Shown piece by piece: positions 1-64,000 of a DNA stretch of 64,000 bases; the first letter of the stretch is position 1; each line of letters starts with the position of its first letter. The translations under genes were made by a program, and so were the position numbers. The notes below the pieces were generated by a model. That model made no database searches. It was not told where the DNA came from and saw only the letters and a program-made list of their open reading frames with translations. The stretch is from the NCBI GenBank assembly GCA_963665095.1, contig OY762069.1, positions 4,768,001 through 4,832,000 of the forward strand, in the 5' to 3' direction. The stretch comes from an uncultured Desulfobacter sp. (GTDB lineage: Bacteria; Desulfobacterota; Desulfobacteria; Desulfobacterales; Desulfobacteraceae).

Positions 1-2056
1 TTCACGGTTTTTCTGGCTTAAATCTGCTTATGGCCCCAAGGCCGACGAGGTGCTTGCGCTGCTTGGGCCTGCGCAGGATCAGATCTCTTCCGCCGTGGAC
101 CATTTTTATCGGAAAGTCCTGGAAATCCCTGCAGCCCACACCATTTTTGAAAACGTTGCCCTGGAAGAGTTCCAATATCAGCAAACCACCCAGTCTGAGT
201 ATCTCTCCATCATCCTGTCTCCGGGCGTTACCCTGGACCAGCATCGCCAGATGGCCCTTAAGGCCGGGTATTACCACTGCTTTGTCGGGGTCTCCACCGA
301 GCTGCTCACAGAAGCCTTCGTTTTGTATACAGATATCGCCAACCGCCTCTCATCAGGGCGTCCCAATGAGGAGACATTAAAGGATATCATTTTCCGGCGC
401 CTGCAGTTTGACGTGATCACCCAGATTGAAGCCTATGCCTCGGTCCAGTATAACCGCCTTGAGGTGTACAATCACATCAGCCGCCAGAAAGACCGGACCA
501 CCACCCTGGACCTGATGCAGGCCGTGTTGAAGATGCTGCTTAAATCCTTTAACAAGGACCTGGCAGGTGTGGCGTTTGGCAGCGTGCGGAATGGCAACTA
601 CAGACATCTTCTTTCCCAGGGGAGGGTCCCGTTTGGTCCGGGCGGGGAAAATAAGTACCCCACCGTTAAAATCCGCAAAGTTGAAGAGGCCTGGTTTCAG
701 GAAAGATCTTTTGTAAGAAATCATATTCATGATGATGCCGAGGAAATGGGCAGCCTGGAATACGCCTGCATTGAAAAGGGGATCCGTTCCTTCGGTTTTT
801 TCATTCTGCATGATCTTCAAAACGTGCCCAAGGCCTATCTGCTTGTCTGCGGCAACTATCCGGGCTATTTTGCCGATAAATCCATGCGCTATTACTGGAA
901 CCATCTCGCCGATCTGGTGGGCAGTAATTTTGACATGATTGAGCGCTCCCGGGCCAAGCGCTTGAGTCGCCTGGCTGACGGTGTGATGTACCGGCAGCTT
1001 CTGGCCAGACAGCAGGTAAACATGCACTACCAGCCCATTGTGGACCCGTCCACAGGCCGGACCGTAAAGGTCGAGGCCCTTGCCCGGCTGGAGGACGGGG
1101 AGAAGATGTATTCACCAGGTCTCTTTCTGCCCATGTTTGGCGGCAGCCAGTTGCGGGATCTGTTTGAAATCGGTGTTGAACAGGTCCTCAAAGGGCTTTC
1201 CTCCATTGGCCCTGAACCACCGTTATGTAGCATTAATCTGCCTCCTGAAGTCATGCTGGACCTGGACTGGCTGACAGAACTGCCTGATTATCTCCTAAAT
1301 GCCGGTGCCACCCCGGACCGGATCTGCCTAGAAATTCTGGAAACCTCCCTCCATGATATACCTGAAGTGATGAACCGGATTTTTCAACTGCGGGAGGCCG
1401 GCTATGCCATATTCCTTGATGATGTCGGGGCCGGTGAGTCCTCCCTGCTGCGCCTGGTCAATCTGCCGGTCTCCGGTATCAAGATTGATCAAAGCTTTGT
1501 ACGCTCCCTGCCGCACAGCTGTGAAAATATAGATGTGATTCTCTCGCTACGGTTCCTGGCCCTGCACCGGGGCCTTGAGTGTGTGGCCGAAGGCGTTGAA
1601 AATACGGATATTGTGGATACGCTGTACCACATGAACAAGGGACCTGTGCTGTTCCAGGGGTATGCCTATGCCAAACCCATGCCGCTGTCCGGCCTGGCCC
1701 AATGGATGGCCCGGGATAGTGAGCGCCGGCCCGAGTCTGAGGACCCCCAGACCCTTTTCGGCTGGTATGCCGGACATGTGGGGCGGCTGTTCACCATCCG
1801 CAATGCCTTTTACTCGATCCCGGACTTGCTCAGCATTGAAAGCCTCCAGGATGCCGAGCGCTGCCCTTTGCACGAAAATATCCGGCAGATCGGCGGCAGC
1901 CCTGAAATTGAAAAGGCCCACCGGGAATGGCATGAAAAGTATGCCCGTTTTGTCAAACTGATACAGGCCGGTTCAACAGCCCAGGAGCTGTGGCAGGACA
2001 TTGAACGGTCAAACCGCCAACTCCGCAGCCTGATAAAAGAAACCACCAGCAAATAA
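1..2056 (+). CDS. Globin-sensor/GAF/EAL/CZB c-di-GMP phosphodiesterase (5' end outside window)
   Basis: Frame is open from position 2. N-terminal protoglobin-like segment (AVDHFY...HRQMALKAGYYHCFVGV); EAL motifs VEALARL, CLEILET, DDVGAG, IKIDQSFV, VAEGVE, QGYAYAKP; C-terminal CZB-like H..C..HxxxH (GHVGRL, ERCPLH, AHREWH). Confidence 0.85.
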   Translation, partial: SRFFWLKSAYGPKADEVLALLGPAQDQISSAVDHFYRKVLEIPAAHTIFENVALEEFQYQQTTQSEYLSIILSPGVTLDQHRQMALKAGYYHCFVGVSTELLTEAFVLYTDIANRLSSGRPNEETLKDIIFRRLQFDVITQIEAYASVQYNRLEVYNHISRQKDRTTTLDLMQAVLKMLLKSFNKDLAGVAFGSVRNGNYRHLLSQGRVPFGPGGENKYPTVKIRKVEEAWFQERSFVRNHIHDDAEEMGSLEYACIEKGIRSFGFFILHDLQNVPKAYLLVCGNYPGYFADKSMRYYWNHLADLVGSNFDMIERSRAKRLSRLADGVMYRQLLARQQVNMHYQPIVDPSTGRTVKVEALARLEDGEKMYSPGLFLPMFGGSQLRDLFEIGVEQVLKGLSSIGPEPPLCSINLPPEVMLDLDWLTELPDYLLNAGATPDRICLEILETSLHDIPEVMNRIFQLREAGYAIFLDDVGAGESSLLRLVNLPVSGIKIDQSFVRSLPHSCENIDVILSLRFLALHRGLECVAEGVENTDIVDTLYHMNKGPVLFQGYAYAKPMPLSGLAQWMARDSERRPESEDPQTLFGWYAGHVGRLFTIRNAFYSIPDLLSIESLQDAERCPLHENIRQIGGSPEIEKAHREWHEKYARFVKLIQAGSTAQELWQDIERSNRQLRSLIKETTSK

Positions 2057-2116
2057 TTGGGGTCAGAGTAAAATTAAATTGTGCGCAATTTAATTTTACT
2101 CTGACCCCAATTATTT
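2051..2116. terminator. 31-bp perfect inverted repeat; bidirectional terminator or REP-like hairpin
   Basis: aaataattggggtcagagtaaaattaaattg-tgcg-caatttaattttactctgaccccaattattt fills the gap between two convergent stop codons. Confidence 0.85.
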
Positions 2117-2637
2117 TATAGTTCTGTTATTAGCCTGTTGATGGTCTGGAGGTACTCTTCCCGTTTGATTTCATGGCCGTTTTCCAGGTCTGCCTTGAAC
2201 CGCTCCAGGGCTTGCCGGGTGTGCGTGCGGACTTTATTGGTCTGATTCAGGGTTCTGGACATGGTATTGAGATCGTTTTCAAGTTCCGAAAACCAGTCGC
2301 CTTTTCTGAAGCTGATATGCTGCTCAGGCGGATGCCCCTGGGCCATTTCCGACATGATTATACGCAATTTTTTTATAGGCCCGGCAATGGTGGTGGTGCG
2401 CCTGGCAATAAAGAAGAGAACCCCTGCAATAAAAAGCAGACAGAGTATCGCCAGGATAACCAGAGAGCTGGTATTACAGGACACGGTCAGATTACTGTCC
2501 AGGTAAATCAGATAAAACCAGGACATGGCAAAACCGGTGAGCAGGATACCGGGAATTTGCAGCACAGCAACAAAAAAGGCCCACCCCAGCTGCAATTTGG
2601 GATTGACGATTACTTTACGTTTGAATTTGTTTTTCAT
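2116..2637 (-). CDS. Small two-TM membrane protein with HAMP-like domain
   Basis: Two hydrophobic helices, then IAGPIKKLRIIMSEMAQG...FRKGDWFSELENDLNTM, a HAMP-like pattern; RBS gaggag upstream. Confidence 0.7.
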   Translation of the reverse strand: MKNKFKRKVIVNPKLQLGWAFFVAVLQIPGILLTGFAMSWFYLIYLDSNLTVSCNTSSLVILAILCLLFIAGVLFFIARRTTTIAGPIKKLRIIMSEMAQGHPPEQHISFRKGDWFSELENDLNTMSRTLNQTNKVRTHTRQALERFKADLENGHEIKREEYLQTINRLITEL

Positions 2638-2648
2638 GCTTCTCCTCT

Positions 2649-3029
2649 TTACGGCCCTGTACGGGTCATATCATCTTCTGTTCCAATAAGTCCGTCCGGC
2701 CCGGGGCTCTGAAGGGTATAGGCTTTACCATCCCGGGAGAGCAGGTAGACCATATCATTTCCCCAATGATCCACCATGACAGCCTTTTGTTCGTTTTCCT
2801 TGAAATTCTGTTCCAGCCAGCGCTCAAACCGCTTTTCTGTGGGCAGCCGACCCTTTTTCAAATATTCATAATCCAGCATCAGGCTGATGGTCCGCATATC
2901 CCCAGCCGTGGCCACCTGGCGGGCCATGGCCGTGGTTTCATCGTAAAACTGCATGATGCTGTCGGAATTCCCGGCAATCAGCCCCAGGGTAATTCCGCCC
3001 ATAATCAGCCGTCGAATAATTTCAACCAT
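2649..3029 (-). CDS. GspG-like pseudopilin domain protein lacking a class III signal
   Basis: VDHWGNDMVY...YTLQSPGPDGLIGTEDD matches the GspG C-terminal pattern DPWG..Y...SxGPDG..GT.DD; no G|FTLxE motif. Confidence 0.75.
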   Translation of the reverse strand: MVEIIRRLIMGGITLGLIAGNSDSIMQFYDETTAMARQVATAGDMRTISLMLDYEYLKKGRLPTEKRFERWLEQNFKENEQKAVMVDHWGNDMVYLLSRDGKAYTLQSPGPDGLIGTEDDMTRTGP

Positions 3030-3043
3030 AATCAGTTACCGGC

Positions 3044-3598
3044 CTATGCTGCCGGATGCTCCACTGTATTTTCGCTGTTTGTAATTTTACGTTTTTTTAA
3101 CCGGAGAAGGGCCAGGATTCCCACTCCCAGTGCAAGGCCTGCAATACTGACCGGCATCACATATTTTTTATAGTAATAGGCGGTTTTTTTAACATAGGTA
3201 TACATCTCAACCGGTGTCTTGCCCGGCACCTCAAATGCCCAGATTCCGGAGTCAAGCCGGACAATAGTGGCATGGTCCTCGAAGATTCCTTTGCCCTGCT
3301 TGATATCTTTGGCTTTGAATCCTTTGCTCATATCAAGCGTTTTAAACCGGACTATGGCACGATCTCCCTGCTGGTCCACGCCCAGGAATGTGTTTACATA
3401 AAACCGTTTCTCCGGCCTTTCAAATTTCCCCTTGTAAAACTCCCTGTGTACATAGGATTCGAAAAAGTAAGCAATATCATCAATGGTGAGCACCTCCTTT
3501 TCCAGAGGCACCCTCATCCGGCCTTTGGTGCTGTGGGCCATGGCCTGGGACTGGAACCCGAACACCAGAACCAGACAAAACAGAAAAATGTGTTTCAT
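3044..3598 (-). CDS. Exported protein with C-terminal membrane anchor; predicted mature N-terminal His
   Basis: Start MKHIFL with RBS gaggtg; signal peptide ending AMA|HSTKG; C-terminal TM followed by RLKKRK. Confidence 0.7.
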   Translation of the reverse strand: MKHIFLFCLVLVFGFQSQAMAHSTKGRMRVPLEKEVLTIDDIAYFFESYVHREFYKGKFERPEKRFYVNTFLGVDQQGDRAIVRFKTLDMSKGFKAKDIKQGKGIFEDHATIVRLDSGIWAFEVPGKTPVEMYTYVKKTAYYYKKYVMPVSIAGLALGVGILALLRLKKRKITNSENTVEHPAA

Positions 3599-3664
3599 AA
3601 AATCACCTCTTGCAGTTTGAAGCGTTATTTCCATAATGATCTTAAAGTCAGTTAATCACATTCA

Positions 3665-4579
3665 TCAGGCCGCATCCCCGTCACCACCGCCCTTGGCCGT
3701 ACGTTCCAGGATAAAAGCGTCCAGCTTGTCCTGGTTCACCTTGACCTTATATTCTTCTTTCAGGCGGTCATAGGTGTTCTGCCACGCTTCCCGGTATCTG
3801 GCATAAAGCAGATCATTGCGGATATAGGCCGCTTTTTCTTCATAGGAATGCACCACAGGGTCTGTTTTTGATACCAGTTCAAACAGATACCATGCCGCAT
3901 CTATATTATGGGGGCCGGATAAGCTGCCCGGTTCAAGTGTTGCAATGACCTGTCGCCAGGCCGGCTTAAATTTTTTCAGGGACCTGGTTCCGATGTCACC
4001 GCCCCTGTTCGCCGTCTGTTTGTCCACGGAATAACGGGCCGCCGCCTCAATAAAATCCATCTGTGCCCCCTCAATGATCTGGCGCGCCTCAAGAGCTGTC
4101 TGTTCATCACTGGCTTTAATCATTCGTACACTGAGCAGGGACGGGCTGGTATAGCTCTCCTGGTTGGTTTCATAAAACTCTTTGAGCTGGTCCTCAGTGA
4201 ATTGGTCTTTATCGATTTGGGGCACCAGATGTTCCTGCATCACTTTTAAGAACAAGTCCGACATATACGCATGGATCTGCGCCCGGATCCGGGGATCCTG
4301 GTGCAAGTTCTCTTTCAGGCCTTTGGCAATGATCATTTCCATATTCACGGCATGATCAAAAACAAACTCAGGGGTTAGCTGTTCTGGCCGGCCTCTGAAC
4401 TGTGACGAGTTTTTTAATTTTTCATAATGGGCGTCCAGATCCTGGGCCGTGAGACACCCGCCGTCAAACTCCACCAACGCATCATCCCTGGAATTGCATC
4501 CCCAAAGGCAGACACACAAACAACTGATAAGTAGAACCGCTGGAAAAAGAAACCGAGCTTTCTTCATGTTTTTCTCCAT
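3665..4579 (-). CDS. PpiC/parvulin-type peptidyl-prolyl isomerase lipoprotein
   Basis: Lipobox LWGC; rotamase motif FIEAAARYSVDKQTANRGGDIG; SurA/PrsA-like helical domain. Confidence 0.85.
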   Translation of the reverse strand: MEKNMKKARFLFPAVLLISCLCVCLWGCNSRDDALVEFDGGCLTAQDLDAHYEKLKNSSQFRGRPEQLTPEFVFDHAVNMEMIIAKGLKENLHQDPRIRAQIHAYMSDLFLKVMQEHLVPQIDKDQFTEDQLKEFYETNQESYTSPSLLSVRMIKASDEQTALEARQIIEGAQMDFIEAAARYSVDKQTANRGGDIGTRSLKKFKPAWRQVIATLEPGSLSGPHNIDAAWYLFELVSKTDPVVHSYEEKAAYIRNDLLYARYREAWQNTYDRLKEEYKVKVNQDKLDAFILERTAKGGGDGDAA

Positions 4580-4620
4580 TTAAATATTATATGCCTCGCT
4601 ATTTAGTTAAACGTGACCCG

Positions 4621-5820
4621 TTATTGGGCGTATAGAGCAAACATCCCTGCCACCAGCCCCCAAGCTACGTATCCCACAATCGAACCCAGGATGATAATCA
4701 GCACCGGCTCAATCATGGCAGTCATCTTGGCAATTTTGCTCTCCAGGATCTGCTCATGCAGATTCTCCACAGACCGCATGGACTGATCCATCAACCCTGT
4801 CTCCTCGCCAATTTTGATCATGGCCTGGAACATAGGCGTGAAAAACCGCTTTCCCTTCAGGGCTGAAGAGAGGGCCAGCCCGGCCATAACCCGCTGGTTC
4901 ATATCCTCGATGAGACGTTTCACCTCCAGGTTGGGCACAGTACCTGCCACGGAATTCAGGCTGTCAATCAGGGTAATCCCGCTTTCCAGAAGCGATGCAA
5001 AGGTCCTTGCAAACTGGACGATCACCCCGTAGCGCATGATCGGGCCGACCACGGGAACATGGATTTTATACCGGTCAATGTATAACCGGGTGGACGGGGT
5101 TGCCATCAGCAGGACAATAAGCCCTGTCAGGATAAAGGCGCCTGTAAAAATACCCATGACATTGGATTGCAGAAACTGGGAGGCATCCAGCAGGAACTGG
5201 GTGTTGGCGGGCAGTTTGCGCCCCTGCAGAAGTGTGGCAAATTTAGGAATCACAAAGCCCACAAAAAAGCCGATCACCACAACCGTGACCACAAGAATCA
5301 CAGAGGGGTAGATCATGCTCAACACCATTTTGCGCCGCAGGGCGGCTTTGCCCTCCAGGTAATCAGATATCCGATCCAGGACCACATCCAGAATACCGCC
5401 AAGCTCTCCGGCCCGGATCATGTTCACCACAAGCGTGGAAAAAATTTTGGGATACTTGGCAAAGGCATCCGAGAGCCGGACACCGCCTTCAATATCCCCC
5501 TTGATATTGATCAGCGCGTTCCTCATGGTCCGGGACTCCGACTGCATGTGCAAGATTCCCATGGACTCGGAGATGCTTAGATTGGAGTGGATCAGGGAAG
5601 AGAACATCCGGAAAAACAGCACCAGCTCCTTGGTGCCCACCCCAAAAGAAAACGGCATCCCGCCGATTCCGGCCGCTGCACCCGTGAGTTCATAAATATC
5701 CTGGATAATAAACCCGTCCGCCGTTAGCAGCCGGGCAGCCGCCCCTTCATCCGGAGCTGTAATAGTGTTTTTGACCTTGTTACCTTCCGGGTCCACCGCA
5801 GAGTATTTAAAAATGGGCAT
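4621..5820 (-). CDS. pilC: Inner-membrane platform protein, PilC/GspF family
   Basis: MPIFKYSAVD start; GELGGILDVVL, MIYPSVIL, GEETG, IEPVLII motifs. Confidence 0.92.
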   Translation of the reverse strand: MPIFKYSAVDPEGNKVKNTITAPDEGAAARLLTADGFIIQDIYELTGAAAGIGGMPFSFGVGTKELVLFFRMFSSLIHSNLSISESMGILHMQSESRTMRNALINIKGDIEGGVRLSDAFAKYPKIFSTLVVNMIRAGELGGILDVVLDRISDYLEGKAALRRKMVLSMIYPSVILVVTVVVIGFFVGFVIPKFATLLQGRKLPANTQFLLDASQFLQSNVMGIFTGAFILTGLIVLLMATPSTRLYIDRYKIHVPVVGPIMRYGVIVQFARTFASLLESGITLIDSLNSVAGTVPNLEVKRLIEDMNQRVMAGLALSSALKGKRFFTPMFQAMIKIGEETGLMDQSMRSVENLHEQILESKIAKMTAMIEPVLIIILGSIVGYVAWGLVAGMFALYAQ

Positions 5821-5832
5821 GATGGTAACTCC

Positions 5833-7482
5833 TTACCCCAGGGTTACCCGGGCGATCTCTTCGGGGGTGGTTCTGCCCTGCCGGATTTTGTCAATTCCAT
5901 CCGACCGCATGGTCCGGTAAGCGGTATGTGCCAGGGCATAATCCCGGATCTGCTCGAAAGTGGCCCGTTGCATGATCAGGGAGCGGATCTGTTCATCCAC
6001 GGAAAGCAGTTCATACAGCCCCATTCTGCCCCGGTAGCCGTTGGTGCAGTTGGGACAACCCTTACCCCTCTGGACATCAAAGCATTCGTCGGCATCACAC
6101 TCCAGCATGGACAATTCCGAAGGTGTCACTCTGTGGGATCCGGTACAGGAGGGACACACCTTTCTAACCAGGCGCTGGGCCAGTACCGCCCTTACAGAGG
6201 CTGCCACCAGAAACGGCTCGGCCCCCATGTCAATCATCCTGGAAAAGGCGGACGGCGCATCATTGGTATGCAGGGTGGAGAGTACCAGATGCCCGGTGAC
6301 TGCTGCCCGAAGCGCAATATCCAGGGTTTCGGAATCCCGAATCTCACCCACCATGATAATGTCCGGGTCCTGGCGCAAAATGGCCCGCAGCGCATTGGCG
6401 AAGGAGAGCTTTTCCCCGGAATCCACCTGGGTCTGGTTGATGCCCCGCAAACCCAGTTCCACAGGATCCTCAATGGTGGTGATATTGGTGGCTTCACTTC
6501 TCAATGCCTGCAAAGATCCGTAAAGGGTGGTGGATTTACCGGACCCTGTGGGCCCTGTAACCAGCACAATTCCGTAGGGTGCGGTCACAGCCCGGTTGAA
6601 TTCGGTCAGCATTTCATGGGTCATGCCCAGCCCGTCCATGTCAATGATCTCGTCATGGGGAGGCAACAGCCGCAGCACGGCTTTTTCTCCGTTGGTCACA
6701 GGCAACGTACTCACCCGCACATTCACCCCGTCCATGGAGAGATTCAACAGCTTGGGTTCAAAGAGAAAAGAGCCGTCCTGGGCCCTTCTGCGTTCAGAAA
6801 TATCCAAACCAGCCATCACCTTGATCCGGGAGACAATCCGGGCCGCCAGGTCAAAGGGCAGCACTTCGGTTCGGGTCATCTGTCCGTCGATTCTGAACCG
6901 GATCACCAGCTCATCCATCTCCGGTTCCACATGAATATCCGATGCCCCGGCATTCACCGCCCGGATCATCAGCTTTTCAAGTAGTTCAATAATTAAGGTG
7001 GAGTTCTCACCAGAGAGCATGGCCTCGGGTCGGATGGTGGTGTCAAATCCCATGCTGTAGCAATGGTTCTGCAGTTTTTTCACCCTGGACCGGGTGGTGA
7101 GCACCAGCTTAATCTGCCGCTTGGAAAGCCGGGACATATTCTGGATCACGGCCTGGGGCACTGGCCCTGAACAGGCCAGAAGAATCTCATTGTTCTCACC
7201 CAGGGCCACGGGCAACACCCCTGACTTAAGACACATCTTCTGTGGGATGAGATTCACCAGATCCCTGCGCACGTCCAGTACGGTCTCGGACATCAGTGGA
7301 ATGCCCAGGAAATCAGACAGATCCTGGAGCATGCGACCCTGTTCCAGAAGCCCGTCCTTGACCGCGACATCCCCGAATTTTTCTTTGGAGATTTTCTGCT
7401 TGGAGACAAGGGTTGTGACCTGTTCCTGGGTTAAGGCCCCCTGGTTGACCAGATATTCTCCAAATCGCTCTTTTCTTGCCAT
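5833..7482 (-). CDS. pilB: Assembly ATPase, PilB/GspE family
   Basis: ASDIHVEP, GPTGSGKSTT, TIEDPVE, LRQDPDIIMVGEIRD, GHLVLSTLHTND, CxxC...CxxC; degenerate MshEN-like N-terminus. Confidence 0.93.
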   Translation of the reverse strand: MARKERFGEYLVNQGALTQEQVTTLVSKQKISKEKFGDVAVKDGLLEQGRMLQDLSDFLGIPLMSETVLDVRRDLVNLIPQKMCLKSGVLPVALGENNEILLACSGPVPQAVIQNMSRLSKRQIKLVLTTRSRVKKLQNHCYSMGFDTTIRPEAMLSGENSTLIIELLEKLMIRAVNAGASDIHVEPEMDELVIRFRIDGQMTRTEVLPFDLAARIVSRIKVMAGLDISERRRAQDGSFLFEPKLLNLSMDGVNVRVSTLPVTNGEKAVLRLLPPHDEIIDMDGLGMTHEMLTEFNRAVTAPYGIVLVTGPTGSGKSTTLYGSLQALRSEATNITTIEDPVELGLRGINQTQVDSGEKLSFANALRAILRQDPDIIMVGEIRDSETLDIALRAAVTGHLVLSTLHTNDAPSAFSRMIDMGAEPFLVAASVRAVLAQRLVRKVCPSCTGSHRVTPSELSMLECDADECFDVQRGKGCPNCTNGYRGRMGLYELLSVDEQIRSLIMQRATFEQIRDYALAHTAYRTMRSDGIDKIRQGRTTPEEIARVTLG

Positions 7483-7517
7483 GTGTCGGGTATTCCTATT
7501 TTAGGACAGTCACTATA

Positions 7518-8675
7518 TCAACGGAACCATCTGCGCTTGCCGGTTGTTTCATTCTCAGTCTCAGGTGCCTGGTCCACCATCAGCCGCTGTTTCATCAGGT
7601 TTTTGTTTTTGGCCGCTGCCACAGCCGTCTCCACAGAAATTTTGCCCTTTTTAACCAGCTTAATCAGGCATTGCTCCATGGTCATCATGCCGTCGTTGAA
7701 CCCGGTTTCAATATTGGAATAGATCATGTCATCCTTGGCCTGGCGGATGAGATTGGCAATGCCTGGCGTTGCAAACATCACCTCAACCCCGGGAATCCGG
7801 CCGGTATTCCCGGCATTGGGCAGAAGCCGCTGGGACACCACTGCTTTGAGAGTCGATGCCAGCTGCTGCCGGATCTGGGGCTGTTCACCGGCTGGAAACG
7901 CCCCCACCAGTCGGTTAATGGTGGAGACACAGTCCCGGGAGTGAAGGGTGGAAAAGACCAGGTGGCCTGTTTCTGCGGCCATGATGGCCGTGCGCATGGT
8001 TTCAAGATCCCGCATCTCGCCAACCAGAATTACGTCCGGGTCCGCACGAAGGGCATCTCGCAGGGCGGAAGAAAAAGAGGATACATCAGAATAAAGCTCA
8101 CGCTGGTTGATTATGCTCATTCGGTTTTCATGCACGTATTCAATGGGGTCCTCAATGGTGATGATGTGGTGGTTCTGGGTGTCGTTGATCTGGTGGATCA
8201 CCGTGGCCAGGGTGGTGGACTTACCGGAGCCTGTCACCCCTGTTACCAGGACCAGACCATCCCGGATGGTGGGCAGCCGGGACAAACAGTCAGGCAGTCC
8301 TAAACTTTCAAATGTGGGAATCCCGGAAGCCAGGAGCCGGAACGCCGCTGAAATGGCACCTCGCTGGTAATACGCTGCCACACGAAACCGGCCCACGTCG
8401 TTGATGCTCACGGCAAAATCCACGGACTTCTTTTCCTCAAGCACTTCCCGGTAACGGTCCGTGAGCACCTGGTCCATGAGCCGCCGGATATCCTTGGAAG
8501 AATAGGGCGCATGCCCGGGATGAGGCGTAATTTTTCCCTTGATCCTGTACATGGGCGGCATGTCTGCGGCCAGGTGAAGGTCAGATGCCCCCATCTCAAG
8601 CGTCCGGGCAAACAGTTCCCTGATATCTTTTTCTCTGACCCCTTCGGTGAAGGGAATGTCCACACAAACTCTCAT
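7518..8675 (-). CDS. pilT: Type IV pilus retraction ATPase, PilT/PilU family
   Basis: GASDLHL, TGVTGSGKSTT, TIEDPIE, LRADPDVILVGEMRD, AAETGHLVFSTLH, GIANLIRQ (AIRNLIRE-like), GMMTMEQ. Confidence 0.93.
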   Translation of the reverse strand: MRVCVDIPFTEGVREKDIRELFARTLEMGASDLHLAADMPPMYRIKGKITPHPGHAPYSSKDIRRLMDQVLTDRYREVLEEKKSVDFAVSINDVGRFRVAAYYQRGAISAAFRLLASGIPTFESLGLPDCLSRLPTIRDGLVLVTGVTGSGKSTTLATVIHQINDTQNHHIITIEDPIEYVHENRMSIINQRELYSDVSSFSSALRDALRADPDVILVGEMRDLETMRTAIMAAETGHLVFSTLHSRDCVSTINRLVGAFPAGEQPQIRQQLASTLKAVVSQRLLPNAGNTGRIPGVEVMFATPGIANLIRQAKDDMIYSNIETGFNDGMMTMEQCLIKLVKKGKISVETAVAAAKNKNLMKQRLMVDQAPETENETTGKRRWFR

Positions 8676-8690
8676 AACAGCTCCCTGTCT

Positions 8691-10748
8691 CTAATAAATC
8701 ACATCTTTTTCCTGTTGATCGTTCAGGCTTGCCCGGCCTTTATCTGTTTTGCCCGGATTCTGGGTTTCGGCCTTTTGCCCCGCATCCACAGACTCAGCTG
8801 TCCTTTTCTCATCGGTCAGCAGATTCTCCCGGCCATCAAGTATGGTGGTGTGCGAGCTTCTGCGCTGCAAAAATAGATCGGTCTCCTCACCAGCCAGCCC
8901 GGGATGGTTGATAATATGCGGGGTGATAATGATCACAGTCTCGGTTTTCTGGGTGGAGTCGTTCTCCTGGCGGAACAGGTACTTGAGAAGAGGCACATCC
9001 CCTAAAAACGGGGTCTTTTTCACCGAGTTGTCCACGGTTTCCCGGATGATGCCACCCAACGCAATGGTCTGTCCGGACTTGGCCGTGACAATGGACTCAA
9101 TCTCGCTTTTGGTCTGGCCGTCCAGGGGGAACTCAATGAGATTGCCGTTGTCATCGGACAGGGTCACCGCGGTCATGTTGTACTGGGCCGAAGAGATTTC
9201 GGCATCAATCTCCATGGTCACGGTATTGTCTTCATTGATAAAGGTGGAGATCTCTAAGTCAGTGCCAAGCTCTTCCCTGAGGATATCAACAATAAAGGTG
9301 TTGATGGTGTCCCCGGAATCGCCGATGGGAATGGTCTCCTTGGACACATCATCCCGCAGGGGCACCTCTTCGCCTACAAAGAAATTCACCGTGGCGTTGT
9401 TGGCGCACATCAGAAAGGGCGATGATATGGTGTTGGCCCGTCCCTCGGACTCATACAGCGAGATCTGGGCCTGGATATTGCTGAAGGAGAGAATCCCGCC
9501 CAAAGTGGAGCCGGAGGCCGCGCTGCTGGCCAGGGTGCTCAGACCGCCCCCTTCATTTACTGTTCCGCCCGGTGTTATACGGCTGTCCGTAGTGCTGCCG
9601 GAATAATCTCCGAAATCAAACTGGAAAAAGCTTTCAAACTCGTCCCCCAGGGTAATCTGCAGAATTTTTACCTCCAGCAATACCTGACTTGTGGGGGTGT
9701 CCAGGGTTTCAATGATCTTTGCCATCTCGTTGATCAGGCTTTGGTCCAGAGAACGGGCAATGATGGTGTTGTTCCTCTTGAACACCGTGAGAATGGCCAA
9801 AAGCGGCTTTTTACTTTTAGTGCTGCTCTTTTTAGCTGTGGCATTATTGGCAGCGGAGACGGCAGCCGCAGCCGCAGCCAGGGTCTCCTGAAGGACCTGC
9901 TGCTGTTTCGCCTGGTCTGCCTGGGCACTGCTGCGGCTCTCCTGTCCGTAGCTACTCTGTTTTGTCAGTTGATTCATGAACACAATGCGCTGGGACGCAG
10001 AATTATCCAGGTCCGGGCCGTCATATTCCCCGCCCAGATCCACCTCCTCCTCCGGATCCACATGTCCGTATATCTTTTCATCCTCAATGGCGGCCAGGTA
10101 AACTTCCGAGCCCATGAGTGCCTGGATGATTTTGGCCATGTCCGCGGCATTGGTGTATTTAATGGAAAACGCCCGGGTATGTTCGGTCTGGCGGATCTCA
10201 ATGTCATTGACATACTCCTCCCGGGTCATCAGGGTCACAATATTATGCCCCTCCCGGAACCACAGGTTGTTGAGACGGCAGATGGTTTCAAGGGCGGACC
10301 TGAGACTGATATCCTGCATGTAAATACTGATATTGGTGTTTTCAACGGTTTTGGTGGGCACCACATTGGTGCCGCACAACCGGGTGAGCAGTTCTGTAAG
10401 CTGTCTTACCGGCACATCGCGAAGAATCAAAGAGCGGATGATTTCAGACATGCCCTTGAGCGCGTCCGCTTCCTGTGCGCCCGCGCTCATAAGTTTTTCA
10501 GCCTGTCCCGGTTCAACTTGCGTCCCCTTGATAACCTTGACAATGGGCTTCTCCCCGTCCGGATAGAGGTCCTTGATAGTGGGGTGTTTTTTCTCCACCC
10601 CGTCAATGACCATGCGGGTATTGTATGGATTGGGTGCGGCCAGGGAGTCCGGGCTTTCAGGTTTGGAATCATTGCACCCTGCCATCAGGGTGCAGGCTGC
10701 TGTGAGAACTGCCGGGAACATGAATTTTGTCAGGAATTTCTGGATCAT
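8691..10748 (-). CDS. Outer-membrane secretin (GspD/PilQ-like) with lipoprotein signal
   Basis: LMAGC lipobox; LDTPTSQVLLEVKI, GQTIALGGII, KTPFLGDVPLLKYLF, ETVIIITPHII secretin motifs. Confidence 0.9.
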   Translation of the reverse strand: MIQKFLTKFMFPAVLTAACTLMAGCNDSKPESPDSLAAPNPYNTRMVIDGVEKKHPTIKDLYPDGEKPIVKVIKGTQVEPGQAEKLMSAGAQEADALKGMSEIIRSLILRDVPVRQLTELLTRLCGTNVVPTKTVENTNISIYMQDISLRSALETICRLNNLWFREGHNIVTLMTREEYVNDIEIRQTEHTRAFSIKYTNAADMAKIIQALMGSEVYLAAIEDEKIYGHVDPEEEVDLGGEYDGPDLDNSASQRIVFMNQLTKQSSYGQESRSSAQADQAKQQQVLQETLAAAAAAVSAANNATAKKSSTKSKKPLLAILTVFKRNNTIIARSLDQSLINEMAKIIETLDTPTSQVLLEVKILQITLGDEFESFFQFDFGDYSGSTTDSRITPGGTVNEGGGLSTLASSAASGSTLGGILSFSNIQAQISLYESEGRANTISSPFLMCANNATVNFFVGEEVPLRDDVSKETIPIGDSGDTINTFIVDILREELGTDLEISTFINEDNTVTMEIDAEISSAQYNMTAVTLSDDNGNLIEFPLDGQTKSEIESIVTAKSGQTIALGGIIRETVDNSVKKTPFLGDVPLLKYLFRQENDSTQKTETVIIITPHIINHPGLAGEETDLFLQRRSSHTTILDGRENLLTDEKRTAESVDAGQKAETQNPGKTDKGRASLNDQQEKDVIY

Positions 10749-10758
10749 GGTTTGTCCT

Positions 10759-11112
10759 TTAATCTACCTCCACCTCACAGGTCTCTCCGTTGCCGGCCTT
10801 TAACAAAATGCTCCTGTTTTTGATCTTTACAATCCGGTATGTATGGTCTACCCCGTTGTGGGTCACAATGATTCTGGAATCCTTTGAATAAACCGCGGGC
10901 GGCCGTTCCGGATTTGTCCGGACAATGACCTTGGCATTGGTGTCCGTGGTGATCAGGCCGATGATTTCGATCTGCTTTTTGGCGGCCTTATAGTTGAAAA
11001 GCGCCTGGGGAGGGGCTGCCGGCTCTTCAAACGGACTTCGTTCGGCAGCAGCTGAAGGCAGTGCCGCAAAGAGGTAAAGCAGGGTCAGGCAGACAAGCGC
11101 GTGGGGTTTCAT
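10759..11112 (-). CDS. Exported protein at PilP position (PilP/GspC-like)
   Basis: Signal peptide; ERSPFE motif followed by a beta-rich domain (IEIIGLI...YRIVKI); located between pilO-like and secretin genes. Confidence 0.6.
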   Translation of the reverse strand: MKPHALVCLTLLYLFAALPSAAAERSPFEEPAAPPQALFNYKAAKKQIEIIGLITTDTNAKVIVRTNPERPPAVYSKDSRIIVTHNGVDHTYRIVKIKNRSILLKAGNGETCEVEVD

Positions 11113-11135
11113 ATCAGTCCTTTAAAACATACAGG

Positions 11136-11678
11136 TTAAATTTTCAGGGTAAAGGCAATGGATAACGGGGATGATTTCACCCCCGAACTGGCCATCTGGA
11201 TGCCGGAAACCTCCACGGCATCCCCAAGCTGCTCAAGTTCCATCAAAAAGTTGACAAACCCTGTAAAATCGCCTTTCAGGTTCATGGTAAAAGGGGACCA
11301 GTCAATGTATTTTCCCGGTTCCCGCTCTTTGGGGGCAATGGTGATCACCTTCAGGTCGTTCATCACCATGATGGTGGAGATTTTGCTTAACAGCCGGGAG
11401 ATATCATCCGGGTTGCCCGCGTTCAGGGCCAGGTTGCCGTTCTCCTCTTTAAGTTCGGCCAGGCGCTTTTTATTCTGCTCAATGGTTTTTTCCAGTTGGA
11501 ACAGCGGAGGAATATCCTTTAGTTTGTTCAGTTCCGCCACCACTTTGTTCCGTTTTTTCAACGTGGTTTGAAGCACCTTGGTCTGGGGATCATACATATA
11601 TTTCATGTAGAAAAAGGTGCAGGCGATGATCAGTGCCGCCGCCAGCCCGAACTTTTCAAGATTGGTCATGGATTTCAT
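11136..11678 (-). CDS. pilO: PilO-like alignment protein
   Basis: N-terminal TM, coiled coil, PFTMNLKGDFTGFVNFLMELE. Start MKSMTN overlaps the upstream stop (ATGA). Confidence 0.8.
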   Translation of the reverse strand: MKSMTNLEKFGLAAALIIACTFFYMKYMYDPQTKVLQTTLKKRNKVVAELNKLKDIPPLFQLEKTIEQNKKRLAELKEENGNLALNAGNPDDISRLLSKISTIMVMNDLKVITIAPKEREPGKYIDWSPFTMNLKGDFTGFVNFLMELEQLGDAVEVSGIQMASSGVKSSPLSIAFTLKI

Positions 11679-12076
11679 TGAACTGCCTCGCTTTCCGGAT
11701 TGACATCCACCTGAACCACAAAGCTCAGCTGACTGCCGGTTTTGGCGTCCAGGGATTTGAGAACCGCTGAGGTGCACCACGCATTGTCCTGCATGGCAAC
11801 GGAAAAAAGCCCCACCCGGGTCAGATCCCAGCTCCGGCCGGTAATGGTGAAGGTGTTGGGTGTATCGGGATTCTGGGCCACGGTATCCAGCACCAGCCCG
11901 TCAGGCACGGCCCTGGCGACACCTTTAAAGCAGGTCACCAGGATGGCAAGCTTCTGGTCTGCAATCCTGTTGACAAAGTTGATGCGGTCCTGGACCGTTC
12001 GGATATCTTTTTCCAGCTGGGTGGCTTTTTTCAGCAGATCCTCATATTTCTGGATGGTACTTTTGTTTTTTTCCAC
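11675..12076 (-). CDS. pilN: PilN-like periplasmic domain (3' part of a frameshifted pilMN fusion)
   Basis: Coiled coil, then VARAVPDGLVLDTV...FTITGRS PilN pattern; has no TM of its own, the TM lies in the upstream frame. Confidence 0.7.
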   Translation of the reverse strand: MEKNKSTIQKYEDLLKKATQLEKDIRTVQDRINFVNRIADQKLAILVTCFKGVARAVPDGLVLDTVAQNPDTPNTFTITGRSWDLTRVGLFSVAMQDNAWCTSAVLKSLDAKTGSQLSFVVQVDVNPESEAVQ

Positions 12077-13185
12077 CTCTGCGAGTATTGTTTGATGTCG
12101 GACTTAAACCGCCGCTCCTGGTATTTCATGAACTGATTGTGGCCCAGAAGCCCTAGGGCCAGGACAGAGGTGGCCACCAGGGGCATCACATAGACATTGC
12201 GCTTGAGCCGGACCCGTAAAGGTTCGGAGTCATCAATCCCCACCTTGTGCATGGTCTTGCCGCCAAGCTCCCTGCAGCCTGCGCCCACGGCCGTGCCGAA
12301 TATTGCATCTGCAGGGTCTGTCTCCTTGTGGGTGATCTGGGCGGTTTTGGACAGCATCAGGGGCCGGGCTCCGGATGGAGAGAGTCGGTTTACATAGTCG
12401 GCAATTTCCGGTATGGCCGCCCCAGGACCTGTCAGCACCACCGGCTCATGGTCTGGGGCCTGGGACAGGGTGAACTTGAGGCTGCTTTCCAGATCCCGAG
12501 ATCCAACGGCCGAGGTGAGGTGGGACCGAATGGCGTCTGATGAGAAGTTCAGGGTGGAGATCTGGTCCGGGTGCCGCCCCTGGAATATGGCAAAGTTGGA
12601 ATAGTCCGTGCCGATTTCCAGAATGGCCCGGGGGATGTCCGGACTTTCCAGGAACAGGGGCATGTAAAAACTGACCTCGGGCGGATAGACCCGGATCAGC
12701 TTCAGACCGGCCGCCTTAAACCGTTCCCGCACCGCCACATAAACATTTTTTTCAATGGCCGAGATATTGACCATGATCTCGTCGGTCTCATTCTCGTATA
12801 CAATCTCGCCGGGTGCGGCCTTGGGTTGGGGCTCTTTTTCCACGCCCACCAGGGCATTGCCACCGGTGATTCCTGTATAGGATTCAATCTCCCATTTGGC
12901 AGCCTCTGACAGCTGGTAGTCCGACATGTTCGACACTTTTTTGCGGTCCATGAACAGCTCTGTGGACCGGGCCAGGGCCGTGACATACACGGCATTTCTG
13001 CCCGTATACTTAAGCGTCTCCTTCAGCTCTTTGAGGCTGTCAATGGCCGGCAGGTCTTCATCGGGCTTGGAGCGCTTCATCCCAGCATAGTCCAGGATGG
13101 CAATTTTGTTGCCCCTTCCCTTGAGCAGCACGCCTCTGATGATATCTTCACTGACTTCCACGGCCAGTATGGTCTGTTGCAGCAT
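12031..13185 (-). CDS. pilM: PilM-like actin-fold domain plus PilN TM helix (5' part of a frameshifted fusion)
   Basis: ILAVEVSEDIIR, AILEIGTDYSNFAIF, VVLTGPGA, FGTAVGA PilM patterns; ends in a TM and coiled coil that continue in the -1 frame. Confidence 0.75.
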   Translation of the reverse strand: MLQQTILAVEVSEDIIRGVLLKGRGNKIAILDYAGMKRSKPDEDLPAIDSLKELKETLKYTGRNAVYVTALARSTELFMDRKKVSNMSDYQLSEAAKWEIESYTGITGGNALVGVEKEPQPKAAPGEIVYENETDEIMVNISAIEKNVYVAVRERFKAAGLKLIRVYPPEVSFYMPLFLESPDIPRAILEIGTDYSNFAIFQGRHPDQISTLNFSSDAIRSHLTSAVGSRDLESSLKFTLSQAPDHEPVVLTGPGAAIPEIADYVNRLSPSGARPLMLSKTAQITHKETDPADAIFGTAVGAGCRELGGKTMHKVGIDDSEPLRVRLKRNVYVMPLVATSVLALGLLGHNQFMKYQERRFKSDIKQYSQRWKKTKVPSRNMRIC

Positions 13186-13218
13186 TGGTCTATCCGTGCG
13201 TTTCAGGCATAATCATGG

Positions 13219-15363
13219 TTAAAATACTTGGAAAGCCGCTGTGTCCATCTCGATTGATTCCACCTGGCCGGTGCCGGCCATGGGCAGAACATTGAAGATC
13301 ACCTGTTTGAAGGACTCCCCCTCGTCCAGCACATCATCGTTATCGTCATCATTCCACACCACAAGGAACCTTGCTCCGGTGCCAAGAACAGTGCCTGAAC
13401 CGGAGAACTCAAGACAGGGACTGCCGGGCCAGGTGCCGGTACTCCAGTCATCGGAGGTCCCGTCGCTGTCCTCATCGGTCAACGCAGCACAGGTTAACAC
13501 CGTGTCATCTTCCAGGGTGCCGTCCTCATTGGTTATACCGTCCACAAAGAGCCGGGCCTTGGTGGTGGATGCCGTGGCATTGAGTACGGTGAGACTGCCT
13601 AAGGTCAGATACCCCGGCGTGAACTGATATGCCCGGATCTCCAGCACCTGGTTGTCCTGGTTTTCCGTCTGGGTCGGATCATAGTCATCAATGTCCAGGA
13701 CCTCATCAAAATCATCGGGCTCGGCCTTGGCACCATCCACAGTGGTGCCGAAATCAAACAAACCGTCCGTCCCCCGGCTCAGTATCAGCAGGGCATTGTT
13801 GCTGGTATCTTTGAAAAACAGGATCTCATTGCCCCAGGCATCCCGGATTACCTGATTCTTATCCAGGCCTTCGGGCACCGAATGATAGGCTCGGGCCCAG
13901 CCGATGCCCCAGGCTTTTTCATCCAGGTCATCCGTAACGCCGTCCTCACCCTCATCATTGTCCGCTGTGTCAGACAGATTGGGGGTCCGGGTCCAAAGTC
14001 CCCTTGGCTGACCTTTGGTATAGTCGGTGTCGGTACTGCTGACCACCATCTGATTATCCCACTGGCCTGTTTCACTTTCGCTTTCAGCCGCCTCCCAAAG
14101 AAACAGGTCCGGCAGTTCAAGCAGATCTCCTGTGTACCCGGTGTTCAGCCCCTCCGGACTTCTGCCGATGAGCGCCCGTTTAATTGAGGACAAAATTGCC
14201 GCTGTGGCTGCCCGGTTATCCGCTTCTTCCTGTTCAAACACGGTTTCATACTCATGGGAGTAAATCTTCATCACAATATTGTCCTGGTTTTCATCCAGGG
14301 TGTCGTCATAGGCTTTGCCCATGGTGTCATCGGCGTCCACACTCCAGCTGTGGCCGGTGCAGGTCCCCTTGGTGGGATATCTGGCGTCAAAGTCCGGCCC
14401 TTCGGACACTATCCAGAAGATGGTGGCATCCTCCCGGTCCGGGTCCGCTGTGATAAAAAAGCGCAATGCCCTTCCCCAGCCGTCCATGAACCGGCCGTCG
14501 GTATTCAGCAGCCGATATTTTTCCTTGTCATCAAACAGCTCGCCCATGGCAGCGTCATAATCCCCGTCTTCCCAGGTCTCCCAGCCCGAGGCGTCAATCC
14601 AGGCAGGAGGGAGCTTTTCATAGTCTGCCATACTTTTGGCATAGTGGCTGCCCGCCTCATCACTGCGGGCACTGGGCGGCAGGAGATAGGGGCCTTTCCA
14701 CTCCTCCCCCGCTTCATCTCCCAAAATTTTGCCCGGGGCTTTATGGTCTTCGGAGAGATCAAAAGGCAGATCTTCCACATAACAGGTCCACAAGCCCCTT
14801 GGCTGGCCCTCGTTTTCCGTTTCAAGGCCGCCGATGTGGTCCGCATTGTCAGTGGTGTCGTCGGTTAGCTTCCGGTAGGGGGCCAGCCATTTCCACCTTT
14901 TTTGTACAAACTCACCCGCCGGCCGGAAAAAGACGTAATCCGAGTCCATGGTGTAATCAGGCCCCTGGCCAAGGCCGGCTGTCAGGTTTTCAGGATCATC
15001 CCAGCCTGTGCCCTCAAAGCTGGGCTTGATCTCGGCCCGGGCCTCCCACAGATCCGGGAATGCCTTCATATCCCCCACATATCCGCCAATGACCCGCTGC
15101 CCGTTCTTGTCATATACCCCGGCAGGCCCCATGACGGCCTTTCTGATCCTTTCCATGGTCTCCCGGGTGATCTGCGCTTTACGGTCATTATCCATGGTGC
15201 CCAGGGCGGACCAGGCCATGGCGCTCATCATCCCTAAAATAAAGATCACGATCATGACCTCCAGCAGGGTAAAGCCGCTTTGGCAGGCAATATCTTTCCC
15301 AATGCCAATCAATGGGCTTTCCAGGGTTGTCTTGTTCTTTTTGGGGGGTGGCGTCTTTTTCAT
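13219..15363 (-). CDS. 714-aa acidic prepilin with two tandem GspG-like domains
   Basis: SG|FTLLEVMIVIFILG class III signal; GQPRGLWT, G/TGYxGD..xPDL, DxWG, SxGxD and ENQDN each occur twice. Confidence 0.85.
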   Translation of the reverse strand: MKKTPPPKKNKTTLESPLIGIGKDIACQSGFTLLEVMIVIFILGMMSAMAWSALGTMDNDRKAQITRETMERIRKAVMGPAGVYDKNGQRVIGGYVGDMKAFPDLWEARAEIKPSFEGTGWDDPENLTAGLGQGPDYTMDSDYVFFRPAGEFVQKRWKWLAPYRKLTDDTTDNADHIGGLETENEGQPRGLWTCYVEDLPFDLSEDHKAPGKILGDEAGEEWKGPYLLPPSARSDEAGSHYAKSMADYEKLPPAWIDASGWETWEDGDYDAAMGELFDDKEKYRLLNTDGRFMDGWGRALRFFITADPDREDATIFWIVSEGPDFDARYPTKGTCTGHSWSVDADDTMGKAYDDTLDENQDNIVMKIYSHEYETVFEQEEADNRAATAAILSSIKRALIGRSPEGLNTGYTGDLLELPDLFLWEAAESESETGQWDNQMVVSSTDTDYTKGQPRGLWTRTPNLSDTADNDEGEDGVTDDLDEKAWGIGWARAYHSVPEGLDKNQVIRDAWGNEILFFKDTSNNALLILSRGTDGLFDFGTTVDGAKAEPDDFDEVLDIDDYDPTQTENQDNQVLEIRAYQFTPGYLTLGSLTVLNATASTTKARLFVDGITNEDGTLEDDTVLTCAALTDEDSDGTSDDWSTGTWPGSPCLEFSGSGTVLGTGARFLVVWNDDDNDDVLDEGESFKQVIFNVLPMAGTGQVESIEMDTAAFQVF

Positions 15364-15472
15364 TTTTAAATGACCGTATGCGTTCGGTATGGTTTTTCAG
15401 TCAACTTCAATGGGTGGACCTTGTATCCGCAATGGCATCTGTTTTTAGTTTAAAATCACTCTGTTTTTGCCT

Positions 15473-16063
15473 TTATTCTCTTCCCCAGGTTTTTACTTGA
15501 ATTTTGCTGCCATACCCGAAGAAGCGGTACACACCGTCACACAATGCTTTGATATTATTAGCTGAAAGATTGGTTTCAACAAAAATGCCGGAGTCTTTGA
15601 TCGGACGACCGTCTCTGAGCCAATTGCGTTTTAAGGCAAAATAAGCCCTCTTCCCTTGGACGCCCTCAATTGCCCGGGCAAACGTCTCCCTGTTTTCGGC
15701 GTAGATTCTTGCGCATAAATCAGTGAGCAAGTGCTTCCATGAAGTAACATCATGCCTTTCCCCGCCGAGTACATACCATAGCGGTTTTGTCCCCTTATAA
15801 ACTTCTTCGTGGGAAACAGTGATATATTCAAACCCGCCGACAAAACGGTTTGAGGGTGCATCATCTGTCATGTCAGAATCCGTGACGGACAGGAACCGTT
15901 TCTGGAAATAGGCCGCCACCGCCTGTTTTTCCGGCTTGAGTCCGGTTTGGTTACCGGCTTCTCGAATAATATGTTCCATTAAAATATCCGGCATATTTCG
16001 ACCCAGCGATGCCATGGTCCGGTCAAGGGCCGCTTCCATTTTTTTGTCAAGTATGGCTGTCAT
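15473..16063 (-). CDS. Hypothetical cytoplasmic protein with a C-terminal SeqA-like/'ETNLSAN' domain
   Basis: ATG 1 nt after the upstream pilin stop, RBS ggag; KPLWYVLGGE..VTSWKHLL...IFVETNLSANNIKALC. Confidence 0.6.
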   Translation of the reverse strand: MTAILDKKMEAALDRTMASLGRNMPDILMEHIIREAGNQTGLKPEKQAVAAYFQKRFLSVTDSDMTDDAPSNRFVGGFEYITVSHEEVYKGTKPLWYVLGGERHDVTSWKHLLTDLCARIYAENRETFARAIEGVQGKRAYFALKRNWLRDGRPIKDSGIFVETNLSANNIKALCDGVYRFFGYGSKIQVKTWGRE

Positions 16064-16064
16064 C

Positions 16065-17090
16065 TCAGTCTCCAATATCCCCGTTATCATTAAAATCAAT
16101 GCCCCAGAAGCTGGCCCCGGAAGAGGGATGAAACTTCTCCCCGATGGCGTTGATCACTGTGAAAAAAGCCGGGTCCTGGGCTTCGTACAAATTAATTTCA
16201 CGCACCTTTGCAATGGACAGGTCAGACGCTTCTGCGCTGGATGACGTGTCCATTGCAAAACTGGTGAACGTATCTGCGCCCAATGGATTATCTTGTTCCA
16301 GTCGCATGGAAGTGGCGCTGAGCCGGGGAATCACAAGGGAGTACCAGGCATAGTCAAAGTTGTGTGGTTCGGTGATGCCGTGGGGACAGACCGATGCATT
16401 GAACATATAGCCCTGCTTTATCAGTTCACTCTCCGGGCCCAGGCCAAAGAGAATGCAGAAATTAAGATCATTTTCCCCCCAGCCGGGTTCATCCGTATCC
16501 ACTTCAGTGGCCTCAATGACGCCGTCGTCATCACTGTCCCCGCCACCGATCATCAGGACTGCCGTGCCTGCGGCCACCTTTTCCATGACAGGGGAGGGGT
16601 TGGACACGGCATCGTCATAGGCGGAGTTCAGGTTGTACACATGGACAATGCCCATGTCCCGGAGTTCCTGTGCCTCATCCTCATCCAGATAATGCACAGC
16701 CGGCCGGCACCGCTGTTCAAAGGCATAGGCCAGCACCTCCCTGCCGTTGTCCGGGTCCTGGTCCGACACTTCCGGTTTCTGATAGTCACCGGAACTCTCG
16801 TCTGTGGAGACAATGTTAATAAGCCCGCCCGGATATTTGCCATAATCCTGGATATAGGCCGTGATGAACTTGATCAGTCTGGCTTCGTTCATGCGTCCTC
16901 CCGTGTCCGTGGCCTGGGCTGTCATTCCGGCAAACTTAGGCGCGGACATGGCCAGGATAAACCCGAGGACAGTGAGAACTATCAGGACTTCCATAAGGGT
17001 GAAACCTGATGAATTAAAGGGGAATGAAGGATGCCTGATTTTGGTCACCGAACTTGGCATTTTTATACCTGCAGATGCAATATTTTTCAT
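16065..17090 (-). CDS. 341-aa acidic prepilin, paralog of the major pilin
   Basis: SG|FTLMEVLIVLTVLGFILAMSAP; shares many blocks with 17150..18292. Start could be the next Met (MPSS). Confidence 0.85.
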   Translation of the reverse strand: MKNIASAGIKMPSSVTKIRHPSFPFNSSGFTLMEVLIVLTVLGFILAMSAPKFAGMTAQATDTGGRMNEARLIKFITAYIQDYGKYPGGLINIVSTDESSGDYQKPEVSDQDPDNGREVLAYAFEQRCRPAVHYLDEDEAQELRDMGIVHVYNLNSAYDDAVSNPSPVMEKVAAGTAVLMIGGGDSDDDGVIEATEVDTDEPGWGENDLNFCILFGLGPESELIKQGYMFNASVCPHGITEPHNFDYAWYSLVIPRLSATSMRLEQDNPLGADTFTSFAMDTSSSAEASDLSIAKVREINLYEAQDPAFFTVINAIGEKFHPSSGASFWGIDFNDNGDIGD

Positions 17091-17096
17091 TGGAAA

Positions 17097-17123
17097 GGCA
17101 GAGGGAGATAAACTCCCTCTGCC
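17097..17123 (-). terminator. Hairpin after the major pilin gene (partial terminator or mRNA stabiliser)
   Basis: ggcagagggag-N5-ctccctctgcc, an 11-bp perfect stem followed by TTT on the minus strand. Confidence 0.7.
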
Positions 17124-17149
17124 ATGGTGCTCAGATTAAACGATAACGA

Positions 17150-18292
17150 TTAATCTTCGGCAATGGCACCGGCAGTCGGTCCGCCGTCGGCAGCAGTCGG
17201 GTTAAGGTCAATGCCCCAGTAGTCGCCGTCATCAGCAGGATACATGTGGCCTTCAGGGCACATGGTGGCAAACTGCCAGGTTGACTGAGCTTCTGAGATG
17301 TTGAAGGTCCGAACTTTAAAGTTGTCAGCATTACCGACATAGTCATAATCTGGACTGGGTTCGTCATCGGTGTAACCCACGCAGTAAGCCTGGAGACCGT
17401 CTTCAGAAGAGTCTCCGTCAATGGCGTCAATTGCGGCACCTTCAGTGGTATCATCCATTCTTACCGTAGTTGCCGTGAGACGAGGAAGTACCAGGTTGTA
17501 ATCATTGTAAGTTACGTTGTCGGCATTCTGAATGCCACCAGGGCAATGGGCTGCGTTGGCGATAACACCGTCTTTGACCAGAGCGGATTCAGCGCCCATA
17601 CCCATAACAATACGGCCAAAAAATTCAGGCTCACCCCAGCCACGCTCATAACTCGGAAGGACAAAAGCGTTACCAGAAGCGCCTGTATTGATACCAGTGG
17701 CAACCATCATAACACCAAGCCCTTCTTCAACAGTCACTTTTTCCATTTCAGGAGCTTTGGTAACGCTTGTTGCCAAAGCGGTGTCATTGGGACCAGGGTC
17801 GGTGGTGTCTGTTGAAACAGTATTATTGTAACCGGATTTAATTGCTGTGCCATCATCCAAATACGCATCATAAGCATTAAGGTTATATACAGACACAATG
17901 CCCATATTTTTGATCTCAGCGGCTTCGTTAGCATCCAGGTAATGAATCATGAAATGATTTCTTTCATTGAATTCAGCCGCCAGAGTTTCTGCACCATTGT
18001 CCGGGTCGCCGTCAGAAATAGCTGGAATCTGATAGGTATCAGCCGCTGTTTCTTCAACAATGTTGGTCAATAGGTTCGGAAAACGATTAGTTTTTTCAAA
18101 ATAAGAAGCCATATAAGTAACCATTCTGTTCTGGTTAGTGTCGCATACCGTATCAACGGCGTCGCCGGAGATGCCGGCAAGGCGGGGTGCGACCATGGCA
18201 ATGAGGAAGCCCATGATGGTCAGGACGACCAGGATTTCAAGCAGGGTAAAACCTTTTTGATTGTTAATGTTCTTGTGCTGTTTCTTTTCCAT
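17150..18292 (-). CDS. 380-aa acidic prepilin, probable major pilin
   Basis: MEKKQHKNINNQKG|FTLLEILVVLTIMG; strong RBS aaggag at 18303-18308; more A/T-ending codons than neighbouring genes; followed by a hairpin. Confidence 0.9.
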   Translation of the reverse strand: MEKKQHKNINNQKGFTLLEILVVLTIMGFLIAMVAPRLAGISGDAVDTVCDTNQNRMVTYMASYFEKTNRFPNLLTNIVEETAADTYQIPAISDGDPDNGAETLAAEFNERNHFMIHYLDANEAAEIKNMGIVSVYNLNAYDAYLDDGTAIKSGYNNTVSTDTTDPGPNDTALATSVTKAPEMEKVTVEEGLGVMMVATGINTGASGNAFVLPSYERGWGEPEFFGRIVMGMGAESALVKDGVIANAAHCPGGIQNADNVTYNDYNLVLPRLTATTVRMDDTTEGAAIDAIDGDSSEDGLQAYCVGYTDDEPSPDYDYVGNADNFKVRTFNISEAQSTWQFATMCPEGHMYPADDGDYWGIDLNPTAADGGPTAGAIAED

Positions 18293-18522
18293 TTTGTACT
18301 TCTCCTTTAAAATAAAGTTTAAGGCTAAGTACAAACAACCCACCCTCAGAGTCTGCTGCACTATGTGGCGCCGTGGGTTTCCACGGCAATTAAAAAATTA
18401 AGTGTTTTTCCCGGTATGTTCCGGGCCTTGCGGTATACCTTGTTCCGGCGCCCTGCCGCGACACAAGAAGTATTGCCTTAAATAACGGTGGTTCAAATCC
18501 TCCTTTCGGTTAAATTTGCGGG

Positions 18523-18762
18523 TTAGGGGTTTGCTGTGGGAGACACCGCCCGGGCATGCGGCCCAGCGGGCTTGAGCTGTCCTGCGTCGTAATCCACCAC
18601 ATATCGAAAGTCCTTGCCGCAATGGATAATGACCTCTTTCTGGCCTTTTTTAAGAAACCGCATTTCTACTTTCAGCTCTCCAAATCCGTCGTGCATAAAT
18701 ATATCCGTGTACAATTCCTGGATTTTGTCCAGTATGTCGCTGTGTTCCCGGGCAAGATTCAT
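18523..18762 (-). CDS. 79-aa conserved-looking small protein of unknown function
   Basis: RBS aggag; protein-like sequence (ELYTDIFMHDGFGELKVEMRFLKKGQKEVIIHCGKDFRYVVD). Confidence 0.75.
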   Translation of the reverse strand: MNLAREHSDILDKIQELYTDIFMHDGFGELKVEMRFLKKGQKEVIIHCGKDFRYVVDYDAGQLKPAGPHARAVSPTANP

Positions 18763-18862
18763 GAATCTCCTGTTCTTTTCCTTACGGCTTTGCCGGCTTT
18801 ATTGGGTGTTTTTGTCCGGGCCTGTCGGGCCCGAAGATTTGACTCATTGCTAATTCGGGGGA

Positions 18863-19270
18863 TTAACAGGCTGGAGGACCCCGGTACACCAGCCAGGCAT
18901 GAAAATCAGCCGGCACCGGAACGGGGGACCCGGGGCAGGAGAGGTCAGGACCGGGTGGGGCCGGCCTAACCTCCTGGTGACGAACGACCTGCTGCTCAGG
19001 TGCTTTGACGCATGAGTCGAAAATAGAACAGTGATGGAGGTGATACCCGTCTGTATTTCGCTTTTCAATACAGGCCACAAGACGAGGCGCACCGTTATCT
19101 GCATTCCGGTGTCCATGGGTATGAAACTGTTTCAGGTCAGACATGCCATGCCAGGACGTATGACATATTCCTGATGCGAAAAGATTGAAGGTAAACAATG
19201 CCAGCACCACAAGCACCACCATGGGCACTTCCGGTACAGTTGAATTTTCTTTTTCAAAAAGGTCAGGCAT
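18863..19270 (-). CDS. His/Cys-rich leader ORF ending in RGPP (DUF2946/CruR/CutF-like arrest peptide candidate)
   Basis: Hydrophobic N-terminal helix, HTHGH and HLHHC..C clusters, Pro-rich linker, C-terminal WLVYRGPPAC*. Confidence 0.7.
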   Translation of the reverse strand: MPDLFEKENSTVPEVPMVVLVVLALFTFNLFASGICHTSWHGMSDLKQFHTHGHRNADNGAPRLVACIEKRNTDGYHLHHCSIFDSCVKAPEQQVVRHQEVRPAPPGPDLSCPGSPVPVPADFHAWLVYRGPPAC

Positions 19271-19357
19271 TTATTCACCATATCAAACAAATCTATGTAT
19301 AAAGATTTGCCTTGTCTGTATCGACTAACTTGTATTGCTTAGACTTAAAAACAAGAT

Positions 19358-19388
19358 GCGTTATAACGCCTGATAAGATAGGTGTCAA
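19358..19388 (-). promoter_or_regulatory. sigma70 promoter of the pilus operon with a palindrome over the -10
   Basis: TTGACA (19388-19383), 17 bp, TATAAC (19365-19360); perfect 12-bp palindrome gcgttataacgc at 19358-19369. Confidence 0.7.
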
Positions 19389-19497
19389 GGGGTAATGTTT
19401 GTTTGCACTAAAAAAAAATAGATTTAAAAATAAGTTTTATTAAGCGAATTTATTGAGAGTCTATCTGGTTGAGGTAATGGCAATATAAATGCACAGA

Positions 19498-19851
19498 TTA
19501 CGGTTTGACCACCAATGCAACCGCTGTGGGTATCAGGCCGTTGGGTGGGATCAGGCCGTCAAATTTTTTTTCATATCCATGCACTGATTTTAGCCCAGAA
19601 AAACAATCCAACACTGTAAAAATTCGTTCCGGGCTTACATTTTTCAGAATGGTTCCAAAAAGCTGCTGCGCTTCATCCGTTAAATCTGCCACGATTTCCC
19701 GGGTCATTTTAATGGGGCGGGAATGTCCGATGATTTCAATGGTGTGGGCCTGGGCCGTGGTGAAGCCGGTGTCTCGGACAACCGCTTCTTCCCTGGAAGA
19801 TAGCTTTTCAAAAAATTCCACAATGCTTTTTGACAGATGGGTTAAATCCAT
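19498..19851 (-). pseudogene. MarR-family regulator with internal deletion of the HTH/wing
   Basis: MDLTHLSKSIVEFFEKLSSREEAVVRDTGFTTAQAHTIEIIGHSRPIKM joins directly to the C-terminal helix TREIVADLTDEAQQLFGTILK; recognition helix and DRR wing are absent. Confidence 0.65.
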
Positions 19852-19917
19852 TGTTAAATAAAAAGCAATATGGTATTTGCCTGAACAAAAATCACGCACA
19901 GCACAGGAGCATAATCT

Positions 19918-20991
19918 ATGGATCCAACCCGTCTGATTCCAACACCGGATACAATCCCTGTGGCCTGGGGATGGTTTGATCTGCTGTTGATCGCCACTTT
20001 TATTCTGCATCTTCTGGTCATGAATTTCATGCTTGGCGGAGGGCTTATCTCTGTGCTCAACATGTTTCGCCCACAAAGTCAAAACCAGCTTTTAAACAAA
20101 GAGATAAGCGTTAAATGGCCCTTTACCATCGCCTTTGCCGTGAACTTGGGTGTGGCACCACTGCTGTTTATTCAGGTGATATACGGTCATTTCATTTATA
20201 CCAGCTCCATTCTGATGGCGGTGTGGTGGCTGTCTGTCATTATATTACTGATTCTGGCGTATTACGGGGCGTATATTTATGATTTTAAATTTGATCGGCT
20301 TAAAACCCTGAAAGCACCGCTTCTGTTAGTGGTGGTGGTTTTGATGCTGTATATCGCCTTTTTCTTTACCAATAATATGACGCTTATGCTTCAACCGGAG
20401 CGCTGGCAGGCCTATTTTCAAAATACCGGGGGGACGTTTCTCAACCTTGGGGACCCTGTCCTGGTCCCGCGTTATCTGCATATGGTTACAGGCTCTGTGG
20501 CGGTTGCAGGGCTGGGTGTGGCCGCGCTTGGCCATTTTAATCTGATTCGGACGGGCCTTGATCGTGAATGGATGATCCGCCGGGGTTTAGGGTATTTCCG
20601 GGCTGCAACCATGGTTCAGGTGCTGATCGGTATCTGGTTTCTCATCTCTTTACCAACCCATATTATGACCCTTTTTCTGGGAAAAAGTGTTGTGGGAACC
20701 CTTCTTTTAGTCATGGGCGTGGTTCTGGCGGTTGCCGGCCTTTTTCTGGCCAAAAGGGGCAAACCCATGGCTGTGATCGGGACAGGTTCGATACTGCTGG
20801 TGGTGATGGTACTTATAAGAGATCTGGTCAGGCAGGCCTATCTGCAGCCCTATTTTCAGTTATCAGACCTCACCCTGCAAAAGGAGAGCAGCTCGTTTAT
20901 CTTTTTTCTGGTGGTGCTTGTCATCGGGATTACCCTTATCGGGTATATGCTCAAACTGCTTGCAGGGTGTGAAAGGCAGGTGTCCAGATGA
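19918..20991 (+). CDS. Multi-TM partner subunit of a cytochrome bd-like complex (CydA'-like)
   Basis: About 9 TMs with His residues (FILHLL, RYLHMV); overlaps the CydA-like gene (ATGA); RBS aggag. Confidence 0.7.
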   Translation: MDPTRLIPTPDTIPVAWGWFDLLLIATFILHLLVMNFMLGGGLISVLNMFRPQSQNQLLNKEISVKWPFTIAFAVNLGVAPLLFIQVIYGHFIYTSSILMAVWWLSVIILLILAYYGAYIYDFKFDRLKTLKAPLLLVVVVLMLYIAFFFTNNMTLMLQPERWQAYFQNTGGTFLNLGDPVLVPRYLHMVTGSVAVAGLGVAALGHFNLIRTGLDREWMIRRGLGYFRAATMVQVLIGIWFLISLPTHIMTLFLGKSVVGTLLLVMGVVLAVAGLFLAKRGKPMAVIGTGSILLVVMVLIRDLVRQAYLQPYFQLSDLTLQKESSSFIFFLVVLVIGITLIGYMLKLLAGCERQVSR

Positions 20992-23630
20992 ATTATCCCC
21001 TATGGCATCTGACCACCTTTGGCGGTGGTTTTTTTATTGCACTGATTGCAGTGGTTCATGTGCTGGTTTCCCACTTTGCCGTTGGCGGCGGGGCATTTCT
21101 GGTGCTTCTGGAGAGAAAGGCGCGTAACACTGACGATGCCGACCTTTTAGCCTATGTAAAAAAACACAGCCGTTTTTTCATGCTGCTGACCATGGTGTTC
21201 GGCAGCATCACAGGCGTGGGGATCTGGTGGACCATTGCCCTGCTCAACCCCGGCGGGACATCTGTCTTGATTCACACCTTTGTTTTCGGGTGGGCTGCGG
21301 AATGGGTCTTTTTCCTGTGCGAAATTGTGGCGTTGTTTGTCTATTATTACACCTTTGATCGCATGGACCCTAAGGCCCACACGACCGTGGGGTGGATCTA
21401 TTTTATCAGTGCCTGGATGTCGCTGTTCCTGATCAACGGCATTATTGATTTTATGCTTACACCCGGGGCCTGGCTTGATACAAAGGCGTTCTGGGACGGG
21501 TTTTTTAATCCCACCTTCTGGCCCGCCCTGGTGTTCCGCACAGGCATGGCATTGACCCTTTGCGGTGTGTTTGGGTTTGTCACGGCGGCCTTTACTCAAA
21601 AAGCGGGGCTGCGGACCCGGCTGATGCGGATCTGTTCTGTCTGGACCCTTCTGCCCTTTGTTTTGATGATGATTGGCCTTTTCTGGTATGCCAAGGTGTT
21701 GCCTGAAACGGTCCATACGATGATATTCAGCCACTCTCCTGAGATGGCGCCCTATTTTACCGCCTTTATGTGGGGGCTGCCGGTACTCTTTGCCGCTGCT
21801 TTGGTGATGGCCCTGAAATTGCCGCAGGGGGTCCAAAAGGCCCTTTGCGTGGTGGTGGTCCTCGTCTCCCTGGTCTATCTCGGTGCCTTTGAATTTATTC
21901 GGGAGGGGGGACGCAGGCCCTTTATTATCCGGGATTACATGTATGCCAACCAGGTGCGCAAAACCGATGTAAAAACGATAAACGACAAGGGGTTCCTGTC
22001 CACGGCCAAATGGAGCCGACATAAACAGATCACAGACGAAAACCAGGTTGATGCCGGTGCCGAGCTGTTCCAGTTCCAGTGCGGCATCTGCCACGCAATT
22101 GACGGGCCCATGCACAATATCCGGCCCCTGATCAAAAAGTATGACAGTATGTTCGGCATGGATGCCAAGCTCAACGGTCTGGGTAAACTGAATACCTATA
22201 TGCCCGAATTCATGGGCACCTGCCGGGAACGTCTGGCCCTGGCCGCCTATCTGGTTCAGGAGATCAACGGCATTAATACTGCAATCCCGGATAATCCCGA
22301 AGTGGCAAATAAAGATCTGCCTGTATCGGTTCCTCCCTTTGATCATGACACGGACCAGTATGTGCTGCTGGCATGGAACGACCTGGGGATGCACTGCATT
22401 TCCGACAGCTCCCGGTACTGGGTGCTTTTGCCGCCGGCAAACAATATCTGGGCCCAGCTGATCCGGCGCGATGACGTGCCGGAACTTGTCACCGACGGGG
22501 TGGAACTGCGTTATGAGGTTGAAAAAGGGTTTGAGCATCCTGAAAATCACGTACCGTTCTGGGAGCACGCACAATCCATTCTCGGCAAAAAGCTTGACCC
22601 GGGTGCGGGTGTAACCGGCAACAAGGTCTCAGGCGTCATGGAAGCCAGGGAAGACCACCAGGCATTTGCAGCGGAGTTTATCCCGGTGGTGCCCTACCCG
22701 GATGACGGCAGCTTCAATCCCTATCCCATTTTCACGGTTACCGCCGTGGACAAAGCTTCCGGCAAGGTGCTGGCGGTCACGCGAACAGTGGCACCCACCT
22801 CAACGGAGATGGGGTGTAAAAACTGCCATGGCGGCGGCTGGCGGGTCAACGGCGTGGCCGGGTTCACAAAGGAGACCAGCCTGGATGTACTCAAGGCCCA
22901 TGACAAGAACAGCGGCACCCGTCTTGTGGAACGCGCCCTAAAGGGGGAACCCATGCTCTGCCAGTCCTGCCATGCGGATCCTGTGCTGGGCACCCAAGGA
23001 AAACCGGGGATTCTTAATTTTCCTGCGGCCATTCACGGGTGGCACGCCAATTTCCTCACAGACCGCGAAGGTCCTGCCGCATGCGTGGCCTGCCATCCGG
23101 CACGCGCCAACGGGCCCACCCAGTGCTTCCGAAGCCACCATGCCGATTTCCTTGACTGCACCAACTGCCACGGCACCCTTGAAGACCATGCCCTGGGCCT
23201 GCTGAAAAAGGAGAAGATGGACGGGAAGAAAGGTGCGGCCCGGCTGATGGAACGTCTGACGCCGAGGGTGGCGGATACGGTGGCGGAGATCAATCCCCGG
23301 ACCCCATGGCTGCAGGAGCCCGACTGCCTGAATTGTCATCAGGAGTATCAGCCCCCGGAAACCGACAACGGGTTCAATACCTGGACCTCAGGCGGAGAAA
23401 CACTTTTCCGTAACCGGACTGATGAGATGGGCGCGGTGATGTGTGAAGGGTGCCACAGCAGTACCCATGCCACATATCCGGCCGTAATGAACCGCCTGGG
23501 CGAGCAGCGGGATTCCATCCAGCCCCAGCAGTACCAGGACAGCGACAGGCCCATCGGCAATGACTGCACGGTCTGCCACAGGGTGCAGCCCGATTATGAA
23601 GGGCATCATCCCAACTCGCTTCGCCAATAA
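20988..23630 (+). CDS. CydA-like bd-oxidase subunit I fused to a multiheme cytochrome c (8 CxxCH)
   Basis: HVLVSHFAVG, GSITGVGIW, WAAEWVFF, EFIREGGRRPFII CydA-type motifs; CGICH, CKNCH, CQSCH, CVACH, CTNCH, CLNCH, CEGCH, CTVCH. Confidence 0.88.
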   Translation: MNYPLWHLTTFGGGFFIALIAVVHVLVSHFAVGGGAFLVLLERKARNTDDADLLAYVKKHSRFFMLLTMVFGSITGVGIWWTIALLNPGGTSVLIHTFVFGWAAEWVFFLCEIVALFVYYYTFDRMDPKAHTTVGWIYFISAWMSLFLINGIIDFMLTPGAWLDTKAFWDGFFNPTFWPALVFRTGMALTLCGVFGFVTAAFTQKAGLRTRLMRICSVWTLLPFVLMMIGLFWYAKVLPETVHTMIFSHSPEMAPYFTAFMWGLPVLFAAALVMALKLPQGVQKALCVVVVLVSLVYLGAFEFIREGGRRPFIIRDYMYANQVRKTDVKTINDKGFLSTAKWSRHKQITDENQVDAGAELFQFQCGICHAIDGPMHNIRPLIKKYDSMFGMDAKLNGLGKLNTYMPEFMGTCRERLALAAYLVQEINGINTAIPDNPEVANKDLPVSVPPFDHDTDQYVLLAWNDLGMHCISDSSRYWVLLPPANNIWAQLIRRDDVPELVTDGVELRYEVEKGFEHPENHVPFWEHAQSILGKKLDPGAGVTGNKVSGVMEAREDHQAFAAEFIPVVPYPDDGSFNPYPIFTVTAVDKASGKVLAVTRTVAPTSTEMGCKNCHGGGWRVNGVAGFTKETSLDVLKAHDKNSGTRLVERALKGEPMLCQSCHADPVLGTQGKPGILNFPAAIHGWHANFLTDREGPAACVACHPARANGPTQCFRSHHADFLDCTNCHGTLEDHALGLLKKEKMDGKKGAARLMERLTPRVADTVAEINPRTPWLQEPDCLNCHQEYQPPETDNGFNTWTSGGETLFRNRTDEMGAVMCEGCHSSTHATYPAVMNRLGEQRDSIQPQQYQDSDRPIGNDCTVCHRVQPDYEGHHPNSLRQ

Positions 23631-23651
23631 TTGTACGGTGTTTTGACACAG

Positions 23652-23701
23652 CCGGTCCTGTCCGCAACTACTTTGCCGGACAGGACCGGTTCTATTTTTT
23701 T
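23652..23701 (+). terminator. Intrinsic terminator
   Basis: ccggtcctgtccg / cggacaggaccgg 13-bp stem followed by ttctattttttt. Confidence 0.75.
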
Positions 23702-23830
23702 CTAAAGTCAGACAGGTGATTTGTCTGGCCATGCAGAGTCGGTGGCCCTTCCTCGTAAGGCTGCAGAAAGGGCGGCTCCGCTGACCCTGAATAACACAGG
23801 TCTGGCGCAACAGCGCCTGACACCGATGAA

Positions 23831-24346
23831 TCAGCTTGCCGCCTGTGTGATTAAATATTGCTGATACCGGTGGATTTCATCCAGAAAATTGGGTGTAAAA
23901 ATTCCTGAATCCGCTTTTGCATCGATTTCATGCAACTGCCAGAAGCGTCCTTCCTCAATCTCTTCGACATTGGTTTTAATATCCCCGTCCCACAGGCAGT
24001 GGTAGGTGGACACATATTCCGATTCATAGTTATTTTGCATCCGGTATTTGTACAAAAAATCAAACCCGGCGCCGGTAATGCCTAACTCTTCTTTCATTTC
24101 ACGGGCAGCTGCATTCTGGTAGGATTCTCCTTTATCCACATGGCCGCCCACTGACGTATCCCATTTCCCAGGCTGGACATCTTTATTTTTATCCCGTTTT
24201 TGGAGATATACTTCGTTTTTGCTGTTAAAAACCAGAATATGAACCACCCTGTGAATCAGGTCCGGGTTTCCGTGAACCTGCTTGCGGGTGGCCTGCCCAA
24301 TAATATGATCTTCTTCATCAACGATATCGAAAATTTCTTTTGTCAT
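23831..24346 (-). CDS. NUDIX hydrolase (IPP-isomerase-like)
   Basis: Nudix box GGHVDKGESYQNAAAREMKEELG; HRVVHILVFN. Confidence 0.9.
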   Translation of the reverse strand: MTKEIFDIVDEEDHIIGQATRKQVHGNPDLIHRVVHILVFNSKNEVYLQKRDKNKDVQPGKWDTSVGGHVDKGESYQNAAAREMKEELGITGAGFDFLYKYRMQNNYESEYVSTYHCLWDGDIKTNVEEIEEGRFWQLHEIDAKADSGIFTPNFLDEIHRYQQYLITQAAS

Positions 24347-24484
24347 AAACAGTTCCTTCAACTTCAGGCAGACTCAATCCATGCTGCACAAGAAATACTG
24401 ACATGCGGTCCCCTTCCAGATTATTTTTAAACCGCCATAGTAGTTAAGGAATTCCTGCTCGTCAACGTCAATTCCCCATATCTG

Positions 24485-25300
24485 TCACTCTTCCAGGTGC
24501 CAGAGTTTAACCGCGTTAAAATAGTTTGCCATGTTATGGTCGGCCACGCCGTCCAGGCCCTGTTCCCTGACTGCGTTAAAGGCACCGTCAAAGTAGTCGA
24601 GAAATTTGAACCAGCATCCGGGTTCCGGACAGATTTGTTTTTCTTCGGATATGTACAGATAGGTGCCCACATGGCTGTATCCCATTAAACGGGCCGGCAC
24701 CCGGGTCACAATGTCGTTGTTGTTGTGGAATCTGAAAAACCGCTGTTTACATTCCATATTGAAAATACGGGCGGTATCCCGGGTCATGGCCCGGGGCTGC
24801 CCAAATGTGTATACGCTTGTAAATGGCTTGTCTTCATGGATATACCTTGCCGCGGCAATGGTTGCCATGGCCCCGCCCAGGCTGTGGCCGGTTATGAAGA
24901 TGGGGCGCCTTTTAACTTGCTGCAGGGCCCGGCATTTTTCATCAATGGGCTGCCACACATCTTCCACAAATTTCCAGAATCCCCGGTGAAACTGTCCGAA
25001 CAAAGCATCCGTACCAAAAGCATCAATATTGTCCAGCCAGTCTCTGAGCTCATTTGTGCCCCGAAATGCCATGCACAGATACTCTTCATGTTCGATCACA
25101 GCTGCCTGGGCACTGTTGTTATCCACACCCGATACGGAGATGAATTTATCATCCTCCCGCTGCAGGGTGTTTAAAATGCCCTCTTCATCAGGGACCTGGT
25201 TGTCATTGGATTGTTTCAAGTACACTTCCCTGGCAATTTTTGCCATCCAGTATGCATTTCCGGCATCCATCGCCGTTTTATAGGGTGATACTTTTTTCAT
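24485..25300 (-). CDS. Class 3 lipase family protein
   Basis: AFRGT, FHRGF, TGHSLGGA, YTFGQPR, NNDIVTRVP, DHNMANY. Confidence 0.9.
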   Translation of the reverse strand: MKKVSPYKTAMDAGNAYWMAKIAREVYLKQSNDNQVPDEEGILNTLQREDDKFISVSGVDNNSAQAAVIEHEEYLCMAFRGTNELRDWLDNIDAFGTDALFGQFHRGFWKFVEDVWQPIDEKCRALQQVKRRPIFITGHSLGGAMATIAAARYIHEDKPFTSVYTFGQPRAMTRDTARIFNMECKQRFFRFHNNNDIVTRVPARLMGYSHVGTYLYISEEKQICPEPGCWFKFLDYFDGAFNAVREQGLDGVADHNMANYFNAVKLWHLEE

Positions 25301-25582
25301 CTGCGGGCTTCCTTTTTTTAAAATATTTTTGCCCAGGTGGTATCCAGTCCAGGTCATTCAGCGGCTGCAAGTATATTTAACAGGGACTGAACTGGTTTGA
25401 CATCGTCCCAGTGATTCGGGACAGCATATTCCACAGGCCATTGAAAATGTTGCCTGTTTATGCAGGTGAATTGGGTACTTTGTCATATATGATGGCAGGA
25501 GAGAGCAATACAAATTTTCTATTTTACTGATAAGTTACATTGGGCAACAGCCATCCTTCTGAAACGATTTCAGCGGCCGCTG

Positions 25583-25734
25583 GTGTCGGAACAGTTAAGG
25601 GGAGTACCCACCTGCGGCGTTGCTGCACAAAGCTGCAATCCTCACGCACTGGAGTACGCTTGCGGTTGGAGCTTTGCTTGGGCCTTGCATCTGGGCAATT
25701 TTGCGTCCAAACACTGGGTTTTCGTTCAGGCACT
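25583..25734 (-). repeat. Structured dispersed repeat, copy A
   Basis: Shares the identical blocks ttgcccagatgcaa, gtgaggattgcag and gcaacgccgcaggtgggt with 52014..52145. Confidence 0.8.
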
Positions 25735-25890
25735 ATATATCCTAGTTTGTATAATCAGGGCGGATAAAGGTATAAAAAGGGGAAAATTAGATAAAAATTT
25801 TCAGCAGTAATCGTTTTCTAACATTTTTATATTTAGATATGCAGGAAATAAGGACCAGGCACTGTTCCCAATTCAAAAGGAAAATAGTTA

Positions 25891-26865
25891 ATGAGATATA
25901 AAATCTGTGTCACCGTTGTTTTTACTGTTGTATGTTTGCTTTCAGGGCTGATGCCTGGACTGTCCCAGGCTTTGGCCAATGATATCTCCACCCGCAGAAA
26001 AATAGCGCCCGGTGAAAAAACGGACAGGTTCAAGGCAAATGACGATATTATTAATTTTGGTGTGGAAGCCTTAGAATCAAAAGAGGTGATGAATAAAGCA
26101 TTTACCCCTTTGCTAAACTATATTGGCGAAAAAATAGGGAAACGGTTTATTATTAACTATTTTGTTGATGATAAGACCATTTTGACTCAACTGCTCAGAG
26201 GCTCCATACAGATCGCCCATTTTTCGTCCCAGGAGTATGCCCGGTGTTTGATAAAGCATGAGCCCGACATTCACTATATTGCGACGGTATGTAATTCAAC
26301 TAAGACGCCGTCTGATTTCTACTATGGGTATATTTTTACAAAAAAGGGTCGTCCGGCCCAAACCCTTAACGATCTGGCGGGCAGGACATTTGCCTTTGTC
26401 AACCGGACATCTGGCAGCGGCTACTATTATCCGCTGATGCTTTTTCGGAAAGCAGGCATTGAGCCTGACAGTTTTTTCTCCCGCACACTGTTTCTCGGTG
26501 ACCATCCGGAAGTTACCGCCGGTGTTATCAGTGAAACGGTTTATGCCGGGGCCACCTATGACGGCAACTACCGGAATGCTGCGGAATCTTGTGGCAATTG
26601 CCTGAAGATTATTGAAAAATCTCCTCCAATACCCAATGAGCCCTGGGTGGCCGGAAAAGGCGTTTCAAAAGAAATTATAGACAATATACGCCATGTACTG
26701 CTATTGATTACGCCCGAAAGCAGGTCTTCAGACGGCAGGCCGGCTGTCAGCACCGTCCTGAGGGAGGGCCTGGAGGTTGATTCATTCACGGTTCATGATC
26801 CGTCCTTCTACCAGGTCGTGGTGGACATGCTCAATTACACAGGACTAAATTCATTTGATAATTAA
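25891..26865 (+). CDS. PhnD/phosphonate-type periplasmic binding protein
   Basis: Signal peptide; YYGYIF, DLAGRTFAFVNRTSGSGYYYP, FLGDH, SPPIPNEPW. Confidence 0.8.
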   Translation: MRYKICVTVVFTVVCLLSGLMPGLSQALANDISTRRKIAPGEKTDRFKANDDIINFGVEALESKEVMNKAFTPLLNYIGEKIGKRFIINYFVDDKTILTQLLRGSIQIAHFSSQEYARCLIKHEPDIHYIATVCNSTKTPSDFYYGYIFTKKGRPAQTLNDLAGRTFAFVNRTSGSGYYYPLMLFRKAGIEPDSFFSRTLFLGDHPEVTAGVISETVYAGATYDGNYRNAAESCGNCLKIIEKSPPIPNEPWVAGKGVSKEIIDNIRHVLLLITPESRSSDGRPAVSTVLREGLEVDSFTVHDPSFYQVVVDMLNYTGLNSFDN

Positions 26866-29098
26866 GCCAGGCCGATTTTTTCATATACCCACACTTAAAT
26901 TTAAATCGATCTTCGTTTTGGGTAATCTGTTTAAAAACATCTCCCTGACGGGAAAAGCCAGGCTGTTTCTGCTTTCAATTTTACTGCCTTTCTGCCTGAT
27001 CCTCAGCATATCCCTGACCTTACTGTGGCAGCGGACCAATGCTTTTTTTGACAAGCATGTGACCCAGTCTGAAAATCTTGTGCAGCGCAGTCTTGATAAT
27101 TACAAAAAAAATGCCCTGATATACGCCCATGTGATTTCAGAAAACATTCTGGTTCGCCAGGCAGTTTATCTGGATGATGTGAGTAATTTAAAAAATATTA
27201 TCTCACACCGACTGGTATCTGAATTCAATGCCAGTAATATTTCAGTGTTTGATGCGGCCGGACTGATGCTTTACCAGGTGGCTGACACTGTGCCGATACC
27301 AGATCCATCGGGAACACGGGTGATGAAAGAGGTCCTGGACGGCAATACTCTGGTTTCCATTCATCGCAGCAGAGAAAGTATTATCCTGGAAACCTTTTGT
27401 CCGGTTTTCCACACCAACCTGGACAATATGGTGGTGGGTGCTGTCTGTGTGGATTATCGCATAAACAATGATTTTGCCCGCGCCATTAAAAATACCTGTG
27501 GTGTGGACATTGTTCTTTTTGATAACGGCCGCCTTGTGGCCTCCTCCTTTCCGGAAACAACCCGGATAAAAATGGTGTCAGGCGTTGCAGACACCGGAAA
27601 ATCAGGAAAAAAAATTCCGGTTATCGTAGACAATACCAGCTATGATGCCGTCTGCCTGAAATTCAAAGGCAAAGAATTATGCGCTCTGGCGCTTTATGTG
27701 GTCCTGGACCATTCTGTACTTAAAAATGCTTTGGGAAAAACCATTAAGATTCTTCTTGTGGCTTTTTTAATTTTAGGGGGCCTTGGGGCTGTCATGGCCA
27801 TGCTCATTGCAGGGGAAGTGGTGCAATCCATGAACAAGGTCATCCGCCATGCCAGAGACCTGTCTGTCCGGCATTTTGACAAACCCATTGAGATTACCGG
27901 GAAGGATGAATTTTCAGAAGTGGCTCAGGCGTTCAACCTGATGTCCAGGCGCTTGAAGGTAAGTTTCCGGCATATTGAAGATCAGGCTCTGGAACTTGAA
28001 AAAACCAAGACATATCTGAATAATGTTATTGATTCCATGCCGCTGGTGCTCATTGGTCTTAATCAAGAAGGAAACATTACATTTTTAAATAAAAAGGGCC
28101 GTACAATTCACGGCGAATCTGTCAGCAATAGTGCGGGCAGTGGATCAGTCCAATATAAAGAGTTATTAAAAGGCTATGATGCATCTGCCCAGACCGCTGT
28201 TGAACAGGTTATTACCACACTTCGTCCTGCCCGGCTTGAGATGGTGGGTTTTCAGAAAGACAAAGAGCAGCTGTTTCACCGTTTTACAGTCTTTCCGGTT
28301 CTGGCAGGAGATGACAGCTGTGCCATGATCTGCATTGAAGACACAACAGAACAGCATTTAATGGAACTGCGTCTGCGCCAGTCTCAGAAGATGGAATCCA
28401 TTGGCCGGCTTGCCGGGGGGATTGCCCATGACTTCAACAACATCCTTACCAGTATCTTCGGCAACATCCATCTGTCCAGAATGACAGTTAATGAGCCAGA
28501 TGCCGTCACGGGTTATCTTGATAAGCTTGACATTGCAGCACAACGGGCCGCTGGGCTGATACGACAGATTCTGACCTTCAGCCGTCAAACCAAGCCCCAG
28601 AAAAAAGAAATTCAGCTCCAGGGTGTGGTGAATGAGGCACTGAAACTGCTCAGATCAACCCTTCCCACCGCCATTGAAGTAAAGGAACAACTTGAATCCC
28701 GATCTTACATTCTGGCAGATGCCACCCAGATGCTTCAGGTGGTCATGAATCTTTGTACCAATGCCTATGCGGCAATGGAGGGAACTAAAGGCCTTTTGAC
28801 CGTGACCCTGAAAGATATAAAATTTACAGACAGCGGGATTTATTTCCCTGATTGTCCCATCAGTGAGTTATACCTTCGTCTTGAGGTCATTGATACCGGA
28901 AAGGGAATGGACGAGAAAACCCTTGAAAAGGCATTTGATCCCTATTTTACCACTAAGGAAATCGGCAGGGGAACAGGGCTTGGTCTCACCCTGGTGCAAT
29001 CCATTGTGGCAGAGCATCAGGGGATTTTGAATGTGCGGAGTATGCCTGGAAAAGGCAGCCGGTTTCAACTGTTTTTTCCCATCGTCTCGCCCTCATGA
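26855..29098 (+). CDS. Sensor histidine kinase (Cache-like, HAMP, PAS, HisKA, HATPase); no receiver domain
   Basis: QSQKMESIGRLAGGIAHDFNNIL, QVVMNLCTNA, DTGKGM, FDPYFTTKEIGRGTGLGL. Start codon uncertain. Confidence 0.9.
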   Translation: MIIKPGRFFHIPTLKFKSIFVLGNLFKNISLTGKARLFLLSILLPFCLILSISLTLLWQRTNAFFDKHVTQSENLVQRSLDNYKKNALIYAHVISENILVRQAVYLDDVSNLKNIISHRLVSEFNASNISVFDAAGLMLYQVADTVPIPDPSGTRVMKEVLDGNTLVSIHRSRESIILETFCPVFHTNLDNMVVGAVCVDYRINNDFARAIKNTCGVDIVLFDNGRLVASSFPETTRIKMVSGVADTGKSGKKIPVIVDNTSYDAVCLKFKGKELCALALYVVLDHSVLKNALGKTIKILLVAFLILGGLGAVMAMLIAGEVVQSMNKVIRHARDLSVRHFDKPIEITGKDEFSEVAQAFNLMSRRLKVSFRHIEDQALELEKTKTYLNNVIDSMPLVLIGLNQEGNITFLNKKGRTIHGESVSNSAGSGSVQYKELLKGYDASAQTAVEQVITTLRPARLEMVGFQKDKEQLFHRFTVFPVLAGDDSCAMICIEDTTEQHLMELRLRQSQKMESIGRLAGGIAHDFNNILTSIFGNIHLSRMTVNEPDAVTGYLDKLDIAAQRAAGLIRQILTFSRQTKPQKKEIQLQGVVNEALKLLRSTLPTAIEVKEQLESRSYILADATQMLQVVMNLCTNAYAAMEGTKGLLTVTLKDIKFTDSGIYFPDCPISELYLRLEVIDTGKGMDEKTLEKAFDPYFTTKEIGRGTGLGLTLVQSIVAEHQGILNVRSMPGKGSRFQLFFPIVSPS

Positions 29099-29352
29099 CC
29101 GGTATTGCGGCAGGCGCACAAAAAAGCACTGCCAGAGATGCGCCGAAAAGGACCGGCACGCCGGTAGAAAAAGGACCGTTATCGAGCAAAGGACCGGTGT
29201 CTGTTGGGAAAAGGTCCGTATTAGAACAATCTAATATGTTCAGTTGTCAAGTTTTTTAATTTTGCGCCCTGTTTTTCCCGATTGATACTGGCCTTTTTTT
29301 TGTCAAACTGGTACTAAGATCGCCAACTGCAACCCTCTTCAGGAAAATAACC

Positions 29353-30297
29353 ATGACAGACGATTTAAAAGTATTCTCCGGCGGATCCAATCAGGATCTT
29401 GCCTTGGAGATCTGCCGGAATATCGGAATTCCTTTAAGTCCGTTACAAACCTCACGGTTTTCAAACGATAACCTGTTTGTACAGATCCAGGAGAGCGTCA
29501 GGGAGAAGGACGTGTTTGTGGTCCAGTCTCTGACCGCGCCGGTGAGCGACCACCTCATGGAACTGATGATCACCCTGGATGCCCTGCGCAGTGCATCTGC
29601 CAAACGGATTACAGCCGTAATTCCCTACTATTCCTACGCCCGGTCTGATAAAAAAGATGCCCCCAGAATTTCAATTACAGCCCGGCTCGTGGCAGATCTT
29701 CTGAAAACAGCCGGGGCTGACCGGGTGCTGACCATGGACCTGCATGCCGATGCCGTACATGGCTTTTTCAGCATTCCTGTGGACCATTTAACCGCCATGC
29801 CCACTATCTGTGATTATTTTGCCGATCTTCTGGATCTGTCCAAGGTGGTGGTGGTGGCAACCGATGCCGGCGGGGCCAAGCGGGCCGGACGGTTTGCCAA
29901 ACGGCTGGATACCTCCCTTGCCATTATTGACAAACGCCGTATCAGCGACTCCAATGTTCAGCAGGGGCTGGTTGTGGGAAAGGTGGAAGGCCTGGATGCC
30001 GTTGTCTTTGATGATGAAATTTCCACCGGCGGCACCCTGGTCAGCACTGTGGAGACGTTGAACCGGGCCGGTGCGGCCAATGTCTATGTCGGAGCGACCC
30101 ATCCGGTTCTTTGCGGGAACGCGGTGGAAAATTTAGCTGCCGCCGCCATTTCACAGATTGTGGTTGCCAACACGGTGGGTATTCCGGAATCAAAACAATT
30201 TCCAGCGCTTAAAATTCTGTCTGTGGCCCCGCTTTTTGCACGGGCTATCCAGCACATTCATACCGGGGAAAGTGTTTCAGCGCTGTTTAAGCCATGA
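29353..30297 (+). CDS. prs: Ribose-phosphate pyrophosphokinase
   Basis: VIPYYSYARSDKK, MDLHAD, VFDDEISTGGT, ATHPV. Confidence 0.95.
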   Translation: MTDDLKVFSGGSNQDLALEICRNIGIPLSPLQTSRFSNDNLFVQIQESVREKDVFVVQSLTAPVSDHLMELMITLDALRSASAKRITAVIPYYSYARSDKKDAPRISITARLVADLLKTAGADRVLTMDLHADAVHGFFSIPVDHLTAMPTICDYFADLLDLSKVVVVATDAGGAKRAGRFAKRLDTSLAIIDKRRISDSNVQQGLVVGKVEGLDAVVFDDEISTGGTLVSTVETLNRAGAANVYVGATHPVLCGNAVENLAAAAISQIVVANTVGIPESKQFPALKILSVAPLFARAIQHIHTGESVSALFKP

Positions 30298-30352
30298 GAT
30301 AAAGCCTGCCCACAGACATTTTGCTGCGGGCAGGCCCTGACTCAAACAGACA

Positions 30353-31441
30353 TTACCCAAAAAGTTCGCCCATCCGGAACAGCAGATCAAAGTTTCCGTC
30401 AACGGTATATTTTTTATCCATGAATGCCTGCTGACCGTCTGTTTTGCCTGTGAGCACATCCATCCACACGTCAAAGGGTGTGTTAAATACGAGATCGGCC
30501 TTGCCTGCCGTACTGTTTTCAGCAGGGCCGTGGGCACCTGTGACCTGGCCGTTATTTATTGTGAAGTGGCATATGCCTTCCACAGTGCCTGTAAAGTTGA
30601 ACTGAAGAGTTGCCTTGGTATCCCCCGCCCCTTGGGGATTAAAACCCATGGAAAAAATTTTGATAAAGGTGTCAATGGAATCAGGACGGGGGATCAGGCC
30701 TTTTTCACCGAATTCCCGGGGTGTCGCATTTTCCCCAATGCATGATTTCCAGAAAACATTAACCATTTGGGCCATTGTCTTTTTATCTTCCATAAGATCC
30801 CGGGTGATCCGGTCCATGGTTTCCGGCTGAATGGCCAGGGACTCAACAATCTCTCGTCCTGCCTGCCGTGTGGCATCTAAAATGTCATTTGCCCGGGTCT
30901 GGACAAAGGCCTGGGTCAGCATTTCAGCTGCCGGCCGATAGATCTCCGCCACAAGCCGGTCTTCTCTGCCGTAAATGAACCTCACCCATGAAGAGAGCTG
31001 GTTAAAGACACTATATTCCGGAAACCCCGCCACTGAAAGAAAAACCGCTTTAGGGGCGTTGTGTCGCTGGGGGTGAAACATATCGCCTTCTTTCCCCTCC
31101 CTGAAAAACGGTTCAAGTACGGGCAGGGTCCGTTCCACAAACGCCTTCATGGATGCGTTCAGGGTGTAATGATAAAGGGGGGATGCATAGACGGCCAGAT
31201 CGCAATTCAACCATTTTGAAAAAAGCTCCCTGCTCATGTCATCCTTGTGAATGCATACTCCCGGTGTTTTGGTCCAGCAGGAAAAACAGCCGATACAATA
31301 CCGGATGTTCTTCTTCCTTAAATTAACGGTTTCCACGGTTGCACCGGCCTCCCGCATGCCCCGGACAAGCGCATTCAGCATCAGTTCCGTTTTGCTCTGG
31401 CCGTCACCCCGGGGACTTGAATTTAAAGCAAGTATTTTCAT
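30353..31441 (-). CDS. Iron-sulfur flavoprotein/FMN reductase family with a C-terminal SCP2 domain
   Basis: NSSPRG, CIGCFSCW..C, ASPLY; SCP2-like tail QFNFTG...DGQQAFMDKKYTVDGNF. Confidence 0.85.
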   Translation of the reverse strand: MKILALNSSPRGDGQSKTELMLNALVRGMREAGATVETVNLRKKNIRYCIGCFSCWTKTPGVCIHKDDMSRELFSKWLNCDLAVYASPLYHYTLNASMKAFVERTLPVLEPFFREGKEGDMFHPQRHNAPKAVFLSVAGFPEYSVFNQLSSWVRFIYGREDRLVAEIYRPAAEMLTQAFVQTRANDILDATRQAGREIVESLAIQPETMDRITRDLMEDKKTMAQMVNVFWKSCIGENATPREFGEKGLIPRPDSIDTFIKIFSMGFNPQGAGDTKATLQFNFTGTVEGICHFTINNGQVTGAHGPAENSTAGKADLVFNTPFDVWMDVLTGKTDGQQAFMDKKYTVDGNFDLLFRMGELFG

Positions 31442-31460
31442 AACAGACTCCTTGAAAGGT

Positions 31461-31506
31461 AAGAAAGCGCCATCTTCAGTATCCTGAAGCTGGCGCTTTC
31501 TTTTTT
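31461..31506. terminator. Hairpin terminator downstream of the porin gene
   Basis: aagaaagcgccatcttcag-tatc-ctgaagctggcgctttctt, one mismatch. Confidence 0.65.
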
Positions 31507-31640
31507 ATCCTAAAAGCTGGGTTTTCCAGTTTCCTGAAACTTATCCCTGTGGCAAATGGGTGGTGCCCTTTGGCCGGGGACAGGTCTTAACGGGCGGAAA
31601 AACCCCTAGGTTTTATGGTATCCGGTAAATGGTTACATTG

Positions 31641-32654
31641 TTAGAAGTTGATCTGCCATTTCATGCCGTAGTAAAGAGTTTCTTTGTCGCCGTCTTCATC
31701 GCCTGCAAAGAAACCAACTTCAGGGGTAATGCATACGCCCGAGGCTATGGTGATGGGAGCTGTAACATAGTACGCGGAAACTTTATCATCAACATCATCA
31801 AGTTCAGACTGAACATAACCATAACCAGCTTCAATAGTGAACATGTCACTGATTTTGTAGCCGGCAACTAACAGGAAGCCAAAGCAATCGTTGTCAACTA
31901 CGTCTCCGCCGGCGATTGCGCCAACGCCGTCGCTCCAGCCGTTGTCGCCGTCAACGGAAATAGCGATCAGGTTGCCCGGGTTCTGTCCGAAGAAAGTATC
32001 ACCGGCCACAAAAAATCCAGCAACGCTGAACTTGGCGCCCACAGCCAGAACATAGGAGTCAACATCATAATCTTTACCACCGGTGGTGGTTTCAAACGTA
32101 CTGTATCCGCCGGCGACGGCCAGGGAAAAGCTATCCAGGTTAAGGCTGTATTTCGCTTCAATGGCGGGCATAACAACTTCGGTAGATCCACCACCGCCTA
32201 CAGTTGTGCTCGGGGCAAGGAATGCAACCTGAAAACCGCCGAAGCTCAAGCGAAGCATCGGTTGACGGCCGGAGTAAACGCCGCCTTGTGCCAGCAGGCC
32301 ATTGTCAGCCCCGTAAACCTGGTTGGAGTAAAACATATTCAGCGGTGTGTAGGTCTGGCCAACCAGCAATTTGCCGGCCCCGAAGTTCCATTCGCCGTAA
32401 AGCATACGGACATTAACGCCGGTACCGTATTCAAAGCGCCCTGTAAGTTCATCAGATACCTTGACATTTGCACCGATACGGGAGTTGCCCTGGAGGGATT
32501 CAGAAAATGTTACATCGCCGCTGGCACCGGAAATGGTATCAACATCTGACCAGAAAGTTGCGATACGCGCACTTCCATAAAAATTCCAATCTGCTGCATA
32601 GGCAGAGCCCGCCATTAAAGCAAGTGTTGCAAATACTGCAAAAACTTTTTTCAT
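31641..32654 (-). CDS. Outer-membrane porin
   Basis: Signal peptide AYA|ADW; alternating beta-strand pattern; C-terminal WQINF. Confidence 0.85.
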   Translation of the reverse strand: MKKVFAVFATLALMAGSAYAADWNFYGSARIATFWSDVDTISGASGDVTFSESLQGNSRIGANVKVSDELTGRFEYGTGVNVRMLYGEWNFGAGKLLVGQTYTPLNMFYSNQVYGADNGLLAQGGVYSGRQPMLRLSFGGFQVAFLAPSTTVGGGGSTEVVMPAIEAKYSLNLDSFSLAVAGGYSTFETTTGGKDYDVDSYVLAVGAKFSVAGFFVAGDTFFGQNPGNLIAISVDGDNGWSDGVGAIAGGDVVDNDCFGFLLVAGYKISDMFTIEAGYGYVQSELDDVDDKVSAYYVTAPITIASGVCITPEVGFFAGDEDGDKETLYYGMKWQINF

Positions 32655-33114
32655 CTTTGTCTCCTTTTTAAGATTGGTTTGCGTACCGGATTACCCCAAA
32701 ACCTGGCGGAACCAGAATCTGTACTGCTGTTCTTTTATTAATCGTATTAATTATTTTGTATTAACACAATTAATGTCTCCATGAAGCAGTCAAAGCTGCG
32801 CCTGTATCAATGCCCCTTGTTACAGGTTAACGGGAACATATTTAAAAGAACTGCAAAAACAGGACTGGAACCGATTAACGTCCTACGATGGAATCACGAT
32901 TTTTGTCAACATTTTATTTCATTTGTTGCTGGTTGTGATCGGGTATTTTGGACTAAAACATTAGATATATTTTGTAAAATCAAATAATTATATTAAATGA
33001 ATTAAATTCAGCGTGTAAATAATATTTTACAAATATTTACATTACCATGTTAAGCATTGTCTTTTTAACCAAGGTTTTCAACATGTCTGGAACGTCGTCA
33101 GGCTATATATGTCG

Positions 33115-34521
33115 TCACTTGGAAACTGCGGCAACCGCGGCGGCCACCTGCTCCTCAGGCAGTGCGATTTCCCGTATATATGCCGGCAAACTGTCATAGA
33201 CTGTTTTGGGCTGGCGGATGCTTCTGTTGCTGTCTATGGCAAGATCGCCTGTCTGTTCCCCCGCGTTAAAAGGGTCCGGCCGGGAAAATATGGGCATCTG
33301 GTCTTTATCGGTAAAGGCAAGAACCAGGGGCCCTTCACTTTCCAGGACGTAAGCCATCTGCCCGTTCTTAAGAAATACAATGCTGCCCGGCGGATAGAGC
33401 CCGACTGTTTTTACAAACGCATGAAGAATATATTGAAGCATGGGGTCTTTGTGTACATAATTTCGAAACAGGCCGGTGACAGCAGTGACCTGGTTGACGG
33501 CATCCTGGTAGCTGCGCTTTGAGACCATGGCATCATAAATATCCATCAGCTTGCAGATTCGGACATAGGGCGGCATCATGCCGCTGTCCAGGCCTGCCGG
33601 ATAGCATCCGGGCTCTCCCTCGTATATTGGGCCGTGGTGATACCGGATCATGTTGCTGAGAATGGGGTTGTCCAAATGGTTTTTTTCAATGAGTGTGAAT
33701 CCAAAATCATTGGCATGCCTGTGCAGCAGTTTGGTCTCCTCTTTGGTCAGGGCAGACGGTTTGTTTAAAAGCTCTTCAGGCACCATGGATTTCCCAAGGT
33801 CATAAATGAACATGCCAAAGCTCATCTCCTCTATCTCTTCGGGATAGTAATAAGAGAACATGCCGGAAGATTTTTTCCCGGACAGGGCGGGTGATGACCA
33901 GAGGGATTTTTCCACGGCATGTGAAAAGGCCCTGTTAAACCGGTGCAGTACCTGGGAACCCAGGGCGCAGACATTGGCGGCATGGGTGTAAAAATAGTCA
34001 TCGTAAAAAAACCACTCCCGTGGTGCGTAGGTAAAGGGGTGGCGCTCCTGTTCGGCAAATGAGGCCAGTTCGGATGCCTGGTCTGATACTTCATCCACAT
34101 CAAACTCGCCTTTTGTCTGCCGGATCTGGTTCACCGCTGTTTTGATGCTGGCCTGGGCTTTGAGGCTGATGGTTTCAGCATATCTGCGAAGTTCCTGAAT
34201 CTCCTTAAGCCGCCGGGTCACATCTCTGGTTTTGGCCGGTACCTGATCCGCAAGGGATTTGGACGAAAGGGTGGGAAGGCCGGAAGACTCAACATTAATT
34301 TTATTTCCTGAGGCATCAAAGACCCCGCCGTTGCTGGCCACCGGTACCTGCCGCAGGCCGTTGTTACGCACGAATTCAAGCGGCTTTGTCTTATCAACCA
34401 TCACATCTCTGGCAAGAAGAAGCGTGCCGTTGCTGTCATACACATCCACCCCGGTCTGTACCCGCCCGCCCTGGCGAACAATATCTATAAGCTTGTCTAT
34501 GGATATTCGTGCTTCAATCAT
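33115..34521 (-). CDS. HD-GYP domain protein, degenerate (HD replaced by YD)
   Basis: THAANV, IYDLGKS, YHHG..GCYP, MDIYDAM, GLYPPGSIV. Confidence 0.85.
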   Translation of the reverse strand: MIEARISIDKLIDIVRQGGRVQTGVDVYDSNGTLLLARDVMVDKTKPLEFVRNNGLRQVPVASNGGVFDASGNKINVESSGLPTLSSKSLADQVPAKTRDVTRRLKEIQELRRYAETISLKAQASIKTAVNQIRQTKGEFDVDEVSDQASELASFAEQERHPFTYAPREWFFYDDYFYTHAANVCALGSQVLHRFNRAFSHAVEKSLWSSPALSGKKSSGMFSYYYPEEIEEMSFGMFIYDLGKSMVPEELLNKPSALTKEETKLLHRHANDFGFTLIEKNHLDNPILSNMIRYHHGPIYEGEPGCYPAGLDSGMMPPYVRICKLMDIYDAMVSKRSYQDAVNQVTAVTGLFRNYVHKDPMLQYILHAFVKTVGLYPPGSIVFLKNGQMAYVLESEGPLVLAFTDKDQMPIFSRPDPFNAGEQTGDLAIDSNRSIRQPKTVYDSLPAYIREIALPEEQVAAAVAAVSK

Positions 34522-35362
34522 GGGTCATAATCGCCTCAACCTGCCCTGACAGGGCAATAAATTCTTCAACACTCAGGGTTTCGGCCCGCCTGGACGGATC
34601 AATACCTGCCTTTTCCAGGGCAATGCCCGCCTGCTGCTTTTCCAAACCAAGTTCTCCGCCGGATATGGAATTTTGAAGGGTCTTTCTGCGTTTGGAAAAA
34701 GCCGCTTTAATAACCTCGAACAGCAAATCTTCTTTATCCGCGTTCATGCCGGGGGTATCAAAAAAATCAAAGCGCAGCACGGTGGAATCCACTTCCGGCC
34801 TTGGGAAAAAAGCATTCGGGCCGATAACTGTCACCCGGCGGATGCTTGATGCGTACTGCACCACAGCAGATAACCTTGAGAAATCCCTGGTACCGGCAGG
34901 GGCTAAAATTCGTTCTGCAAGTTCCTTTTGGAACATGAGAAATGCTCGGTCCACAACCTGCCGGGCTTTGATCAGTTTAAACAGAATCTGTGATGAAATA
35001 TTATACGGCAGATTTCCAATTACCACCAGGTTTTCCGTGCCGGCAATTTCTTTAATGTCAGTTTTTAATATATCCTGACAAAGAACAGTTACGTTTGAAA
35101 TCTCTTGTTCCGCAAGTTCTCCTTCCAACACAGGGACGATGCGCCGGTCTTTTTCAACTGCCACCACCTGTTTTGCGGCTCTGGCCAGAGGCGTGGTCAA
35201 GGCACCTAACCCCGGTCCGATTTCAAGAACTTTTGTGTTTTTATCAATGCCGGTATTGTCCACAATCATTTGAGCTGTTCCCGGATGGGATAAAAAATTT
35301 TGTCCCATTTCCTTTCCGGCGTAGAGTCCGTTTCTTTTTAATAATTCACCGGGGTGTGTCAT
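34514..35362 (-). CDS. rsmA: 16S rRNA adenine dimethyltransferase
   Basis: GQNFL, LEIGPGLGALT, GNLPYNISS, FQKELAERI, FFPRPEVDS, RRKTL. Confidence 0.96.
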   Translation of the reverse strand: MTHPGELLKRNGLYAGKEMGQNFLSHPGTAQMIVDNTGIDKNTKVLEIGPGLGALTTPLARAAKQVVAVEKDRRIVPVLEGELAEQEISNVTVLCQDILKTDIKEIAGTENLVVIGNLPYNISSQILFKLIKARQVVDRAFLMFQKELAERILAPAGTRDFSRLSAVVQYASSIRRVTVIGPNAFFPRPEVDSTVLRFDFFDTPGMNADKEDLLFEVIKAAFSKRRKTLQNSISGGELGLEKQQAGIALEKAGIDPSRRAETLSVEEFIALSGQVEAIMTHD

Positions 35363-35580
35363 TTATTCTGTCCTTTTCTTGTTTCAGTATCTGATTTCAG
35401 AAGGCGTATGCGCCAAATGATTTTATCCTAATTCGTTCCTGGCAGGGAGCTGGCAGCGGGCAGGATTCCTCAAGGTTTTATTTCCAAGTAAAGACCAGTA
35501 AACCACAGTTTTTTCTTAAATTCCATTAAATTTAACAGGCCCTTTTGGAATTTTTTTACTATAATTTAGATATAGACTAC

Positions 35581-35609
35581 TTGACTTTATAAAAGTTAAG
35601 AAGTAATTT
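35581..35609 (+). promoter_or_regulatory. Putative sigma70 promoter
   Basis: TTGACT-N17-TAATTT, about 235 nt upstream of the ATG at 35844. Confidence 0.5.
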
Positions 35610-35843
35610 TTAGAGATTAAGGGAAAAATCAACCAGAAGCGATATCCGGTAAATTAGTTAGAGATCATTGCCAAGCCCGGACTGAACAGGCAACGGTCAG
35701 TCTGACCTTAATCACACCTTATGACAGTTGCACGCGAATTTGAAATGCAAACCGGTAAGGAAAAATCTGCCGGTCTGAACATGGTGGGCTGACGGGGAAG
35801 CCGGCCGGTTTGGGAAAATATCAATATCAAAAGGGGGTAGTGA

Positions 35844-36203
35844 ATGGAACCGACAGAGTTCAGCACCAATTGGGAGAATTTTATTAAAATGCTTCTTCAT
35901 CGACTGGATATACCAACCAAAGAAGACATTGCTAATCTCCACAAGCGGCTTGACAAGCTAGAACAATTGATTTATCAGAATCATCCGTCAAGCAGGCAGA
36001 AAGGCAAAAGCCGGACCCCGAGGAAGAAAAGTGCCTCCTCCATCGTGCTTGGCATTATTGGCAATCATCCGGACGGCACCAATTTTAAAACCATTAAGGC
36101 CGCCACGGGTTTTGATGATAAAAAGCTGCGAAATATTATTTTCAGGCTGGATAAAATAGAAAAAATTAAACGGGTCAGCCGGGGCATCTATAAAAAAATT
36201 TAG
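35844..36203 (+). CDS. Small protein with a phasin-like coiled coil and a C-terminal winged-helix-like domain
   Basis: LDIPTKEDIANLHKRLDKLE; basic linker; IKAATGFDDKKLRNIIFRL...RVSRGIY. Confidence 0.75.
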   Translation: MEPTEFSTNWENFIKMLLHRLDIPTKEDIANLHKRLDKLEQLIYQNHPSSRQKGKSRTPRKKSASSIVLGIIGNHPDGTNFKTIKAATGFDDKKLRNIIFRLDKIEKIKRVSRGIYKKI

Positions 36204-36286
36204 CTGCCGAAATAATACTCAGACAGGGTGGCGTGCCTTTTGGCAGTCCCTGAAGATGATATGATTAACCCGTTACAGGAAGATAT

Positions 36287-39271
36287 ATGAATCAAACCAC
36301 ATTTACACCCGGGCAGATCATAAGCGGATACAGGGTTCGCCGGATAGCTGGCCTGCCTGTCATTGACGCGCATCTCATTGAGCTGGTCCATGAGAAAACA
36401 AAGGCCGCTCACATACACATCGCCAATAAAGATAAAGAGAATACCTTTGGGGTGTTCTTCAGAACAGTCCCCACAGACTCCACAGGCGTAGCCCATATTC
36501 TGGAACATACCGTACTGTGCGGATCGGAAAAGTATAAAGTCCGCGATCCGTTCTTCTCCATGCTTAAACGCAGCCTGTCCACCTTTATGAATGCCTTTAC
36601 CGCATCAGACTGGACCATGTACCCGTTTTCCACCCAGAATAAAAAAGATTATTACAATCTGATGGACGTATACCTGGATGCCGCATTTTTTCCGGATATT
36701 GACCTGTTAAGTTTTAAACAGGAAGGACACCGGCTTGAAATTGAAACAGGTGACAACAAAGATCCTGAACTGGTGTATAAAGGGGTGGTTTACAATGAAA
36801 TGAAAGGGGCCATGTCTTCGCCAGGCCAGGTTATGGGCCGGGCCATGCTCAAAGGGCTTTATCCTGATACCACCTATGCCAACAACTCCGGCGGGGAGCC
36901 CTGCGATATCCCTAAACTCACCCATGAAGGCTTAAACGCATTCCACGGGAAATACTACCATCCGTCCAACAGCTATTTCTACACATACGGCGATCTGCCC
37001 CTGGAAGAGACCCTGGCTTTTATTGAAGAGAAGGTTTTGTCCCGGTTCGATTATCTGGAAATGGACACCCGGGTACCCTCCCAGTCCAGGTGGCAAACCC
37101 CGAGAACTATGACCCAGGCCTATTCTTACACAGATACGGACAATATCGCCGCCAAATTTCAAGGGTGTGTGGCCTGGCTGACCCCGGAAATTACAGACCA
37201 CTTTGAGGTGCTGGTCATGTCTGTCCTTGAACAGGTGCTGCTGGGCAATGCCGCCTCTCCTCTGCGAAAAGCGCTGATTGACAGCGGACTGGGCTCCGCC
37301 CTGTGCGATGACACAGGATTTGATGCAGACAACCGGGATACCATGTTTGTCTGTGGTTTGAAGGATATTGAGGAATCTTCGGTTCCCAAAGTTGAGAAAA
37401 TTATATTTGACACCCTTGACACCCTTGCAAGCAAAGGGATTGACAGACACCTGATTGATTCAGCCATCCACCAGATTGAATTCTCCCGCAAGGAGATTAC
37501 CAATACGCCCTATCCTTTTGGCATTAAACTGCTGGTTTCCCTGGCCAGTGTACTGATTCACGAAGGCGACCCCGTCGCTGCCATCAACATTGATGAGGAT
37601 TTGGACAGGTTGAGTAAAGATATCGAGAAAGGCGCGTTTCTTGAGGCAAAGATACGTCACTATTTTCTGGATAATCCCCACCGGCTTTTATTTACCCTGG
37701 CACCGGATCCTGACCTTGAGGCGCTTACGGCGCAGACGGTCAAAGAAGAACTCAAAAAAATATTTGAAAATATGAGTGAGGCAGAAATTGAGCAGATCAA
37801 TGAGGATGCTGCCGCCCTGGAAACCCTCCAGGAAACAGAGGAGGATTTAGACGTCCTGCCCACACTCGAACTTGAGGATGTACCTCCGGACATTGAAATT
37901 ATCCATCCCGATGCCGTTGAGGGCATGCGCTGTGCCACGGCGTTTGACAAGGCCACCTCGGGCATTCTTTACTTTACCTGCCCAACCGGTGCAGGAAATA
38001 TCCCGGCAGATCTGTTTCCCCTGGTGCCGTTTTTTGCGAGGGCATTTACCAATGCAGGCACAAAAAACACCACCTATGTAAAGATGGCCGAGCAGATGGA
38101 CCTTTATACCGGCGGCATTTCCATGTCCCCATTTTCCGGCACCTATTTTGACCGGAACGGTGACGGTCACTCTTTTCTGGCCATGCAGGGAAAAGCCCTG
38201 GATCGCAATATTGATCATCTCTTCGACCTGGTGGATGAATTCATCAATGCCTATGGATTTATAGACCATGACCGCCTTAAAAGCCTGCTCCTGCAATACC
38301 AGGCCGGCCTGGAGGCTTCCATTGTCGCATCCGGCCACAGGTATGCCATCACCCTGTCGGCCCGGCACCTGTCAAAGGCCACCGGTATTAATGAATTATG
38401 GCATGGTATCAGCCAGTACCGTTACCTTAAAGACCTTGCCACCCGCATCAGCGCGCCTGATACCGGCAAAAACGCCCTTGCCCGGCTGGAAACAAATCTT
38501 TCCGAAATGGCAGCCGCCATCATGCGCAAGGACAATTTCCAGCCGGCGGTTATTGGTTCTGCCCCATCCATGATAAAGGCAGACAGACACATAGAAAAGA
38601 TTTATAAACGCCTTCCCAACGGCAGCAGTAAAGCATTCCATACCCCGGACCTGAATATGGACAGCCTGCGGCCTTACGACGGATGGGCCACTACCACCGC
38701 AGTCTCTTTTGTGGGTCAGTCCTTTAAGGCGGTTCGTATCTCCCACGAAGACGCCCCGGCCCTGTCCGTCATTTCAAAGCTTCTGCGGGCATTGTTTCTG
38801 CACCGGGAGATCCGGGAAAAAGGCGGGGCCTACGGCGGATTTGCTCTCTACAATATGGAAGAAGGCACCTTCTCCTTTGCCTCCTACCGGGACCCGCACA
38901 TCAAACGCACCCTGGATGTGTATGCAGATGCCTGCGATTTTATTGTCCAGGGGCGGTTCTCCCAGACCGATGTCAAAGAGGCGATCCTTCAGATCTGTTC
39001 GGATATTGACAAGCCTGAGACACCGGCACCCTCTGCCATGAAGGCGTTTTACCGGCAGATTACAAAACTGTCCGATGATATCCGCAAGGGATTCAAGGAT
39101 GCGTTGCTGGGCCTGGATAAACAAAAGGTGATGGATACGGCGGCACGCTACTTTTTCAAGGATGAAGCAGATAAAGGCATTTCCGTGATATCCTCCCAGA
39201 CCCTTCTGGAGCAGGCCAACCAGGCCCTGGCGGCGGATGGCCGAAAGCCTTTAACTCTCCATAAAATTTAA
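36287..39271 (+). CDS. M16C (PreP/insulinase family) metallopeptidase
   Basis: HILEH (HxxEH), NAFT, GVVYNEMKG, IREKGGAYG, SYRDP. Confidence 0.95.
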   Translation: MNQTTFTPGQIISGYRVRRIAGLPVIDAHLIELVHEKTKAAHIHIANKDKENTFGVFFRTVPTDSTGVAHILEHTVLCGSEKYKVRDPFFSMLKRSLSTFMNAFTASDWTMYPFSTQNKKDYYNLMDVYLDAAFFPDIDLLSFKQEGHRLEIETGDNKDPELVYKGVVYNEMKGAMSSPGQVMGRAMLKGLYPDTTYANNSGGEPCDIPKLTHEGLNAFHGKYYHPSNSYFYTYGDLPLEETLAFIEEKVLSRFDYLEMDTRVPSQSRWQTPRTMTQAYSYTDTDNIAAKFQGCVAWLTPEITDHFEVLVMSVLEQVLLGNAASPLRKALIDSGLGSALCDDTGFDADNRDTMFVCGLKDIEESSVPKVEKIIFDTLDTLASKGIDRHLIDSAIHQIEFSRKEITNTPYPFGIKLLVSLASVLIHEGDPVAAINIDEDLDRLSKDIEKGAFLEAKIRHYFLDNPHRLLFTLAPDPDLEALTAQTVKEELKKIFENMSEAEIEQINEDAAALETLQETEEDLDVLPTLELEDVPPDIEIIHPDAVEGMRCATAFDKATSGILYFTCPTGAGNIPADLFPLVPFFARAFTNAGTKNTTYVKMAEQMDLYTGGISMSPFSGTYFDRNGDGHSFLAMQGKALDRNIDHLFDLVDEFINAYGFIDHDRLKSLLLQYQAGLEASIVASGHRYAITLSARHLSKATGINELWHGISQYRYLKDLATRISAPDTGKNALARLETNLSEMAAAIMRKDNFQPAVIGSAPSMIKADRHIEKIYKRLPNGSSKAFHTPDLNMDSLRPYDGWATTTAVSFVGQSFKAVRISHEDAPALSVISKLLRALFLHREIREKGGAYGGFALYNMEEGTFSFASYRDPHIKRTLDVYADACDFIVQGRFSQTDVKEAILQICSDIDKPETPAPSAMKAFYRQITKLSDDIRKGFKDALLGLDKQKVMDTAARYFFKDEADKGISVISSQTLLEQANQALAADGRKPLTLHKI

Positions 39272-39299
39272 TAAAGGAAGTAAAAAGGCTGTGAGAAAA

Positions 39300-40184
39300 T
39301 TAGTTCTCAAACAGGCTGGATAATTTTTGTTCAGCCTCTTTGCTAAGACGGTTTTCTTTTTTGGCGATATCCAGGGTATGCCGTCCCAGCAGCCGGTATA
39401 ATGCTGAGAACTCAGGGGTTTTTGAATCAATATCCGCCAGGTGCCGGGCCACAATTTCATGATCCCCCCGGGCCACAGGGCCGGTCAGTGCCTGGTCGTA
39501 TCCCCTGGAACCGATGTTGGCAAGGGTTCCCTGGATCAGCGGCGTCAGGATTTCAAATGCCGTATCTTCCCTTAGTCCTGTCTCCATTAGAAGCGTCAGC
39601 GCAAACCGTACCAGGGTTACAAGATAGTTGGAGGCTACCACGGCCGAAGCATGGTACAGGGTTTTGGATTCTGTGGGGATGGCAAAGGCACGGGCACCTA
39701 AGGCTGCGGAGATATTTTTTCCTTGAGCCACGGCATCAGGGTCTCCTTCCACGGAGACGTTGATGCCCTGAAACGGGTTGGCCTGGCCGGGCTCATACGG
39801 GGCAAAGGACTGAAGGGGGTGGATGGAGCCTGCCACAGCGCCCGCGCCTCTGGCTTTGGCCAGAATTCCGGATGACAGCGCCCCGGACAGGTGAAACACC
39901 ATGGTGTCCGGTCCCAGGGCACCCTGTTCGGCCAGATCCGTGCATACCGGCTCAATAGTGGCATCCGGGGTGGTGATGAAAACAATCTCGGCGGCCCTGG
40001 CACATTCTGCTGCTGTGTCAAAGATGCGTCCGCAGCCGGCAGCGGCCATGGCTGCTTTTGCAGAAGCCCTGGTACGGCTGAAAAAACCGGCCGGTTCATA
40101 TCCGTTTTTAAACAGGAATGCGGCCAGGGATGTTCCCACCCGGCCGCAGCCGATCACAGAAAAATTTTTTTTGTTTGTATTCAT
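39300..40184 (-). CDS. panG: Rossmann-like plus DUF2520 protein (PanG-type ketopantoate reductase)
   Basis: IGCGRVG, FHLSGA, SIHPLQSF, YHASAVVASNY, ALTGPVARGD; directly downstream of panB. Confidence 0.8.
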   Translation of the reverse strand: MNTNKKNFSVIGCGRVGTSLAAFLFKNGYEPAGFFSRTRASAKAAMAAAGCGRIFDTAAECARAAEIVFITTPDATIEPVCTDLAEQGALGPDTMVFHLSGALSSGILAKARGAGAVAGSIHPLQSFAPYEPGQANPFQGINVSVEGDPDAVAQGKNISAALGARAFAIPTESKTLYHASAVVASNYLVTLVRFALTLLMETGLREDTAFEILTPLIQGTLANIGSRGYDQALTGPVARGDHEIVARHLADIDSKTPEFSALYRLLGRHTLDIAKKENRLSKEAEQKLSSLFEN

Positions 40185-40206
40185 GATCCTGTCCGCACGT
40201 ATGCGC

Positions 40207-40998
40207 CTATTTGTACTCATGGTCGGGGGCCGGAAAACTGCCCTCCTGAACTTCTTTGATATATTCTTCAAGCCCCTGGGCCGCCAGGGCCGCGATATCC
40301 ACGTATTTTTTCACAAACTTGGGCAGGAACCGGTCATTGATACCCAGCATGTCGTGAATCACCAGGATCTGACCGTCGCACAAGGGTCCGGCGCCGATGC
40401 CGATGGTGGGTATAGATAAGCTTTTTGTGATTTTTTCTGCAATGGGGGAGGGAATGCCTTCCAGAACAACAGAAAATGCCCCGGCAGCCTCAACATCTTT
40501 TGCATCTTTAAGCAGGCGCTCTTCATCCCGCTGCACCTTGAATCCACCCATTTGGTGCACGGACTGAGGTGTCAGGCCGATATGGGCCTGGACAGGAATC
40601 CCGGCCTTTGCCATGGCAGAGATGGCAGGACAGACATCAGCGCCGCCTTCAAGCTTGACAGCCGTGGCCTCTGCCTCCTTTAAAAAACGGCCGGCATTTT
40701 CCACTGCGGTATGAAGACTGCCCTGGTAGGACATGAAAGGCATGTCTCCGACCACAAGGGCCCTTGTGCAGGCCCGGGTTACAAGCCGGGTGTGGTAAAT
40801 CATTTCATCCATGGTCACAGGCAGGGTGGTGTCCCGGCCCTGGACCACCATGCCAAGGGAGTCTCCCACCAGGATAATATCGATGCCGGCCTTGTCTACC
40901 ATGGCGGCAAAGGGATAGTCATAGGCAGTAAGTGCAGTGATTTTTTTGCCTTCCTGTTTCATTTTCATCAGGCTGGATGTGGTAACTTTTGTACTCAT
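40207..40998 (-). CDS. panB: 3-methyl-2-oxobutanoate hydroxymethyltransferase
   Basis: [39 protein letters not shown]. Confidence 0.97.
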
Positions 40999-41119
40999 AT
41001 GTGCCTCCTTATCAATAATCCTATTTTACGATGAAGGATATACACCGAAAAATTGATTTTTATCTCCTTCATGGTTTTAAAATGAACTCAAGTTACTTTT
41101 GTGACGTCAGGCCTCTGGG

Positions 41120-43324
41120 TCATTTGTGTCTGACCGAATCAAGCCACTTCCTGTACCGGACCATTCCGGCCAGGGCTTTGACGGCTCTTTCCGGTGAGGG
41201 GAAAAATACCCCCTTATAGTCCAGATCGTCATAACGGTAAAGAGTGCGGCTTAATTCATCGGTTAAAAGGCTGACACCCACCACAGGTTTACCGTATTTT
41301 TGCGTCATTTCAACGGCATACCGGGTATAATCCTCTTCCTCTTTGACAAGGCCTGCCGTGAACTGATCTGCCATCTCCGGGGTCACGCCGGGATCGGATT
41401 TCAGCACAGCTTTGGCCATGGCATTGACCAGGATACGTTTGCCGTGAATGCCCAGGTGAATGACAGCATCACATCCATCCCATTTTAAAAGCTCTTCCAG
41501 GCAGATTTTAGGGATTTCAATGTCTCCTTCTCCCACAAGGTCCACAGGATTTCCGTGGCTCCAGAAGGCTGGCAGGCAGGCGTCGAGCCGTTCAATAATC
41601 TCTTTGGACAGTTTTGGCAGCTCAAGCCCGTATTCTGCGCAAAGATCTGTGGCAACCACCCCCCATCCCCCGCCCAGGGTCATGATGGCCACACGTCCCC
41701 CTTTGGGCATGGGCAGGGATGAAAATACCGCGGAGAGATCCAGAAGCTCCATGGGCTGCTCCACCTGGATGATGCCGGCCTGGGCACATGCTGCATTAAA
41801 TACGCCTGCATCCGAGGCCATGGCACCGGTGTGGCTGGCGGCCGCTTTTTCGCCCTCCCGGGTTCTTCCCCCTTTGAGGACTACTACGGGTTTGTTTTTC
41901 GACAGCCTGGTTGCAGACTCAAAAAAACGGCGTCCGTTTTTTACGCTTTCAACGTACAACACCACGGTACGGGTCAGATCATCGAGTTCAAAGGCCTGCA
42001 TAAAATCTTCAACGGAGATCATGGCTTCATTGCCGGAACCTGCAAACCCCCGGATACCAATGCCCTGTTGCTCGGCAAAGGCCAGAAGCTGGGTGCCAAG
42101 ATTGCCGGACTGGGACACAAGTGCCGTGGATCCGGGCAATGGAAAGGCATTGGCCCCGGAAAAGTAAAGCGATGCATGGGGATTACAAAGTCCCATGGTA
42201 TTGGGACCGATGACCAGAATTCCGGCTTTGCGGGCTGCATCCATGACTTTGTCCTCAAGCTGTTTCCCCTGGGCCCCGACCTCCCTGAAACCGCTGGTGA
42301 TCAGCACCATGCCTTTAACATGTTTTCTTTCCAGCGCAGGGATCAGGTCCATCACCCTGCCTGCCGGCACGGTTACGACTGCTAAGTCCACATCGCCTGC
42401 GATGTCATCAATCTCCTTAAATACATCCCGGCCCATAATGGTTCCGCCCTTGGGGTTGACCAGAAAAATGTCTCCTTTGAATCCGCCGGCGAAAGCATTG
42501 GTGGGCAGCATATGTCCCCATTTGCCCGGTACGGCGGATGCCCCGACAAAGACAATGGTTTTGGGATGAAACGTTGTGTAAAGGGCGTTGATATCCAGCG
42601 GGTACTGCCGGCTGGTCTCCTTCTTACCGGAGGTTTCAAGAATCATCAACCCGTCAACCGCGACAGGAGAGCCGTCCGCACTGATAATCAGGGGGTTGAT
42701 GTCGATTTCCCTGATGCCCGGACAGGCCAGTGCCAGATCCGACAGACCCCGGAGAACGGATTTAAGTTCATTTCTGTTCACCTCCGGCTCTCCCCTGAAA
42801 GGGCCTAAAAGGGCCTGGGCGTTCAGGTTGTCGAGCATGTCATCAAGGTCTGTTTCCGACAGGGGCGATAGCCTGAAAACCATGTCTTTCAGGGCTTCCG
42901 TGAGCACACCACCCACCCCGAACATGATCACCGGTCCAAACTGGGCATCCCTGAACATGCCGGCGGTAAACTCCCTGCGGCCCTGGATCATGGACTGAAC
43001 CAGGAACGCCTCAAAATTTTCACCGGCCCGTGACAGCATCTCCTGGGCCGCGTCCTTAAGCTGCCCCTGATTGGCGATGCCCACGCGCACCATGCCAGCC
43101 TCGGATTTATGCAGCATCTCTTTGGCAATACCTTTGAGTACAACAGGATAGCCAAGCGCTTCGCCTGCAACAGGAAGATCTTCGATTTTGTTCACCTGCC
43201 GTTCTGTTACCACAGGCATGCCGATTTTTTTGAAGATTTCCTTTGCCTGATCTTCGTTCAGACTGGTCAGACCGCGCTTGATAAAGGTGTCAATGGCCGC
43301 TGTGATCTCTTTGATCTGTGTCAT
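41120..43324 (-). CDS. ADP-forming acetate/acyl-CoA ligase (ATP-grasp first, CoA-binding second)
   Basis: GYPVVLK, HKSEAG, FGPVIMFG, EIDINP, GPNTMG, SQSG, AASHTGAMA. Confidence 0.92.
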   Translation of the reverse strand: MTQIKEITAAIDTFIKRGLTSLNEDQAKEIFKKIGMPVVTERQVNKIEDLPVAGEALGYPVVLKGIAKEMLHKSEAGMVRVGIANQGQLKDAAQEMLSRAGENFEAFLVQSMIQGRREFTAGMFRDAQFGPVIMFGVGGVLTEALKDMVFRLSPLSETDLDDMLDNLNAQALLGPFRGEPEVNRNELKSVLRGLSDLALACPGIREIDINPLIISADGSPVAVDGLMILETSGKKETSRQYPLDINALYTTFHPKTIVFVGASAVPGKWGHMLPTNAFAGGFKGDIFLVNPKGGTIMGRDVFKEIDDIAGDVDLAVVTVPAGRVMDLIPALERKHVKGMVLITSGFREVGAQGKQLEDKVMDAARKAGILVIGPNTMGLCNPHASLYFSGANAFPLPGSTALVSQSGNLGTQLLAFAEQQGIGIRGFAGSGNEAMISVEDFMQAFELDDLTRTVVLYVESVKNGRRFFESATRLSKNKPVVVLKGGRTREGEKAAASHTGAMASDAGVFNAACAQAGIIQVEQPMELLDLSAVFSSLPMPKGGRVAIMTLGGGWGVVATDLCAEYGLELPKLSKEIIERLDACLPAFWSHGNPVDLVGEGDIEIPKICLEELLKWDGCDAVIHLGIHGKRILVNAMAKAVLKSDPGVTPEMADQFTAGLVKEEEDYTRYAVEMTQKYGKPVVGVSLLTDELSRTLYRYDDLDYKGVFFPSPERAVKALAGMVRYRKWLDSVRHK

Positions 43325-43914
43325 GGTTTCACTCCGTTGAAAATGATGTCTGAAATACCACTGGCTGTTTTGTCAATGTCAAGGGTCTTGCCGAATATCA
43401 CCTCCCCGAGGCAGGCGTGTTCAATGGCCCCGAGAATTACCTTTCGCAACAGATACGGGTCTGTGCCGGCTGCGATTTCTCCTGAATCAACTCCCTTTTG
43501 GATTACATCAAGAATGGTGCGCGCATAGATTTGTACCATGGAATAGGCGTCTGAATCATAAAATGCCGGGGCGTTTCTCACCTCAAGAAGGAGAATTTTC
43601 GAAAAAAGCCGGTTTTCCGCATATCCTTTAAGGCTGGCATGGATGATCACATCGAGCTTTGCCATGGCTGAGGTTGCCTGCATCATCCGGGTCTCTATTT
43701 TTTCCTGAAAGTCCTGAAAATGTGCATTAAGCACCTGGTAGAGCAGGTCTTTTTTATCTTTAAAGTATTTGTAAATCAGCCCTTCCGTGACGTCGGCATT
43801 CCTGGCGATCTGGGCAGTGGTGATGGAATGGAAATCTTTTTCACGCATGAGCTTAGAAAAGGATGCCATTATTTTTATCCGTCCTGGCGGGGAGGTTTTT
43901 TCTTTTTTTTCCAT
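43321..43914 (-). CDS. TetR family regulator
   Basis: ITTAQIARNADVTEGLIYKYFKDKKDLL HTH. Confidence 0.93.
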   Translation of the reverse strand: MEKKEKTSPPGRIKIMASFSKLMREKDFHSITTAQIARNADVTEGLIYKYFKDKKDLLYQVLNAHFQDFQEKIETRMMQATSAMAKLDVIIHASLKGYAENRLFSKILLLEVRNAPAFYDSDAYSMVQIYARTILDVIQKGVDSGEIAAGTDPYLLRKVILGAIEHACLGEVIFGKTLDIDKTASGISDIIFNGVKP

Positions 43915-43960
43915 GGCTAACGGCCTGTTTTATTCTCTGTTATGTGGATCTAAAAGCAAG

Positions 43961-43997
43961 GTGAGTAAAACTTACTCACAAAATAGAGGCCTGTCAA
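43961..43997 (-). promoter_or_regulatory. TetR operator overlapping its promoter
   Basis: Palindrome gtgagtaa-aac-ttactcac (43961-43979) over the -10 TAAGTT; -35 TTGACA at 43997-43992, 17-bp spacer. Confidence 0.75.
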
Positions 43998-44180
43998 CAA
44001 GAAAGCATGGACTTGTGCCAATAACGCCCTCATCCGTTGTATTGTCGTTTCACAACCTTAATTTCCCTGTCTGTCACTCCTGAATTGCCGGGGGGATAAA
44101 AAACGTTGTATGTAACCGTTATTCAGCCGGAACCGGTCCGCTGTAAAAAACAGGTATAGCAGAATCACAGGAGCCAGGAG

Positions 44181-44621
44181 ATGATACGTTTTATTATTGG
44201 AGTCATCGTTTTTTGCAATACTTTTTCAGGCGGCTGTGATGCCGCATTTGCCGCATCGGAAACAGCGGTACTTGAAATCTGTGTCACAGGGTTTGAAAAT
44301 ACCAACGGCGTTGTTTGGGTGTCATTGCACAATTCAAGAAAAAGCTTTGAATCAGATGGTGATTATTTTATGGGCGTTAAGTTAAAGGTCGCCGCCAGTC
44401 AAGTGATACATTCAGTGATGGTTCCATACGGGGAGTATGCAATTAAAGTGTACCACGATGAAAATGCAAACAATGAACTGGATACCCGCATATTTGGTAT
44501 CCCTGCCGAGCGGTATGGCTTTTCCAATAATGTTCGGGGGCGATTCGGCGCGCCTGCCTATGAAAAGGCCCGGTTTATTGTCAGTTCACCCACATGTCAC
44601 ACCCGTATCGAGATAAAATAG
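44181..44621 (+). CDS. DUF2141 family exported protein
   Basis: GEYAIKVYHDENANNELD...GIPAERYGFSNN. Confidence 0.85.
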   Translation: MIRFIIGVIVFCNTFSGGCDAAFAASETAVLEICVTGFENTNGVVWVSLHNSRKSFESDGDYFMGVKLKVAASQVIHSVMVPYGEYAIKVYHDENANNELDTRIFGIPAERYGFSNNVRGRFGAPAYEKARFIVSSPTCHTRIEIK

Positions 44622-44721
44622 GAGATGACAGTCATGTCTGATCTATCGTAAATTATAACAGAAATCTCATTTATTTATGTTAGGCTAAGCCGTTACGGAG
44701 AATAGTTTAAGGAGATCTGCT

Positions 44722-45552
44722 TTGCTCATTGATACCCGGATGGACTGCCACATGCACTCCACCTTTTCCGACGGCAGTGCCACCATTGACCAGATGGCAG
44801 GGGCTGCCATTGAAAAGGGACTTTCCACCATAGTCATTACCGATCATATGCCCCTTGATTTTCCCACCCGGTATGCCATGGATCCAGGTAAAATTTCAGC
44901 ATACCGGGAGGAAATCAAGAAAACGGCCCAGGCACGGAAACAGGCGCTTACCGTCCTGTCAGGAATGGAGATGGAGTTTATTCCGGGGCAAGAAAAATGG
45001 ATAGAGGAAATAAAAGATCTGGGGTGGGACATGCTGCTGATATCTGTCCATGAAATTGTCACGGACAAAGGCCAGTTTCTGATCAACGGCCGGGAAGATG
45101 AATTTAAGCAGACACTTAAGACCGCGTTTGCCAATGATTTTCAGGCATTTTGCCGGGAGTATTACGCCATTTTTCAACAGGCAGCCAAAACAGGATGGTT
45201 TGATACTGTGGGGCACCTGGACGTACTTAAAAAACACAACCTGGATAACCGTTATTTTGATGAAAATCAGGACTGGTACCGGGAGCTGGTCCATGACACC
45301 CTTGATACTATTTCAGCGGCCGGTATGAAAATGGAGATCAATACAAATGGACTGCACCATCCGGCTAAAGCGCCTTATCCCTCCTGGTGGATCATCCGGG
45401 ATGCCATGAAAAAAGGCATTCCTCTGGTGCTGGGGTCGGATGCCCATTACCCGAAGTTCCAGGGGCAGTATTTTAATCAGGTGGCCCGGAAAATACATTC
45501 CGCCGAATCTCATCAAAAATCGTCTCGATATTCAGAAACGTATCGACTATAA
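44722..45552 (+). CDS. PHP-family histidinol phosphatase (HisJ-like)
   Basis: DCHMHS, ITDH, GHLD, EINTNG, GSDAH; TTG start with RBS aaggag. Confidence 0.88.
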   Translation: MLIDTRMDCHMHSTFSDGSATIDQMAGAAIEKGLSTIVITDHMPLDFPTRYAMDPGKISAYREEIKKTAQARKQALTVLSGMEMEFIPGQEKWIEEIKDLGWDMLLISVHEIVTDKGQFLINGREDEFKQTLKTAFANDFQAFCREYYAIFQQAAKTGWFDTVGHLDVLKKHNLDNRYFDENQDWYRELVHDTLDTISAAGMKMEINTNGLHHPAKAPYPSWWIIRDAMKKGIPLVLGSDAHYPKFQGQYFNQVARKIHSAESHQKSSRYSETYRL

Positions 45553-47482
45553 CAGGGTCAAAATGGCTTCCCCTGCCTTCAATGATGATGGCTTTGGCTT
45601 TGTCATGGGAGAATCTTTTTTTGTATGGCCGTTCCGACGTCAGGGCATCGTACACATCGGCAAGGGCGACAATGCGGGCAGAAAGGGGAATGTCCTTTCC
45701 TTTCAGTTTTTTGGGATATCCGCTGCCGTCCCATTTTTCATGGTGGTGATACGCGATCTCCTTGCCCAGGGTCAAAAAGGACTGGATATGCATTTTTGAC
45801 TCCACATTCTGTAGCGCATCCCCGCCGATCAGCGTGTGGCGCTGGATGATTTTAAACTCCTCCGGGGTCAGTTTTCCGGGCTTCAGCAGAATTGAATCCG
45901 GAACACCCACCTTTCCGATATCATGCAGTATGGATGAGTCAAAAAGGTCTTTAATGTAGGCGTCTGTAATATATCCCTTGTACTTGGATAGCCGGGCCAG
46001 TTCCCTGGCCAGAATCCGGCTGTACTCCCTGATACGTTCCAGGTGAGCCCCTGTGTCTTCATCTCTGTATTCCGCAAGTTTGGCCAGGCCCAGAATAATG
46101 GCCAGGCGTGACCGTCCGAATTGCTCATGGCTTTTAATCAGGTTCTTTTCCAGTTTTTTCCGTTCGGCTATTTCATGCCGATAGGCGGTATTTGTTTTTT
46201 CCAGTTCTCTGGTCTGCCGGTCCGCTGTCTCAAAAGCCCTGGTAAATCGAAGCGCCAGAAGAAACGCCTGGGACAGAAGGAATCCCAGTAACCCCAACGG
46301 CAGATAGAAGCTGGTATAAACAAGTTGATTGGCATGCAGCACATCATTGATCACAGCCGCAAACATAAAAAGGAAACCGGATAAAAGAATGAGAGACCCC
46401 TGTCTTTTATGAACAACAGCCTTTATAAGAATAAAAACAGCGTAGATTCCGGTAACTGCGGTAACCGCCTGGTATGCCTGAACAGAATAGGAATACACAG
46501 TGGCCGGTGTTAAAATGACAAACATGCAGAATCCGGTTCCCAGTACCTGCACAATCCGCAAAACAGGCTTATAAACATCTTTGGGGAAAATTGAGTGAAG
46601 GTACATGTTGAACAAAGGCAGTCCGGCATAAAATCCCAAATACTCCAGTCTGCTGATAAAAGACCAGGGGACATTGCCAAGCACCTGGAATATCGCCATC
46701 TCCCCGGTAACCAGCGTACGGACGGCAACCGCCAGGCAGAATAACCCAAAGTCCAGGGAAGCCTTGTCATTTCTTCCGTGCAAAAAAAGGCTGAGATGAT
46801 ACAGCCCCATAATAAAAATTGTGCTGAACAGGAACAGGTCAAATGCCAGTCCCCGCTGCCGTTCTTCCCGGATTTTTTTTTCTGTTCCCAGTTGCATCAC
46901 TTCCCATATTCCCCCCTTTTTGTGGTGGTAATTGGAGACCTGGACAAGTAGTTCTATTTCAGATCCGGTCTGTGTGAAATCAGCAATTAATGGTCTGGAT
47001 GCAGGCTTTGAGTCTTTGGGAGTTTTTCCCGGGTTACCAGCGCAAAGGACTAACTTTTGATTTATATAAAGTTTATACGCAGTGAGAATATTGCCCACTT
47101 TTACTGCAAGCTCTTCGTTTGCTGGCGGGAGGAGTATTCTTAAACGAAATGCGGCATGGCCCTGTCCGGATACAGGTGTCCCATCCACAACATATCCGTT
47201 CCAGCACCCTGGAATTTTTATAAACCCGGTCTGGTCGGCATATTCGTTAGACGTGGGAACGTTCGGGTCAAGGAAAGTGTTCCAGTAAAAAGCCCACTCT
47301 CCAGCCAGATTCACAGTTCCGTCCCGTTTAAAGTCCCAATGTTGGAGATCAAGAACCCCTTCCTTTGCCAAAGGGCTCCTGTGGTGTGACCCGGCATTTA
47401 TGGCGGGTATGGATACAAATCCAAAGAGAGAGACCAGAAGAAATAGTAGCGGGAATCGCGTTATCCCCGATATCGCCTGCAT
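45473..47482 (-). CDS. 7TM-DISM sensor fused to an HD-GYP phosphodiesterase
   Basis: NLAGEWAFYW sugar-binding-like domain, 7 TMs, DEDTGAHLER, LHDIGKVG, HHEKWDGSGYP. Confidence 0.9.
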   Translation of the reverse strand: MQAISGITRFPLLFLLVSLFGFVSIPAINAGSHHRSPLAKEGVLDLQHWDFKRDGTVNLAGEWAFYWNTFLDPNVPTSNEYADQTGFIKIPGCWNGYVVDGTPVSGQGHAAFRLRILLPPANEELAVKVGNILTAYKLYINQKLVLCAGNPGKTPKDSKPASRPLIADFTQTGSEIELLVQVSNYHHKKGGIWEVMQLGTEKKIREERQRGLAFDLFLFSTIFIMGLYHLSLFLHGRNDKASLDFGLFCLAVAVRTLVTGEMAIFQVLGNVPWSFISRLEYLGFYAGLPLFNMYLHSIFPKDVYKPVLRIVQVLGTGFCMFVILTPATVYSYSVQAYQAVTAVTGIYAVFILIKAVVHKRQGSLILLSGFLFMFAAVINDVLHANQLVYTSFYLPLGLLGFLLSQAFLLALRFTRAFETADRQTRELEKTNTAYRHEIAERKKLEKNLIKSHEQFGRSRLAIILGLAKLAEYRDEDTGAHLERIREYSRILARELARLSKYKGYITDAYIKDLFDSSILHDIGKVGVPDSILLKPGKLTPEEFKIIQRHTLIGGDALQNVESKMHIQSFLTLGKEIAYHHHEKWDGSGYPKKLKGKDIPLSARIVALADVYDALTSERPYKKRFSHDKAKAIIIEGRGSHFDPVIVDTFLNIETIFDEIRRNVFSGPPD

Positions 47483-47557
47483 TGATATATTTTCACCCCG
47501 TAATGAGATATGGAATGGTCAATCTTGGCAGGAATTGACTGGAATGGCAATAATAAA

Positions 47558-48328
47558 TTAGGCGTCCCTTGTGGGGACCATATTTTCAAAATATCTGAAC
47601 AGCAGTACCAGGACGCCTGTCAGACACAGATAAATCAATGCCAGCAGCAGCATGGGTTCATACACGATATAGGTCTCCTGTCGGATTTTGGAGATCACGG
47701 CATAAACATCCACCACCGTGATTGTGGCCACAAGCGGTGTTGATTTCAGCTGCAGCACCACCTCCCCGCCCAGGGTTGGCAGGGCACGATGCAGGGCACG
47801 GGGAAGCCAGATTCTTCGCAGTACGGTGAACCGGCTCATGCCGTATGCATGGGCCGCCTCGATCTCTCCATGGGGAACGCCTGCAAATGCACCGCGCATG
47901 ACTTCCCCTTCATATCCGGCAAAAGACATGGTTAAAGCCAGCAGGCCATAGGGCCAGGCCTCCCTGAGGTAGGGCCATAAAAAGGAGCTGCGGATTTCAG
48001 GGATCTGGGGGAACAAAGAGCCCACGCCGAAGTAAATCATCCACAGCTGAAGCAGCAGGGGCGTTCCCCGGATAATGGTACAGAAAACCTTGCTGATTTG
48101 TGCCAGTGGTTTGGGACCTGTGACCTGGAACAGCCCAAGGGGGATGGCAAACAGGATGCCAAGAATACAGGAGGAAACCAGCATCACCAAAGTGATCCAT
48201 ACGCCGGAAAAGAGCTCTCCGTAATACCTGGGCAGCCACTCCCATCGCATGTTTACAGCAATGAGAATAACCAGGAATGCCGCAATGGCCATCAAAAGAA
48301 TACGGTGTGGCTTTAAAAACTGCTTCAT
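47558..48328 (-). CDS. Polar amino-acid ABC permease (HisM-like)
   Basis: IRGTPLLLQL, GEIEAAHAYGMS, LKSTPL. Confidence 0.92.
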   Translation of the reverse strand: MKQFLKPHRILLMAIAAFLVILIAVNMRWEWLPRYYGELFSGVWITLVMLVSSCILGILFAIPLGLFQVTGPKPLAQISKVFCTIIRGTPLLLQLWMIYFGVGSLFPQIPEIRSSFLWPYLREAWPYGLLALTMSFAGYEGEVMRGAFAGVPHGEIEAAHAYGMSRFTVLRRIWLPRALHRALPTLGGEVVLQLKSTPLVATITVVDVYAVISKIRQETYIVYEPMLLLALIYLCLTGVLVLLFRYFENMVPTRDA

Positions 48329-48332
48329 GGTC

Positions 48333-49043
48333 TTACCCCACATCAGGCATGCCCTTACAGGCGTGCCGCTCTAACATTCGTATGCCGATATTGGACAGCA
48401 GGGTGATGATAAGATAAAGAATCCCGGCTGCAGTGAAAAACAGAAAATAGGCTTTGGTTGCCCCTCCGGCCTGGCGGGTGGCAAGGGTCAGTTCAGTAAA
48501 TCCAACAACGGCCAGAAGTGCCGTGTCTTTTGTTGCAATAAGCCAGAGGTTGGAGAGCCCGGGAATGGCATGGGGCAGCATGGCCGGCAGGGTAATGCGC
48601 CTGAGCAGCAGACCGGTTCCCATGCCATAGGCCCGGCCTGCCTCAATCTGTCCCGGGTTGACAGCGTTAATCGCCCCCCGGATGACCTCTGTGGAATATG
48701 CCCCCTGGACCACACCAATTACAGCGATTCCAGCCACAAATCCGTTAATATCGACTGGCCGCGAACCAAAAAAGACCAGGAGGCGGTTTAACACATCTGA
48801 GCCGGCATAAAATAAAAGGACGATCAGAACCAGTTCGGGTATGGCCCGGATCATGGTGGTATACACCTCCAGAATATCCCGTATGACAACCCCGCCGTAC
48901 AGCTTTCCAAAGGCGCCGCCGATACCGATCAGCAGGCCTACAAAATATCCTCCAAAGGCAACGGTTACTGACATGAACAAGCCTTTGAGCAGCAGGCCTC
49001 CCCATCCGGGGGGGGACAATGCAAGCAGTTCCAGGGCAGTCAT
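48333..49043 (-). CDS. Polar amino-acid ABC permease (HisQ-like)
   Basis: IRAIPELV, GQIEAGRAYGM, KDTALL. Confidence 0.92.
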   Translation of the reverse strand: MTALELLALSPPGWGGLLLKGLFMSVTVAFGGYFVGLLIGIGGAFGKLYGGVVIRDILEVYTTMIRAIPELVLIVLLFYAGSDVLNRLLVFFGSRPVDINGFVAGIAVIGVVQGAYSTEVIRGAINAVNPGQIEAGRAYGMGTGLLLRRITLPAMLPHAIPGLSNLWLIATKDTALLAVVGFTELTLATRQAGGATKAYFLFFTAAGILYLIITLLSNIGIRMLERHACKGMPDVG

Positions 49044-49093
49044 AGGATAAAATGCCTCCTCATTCTTGGTTTACAAAATGGCGTATGGAAATA

Positions 49094-49174
49094 AAAAGGG
49101 ACTTAGGCCGGACATTTCACATCGTGTTCTGCTCTAATGATCATGGAATATCCGGTGGTGCATAAGTCCCTTTT
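49094..49174. repeat. Terminator-like stem with a ~46-bp REP-like element in its loop
   Basis: Outer arms aaaagggactta / taagtccctttt; inner cggacatttcac...atggaatatccg resembles 60643..60691 in reverse. Confidence 0.65.
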
Positions 49175-49199
49175 GCTGGTCTGTGGCAATATTTAAATT

Positions 49200-49976
49200 T
49201 TAATCGCCGTATACGTCCACTTTAAAATATTTTTTGGTGATTTTCTGGTATTGTCCGCTGGCACGGATGGCTTTGATGGCGGCATTGATTCTGGCTTTAA
49301 GTGCATCATTGCCTTTCCGCATGCCAACTCCCACGCCCCGGCCCAAAACGGCTGGATCGGCAGCAGCAGAGCCTTTCAGGTCACAGTATGCCTTGCCATC
49401 TTCGGTTTCCAGAAATTCAATCATGGCCAGGGAATCTGCCTGAGTGGCGTCAATACGGCCGGCTATCAGATCCTGGTTGGCCTCATCCTGGGTCTGATAG
49501 GTTTTGATTTTGGACTTGGCATAATGCTTGGTGGCATAGGCTGCATGGGTGGTTGCGACCTGAACCCCAATGATCTTGCCTTTAAGCCCTTCAGGCGTGG
49601 TATCAAATTTCATGTTTTTGTTGCCCACCACATAGGCTGGTGTCTGAAAATATTTTTCCGAGAAATCAATGGTTTTTAATCTCTCTTCCGTGATGGACAT
49701 GGAACCGATAATCAGATCCACTTTTTTTGATACCAGGGCAGGGATAATTCCGTCCCAGGCAGTTGGTGCCAGTTCGTAATCCAGCCCTGCGGCGGTACAG
49801 ATGGCATCAATAATTTCAATTTCCCAGCCGGTCCATTTGCCGGAGGCATCCGGTACGGTGAACGGCGGGTAAGGTTCAGCTCCGAACGCGACCCTGACTT
49901 TTTCCGCAGACGCCACACCGGCACTCAGGGTGACCATCAACGCAACCAAAAACAATCTTTTCAATAATTGAGCCAT
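49200..49976 (-). CDS. Polar amino-acid ABC substrate-binding protein
   Basis: EPYPPF, WDGIIPAL, SMSITEER, IGVQVATTH, DLIAGRID. Confidence 0.93.
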   Translation of the reverse strand: MAQLLKRLFLVALMVTLSAGVASAEKVRVAFGAEPYPPFTVPDASGKWTGWEIEIIDAICTAAGLDYELAPTAWDGIIPALVSKKVDLIIGSMSITEERLKTIDFSEKYFQTPAYVVGNKNMKFDTTPEGLKGKIIGVQVATTHAAYATKHYAKSKIKTYQTQDEANQDLIAGRIDATQADSLAMIEFLETEDGKAYCDLKGSAAADPAVLGRGVGVGMRKGNDALKARINAAIKAIRASGQYQKITKKYFKVDVYGD

Positions 49977-50017
49977 TTCCATCTCCTTTTTAAAATATGG
50001 TGATTATTTAAGTCCGG

Positions 50018-50803
50018 TTATCCAATGGAACAGATAAACCGCTTTAAGTGCTCGGATTCAGGAGATCCAAAAATAGCTTCGGGCTCTCCTTCTTCTTCTA
50101 TAATGCCGTTGTGCAGAAAGACGATGCGGTTGGCCACTTCCCTGGCAAATTTCATCTCATGGGTGACCAGAAGCATGGTGCGGCCTTCTTCGGCAAGATC
50201 CCTGATGACCGAGAGAACCTCGCCGATCAGCTCAGGATCAAGCGCGGATGTGGGTTCGTCAAACAGCATTACCTCCGGTTCAATGGCCAGAGCCCGTGCA
50301 ATGGCAGCCCGCTGCTGCTGTCCTCCGGAAAGAAAGGCAGGATAGGTATCCCGTTTTTCGAATAAACCAACCCGTTTGAGCAGGGAATCCGCCATCACTA
50401 TTGCTTCGTCCTTTGATTTGCCCAGGACATGGACCGGCACCTCAATGACGTTTTCCAGCAGGTTCATATGCTGCCATAAATTAAAACTCTGGAACACCAT
50501 GGCCAGCCGGGTCCGGATTCGGCGGATCTGGTTCTGATTGGCCGGTTTTAACCCGCCCTTACCGTCATTTTTCATTTCGATCAGCTCGCCATGAACTTTA
50601 ACAGCACCGCTGGTGGGTGTTTCCAGCATGTTGATGCACCTGAGCATGGTTGATTTTCCAGATCCGCTGCCGCCGATGATGGCAATTACATCACCCTGAC
50701 AGGCTGTAAGGGAAATCCCTTTTAACACGCCAAACTGCCCAAAAGACTTATGAAGGTCGGTGACTTCAATTACTTTTGTTGAATTGCCTGCTGATTGTGC
50801 CAT
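50018..50803 (-). CDS. Polar amino-acid ABC ATPase (HisP-like)
   Basis: GGSGSGKST, LSGGQQQR, FDEPTSALDPE, VTHEM. Confidence 0.94.
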   Translation of the reverse strand: MAQSAGNSTKVIEVTDLHKSFGQFGVLKGISLTACQGDVIAIIGGSGSGKSTMLRCINMLETPTSGAVKVHGELIEMKNDGKGGLKPANQNQIRRIRTRLAMVFQSFNLWQHMNLLENVIEVPVHVLGKSKDEAIVMADSLLKRVGLFEKRDTYPAFLSGGQQQRAAIARALAIEPEVMLFDEPTSALDPELIGEVLSVIRDLAEEGRTMLLVTHEMKFAREVANRIVFLHNGIIEEEGEPEAIFGSPESEHLKRFICSIG

Positions 50804-51003
50804 GGGCTCCTTTCTGTATTGTTCAACACTTTTTGATCAACAATGCTAATAAGTACAAAAATACTCTGATAGGAGTAGGATGGTAGACTCTTTTTGTCAA
50901 GAAAAGTATGAACATTTATTACAAAAAATGTTTCTTTTCATTTGATGGTCGAGCAACTGACACAAAAAGACGCCTTTGGAATTTTTTGCTTTAAACTGAA
51001 GTT

Positions 51004-51104
51004 TGATGGCTCCGTAAAAAGTCGAAAAGGCGAAACTGATATTTATAAATTCAGTATGTTATATCAAAAAATTTGCGAAAATAGGACTTTTTACGAGTGC
51101 ATCA
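51004..51104. mobile_element. MITE-like element with 20-bp imperfect terminal inverted repeats
   Basis: tgatggctccgtaaaaagtc ... gactttttacgagtgcatca (16/20 match), AT-rich interior, no ORF. Confidence 0.55.
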
Positions 51105-51187
51105 GGTTTAGCTGTGGCGGATTCTTGCAAACTATGACAAGGGCGTCTGGTAACAGGTTCCAGCCTGGACGAAACCCCCGCGTTTGG

Positions 51188-51239
51188 TGTTTGAACGGCT
51201 CGAAGAGGGGTATGCGCCCCGCTTCGAGCCGTTCAAATA
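51188..51239. terminator. Long hairpin right after the DUF364-like stop
   Basis: tgtttgaacggctcgaagagggg-tatgcg-ccccgcttcgagccgttcaaata. Confidence 0.7.
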
Positions 51240-51983
51240 TTAGATGGTGATATTCACCTTATCTGCATATGGTATAAACATCCTGGTGCCGCCGCCCTCC
51301 ATAATGGCGCTGATCAGACTTTGGTTTTCCCGGACAATGATACCTGATGCACAGGTGACAGGGGTGCCTTGGTAACATTCCGGGGCCAGCGGGGTGGAGG
51401 GTCCCAGCACAGCCACATGTTGGCAGCTGGCCGCATGAACCAGGAGATCATCAAAGGTTTGATTGATAATGGAGGTAGCTGTGATCAGGGCCACATCACA
51501 CTCCGGCAGCCGGTCAGGAATGCTATCTGACGGATGAATGCCGGAAGATGCGTCCGGGTGCATGTCAAAGACCGTCAGCTGGGCCCCACGTTTTTTGATT
51601 ACCGGTACCAGGGGCTTGAATTCGCCCACCATGCCGACTTTTATGCCCGGTTCCAGATGCAGGTGGTCCAGGATATCCCCGGTGGCGGAAGGGGTTGCCC
51701 GCCGGCTGAATATCGCATTGGCAACCGCTGTACACACGCTGTTGGCAAGGGGGCCTTTCCCTGCGAAATCAAGCAGCTCAGATACCTTTGAGCCTGCCAG
51801 GGGGCGTTTGGGAAGGTTGTGGGTACAGTCCCCTTTACCGGGGCTCCCTCTGAATATATAGGCCACACCGGCAGCACCGTTTTCAAGTTCTGCGCAACAA
51901 TAGGCCAGGCCCACATAAACAGCCTTTACCGTCTCATTTCCACCCCAATTTCTGGCCTGTTCCGCCAGTTTTTCTATAAACAT
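51240..51983 (-). CDS. DUF364/DUF4213 Rossmann-like putative metal-chelation protein
   Basis: GLAYCCAEL..GAAGVAY, AVANA, VGMVGEF, ALITATSIINQT, LGPSTPL; RBS gaggga. Confidence 0.8.
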   Translation of the reverse strand: MFIEKLAEQARNWGGNETVKAVYVGLAYCCAELENGAAGVAYIFRGSPGKGDCTHNLPKRPLAGSKVSELLDFAGKGPLANSVCTAVANAIFSRRATPSATGDILDHLHLEPGIKVGMVGEFKPLVPVIKKRGAQLTVFDMHPDASSGIHPSDSIPDRLPECDVALITATSIINQTFDDLLVHAASCQHVAVLGPSTPLAPECYQGTPVTCASGIIVRENQSLISAIMEGGGTRMFIPYADKVNITI

Positions 51984-52013
51984 GATGTGTTCCCTCTTAT
52001 TAGTCTGCGTATG

Positions 52014-52145
52014 GAAGTGTTTGGGCGAAGAGTTGCCCAGATGCAAAGTGCAGAAAAATTTGCAACCGGAGCAACCTCTCGGTTGTGAGGATTGCAGATT
52101 TTTCTGCAACGCCGCAGGTGGGTGAGTCTTTGTTCAAACACCTTC
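52014..52145 (+). repeat. Structured dispersed repeat, copy B
   Basis: Nested stems gaagtgtttggg/ttcaaacaccttc, tgcagaaaaatttgcaa/ttgcagatttttctgca and gcaacc/ggttgt; identical blocks shared with 25583..25734. Confidence 0.8.
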
Positions 52146-52964
52146 TTTTCGCATGGTTAGATACCGTATTATAAGCAGGCCCAGCAGCACGCCGTACACA
52201 AGAAAAAATATCCGGGCCAAAGGATTAATGCTGTGGTGAATTTCCACCCCGATGCGGTCCGAGTCCTTGGCAATGAAAAAACCAGCCAGAAAGAAATAGT
52301 TTGATCCCACACGCACCGGCGACATCATTTTCAGCTCCGTTGCCGGTACAGTCTCGTCTGCGCCCTTATTCACAGGGCGTGTTGTTTTCGTTACCTGGAT
52401 ATGGGCCAGGTTTTTCTCCTTTGAGAACTTTTTTGCCGGGATGGCAAAGCTTTTCTTTTTCCGGCCCTTTCCGTTTTCCCGGATCAGGGAAAGGTCACTG
52501 ACAAAAGAGACATCTTTGACTGTCACGGTAAATTCGCCCATTACTGCGGACTGTCCCGGATAAAGCTTGATGGGCTGGTGACGCTCAATCATGGTCATGT
52601 CCATGGCATGGAGCAGGATCACCACAAGGGCTGTGATGTGGATCAGGGTCATCTGGATGGATCTGCGCCGTTTTTCTCCTTCATGGCCTTTAAGCTTGCC
52701 AAGGATCTTAATCTGGGAATAGGTGCAGCAGGCCGTATTGATGAAAAGACAGGCCCCCACGGCAAAAAAGATAAGCAGCCAGGTCGGCAGCACAAATGTT
52801 TCAGTGATAAGCCCTATACAGTGGCGCAGGTGGGTGGTGTTCATCTCCCGGAAAACGTTATAATAGTCATCCACCGAAGTAAGACCGCTGCCAACGCCAC
52901 AGATCAGAGCCAGCAAAGCAAAGAAAAGGTAACTGGCCTTTAGTGAAAAAAAGAACGATTTCAT
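52134..52964 (-). CDS. ResB/Ccs1-like membrane protein
   Basis: FFSLK start, LFINTACCT (ResB N..C motif), LIHITALVVILLH TM His, periplasmic beta domain, C-terminal TM. Confidence 0.6.
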   Translation of the reverse strand: MKSFFFSLKASYLFFALLALICGVGSGLTSVDDYYNVFREMNTTHLRHCIGLITETFVLPTWLLIFFAVGACLFINTACCTYSQIKILGKLKGHEGEKRRRSIQMTLIHITALVVILLHAMDMTMIERHQPIKLYPGQSAVMGEFTVTVKDVSFVSDLSLIRENGKGRKKKSFAIPAKKFSKEKNLAHIQVTKTTRPVNKGADETVPATELKMMSPVRVGSNYFFLAGFFIAKDSDRIGVEIHHSINPLARIFFLVYGVLLGLLIIRYLTMRKEGV

Positions 52965-53728
52965 ACCTGCACCACCTTGGAAAAGATCATACCCGAGGCC
53001 ACCAGTGCCAGGGGCAGAAACAGGGCAAAGGCCTGGGCTTTGGCCGATGAAAAAACAGACCGGGGAACATGAAGGGCCACCATGAACAGGACAAAGACCA
53101 TGGCGGAGAATAAAAAGTTGCCGCTCCAGCGCCAGGTGGTGCCCCATCCCATGAAGCCCCAGTAGCAGCCGGCAATTTCACCGCCCAGAAAAATCAGGGC
53201 TGCCAGCATGGCTGCCTGTTTGGCCTCTGCCGTTGCCTGGGGCTTAAAGGTGCCTTTCCCCCAGAGAATGTCAGGGGCGCTTCCCAGGGCAAACAGGGTC
53301 AGGCCCAAGCTCAAAGGCCTGGAGAGAAAAAACGCTTTGGCATAAATATAACTCATCATAAAGGTGTCATGGCGGAACTCTTCAGGCACCATGGACAAAA
53401 GAGCTAAAAGAACCAGAAAGACCCCGCTTGCCCGCAGCCGCAGGCTTTGGCGGCCACGATCTGTCTTCAGGCAGAACGACTGCCAGATGCACAGGATAAG
53501 TCCTGCAAAGGTGAAATTGGGTGCAATTCCTGAAAGAGATGTCAGGCCGTACGCAGACAGAAAAAAGAAAGACTGCATGATCCAGCCAAGCCCCACCACG
53601 GGCCAGGCCACAGCCGCCAGCCGGTTTTTTCCGGCCACAACCGCCAGTATCCCCAAGATCACATTCAGCCGGGCACACATAAGATAGCCGGTCATGGGAT
53701 CAGACCATATTGAAAGTTCACACATCAT
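52961..53728 (-). CDS. CcsA/ResC-like heme-handling membrane protein, divergent
   Basis: IAGCYWGFMGWGTTWRWSGNF...VALHV resembles the WWD motif G..WA..AWG.YW.WD...YLH. Confidence 0.65.
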   Translation of the reverse strand: MMCELSIWSDPMTGYLMCARLNVILGILAVVAGKNRLAAVAWPVVGLGWIMQSFFFLSAYGLTSLSGIAPNFTFAGLILCIWQSFCLKTDRGRQSLRLRASGVFLVLLALLSMVPEEFRHDTFMMSYIYAKAFFLSRPLSLGLTLFALGSAPDILWGKGTFKPQATAEAKQAAMLAALIFLGGEIAGCYWGFMGWGTTWRWSGNFLFSAMVFVLFMVALHVPRSVFSSAKAQAFALFLPLALVASGMIFSKVVQV

Positions 53729-55073
53729 GTTCCTCGTTGTTTAAAAATCGGTTAATCTGTTTTGCTGCATTCGGATCAGATACCCGGACAATCACCGGGT
53801 CGGCAAGGAGCCAGCGGCGGCAGACAGCTTCAATGAATTCCGTACGGACCACCCAGATGTGGCGCAAGGTTTTCACAGAGAGCAGCGGCGAAAGATACGG
53901 GGCAAAGTTCTTCCCCTTGAGTTCAAAACGCCCCACTTCATCCACAACCACACAATGGCGGAAACTGTTTTCCAAAGGATCCAGAGCGGTTCGGGCCAGG
54001 GCCATCCCCTGTTCATCAAAAAGAAAATGGCTGGTAGGGGTATTGTTGGCCCGCCGGGCAAAGGGGGCAGACTGCTTTGTGGCAAGGCAGTGCAGGTCAC
54101 TTTGAAACCGAAGTCCCTCTTTGAAAAATCCCGGGCAGGTAAATCCGCCGAAATCCAGATGGGGGTTCTCTTTGATCACCTGGTGGAGCAGGGTGGTTTT
54201 TCCCTGGCCTGATTCCCCTGTGAGCAGCAGCACCCGGCCCTTGAAATCCGGGTGGACAAAGGCGGGTACAAGGCCTGGGGGGCCAGGGCCCCGGCTCTGC
54301 CAGGCCGCCATGCCGTACAGGCGGCTGATGGCCGGGCCGGTCAGGGTTTCCTGTACCGGGCCTGAATCCAGAATCCGTCCCCTGTGAAGGAGCACGGCCC
54401 GGTCGGCAAACATCAGGGCATGGTTGGGGTCGTGAAGGCAGGCCACCACGCAGGAGTTGTGATCCTTTGTCAGGGCTTTGAGCCAGGCCAGCATCCGGAA
54501 ACGGTTGCTGTAGTCCAGGTGGTTGGTGGGTTCATCCAGGAAAATGATCTTCCGGGACTGCACCAGGGCCCTTGCCAGCAGCACCATCTGTTTTTCCCCG
54601 CCGGAAAGATCCGTATAGGTTCTTTGGGCCAGATGGGATATCTGCAACTCTTCAAGCACGGCCCGGGCAGCTGTTTCATCCTCGTTTCCCGGTGCCCCGA
54701 AACTGCCTAAAAATACGGTGCGGCCCATGACCACCACCTCAAGCACGGAAAAGGGAAACATGTCCTCATGCTCCTGGGGCACAAAGCTGACCCGCCGGGC
54801 AATATCCCTGCGGCCGGCGGAACCCGGGTCCAGTCCGCCCACAAGAAGGTGGGCGGCGCTGCAGGGCTTTAAGCCCAGAAGACAGGAGAGCAAGGTGCTT
54901 TTGCCTGCCCCGTTGCGGCCCAGAACCGCCACAAACTCACCTGAATAAAAATCAAGGCTGATCTCTTTGAGCACCTGTCTGCCGGCATAGGAAAAATTTA
55001 AATATTTACACGAGACCAAAGGGTCTTTCATGGGATTTCCCGGGAGCGTGTTCATGGGATCTGTCATGCCCAT
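53718..55073 (-). CDS. FecE-like ABC ATPase fused to a second P-loop NTPase domain
   Basis: GRNGAGKST, LSGGEKQ, LDEPTNHLD; second domain LTGESGQGKTT...VVVDEVGRFE. Confidence 0.85.
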   Translation of the reverse strand: MGMTDPMNTLPGNPMKDPLVSCKYLNFSYAGRQVLKEISLDFYSGEFVAVLGRNGAGKSTLLSCLLGLKPCSAAHLLVGGLDPGSAGRRDIARRVSFVPQEHEDMFPFSVLEVVVMGRTVFLGSFGAPGNEDETAARAVLEELQISHLAQRTYTDLSGGEKQMVLLARALVQSRKIIFLDEPTNHLDYSNRFRMLAWLKALTKDHNSCVVACLHDPNHALMFADRAVLLHRGRILDSGPVQETLTGPAISRLYGMAAWQSRGPGPPGLVPAFVHPDFKGRVLLLTGESGQGKTTLLHQVIKENPHLDFGGFTCPGFFKEGLRFQSDLHCLATKQSAPFARRANNTPTSHFLFDEQGMALARTALDPLENSFRHCVVVDEVGRFELKGKNFAPYLSPLLSVKTLRHIWVVRTEFIEAVCRRWLLADPVIVRVSDPNAAKQINRFLNNEEHDV

Positions 55074-56119
55074 CCCCTGTTTTTGTTTTTATACAGAAGA
55101 AAGGCAAATACCGGCCCGCCGATAAGCGAGGTGATCACCCCTAACGGCAGTTCGGAACTTAGGACGGACCGTGCAATATCATCGGCCAGAACCAGAAAGC
55201 TTGCGCCCAGAAGGGCGGAGCAGGGGATGAGCAGGCGGTGGTTGGGGCCCAGGATGGTTCTTACGATGTGGGGGATTACCAGCCCCACCCAGGCGATCTG
55301 TCCGCAGGAGGCCACGCATACCGCCACCACAAAGGAGCTCACCCCGATGAGAAAGAGCCGCAGCCCTCCGGGATTTACCCCCAGGGCCCGGGCCGCGTCA
55401 TCCCCTAAGGAGAGAACATTAAGCCGGTACCGGTAGAGGTGGAACACGAGGTAACCGCCAATCACCGCAGGCAGGATCTGGATGACATCCGGCCATGAGG
55501 CACCTGACAGGGAGCCCATGACCCAGAACACAATGGCGGGCAACTGCCCCAAAGGGTCTGCCACGGTTTTTACAATCATGAAAAATGCATGGAACAGGGA
55601 GCCTGTGATCACACCGGTGAGTACCAGTACCAGCACCCGGGATGTTTTCACGGCCCGGGCCATGGCAAGGGCCATGGAGACGGCCGTAACCCCCATGATA
55701 AAAGAGAGCAGGCGGACAACGAAAAAAGAGGTGCCCGGGATGACAAGTCCCAGGGCCGCCCCAAAAGTACACCCGGCTGCCACACCTAAAATGTCCGGTG
55801 AGACCAGGGGATTTCTGAATAACCCCTGGTATACCGCCCCGGATACGGACAGACCCGCACCCACCAGCAGAGCCATGAGAATCCTGGGAAACCGGATGAG
55901 CATCAGGACCCGTTCCTGTTCATCCAAACCTTGATAACTGCCTGACAGGATATCTGTTAAAAGGCCTGGAAACCGGACAAGGGCGTTGAGCACATGGGAA
56001 AATGAAATCTCCATGCGCCCGGTAAAACAGGAGATAAAAGCGGCAGCAATAAGCACACCCAGAAAGATAAGAGACACCTTGAGCGCGGAGCTTGCGGGTT
56101 TGGTCCCAGGCCTGTTCAT
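55064..56119 (-). CDS. FecCD/BtuC-family permease
   Basis: IRFPRIL, QGLFRNPLVSPDILGV, FWVMGSL, WVGLVIPH. Confidence 0.92.
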   Translation of the reverse strand: MNRPGTKPASSALKVSLIFLGVLIAAAFISCFTGRMEISFSHVLNALVRFPGLLTDILSGSYQGLDEQERVLMLIRFPRILMALLVGAGLSVSGAVYQGLFRNPLVSPDILGVAAGCTFGAALGLVIPGTSFFVVRLLSFIMGVTAVSMALAMARAVKTSRVLVLVLTGVITGSLFHAFFMIVKTVADPLGQLPAIVFWVMGSLSGASWPDVIQILPAVIGGYLVFHLYRYRLNVLSLGDDAARALGVNPGGLRLFLIGVSSFVVAVCVASCGQIAWVGLVIPHIVRTILGPNHRLLIPCSALLGASFLVLADDIARSVLSSELPLGVITSLIGGPVFAFLLYKNKNRGWA

Positions 56120-57120
56120 TGATCAACAGATCCTGTAACTAAGGGATGTTTTCGGCTGAAACCTTTGCCGAATATGGTATCATACAGGCGATTGATTTCC
56201 GCCTGGACCGTATCTTTCGGGAACAGATCCGGGTGGGTGCAGCCGGCCATCCATAAAATGCCTGCCATGGCCAAAGGAGAGGGAAAATCCCAATAGGTTT
56301 GGGCCGGTACCTCGAAAATGGCCCCTTTTTTTACGGCACTAAGCGCGGAAAATTCCTGGTTTTCAAGTTTTTGTTTCTCCTGCCGGGCAATTCTGTCTGA
56401 GGCGATAATCACCTCCGGGTTCCAGGACAGCAGCTGTTCCCGGCTCACGGTGATGAAAAATCCGTGGGTGTTCTCAGACACATTGGTACCGCCGGCTATT
56501 TTGATCATTTCGTGTTGCAGCATATCCCCGGAAACCGTGGTGAGCAGGCGGGAACCGGCATAGTACACCTTTTTTCGGGGACGTTGTTTTAAAGTGTGGG
56601 TCAGCCTTGCCTCAATGGCCTCCATGGCGCTGATGACGGCATCGGTATGCTTTGTGCGGCCCGACGCCCGGCCAATGAGATCCAGGGACTGTTTAACACC
56701 TGTCATGGTTTCCGGCACGATCACAATGGCTGGAACCCCCATTTTCGTCAGATGGTCTGCCAGCCGGATACCGTCCTTTTGACCGTACATGATCACAAGG
56801 TCCGGTTTTAAAGAAAAAATGGTTTCAAGACTTAACCCGACCGAGCGGTTTCCCACAAGCACGGGCGGGTGGTCCGGATCAACCAGGGCTTCATAGATGG
56901 AGGCGGTGCCGTCCTTGTTGGATGCACCCACAAGGGCGTCGGAAAGATCCGCGCAAAGGGCGAAAAGGGAGGCAGGAATAAAGGTGGTGACAACGCGGTT
57001 GACCGGCTGGGGGATGGAAACCTTGCGGCCGGCCTGGTCCGTCACAACAACTTCCGCACTTAAGCAGACCGTCTGCCAGCAGCAAACCATGGAAAAGACA
57101 AAATAGAGAATTTTTTTCAT
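56116..57120 (-). CDS. Fe-chelate/cobalamin-type ABC substrate-binding protein
   Basis: Signal peptide; TDQAGRKV, LKPDLVI, EQLLSWNPEVII, AVKKG, WDFPSP. Confidence 0.9.
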   Translation of the reverse strand: MKKILYFVFSMVCCWQTVCLSAEVVVTDQAGRKVSIPQPVNRVVTTFIPASLFALCADLSDALVGASNKDGTASIYEALVDPDHPPVLVGNRSVGLSLETIFSLKPDLVIMYGQKDGIRLADHLTKMGVPAIVIVPETMTGVKQSLDLIGRASGRTKHTDAVISAMEAIEARLTHTLKQRPRKKVYYAGSRLLTTVSGDMLQHEMIKIAGGTNVSENTHGFFITVSREQLLSWNPEVIIASDRIARQEKQKLENQEFSALSAVKKGAIFEVPAQTYWDFPSPLAMAGILWMAGCTHPDLFPKDTVQAEINRLYDTIFGKGFSRKHPLVTGSVDQ

Positions 57121-57187
57121 TAAAACTTCCCAAGTTTTTAAGAAAGCAGGATGTTAAAGGAAAAAATAGTCCAAAGCCTGCCTGACA

Positions 57188-57223
57188 ATTTTTAAGGTTA
57201 TGATCATTTTTAAAGTTATGATC
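57188..57223. promoter_or_regulatory. 18-bp tandem direct repeat in a divergent promoter region
   Basis: atttttaaggttatgatc followed by atttttaaagttatgatc. Confidence 0.55.
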
Positions 57224-57464
57224 AAAGGTCGGGGGGTGAAAGAGCCTTTAATTCGCTCCCTACCTGCCCTTCTGTCACATCTGGCATAAATAGAAACTTT
57301 GCCGTCTAATGTCAATTTGAAATTGAAAATCAGGCTTGCGGATTCGCAATGCCCAAAATAGGTGTTGACAAGGCAAAATTACAAATAGTACATGATGGCC
57401 ATATTTGACGTTTTTAAGCGTCAAAAGACGTTAATAAAAATAAAATTGCATTTTGGAAATAACT

Positions 57465-58262
57465 ATGACCACATTAGAGGTCAATCATCTCTATTTTAAT
57501 TACGACACTGCCAAGGTGTTAAAGGATGTCTCCTTTAACGCCGGGCCGGGAAAGGTTTTAGGCCTGCTTGGCCCCAATGCCTCGGGCAAAACCACCCTGT
57601 TTAAATGCATGAACGGAGTCCTTAACCCTGAAAAAGGCCATGTCAGCCTGTCCGGTCGGCCCATCGCGGCAATGTCCAGGAAAAATCTGTCCCGGCTCAT
57701 GGCGGTGGTGCCCCAGCAGACCGGGTCTGCGTTTTCGTTCACAGCCAGGGATATGGTGGTCATGGCCCGATCGGCGACGTTGTCCATGTGGCAGCGGCCG
57801 TCAAAAAAAGATTATGATGGTGCGGAGCAAGCCCTTGCGGACTTGGGGGCGGCAGGACTTTCATCGCGCATGTTCAGTGCCTTAAGCGGCGGCGAAAAAC
57901 AAATTGTTCTTCTGGCCCGGGCCATGTTTCAATCCCCGGCTGTTCTTCTTTTGGATGAGCCCACTGCCCATCTGGACTTTAAGAATCAGCATTTGATGCT
58001 TGATATGGTCAAAAGCGTGACCCTTAAGCAGGGCCTGACAACGGTTGTTACTTTGCATGATCCCAACCTTGCTTCGCGATACTGCGATGAAATTGTGATG
58101 ATTAAACAGGGACGGGTAATCGAATGCGGCCCTGTGAGGCATGTCCTCAGGGAGGATATTCTGGAGTCCGTGTACGGTATAAAAGTCATGGTGCAGAACC
58201 ACTGCCTTGGCAGGCACCTTGTCATTCCCCGGACAGATGCTGCCGGGGCCGTCATGTTTTAA
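57465..58262 (+). CDS. FecE-like ABC ATPase
   Basis: GPNASGKTT, LSGGEKQ, LDEPTAHLD, LHDPNLA. Confidence 0.92.
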   Translation: MTTLEVNHLYFNYDTAKVLKDVSFNAGPGKVLGLLGPNASGKTTLFKCMNGVLNPEKGHVSLSGRPIAAMSRKNLSRLMAVVPQQTGSAFSFTARDMVVMARSATLSMWQRPSKKDYDGAEQALADLGAAGLSSRMFSALSGGEKQIVLLARAMFQSPAVLLLDEPTAHLDFKNQHLMLDMVKSVTLKQGLTTVVTLHDPNLASRYCDEIVMIKQGRVIECGPVRHVLREDILESVYGIKVMVQNHCLGRHLVIPRTDAAGAVMF

Positions 58263-58273
58263 GTGGAGACGGT

Positions 58274-59293
58274 GTGACTAAACAAACCCTCCTGTTTCCG
58301 TTGTTTTTCTTATGCTTGGGCTGCACTGTCGGGGTGGCCCTGTCCACGGGCAAATATCCCTTGGATCTTCCCACCCTGGGCCGGCTGATTTTTGGTGCCC
58401 TTGGTTTGAAAGAGCTGCCTGGGGATCTGGCCGGCCCCGGGCTTGTTCTCTGGTCCGTCCGGATGCCCAGGATCGTCATGGCGATCCTGGTGGGGGCAGG
58501 GCTGTCGGTTGCAGGCACCATGTTCCAGGGCCTGTTTAAGAACCCACTGGTATCGCCGGGAATCCTGGGTGTGACCTCCGGGGCCAACTTTGGTGCGGCC
58601 CTGGGATTGCTTTTCCTTGCCGGGAATGCCGTGGCCATCCAGGTGTCGGCCTTTTTCTGGGGCCTTGGTGCGGTATGGCTGACCTATGAGGTGGGCAAAC
58701 GGGGGGACCGGTCTGTCACAACCCTGGTTCTGGCCGGGGTCATTGTCTCTTCCCTTTTCATGGCCGGACTTTCCTATATCAAGTGTAAGGCCGATCCCTT
58801 GGGCCAACTCCCTGCCATTGTCTTCTGGACCATGGGCAGTTTCAACAGCGTCTCCTGGCAGGATGTGGCTGCCGGCGGAAGCCTGATCGCCGCAGGGCTG
58901 ATTGCCTCCTGTTTTTTTAGCTGGAGCCTTAACCCCATGGCCCTTGGGGAGGAGGAGGCGCTCTCTTTAGGGATTAATGTGGCAGGGCGCAGGGCTGTTT
59001 ATATTCTATTGGCCACCCTGATGGTATCTGCTGCCACAGCCCCCTGCGGCAGCATCGGGTGGGTGGGGCTTTTGGTCCCCCATATGGCCAGGATGCTGGT
59101 GGGGGCGCAGCACGAACGCCTGGTGCCCTTTGCAGGCATTCTGGGGGCGATTTTTATGCTGGTCATGGACACCATCGCCCGCATCCTGCCGGGCGGCGAG
59201 ATTCCTGTGGGAATATTAACCGCTGTGATTGGTGCCCCCTGTTTTGGGTTTCTTTTGATCCGGAACAGGACCGGTGTCTGGAATAACAAATAA
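58274..59293 (+). CDS. FecCD/BtuC-family permease
   Basis: GTG start with RBS ggag; VRMPRIV, QGLFKNPLVSPGILGV, WVGLLVPH. Confidence 0.92.
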   Translation: MTKQTLLFPLFFLCLGCTVGVALSTGKYPLDLPTLGRLIFGALGLKELPGDLAGPGLVLWSVRMPRIVMAILVGAGLSVAGTMFQGLFKNPLVSPGILGVTSGANFGAALGLLFLAGNAVAIQVSAFFWGLGAVWLTYEVGKRGDRSVTTLVLAGVIVSSLFMAGLSYIKCKADPLGQLPAIVFWTMGSFNSVSWQDVAAGGSLIAAGLIASCFFSWSLNPMALGEEEALSLGINVAGRRAVYILLATLMVSAATAPCGSIGWVGLLVPHMARMLVGAQHERLVPFAGILGAIFMLVMDTIARILPGGEIPVGILTAVIGAPCFGFLLIRNRTGVWNNK

Positions 59294-59327
59294 TGAACTT
59301 TCCTGTATCAATTCCACGGAGATTTTT

Positions 59328-60431
59328 ATGAGGCAAAATAAAAAAAGAGGTTTGTCCCTTTGGCTGTTATTGGCAGTTATCAGGATTTTAACGTTCATGC
59401 TTTTTTCCGGCGCGGGTTCTCCGGTTTATGCGACGGAACAGGGGGTTCGGATGATCCGGGACCGGTCCGGCCGCACGGTCCAAATTCCTGAAACACCAAC
59501 GCACATCGCCTGTCTTTACGGGGCAAGCTATGAAAAGCTTCTGGCCCTTGGCGCCACCGACCGGATCTCCATGGTGGCCAACGTGGCCCTGCCCTGGAAT
59601 TTTGTGATCAACCCTAAGCTTTCTAAAATCCCGGTACTGGGCAGCTATGGAAGCCCGGATGTGGAGGCGTTGCTTCGCCTTAAAACAGATCTGGTGTTCT
59701 ATCATCCTTTTGCAAAGCAGATTGACCAGCTGACAGCGGCCCGGCTCCCAGTGGTGGTACCCTACAGCGGCAGTCAGCGCATGCATACCATGGACGCGTT
59801 CTTAGAGGACTGGTATGCACAGATCCGTTTCTATGGAGAGGTGCTGGGCGGGGATGCCATTGCCAGGGCCCGTGACTATTGCGCCTATGCAGACGAAAGG
59901 ATCCAAAAAGTCCTTGCCGTCACCTCCGCGATCCCTGAACAGCGCCGGCCAAAAGTGTTCTGGTACTGCGGTCAGGTCAGAGGTCCTTCAGGCACCCAGA
60001 CCCGCCATGCAACCGCGGACTGGCTTGTGACGGCGGCGGGCGGTGCCATGCTCACCCATGAGGAAGCTGCCTACTTTACCAGCGTCTCCACAGAAGAGTT
60101 GATTCTGTGGAATCCGGATATCATCCTGGTCAGCACCCTGCCGTCTCTGGATCCGGTGCTGTCCGATCCCCGGTTGAAAAACATCGCAGCAGTCCGGAAC
60201 CATAAGGTGTTCATGACCCCCCGGGGTCAGTTCTACTGGAGCCATTTTTCCACAGAGTCTTTTCTGTGCATCCTTTACATGGCCAAGCTGTTCCATCCGG
60301 ATGACTTTCAGGATCTGGATATGGTTGACGCGCTTTGTGACTATTACGTTAAATTTTACAATTACGATCTGACCCGGGACCAGGCAAAGCGGATACTGGC
60401 AAGCATGCCGCCTGATTCGCAAGACCATTAG
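59328..60431 (+). CDS. Fe-chelate/cobalamin-type ABC substrate-binding protein
   Basis: DRSGRTVQIP, PDVEALL, EELILWNPDII, AAVRNHKV. Confidence 0.9.
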   Translation: MRQNKKRGLSLWLLLAVIRILTFMLFSGAGSPVYATEQGVRMIRDRSGRTVQIPETPTHIACLYGASYEKLLALGATDRISMVANVALPWNFVINPKLSKIPVLGSYGSPDVEALLRLKTDLVFYHPFAKQIDQLTAARLPVVVPYSGSQRMHTMDAFLEDWYAQIRFYGEVLGGDAIARARDYCAYADERIQKVLAVTSAIPEQRRPKVFWYCGQVRGPSGTQTRHATADWLVTAAGGAMLTHEEAAYFTSVSTEELILWNPDIILVSTLPSLDPVLSDPRLKNIAAVRNHKVFMTPRGQFYWSHFSTESFLCILYMAKLFHPDDFQDLDMVDALCDYYVKFYNYDLTRDQAKRILASMPPDSQDH

Positions 60432-60563
60432 CCTTAACTATGTGAAACAGAGGGGCTCTTTGTAAATGGCTTCCTGTGGCACGCGTTTACTTCTCTATTA
60501 AAAAAATTGAGAAATACCCGGTCAGGTCTTTACCTTTAACAATAATTGATAGTATATAGCGGC

Positions 60564-60599
60564 TATGTCCAAATAGACACATATGTCCAAACAGACACA
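60564..60599. promoter_or_regulatory. Two tandem TGTC-N6-GACA palindromes upstream of the TonB receptor
   Basis: tatgtccaaatagacaca followed by tatgtccaaacagacaca. Confidence 0.7.
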
Positions 60600-60642
60600 G
60601 TGAGTTTTGAAAGCGTTGAAGATGACTCAGTGACGCCTGACG

Positions 60643-60695
60643 CGGATATTTCATTTCACATAACGGCAGGTACTCCTTCGTGAAATGTCCGGGCT
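60643..60695 (-). repeat. REP-like element, second copy
   Basis: Reverse complement reads cggacatttcac...atgaaatatccg, matching the ends of 49109..49154. Confidence 0.6.
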
Positions 60696-60929
60696 GACCG
60701 TCTTTGGCCTTTCATTAAAATAAAATTGTAGAAAAACGGTTTCCTTTGTCCGGTTTCTGCGTTGGAAGAAAATGTTAATCCTTAAAATCAAGTTCTGCAT
60801 TCCAAAGGGTTAAATTTCATCCGCCTTAAAATCAAACAAAAGCAATCGGTTTTCCAAGCAGATAAACAGGCAATGTTTGATTGCCGATAAGATCGCATTA
60901 TAAATTTTTAAGCAAGCATGGAGGAATGT

Positions 60930-62969
60930 ATGAAGCTCACCCGAATTTCAGCGGCATTGGTTCTCGGTTTTATGCTCTGTATTTCGTCCCTGGCCTTAGC
61001 CCAGGATGACACTCAATCCCAGGAAGAGGTTTTTGACCTTGGTGATGTACTGATTCTTGGAAAAAGCGGAGATGCAGGACAGGCCACCACAACCAATGTT
61101 ATTAGTATGGAGGACATGAAACAGATTGGCGCGACCAATGTTGCTGATGCCCTGGAACAGGTTCCCGGCATTGACATTTCGATTCACCCGAAATCAGGTC
61201 CGCAGCTGAAAATGAGAGGGTATGGAGCGGATGAGATCAAGATCCTGATCGACGGGGTCCCGGCCTATGAAACCTACGACGGATACCTGGACCTGAGCCA
61301 GATCCCTGTGGACTCCATTGCAAAGATCGAGATTACCAAAGGCGTTGCATCGGCGCTTTACGGGGCCAATTCCATGGGTGGTGTTATCAACATCGTGACC
61401 AAAAAAGGGGGAAAAACTCCGAAAACCAATATCACCGCGTCTATCGGGGAGAACAGCACCCGGAATGTAACGGTTAGCACCAGCGGTTCCAAGAACCAAT
61501 TTAATTATGCATTATCCGGCTCTTTCAGGGAATCTGACGGCTGGGATGTCTCCGATGACTTTGACCCCAACAACACGGTTTCGGGAATTGGAACGGAATA
61601 TAATGAAGATGGCGGCACCCGGGACTTAAGTGAGTATACCTACAGAACCCTGAACGCAAAAGCCGGGTATGAATTTGCTGCCGACTCCAAGGTGTATCTC
61701 TCTTTTGACTATCATGACAATGACCGTGGCTGTCCCACATCCAGTGACCGCTACTGGGCCTATTCCGAATGGAAACAGTGGCATTTTAACCTGGTTGGTG
61801 AACATGCTGTTACCAGCAATATCAGTCTTAAAGGCCGATTATTTTACGTTAAACACGATGATACTCTGGAAGACGTGTCCTGGGATGATGATCACAGCAC
61901 CGGCAGGAAATGGTTTGAGAAAAGTTCTTATGAAGATGACAGCACCGGTGGTGAACTGCAGGCCTACGTCAACCTGACCGAGAACAACCTGTTGAAAATT
62001 GGAACCACCTATGTCCGGGACAATCATACCCAGCAGGATTTCCTGGATGAAGACTGCATGGGGGTCATCAGATGGGGAGATCCTGTGGGCTACCAGCCCG
62101 AAGAAGATTATGCTGCAGATACCTATTCTTTTGCCATTGAAGATGAGCTTCGTTTCTTTAATAACAAGCTGACCCTGCTTGCCGGATTAAGCTATGATGT
62201 TTTCAGCCCGGAAGAAGCCAATGGCCAGCCCGTTCCAGACTCCACAGACACCATTAATCCCCAGGCAGGCCTGGTTTATGATGTGGATAATACCCTGCAG
62301 TTGCACACCTCCGTGGGTAAAAAGACTCGGTTTCCCCGTCTCAAGGAACTTTACAGTGAGATGGCCGGAGGAAATCCCGAACTGGAAGCAGAAGAATCCA
62401 TCAACTATGAAATCGGTCTGGACAAATCCTTTACCGATAAATTAAACGTTACGGTCGCACTTTTCTACAGTGACATTGACAATAAAATCGACGAGGATGA
62501 AAACGACGACGGAGACAATATCTACGTCAACAAGGGGGAGGCCAAAAATAAGGGTCTGGAAGCCAGTGTGCATTACGTCACTCCGTTTAATTTAAACGTC
62601 GGCGTTGGATACACCTACCTGAAATCAACGGAAAAAGCAGATGAGAACAGCCCGGAACTGGACGCGGATTATACACCTAAACATAAGCTGACCTTTGATC
62701 TGAGGTATCGGTTCGACTTTGGCCTGACAGCATCCGGGCAGGTGATCTGCACCGGTAAACAGATCGAATACGATGACAACGATGACAAACAGGATGTCGG
62801 GGGCTTCACTATTGTGAACCTGCGGCTGAGCCAGGAACTGACCATGTTTAAATCTCTGACGCCCGAGATTTTTCTTGAAGCGGACAACCTTTTTGATAAA
62901 AATTATTATGAAGGAAACGGTCCGACACAGGGAAGAAGCATTCTTCTGGGTGCCAGTATGACATTCTGA
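60930..62969 (+). CDS. TonB-dependent outer-membrane receptor
   Basis: TonB-box-like DLGDVLI; plug motifs NVADALEQVPG, LIDGVP, IEITKG..SALYGANSMGGVINIVTK; NLFDKNY; C-terminal F. Confidence 0.95.
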   Translation: MKLTRISAALVLGFMLCISSLALAQDDTQSQEEVFDLGDVLILGKSGDAGQATTTNVISMEDMKQIGATNVADALEQVPGIDISIHPKSGPQLKMRGYGADEIKILIDGVPAYETYDGYLDLSQIPVDSIAKIEITKGVASALYGANSMGGVINIVTKKGGKTPKTNITASIGENSTRNVTVSTSGSKNQFNYALSGSFRESDGWDVSDDFDPNNTVSGIGTEYNEDGGTRDLSEYTYRTLNAKAGYEFAADSKVYLSFDYHDNDRGCPTSSDRYWAYSEWKQWHFNLVGEHAVTSNISLKGRLFYVKHDDTLEDVSWDDDHSTGRKWFEKSSYEDDSTGGELQAYVNLTENNLLKIGTTYVRDNHTQQDFLDEDCMGVIRWGDPVGYQPEEDYAADTYSFAIEDELRFFNNKLTLLAGLSYDVFSPEEANGQPVPDSTDTINPQAGLVYDVDNTLQLHTSVGKKTRFPRLKELYSEMAGGNPELEAEESINYEIGLDKSFTDKLNVTVALFYSDIDNKIDEDENDDGDNIYVNKGEAKNKGLEASVHYVTPFNLNVGVGYTYLKSTEKADENSPELDADYTPKHKLTFDLRYRFDFGLTASGQVICTGKQIEYDDNDDKQDVGGFTIVNLRLSQELTMFKSLTPEIFLEADNLFDKNYYEGNGPTQGRSILLGASMTF

Positions 62970-63000
62970 TGCCTTGTATGAATATTTTGGACACCAATGA

Positions 63001-64000
63001 GTGTACAAAGTGAGATTCTGTGCATATGAAAACATCCGGACCGGGATCCCGGTCCGGATTATTTTTTTAATTGCCGCAGGTTTGCTGCTGGCAACAGTGA
63101 GGCTTTCGTGGGCTCAGATCTCGTTTCTGGATGCAGCCGGCCGCAGGGTTGATCTGCCCGCCCCTCCGGACCGGATTGTGGTGGCCGGTTTTGCCCCTTT
63201 CATTCCCCTTCATATGCTTTATATGTTTGAAGAGGCCCGGGAAACGCTTGTGGGGTATGAGCAAAGATTCAAGGGCGAAAACCGGTTTCTGGGCCTGATA
63301 GATCAAAATTTTCATGAGAAAACCGCGTTGAACTCCAATCCGGCTGTGGAGTCCATCATTGCCCTGAAGCCGGATCTTGTCATTGCCAAAGCCGGCAACC
63401 AGAAACGATTTTCTAAACTGCTTTCTCCTGTGGGCATTCCTGTGATGTATGTGGGCGGGGAAAGCCCTGAACTTTTTTTATCAGATATTCAAAATCTGGG
63501 GCAGGTTTTAGACAATCCGGAACGGGCCCGTGCCATTGTTGCCTATTACAGGGAAAAGCTGGCCCTGATCCGGCAAAAAACCGAAAAGATCCCACAGAAA
63601 AACAGACCAGGGGTTCTGGTCCTTGAGTACTCCAACCGGGGAAAAGCCATTGCTTTAAATGTTCCGGCCCGTTCCTGGATACAGACCCGCCAGGCCGAGA
63701 TGGCCGGTGGCCATCCGGTATGGACCGATGCGCCGGCTGCACAGGAAGGGTGGCAGATTACCGGATTTGAACAGATCGCCCGATGGAATCCGGATAAAAT
63801 TTTTATGGTGGTCTGGTACCGGCTTCAGGGGCCCAAGGTGCTTGAGGATCTATACACGGATGACAAGTGGCAACAGCTAAAGGCGGTTCAGGCGAACCAG
63901 CTGTGGCTGTTCCCCCAGGATCTGTACGGCTGGGATTCCATGAGTCCCCGCTGGATTCTCGGGGCCCTGTGGATGAACCGGATGATCTGTCCTGAAAAAT
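63001..64000 (+). CDS. ABC substrate-binding protein, 3' end outside window (absent from the ORF track)
   Basis: Open frame from GTG 63001/63010: signal IIFLIAAGLLLATVRLSWA|Q, DAAGRRVDLP, ALKPDLVI, EQIARWNPD, GWDSMSPRW. Confidence 0.88.
   Translation, partial: MYKVRFCAYENIRTGIPVRIIFLIAAGLLLATVRLSWAQISFLDAAGRRVDLPAPPDRIVVAGFAPFIPLHMLYMFEEARETLVGYEQRFKGENRFLGLIDQNFHEKTALNSNPAVESIIALKPDLVIAKAGNQKRFSKLLSPVGIPVMYVGGESPELFLSDIQNLGQVLDNPERARAIVAYYREKLALIRQKTEKIPQKNRPGVLVLEYSNRGKAIALNVPARSWIQTRQAEMAGGHPVWTDAPAAQEGWQITGFEQIARWNPDKIFMVVWYRLQGPKVLEDLYTDDKWQQLKAVQANQLWLFPQDLYGWDSMSPRWILGALWMNRMICPEK
63034..63068 (+). terminator. 26-bp perfect palindrome plus T-run after the TonB receptor gene
   Basis: atccggaccgggatcccggtccggat followed by tattttttt. 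Confidence 0.65.

Follow-up and report, generated by a model that had tools for sequence, protein, structure and literature searches.

The operon that fills one minus-strand run (2116..19388) of the window, a 64,000-nt stretch of an uncultured Desulfobacter sp. (OY762069.1:4768001-4832000; the genome carrying it is called the host), matches the Pih type IV pilus in gene order and content. The name Pih goes back to a 2012 study of the Pelobacter carbinolicus genome (PMC3543383), so the original prediction of an undescribed system did not hold; a literature search with subscription journals outside its scope found no follow-up after that year. Because of the Pih match, pilin subunits over double the normal size, and a DNA signal of the iron-repressor type, the product is likely a thick retractable fibre made under iron scarcity. 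Our best explanation, to which we give about even confidence, is that the operon builds a thick, acidic, retractile filament under iron shortage, with the predicted role of capturing particles or ligands that carry iron for uptake; that the filament itself may bind iron is the least supported part. The observations concern gene content, synteny, a separate ATPase clade, operator enrichment, and the iron-gene neighbourhood in relatives. New here are the ATPase clade, PihP as the likely major subunit, and the predicted iron control, which is absent from the portions of PMC3543383 considered.

Table 1 Features of the pih locus in the window, in the direction of transcription.
Feature	Coordinates	Strand	Basis or remark
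DtxR/IdeR-type operator half-site TTAG-TGCAAA-CAAA	19398..19411	-	1 mismatch; 9 nt above -35
Sigma70-type promoter TTGACA-17-TATAAC	19360..19388	-	read from sequence; -35 at 19388-19383, 17-nt spacer
RGPP leader ORF, 135 aa, ends YRGPPAC	18863..19270	-	N-terminal hydrophobic segment, His/Cys-rich middle, C-terminal RGPP
PihO, 79 aa	18523..18762	-	P0260 = PihO, 49% identity over 80%
5' leader of likely major pilin	18293..18522	-	without ~120-nt c-di-GMP-I aptamer
PihP-type prepilin, 380 aa (366 mature)	17150..18292	-	likely major pilin
Second prepilin, PihD-like paralog, 341 aa	16065..17090	-	34% identical to first; 22nd percentile codon score
SeqA-C-like ORF	15473..16099	-	Pfam E 0.014, under cut-off
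PihQ, modular prepilin, 714 aa	13219..15363	-	two tandem pilin domains and C-terminal beta-sandwich
PihI, PilM-PilN fusion	11675..13185	-	split in window by misassembly near 12081
PihJ, PilO	11136..11678	-	PF04350 above cut-off
PihK, PilP-like	10759..11112	-	position and size; no family match
PihL, secretin	8691..10748	-	GspD 166, PilQ 145, MshL 116 bits, each under cut-off
PihM, PilT-family retraction ATPase	7518..8675	-	TIGR01420 444 bits, cut-off 319
PihE, extension ATPase with MshEN domain	5833..7482	-	family profiles and tree
PihG, PilC/GspF platform	4621..5820	-	family profiles
PihF, PpiC-type PPIase	3665..4579	-	family profiles
PihB, exported protein	3044..3634	-	His directly after predicted signal cleavage; C-terminal membrane anchor; no family match
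PihA, GspG-domain protein without class III signal	2649..3029	-	T2SSG above cut-off
PihH, HAMP-like protein	2116..2637	-	2 TM, no GxGD in 11/11 homologs
20-bp hairpin between operon and convergent EAL gene	2060..2107	.	likely terminator

The window order (pihO-P-Q-I-J-K-L-M-E-G-F-B-A-H) agrees one for one with that of P. carbinolicus Pcar_0863-0877, given in Table S4 as pihD-O-P-Q-I-J-K-L-M-E-G-F-B-A-H (PMC3543383), with the second pilin gene after pihO in the window and before it in P. carbinolicus. Both share the gene set, three large prepilins, a signal-less GspG-like PihA, a PPIase, and PilT; the sequence match to a named P. carbinolicus Pih protein covers PihO alone (P0260, E 3.4e-27), the other genes being assigned by order and content. 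The RGPP leader and the SeqA-like gene are additions in the window. The latter had been placed among the prepilins; an ORF is present there, but its Pfam match is below the cut-off, and it is an insertion met in no related locus.

ORF and profile calls recovered the predicted single run of about 17 kb with all genes on the minus strand and in the order first listed, and the operon is conserved (41 loci); cultured carriers of homologs are Desulfobulbus, Desulfofustis, Desulfotignum, and Desulfuromonas. The expected promoter was read at the operon head, with the same layout in locus L059, although a consensus scanner run over the window did not report it. As foreseen, the locus has no prepilin peptidase; the single A24 enzyme of the host is encoded elsewhere. 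Pih is not the only filament system of the host, which has six more PilB/GspE-like and three more PilT-like ATPases. The prediction of no obvious cargo agrees with the related loci, among which no cargo gene is conserved. A gene for a periplasmic binding protein lies within the operon in several relatives.

The predicted pilMN fusion is real. The window reads it as two ORFs (12031-13185 and 11675-12076), but one extra base behind 12081 was found in 4/4 sequencing runs (X1, X3, and X6 may be the source of the window DNA itself; X9 has 30 differing letters), and in relatives 30/30 complete cases show one ORF of 426-577 aa, so the split is an assembly error. The extra base also rules out a programmed frameshift. 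A pilMN fusion exists in clostridia. PilN and PilO scored above the Pfam cut-off; PilM, which has no family match, was assigned by its position in the fusion. From its N-terminal sequence, PihL would be lipidated. The anticipated His-terminal exported protein is PihB, whose A/S-HST motif is kept in all 12 homologs that include the N terminus, one of them repeating DNA already counted.

PihE scored 504 bits against TIGR02538 (PilB, cut-off 675.65), where 7/7 of its family relatives were also under the cut-off, and 491 bits against TIGR02533 (GspE, cut-off 630.25). In a tree made by a quick method with limited references, Firmicute ATPases not among them, it formed a separate clade outside canonical PilB and GspE (SH-aLRT 96) rather than nesting in a characterised T2SS or T4aP clade, a point the original prediction had left to a tree. 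This clade points to a class that existing models call T2SS or generic. Together with profile scores and gene content, the tree upholds the view of a distinct retractile single-locus system that fits T4aP, T2SS, and MSH poorly. With canonical T4aP (PMC6668835), Pih shares PilT, PilM/N/O, a platform, a secretin, and short-leader pilins with E5, G14, and P22. It differs in its ATPase, which is under the TIGR02538 cut-off and in its own clade; in the 366 residues of PihP, which exceed the 42-297 aa given for T4a major pilins (n=1,955; PMC11046646); and in minor pilins, since a profile search of the locus found none of FimU/PilV/W/X/E or PilY1; FimU/PilV/W/X/E may be supplied in trans. An MSH assignment was likewise unsupported, PihL reaching 116 bits against the MshL cut-off of 250 and PilT being present, as predicted. 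The single locus is conserved, but Firmicute T4aP (S. sanguinis PilB/PilC; C. difficile; PMC6916266) likewise have their genes in one cluster and include minor pilins of very large size. Unlike these, Pih is a diderm system with a secretin, a likely major pilin that is itself large, and an iron-type operator.

All three predicted prepilins carry N-methyl and PilD motifs, and the small pilin-domain protein PihA, without a PilD motif, is the signal-less GspG-like protein that had been described. E5, G14, and P22 were found in 120/120 homologs of the 366-aa pilin, and the codon score of PihP was ribosomal-like, ranking at the 99.3rd percentile among 5,210 host ORFs, versus 12.2 for PihA (canonical pilA candidate, 98.9; mshA candidate, 97.1; PihQ, 5.2). 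On these grounds, and given that each copy in L067 and L081 has its own riboswitch, PihP, and not the signal-less PihA, is the likely major subunit. PihA is likely accessory, the PihD-like prepilin a minor pilin, and PihQ the tip subunit. The 2012 reading had PihA as major pilin and PihH as peptidase (PMC3543383); the latter role also appears unlikely. Across species the codon test was mixed, with an S index above 0 in 14/23 and an A/T shift in 16/23 for PihP, 0/23 for PihQ, and 4/10 PihA rows.

The strong acidity expected of the pilins was confirmed: when 4,167 host ORFs (at least 200 aa) are ranked by acidity, they fall in the top ~1%. The acidity may be an adaptation to salt or serve to bind Ca2+. 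The pilin head has His, Cys, Glu, and Asp residues that do not vary. A conductive or cytochrome pilin was rejected (no CxxCH; aromatics 8-10%). The full 380-aa PihP model (pLDDT 90.3) gave no Foldseek match within an E limit of 0.001 and, in structure comparison with 48,161 chains, none at Z of at least 5; against EpsG, Z was 3.4 (rmsd 4.2, 88 aligned). We withhold a claim of a new fold because the search used the whole model, with the head not isolated. PihQ residues 377-575 aligned with EpsG (Z 7.2, rmsd 2.9, 104 aligned), residues 583-712 were Ig/CBM20-like (Z about 5), and domain 2 resembled PilA1 of C. difficile (Z 5.6). Clostridial PilJ has a two-domain fold.

GspG-type domains, a GspD-like secretin, and a single operon are shared with T2SS. 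A short periplasmic GspG-type pseudopilus might accordingly move cargo (an iron chelator, a protein, or an iron-loaded ligand) through the secretin, with the large pilins as minor components. The probable GspG-type folds of PihA and PihQ, the best scores of secretin and platform with the GspD and GspF models (under cut-off), and the dedicated PPIase point that way, yet we consider such a piston quite improbable: PilT is present in every complete locus, PilM/N/O stand in place of GspL/M, the ATPase lies outside the GspE group, codon use marks PihP rather than PihA as abundant, and there is no conserved cargo gene. GspC/L/M and GspH/I/J/K had no match in the pih locus.

The proposed induction by metal limitation held as to the metal link, which is strong and concerns iron specifically, as operator enrichment and iron-gene neighbours indicate; it failed as to the RGPP leader as sensor. 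TTAG-N6-CTAA, the 14-bp IdeR half-site (PMC8464063), ranked first of 3,840 dyads and was present in 19/29 promoters versus 3.7 expected with the window held out (10/29 were without it), the motif having first been spotted by eye in loci overlapping the test set. This dyad scan replaced a Gibbs search that converged on AT-rich sequence (233 versus 200-218 for shuffles). The window box is a weak example (9.6 bits, rank 247 in the genome); a spacing of 6-9 nt to the -35 was seen at 6/22 training sites. At 9.5 bits, a threshold chosen so as to include the window box, a box was found for only 13/64 members of an independent metagenome set versus 14/320 shuffles, and in the host it preceded 13/39 iron-type operons versus 109/2,646 others; at 12 bits the host counts were 7/39 and 29/2,646. 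In the host, the same box marks feoB and TonB-receptor operons, and the host regulon consists mostly of feoAB, TonB receptors, and AraC genes.

Genes for FeoB, a TonB receptor, DUF4198, DUF2325, or an HMA2-ATPase lay upstream in 12/21 loci versus 6.7% of random host windows (the gene list was drawn from 5/21 loci, without which the count is 10/16, and kin are not independent). HemP, HemS, DUF2023, and imelysin genes stand beside pihO in relatives, a dtxR gene with a box directly precedes it in L199 and L201, and Fur-like boxes precede it in 27/68 wider loci versus 8/340 shuffles. The P. carbinolicus cluster comes after genes for TonB/ExbBD, an Fe(III) receptor, an ABC system, flavodoxin, and AraC (PMC3543383); unlike it, the Desulfobacter locus is outside an iron island, the nearest iron-type gene being 37 kb away. 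Control of the pih operon by iron through a DtxR-family repressor is likely on this DNA evidence. Type IV pilins have been linked to iron acquisition in Synechocystis (PilA1, PMC4144903) and Legionella (PilA, PMC13170364), as predicted here, but those are general-purpose pilins, whereas Pih would be a dedicated extra machine in a predicted iron regulon.

The conserved regulatory signal of pih loci is the DNA operator, not the RGPP leader, which is a genus-restricted add-on: it adjoins the operon in 3 genomes only, all of one genus, and RGPP is kept in 3/3 operon-linked homologs, including that of G785, in which the Cys-bearing middle is deleted. This distribution speaks against the leader as the metal sensor of the family. 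Its layout fits that of RAPP/RGPP arrest peptides, and a CruR-like arrest peptide is likely. With CruR/DUF2946 and RAPP/RGPP peptides (PMC9426467, PMC12992588) it shares a small upstream ORF, an export signal, a Cys pair 42-48 residues before a C-terminal RGPP (Cys81 and Cys87 at 48 and 42; 45 in CruR), and an intergenic gap of 100 nt. Unlike them, it has C-x5-C instead of CxxC, has no Pfam match at E 0.05 (PF11162/DUF2946 included), and precedes a pilus operon.

The host has two DtxR-family genes, whose short proteins (130-135 aa) could sense Mn. Sensing of another metal (Mn, Ni, Co, Cu, or Zn) by an MntR-like repressor, joined in this genus by the RGPP leader, would accommodate these short proteins, the CruR-like Cys spacing, and the NicO, ZnuA, CobN, and DUF4198 neighbours of some loci. 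It seems rather remote given the feoAB, TonB-receptor, and AraC genes that dominate the host regulon, the Fur-like boxes of distant loci, the HemP, HemS, DUF2023, and imelysin genes beside pihO, and the deleted Cys segment in G785. The 79-aa protein expected after the leader is PihO, which is likely regulatory and is found with iron-uptake operons and with large-pilin operons. Kinship with HemP was rejected (no Pfam support, 27 members); PihO matches no Pfam family.

A c-di-GMP-I riboswitch precedes the pilin in 6/24 loci; in L067 and L081 each pilin copy has its own, and in two congeners the aptamer occupies the site corresponding to the pilin leader. The window has no riboswitch, and structured RNA in the pilin leader beyond the aptamer amounted to one short hairpin (8 rows). 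Riboswitch control by c-di-GMP is reported for C. difficile too. The riboswitches before the pilin, the MshEN domain of PihE, the Ig/CBM-like end domain of PihQ, and the adhesin role of Firmicute modular pilins (PMC6916266) would all suit a pilus induced by iron starvation that attaches cells to minerals, partners, or biofilm, with no iron binding or delivery by the filament. We regard this as unlikely, though deserving weight; the invariant His, Cys, and acidic residues of the pilin head and the binding-protein gene within the operon of several relatives argue against it.

In the preferred reading of an iron-catching filament, PilD of the genome would cleave PihP, PihD, and PihQ in trans, PihE/G/I/J/K/L would put PihP together and extrude it, PihQ forming the tip, and PihM would retract the filament. 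An Fe(II)-loaded DtxR-type dimer would occupy the box beside the -35 until iron shortage releases repression, and c-di-GMP (riboswitch in relatives, MshEN domain) may tune the operon to surface life. The predicted task of the filament is to trap particles or ligands that carry iron and draw them in towards the uptake systems of the cell. More tentatively, and with some doubt, Pih could form a widespread type IV filament class of its own, devoted to iron foraging. In this class a major pilin of ~300-365 residues, longer than all T4a major pilins in the survey, would provide metal sites along the fibre, PilT would haul iron minerals or heme-bearing particles to TonB/FeoB uptake, and control would be by DtxR in Desulfobacterota and by Fur elsewhere.

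A 366-aa major pilin, if true, would stretch the sizes covered by type IV filaments, and the 2012 annotation of PihA and PihH would need revision. With PihO, iron-uptake operons gain a new marker gene. Sulfate reducers turn their own iron into a sulfide precipitate, and a pilus under iron control would offer a means of recovering it that can be tested in the cultured carriers.

Every ORF named in the original prediction was found; all lie on the minus strand, within 2116-19270, and many gave family matches. At 444 bits, PilT exceeded its curated cut-off of 319. The predicted poor fit to T4aP, T2SS, and MSH was borne out: the extension ATPase scored below both the PilB (504 against 675.65 bits) and the GspE (491 against 630.25 bits) models, and the secretin below the cut-offs of GspD, PilQ, and MshL. 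The pilMN fusion, also predicted, is split in the window by a frameshift, which is an assembly error, because all four sequencing runs (three may be the source of the window's DNA; X9 is a diverged strain) carry one additional base behind 12081 and pilMN is a single ORF in 30/30 complete relatives. The absence of a prepilin peptidase holds for the locus but not for the host genome, which encodes one elsewhere, together with several further filament systems.

The operon is almost certainly the Pih system named in the Pelobacter carbinolicus genome paper (PMC3543383), since its gene order matches Table S4 of that paper one-for-one. Where it treats the pilus, the paper describes three large prepilins, calls PihA (the signal-less GspG-like protein, which lacks a PilD motif) the 'major pilin', and gives PihH (the HAMP-like protein) as a putative peptidase. 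Its list of large pilins is inconsistent, with PihO in the text and PihP in the table; the table is likely right, because PihO has 92 aa. Unlike an A24 peptidase, PihH has two TM segments and no GxGD in 11/11 homologs.

A quick IQ-TREE analysis of extension ATPases (63 rows, with nine further family rows left out and references excluding Firmicute, Thermus, and PVC sequences) agreed with the distinctness originally predicted: 16 ATPases of the window's family and seven from a distant pihO-headed family formed a clade of their own (SH-aLRT 96), distinct from canonical PilB (99, Neisseria included) and a GspE/MshE group (81), the base of the tree being without resolution. A PilT tree reproduced this grouping less firmly (87), with locus L122 falling outside. 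Gene order, also proposed for checking, recurs as pihO, pilin(s), 700-aa pilin, pilMN, pilO, pilP-like, secretin, pilT, pilB, pilC, PPIase, exported protein, GspG-like, and HAMP among the loci of a species-genome scan. These number 41 (a count including some second copies from one genome) and are chiefly from Desulfobacterota, a few being labelled Gammaproteobacteria, Phycisphaerae, or Brocadiaceae. The SeqA-like gene was found at none of the related loci. A pilin profile search retrieved 98 representatives at E 1e-30 or better (50% clustering). The first pilin was matched in 12/301 genomes of the order, 7/151 of the family, and 3/25 of the genus, a patchy distribution as expected for a transferable single locus. 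In genome G785, locus L257 has pilB in two ORFs, the HAMP gene in triplicate, and a leader cut to 80 aa.

The RGPP leader precedes the operon only in the host, G800, and G785, all of one genus; two more weak matches (E about 1e-4) come from genomes that lack the pilin. The G785 leader has lost its His/Cys-rich middle and keeps the hydrophobic start and YRGPP. By analogy with described systems (PMC12992588, PMC9426467), the leader is most plausibly a recent addition of the arrest-peptide type that would couple expression to export or metal state.

PihP, the 380-aa prepilin, is probably the major pilin. Its gene is the first of the structural genes, and E5, G14, and P22 are present in 120/120 homologs. 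In a codon-use ranking of 5,210 host ORFs, with 25 small basic ORFs from the ribosomal cluster as the reference, PihP reached percentile 99.3, compared with 12.2 for PihA, 5.2 for PihQ (the 714-aa prepilin), and 22.4 for the 341-aa paralog; the host's likely canonical pilA and mshA stood at 98.9 and 97.1. The cross-species signal was weaker, with a fourfold-site A/T shift in 16/23 PihP, 0/23 PihQ, and also 4/10 PihA rows, and an S index above 0 in only 14/23. At 366 mature residues, PihP exceeds the 42-297 range of the 1,955 T4a major pilins reported in PMC11046646. A c-di-GMP riboswitch was detected in 6/24 loci, separately for each copy of the 380-aa-type pilin in L067 and L081, and, by comparison with two congeners, has been lost from the window by deletion. 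A Shine-Dalgarno-like AA(A/G)GGAGG(T/A) far 5' of the pilin start, seen in 19/28 leaders (a count without shuffle control), is possibly a transcript stabiliser.

Predicted folds were confident for PihP (pLDDT 90.3) and PihQ (89.6), the latter comprising two units of helix plus sheet that both carry a GspG-like DxWG motif. The second unit gave middling scores against EpsG (Z 7.2, rmsd 2.9, 104 aligned), PulG (Z 6.5), and C. difficile PilA1 (Z 5.6), as did the Ig/CBM20-like sandwich following it (Z about 5). The pilins' net charge of about -9 to -11 per 100 residues and their invariant His113, 117, 249, and 349, Cys250, Cys345, and many acidic residues would be compatible with metal sites, and also with Ca2+ binding or plain structure.

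Coordinates of features in the window and elsewhere in the host genome (G000)
Feature	Position	Strand
Shine-Dalgarno-like element	window 18490-18505	-
DtxR-type box	window 19398-19411	-
Divergent pair: membrane protein and 880-aa cytochrome bd subunit I-like/c-type heme domain fusion	window 19918-23630	+
ABC transporter with periplasmic binding protein	window 53718-57120	-
TonB-dependent receptor operon	window 60918-64000	+
Island with four TonB receptors, AraC genes, and several DtxR-type boxes (L098, L099)	G000:C1:2405001-2445000	
Fur-domain protein, 323 aa, about double the usual length (L091)	G000:C1:3046255-3049599	

The operon is likely induced by iron shortage. The dyad TTAG-N6-CTAA, first spotted by eye, ranked first of 3,840 palindromic dyads in an unbiased scan (19/29 promoters against 3.7 expected, window held out) and equals the 14-bp single-dimer IdeR site TTAGGNNNNCCTAA reported in PMC8464063. 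With a matrix built from 22 sites, the top intergenic matches in the host precede TonB receptors, feoB-DUF4198, DUF2325, AraC genes, and an HMA2 ATPase near feoA; boxes preceded 13/39 iron-type first genes against 109/2,646 others at 9.5 bits, and 7/39 against 29/2,646 at 12 bits. The window's own box ranks 247th, at 9.6 bits, and stands 9 nt upstream of the -35, a spacing shared by 6/22 training sites; none precedes the window's TonB-dependent receptor operon (1.0 bit). The host has two DtxR-family and four Fur-family regulator genes. Iron-type genes lie upstream in 12/21 loci (10/16 without those that seeded the gene list) against 6.7% of random host windows, and none lies within 37 kb of the window's operon.

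PihO gave 1,449 matches. Prepilins occur in 36/68 de-duplicated loci, mostly a distant set of ~300 aa with PilMN, PilT, and PilB; among the remaining 32 are short contigs as well as operons for FeoB, TonB receptors, HemS, or binding proteins. HemP precedes pihO in two loci, and a dtxR gene plus box in two. Fur-like boxes were found in 27/68 loci against 8/340 shuffles, and DtxR-type boxes in 13/64 against 14/320; two regulator types therefore point to one signal. Upstream of pihO, a recurrent terminator-like leader element, GAAAGTGAAGGCGTAAC...GTTACGCCTTTTT, sometimes double (L038, L039, L042, L061, L068, L070), had no Rfam match in the three of six loci scanned and may be an attenuator or small RNA. 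TGTGA-N6-TCAC boxes, of CRP/FNR type, stand beside or replace the DtxR-type box in L046, L048, L064, L066, L069, and L077, and L032 and L053 have a small His/Asp-rich helical-repeat ORF between box and pihO.

Pilins aiding iron uptake have precedents (PMC4144903, PMC13170364), and we put the chances that this filament serves iron capture at about even. Pih is already named but uncharacterised, our literature searches having found no follow-up work; the present analysis revises its anatomy and predicts that it belongs to the iron regulon.

Follow-up and report, generated by a model that had tools for sequence, protein, structure and literature searches.

An RGPP-terminated leader ORF at the head of a Pih-type pilus operon in Desulfobacter: a candidate arrest-peptide metal sensor

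Introduction

What would a short ORF, rich in histidine and cysteine and ending in a ribosome-arrest motif, be doing at the head of a pilus operon? The question is raised by a 64,000-nucleotide stretch of an uncultured Desulfobacter sp. (GenBank assembly GCA_963665095.1, contig OY762069.1, positions 4,768,001 to 4,832,000), referred to here as the window. A first-pass annotation made from the letters alone had singled out this ORF as a possible metal sensor that acts by arresting its own ribosome and thereby controls the genes that follow. In several contexts no arrest core under test outdid its terminal motif, RGPP (PMC12992588), but most RAPP-like proteins of Escherichia coli and Bacillus subtilis did not stall (PMC10987492), for which reason we can still only infer that the leader stalls. 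Here we describe the leader, the operon behind it, the distribution of both and the regulatory scheme that they suggest.

Results and discussion

Leader gene

Every feature ascribed to the leader by the first-pass annotation (a hydrophobic N-terminal segment, His/Cys clusters, a Pro-rich linker and a C-terminal YRGPPAC*) is present, on the minus strand; the plus-strand frame of the same interval is interrupted by stops. The 135-residue product terminates in WLVYRGPPAC* and carries the clusters CHTSWH (residues 36–41), HTHGH (50–54) and HLHHCSIFDSC (77–87). Residues 17–35 give the highest Kyte–Doolittle value over 19 residues (2.40) and form a confident helix in an AlphaFold model (block pLDDT 76–93) that is otherwise of low confidence (pLDDT 50.7); on the strength of hydropathy and this helix it is a putative export or anchor segment. 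The leader had also been described as the first ORF after a promoter, in agreement with the promoter-like TTGACA-17-TATAAC and the GGTGA that precede it; both have counterparts in a second genome of the genus, G012, where TTGACA-17-TATAAA stands at the aligned position. The site in the window was missed by our promoter scan, the rule of which demands a final T. Coordinates are collected in Table 1.

Taken by itself, a C-terminal R[AG]PP is within chance: it ends four of the 32,619 ORFs of 50–250 residues in the genome (RGPP one, the leader), and control tetrapeptides end 3–14 of them. It is the conservation of the motif that exceeds chance. RGPP is absent from the 1,567,017 residues of the 3,077 genome ORFs of at least 300 residues, in which four permutations of it occur 7–10 times, and this agrees with the strong avoidance of RGPP reported for Desulfobacterota proteomes (mean bias 0.041; PMC12992588). 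YRGPP is invariant in all seven close leader sequences, followed by a tail that varies from two to 37 residues, and RGPP is present in all eight other aligned leader sequences, two of them at 27–32% identity. These two distant homologs, P0131 and P0132 (32% and 27% identity), both end in HRGPP, yet the stretches matched by the profile (21–124 and 22–68) lie outside the motif; they share F-F-N, G-x-C-H, W-H and H-G-H with the leader. Among the window genome, G012 and a third genome of the genus, G013, the Gly and Pro codons of the motif differ only synonymously. Spacing is likewise constrained: in all seven full-length sequences CH lies 94–99 residues and HGH 77–80 residues from the RGPP arginine, and the last cysteine is 42 residues from it in the leader, 41 in P0131 and 44 in P0132.

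The leader looks like a real gene under purifying selection, with dN/dS values of 0.28–0.35 against G012 and 0.37 against G013 and third codon positions changed most. Its family is small (eight other sequences were found) and hence of narrow reach. Four database proteins match it, all keeping YRGPP, and a profile search of 1.84 billion proteins returned five matches: the near-identical P0124, a short form of the G013 type, P0131, P0132 and P0129, which was dropped as an unrelated repeat protein. Profile searches of 161 genomes of the family, 401 of the order and 401 of the class gave no convincing match beyond the window genome, G012 and G013; weak matches were rejected for internal stops or other frames (G488), and further weak ones occurred in G024 and G035. 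No homologs were found in viral contigs.

The G013 leader has lost 55 codons in frame, a deletion in the central His/Cys region, and also C36; it thus lacks HGH and every cysteine, keeping RGPP and the hydrophobic segment. This would suit a leader that works as a secretion monitor of the SecM/ApdA kind, in which Sec/YidC pulling on the hydrophobic segment frees the RGPP stall, pilus synthesis is matched to export capacity and the His and Cys residues are incidental. It was indeed as Sec/YidC monitors that RAPP/RGPP leaders were discovered (PMC10987492); many of the proteins encoded by the operon are exported or lie in the membrane, and G013 has a predicted anti-SD helix at its stall site. However, the CH, WH, HGH and Cys motifs are held at near-fixed distances from RGPP down to about 30% identity, and the G013 copy of the operon looks to be decaying, with an in-frame stop in pilB, a shortened leader and an insertion sequence upstream; we consider a secretion monitor rather unlikely.

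Table 1. Features of the leader region and pilus operon (window coordinates, except for the two G013 entries)
Feature	Position	Strand	Basis
Leader ORF, 135 aa, RGPP; candidate arrest-peptide metal sensor	18863–19270	minus	Sequence, alignment, selection
Hydrophobic segment, aa 17–35; putative signal or signal anchor	19166–19222	minus	Hydropathy and predicted helix
CHxxWH and HGH motifs	19109–19165	minus	Invariant in five full-length aligned leaders
HLHHC-x5-C cluster	19010–19042	minus	CxxC at the same place in distant homologs
Pro-rich linker, aa 101–120; C-rich mRNA	18911–18970	minus	Sequence
RGPP codons, aa 130–133; predicted stall site	18872–18883	minus	Invariant in alignments
Promoter-like site TTGACA-17-TATAAC (candidate)	19360–19388	minus	Sequence; counterpart in G012
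SD-like GGTGA of leader	19275–19279	minus	GGTG before the start codon at the aligned place in G012 and G013
Spacer, 100 nt, with GC hairpin (18817–18833) and SD of next gene (18767–18771)	18763–18862	minus	Sequence, alignment
Scar of deleted c-di-GMP-I riboswitch	18402–18464	minus	Flanks kept, most of aptamer missing
79-aa hypothetical protein, head of operon; immediate candidate target	18523–18762	minus	Precedes orthologous pilins too
Large pilin, 380 aa, PihP ortholog	17150–18292	minus	PF07963; 69% to P0136 (named PihP)
Another large pilin, paralogous (34%) to the 380-aa one	16065–17090	minus	Pfam, sequence comparison
714-aa large pilin, PihQ position	13219–15363	minus	Pfam; name from gene order
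PilM/PilN-like gene, PihI position, two frames	11675–13185	minus	PilN match; one 503-aa ORF in G013
Remainder of operon, continued in the next row: PilO, 117-aa ORF, secretin, PilT-like and PilB-like ATPases, PilC, PpiC	2116–11678	minus	Pfam
Remainder of operon, continued: 196-aa ORF, 126-aa GspG-like protein without GFxxxE, 173-aa membrane protein	2116–11678	minus	Pfam
pilB of G013 with in-frame stop	L145 13380–15026		Sequence comparison
Shortened leader of G013	L130 7846–8088		Sequence comparison

Downstream operon

The gene after the leader lies 100 nt downstream and encodes a 79-residue hypothetical protein; the first pilin starts about 570 nt past the leader. The small protein gave no Pfam, NCBIfam or PDB match, and a possible resemblance to HemP/DUF2292 was not supported by comparisons. 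Members of its family (about 70 residues) share the pattern H-x-G-Y/F-G ... KE ... CGK-x-Y/F-R.

The pilus context proposed by the first-pass annotation stands: the leader heads a type IV pilus operon, the first pilin of which is 69% identical to PihP. By gene order and domain content, with PihP alone compared by sequence, the operon is assigned as the Pih type IV pilus, which is known in Pelobacter (Syntrophotalea) carbinolicus from annotation alone and belongs to type IVa (Pcar_0865–0877; PMC3543383, the one paper on this pilus among the search matches listed), the order pihJ, K, L, M, E, G, F, B, A, H being that of Pcar_0868–0877 (PMC3543383, supplement 5). The two systems share this gene order, a major pilin candidate without GFxxxE and large minor pilins with a PilD motif. 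They differ in what precedes them: in P. carbinolicus the genes follow an AraC gene and an iron island with cirA and flavodoxin, whereas in the window they follow the RGPP leader and lack pihO.

Several details of the operon may be recorded here. A 208-residue gene between the pilins (15473–16099, minus strand) has a weak SeqA C-terminal match (E of 0.014) and is not there in G013. The PilM/PilN-like gene encodes 505 residues in G090 and is split in the window, with an A-run near 12060–12074; a sequencing error in the homopolymer, phase-variable slippage and decay are all candidate causes of the split. An EAL phosphodiesterase gene (50–2056, plus strand) converges on the end of the operon. Among sequence data sets, DNA contigs cover the stretch with hardly a change, though they may be the very source of it, and no RNA data set was listed as containing it.

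The first large pilin has invariant HCPGG and CPEGH motifs and invariant Cys50, Cys250 and Cys345; a metal site is possible. Its model (pLDDT 80.4) had PulG as best structural match (Z of 3.3) and no Foldseek match at E ≤ 0.001; this comparison is evidence neither for a new fold nor for a metal site. With cysteines invariant in the pilins, the cysteines of the leader might sense periplasmic redox state or disulfide-forming capacity in place of a metal, a reading with which DsbD genes flanking some pih orthologs and the occurrence of RAPP/RGPP leaders before DsbA/thioredoxin genes (PMC12992588) would also fit. The invariant residues of the leaders are, however, mostly histidines (His37, His41, His52 and His54, among 10–14 in total), and redox sensing seems to us very improbable.

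Distribution of the leader

Among 24 further genomes of the genus, only G012 and G013 have the first pilin, and both also have the leader. Outside this group the leader profile matched at none of 56 other pih loci (about 44 distinct) with at least 900 nt of upstream sequence. The expectation that an RGPP ORF would recur upstream of orthologous operons was thus borne out in the three genus genomes with this pilin and failed at the other 56 loci: the leader is a lineage-specific front end of the pih operon, confined to the genus of the window. In two further genomes of the genus, G011 and G022 (loci L159 and L158), the small gene stands without a leader before another large pilin family (323–342 residues). 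Other pih loci are headed by AraC, Crp/Fnr or DUF2325 genes. At L032, L033 and L052 the small gene is preceded by a perfect Crp-type box, TGTGA-N6-TCACA, which none of 400 background windows contained, and at L033 a Crp/Fnr gene is directly upstream.

Such interchangeable regulators, some with perfect boxes of this kind, would be expected if the leader were a captured cassette, that is, a real arrest gene that arrived from elsewhere with its own promoter and controls the 79-residue protein alone or nothing, the pilus being governed by other elements. In a quick pilin tree the pilins of the leader-bearing genomes do not group together and fall in different clades, and a truncated fragment, presumably of MarR type, lies just upstream of the leader. 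Against capture, leader, small gene and pilin are found together in three genomes with pilins only 60–65% identical, the leader is under purifying selection and no intrinsic terminator was found between it and the downstream genes. A wider linkage is hinted at circumstantially by leaders P0126 and P0132, which are on contigs sized like those of pilins P0119 and P0086 (90,536 and 677,766 nt). We judge capture to be quite unlikely. No pilin orthologs were found in plasmids.

The fragment (19498–19851, minus strand) is a chimeric remnant, the first 49 residues of which match a gene elsewhere in the genome (G000:C1:4475652; 86%); it has no Pfam match at the gathering threshold, resembles the start of a MarR-type regulator and may mark an island junction. 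The divergent pair beyond it (19918–23630, plus strand) encodes a membrane protein and an 880-residue protein in which a cytochrome bd subunit I-like domain is fused to a multiheme cytochrome c. At the Syntrophobacteraceae locus L035, an ORF (7759–8091, plus strand) with a signal, CxxC, 46 residues and RAPP lies two genes before the small gene, between FeoA-like/P1B-ATPase genes and the Pih operon; it was rejected as a leader homolog (hhalign probability 0.3) and, because a TTGACA promoter-like site separates it from the small gene, does not count as support either. An RGPP at L031 was rejected as lying in another frame over the pilin gene.

Metal context of the operon

Orthologous pih operons are often found near genes of metal limitation. 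Eight of 26 orthologous loci have a FeoB or DtxR-family gene in the 8 kb before them, compared with about 0.6% of random 8-kb windows of the window genome, for a scan that covered 87 of 180 called ORFs plus an additional ORF set and loci that are phylogenetically non-independent. Other neighbours are TonB receptors, CobN, FeoA/B, flavodoxin, DUF2325 and DUF2023, and what lies ahead of the pih genes of P. carbinolicus is a run of cirA, an ABC transporter, flavodoxin and AraC (PMC3543383). The family of the 79-residue protein itself heads feoAB in G160, and in G022 an imelysin gene has a paralog in front of it; the family is a candidate iron-regulon factor. No iron gene adjoins the three leader-bearing loci, and Fur-like boxes were not above background before the leader.

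The first-pass annotation had read the His-rich ligand set as a hint of Zn, Ni or Co. That hint is weakened, the neighbourhoods of the operon pointing more to iron limitation: because orthologous operons sit in iron-uptake islands, they favour control of the starvation type with iron ahead of Zn, Ni and Co, and they suggest a role for the Pih pilus in metal acquisition. The opposite sign, as in CutF, would have periplasmic metal prolong the stall and turn the next gene on, or the metal sensed might be Zn, Ni, Co or Cu and not iron. Genes of Ni/Co/Zn type (NicO, DUF4198, ZnuA) and P1B ATPases do flank some pih orthologs, the distant leader homologs carry CxxC, and CutF-like clusters of the His-only type stand before Ni/Co HupE/UreJ genes (PMC9973294). 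Uptake and starvation functions (Feo, TonB receptors, flavodoxin, imelysin) nevertheless make up most of the neighbours, as would fit a system switched off by metal, and the distance from stall site to start codon, given below, is nearer the 162-nt spacer described for cruR than a short SD hairpin. We regard this alternative as unlikely.

Spacer RNA and riboswitch

The stall site is 121–161 nt from the next start codon in the three leader-bearing genomes, and we found no RNA switch consistent across them. The predicted gain in SD unmasking on stalling is 8.95 kcal/mol in G013, a value that none of 60 synonymous controls reached; in the window genome it is 1.19 kcal/mol (reached by 16 of 60) and in G012 −0.16 kcal/mol (23 of 60), such that an anti-SD effect above controls is predicted in G013 alone. 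A long-range pairing of the Cys81–Phe84 codons with a purine tract before the small gene, found at the same position in the window and in G012 with two double changes, was noticed post hoc in these two sequences and is a lead only. Rho is encoded in the window genome, and a stretch of mRNA with C in excess of G over the linker and stall site is clear there; in G012 it is weak, and most of it is deleted in G013. The Pro codons alone could account for this stretch, for which structure is predicted.

Between the small gene and the pilin, G012 and G013 have matches to c-di-GMP-I-GGC (E values of 2e-11 and 4e-11; 56.5 and 55.6 bits, under the 59-bit gathering score), and the G013 site passes the gathering threshold for c-di-GMP-I. 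A c-di-GMP-I riboswitch also occurs in five of 18 other pih loci scanned. Rfam at the gathering threshold gave no match in the whole window.

Proposed mechanism

Putting these observations together, we propose that the leader stalls its own ribosome in the manner of CruR and so keeps the Pih operon on when a metal, most likely iron, is scarce, a proposal that we regard as evenly balanced. Against it weigh the confinement of the leader to one genus, the inconsistent RNA predictions, the lack of iron genes beside the leader-bearing loci, the Ni/Co/Zn genes near some orthologs, the retention of RGPP in G013 after the loss of HGH and all cysteines, and the split PilM/PilN-like gene. The hydrophobic segment would target the nascent chain to the membrane. 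When metal is scarce, the ribosome would stall at RGPP with its P site on the first Pro codon, as for the class (PMC10987492), and, by analogy with CruR, would shield the transcript or free the next start, turning the pilus operon on; metal bound at the CHxxWH, HGH and Cys motifs would promote folding or export, release the stall and turn expression off. Rho-dependent termination is our first guess for the coupling step, given the distance of the stall site from the next start codon, with SD masking as the alternative. In G012 and G013 the riboswitch after the next gene would place two inputs in series; the window genome no longer has this riboswitch. The fuller form of the proposal, an iron-sensing arrest leader that, in series with a c-di-GMP riboswitch in the sister genomes, gates an iron-scavenging pilus of sulfate-reducing bacteria, is tentative and on balance doubtful.

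If correct, the fuller form would mean a nascent-chain sensor for iron and not copper, and an arrest peptide that controls a pilus, neither of which was found in the literature searched. Whatever its ligand, the leader offers a handle on the uncharacterized Pih pilus, an operon headed in one genome or another by AraC, Crp/Fnr, DUF2325, a c-di-GMP riboswitch or the leader, and often placed in iron-uptake islands.

Comparison with known arrest leaders

The first-pass annotation had suggested a search against DUF2946. PF11162 matched neither the leader (E ≤ 0.1) nor four homologs (E ≤ 10) and, genome-wide at E ≤ 1, gave nothing at the leader locus; Pfam and NCBIfam assigned the leader to no family. 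Its ESM Atlas features place it close (score 0.96) to a cluster in which DUF2946 accounts for 15% of the members, which is a lead only. The leader thus looks CruR/CutF-like in build and not a member of Pfam DUF2946.

With CruR of Bordetella pertussis (Bp2923, DUF2946/PF11162), as described in PMC9426467, it shares a length of about 140 residues, a putative N-terminal export segment, a Cys motif 41–45 residues before a C-terminal R[AG]PP (42 in the leader, against 45 ± 2 in DUF2946 proteins), the first position in the operon, a long spacer and a mostly unstructured model. The CruR family has CxxC, whereas the leader and its close homologs have Cys81-x5-Cys87 together with CHxxWH and HGH, CxxC being limited to P0131 and P0132. 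The operon of CruR encodes a copper TonB transporter; that of the leader, which is its first gene as judged from the promoter-like site, encodes a type IV pilus and not copper homeostasis, and its arrest core is RGPP.

The leader also fits the rule given for CutF-like proteins (fewer than 150 residues with PP in the last 15; PMC9973294), having 135 residues and PP at 132–133. It shares a hydrophobic N-terminus with CutF of Rhodobacter capsulatus and its relatives, among which His-rich subgroups exist (PMC9973294; bioRxiv 10.1101/2025.02.05.636593). Because His-rich CutF-like leaders have already been reported upstream of Ni/Co HupE/UreJ genes (PMC9973294), the His ligand set of the leader is not new. 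CutF has an SD-shielding stem-loop; no conserved one was found in the leader region (it is predicted in one of the three genomes, G013, and does not exceed controls in the other two), and the genes downstream of CutF-like proteins serve copper detoxification or are HupE/UreJ, neither of which applies here.

ApdA, ApdP, RQH and the Streptomyces uORFs (PMC12992588, PMC10987492) resemble the leader in being small exported or membrane proteins with an RGPP core towards the C-terminus, and the narrow, patchy distribution of RAPP/RGPP arrest peptides is also that of the leader family. Unlike the Sec/YidC monitors ApdA, ApdP and RQH, the leader is not upstream of secA, secDF or yidC. The classes described downstream of RAPP/RGPP are sec/yidC, TonB, YcnI, PCuAC, PepSY and Dsb/thioredoxin; downstream of the leader are a hypothetical gene and pilins. 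The string 'pil' is absent from the main texts of PMC12992588 and PMC10987492, and a literature search, which did not extend to the RGPP uORF list of PMC12992588, found no pilus operon preceded by an arrest leader, nor any such leader that senses iron, in keeping with the statement of the first-pass annotation that it knew of no such pilus context. In the literature examined, copper is the one metal for which sensing by an arrest leader is proven (CruR and CutF); the ligand set of the leader differs from theirs, and a pilus is a target class unreported there.
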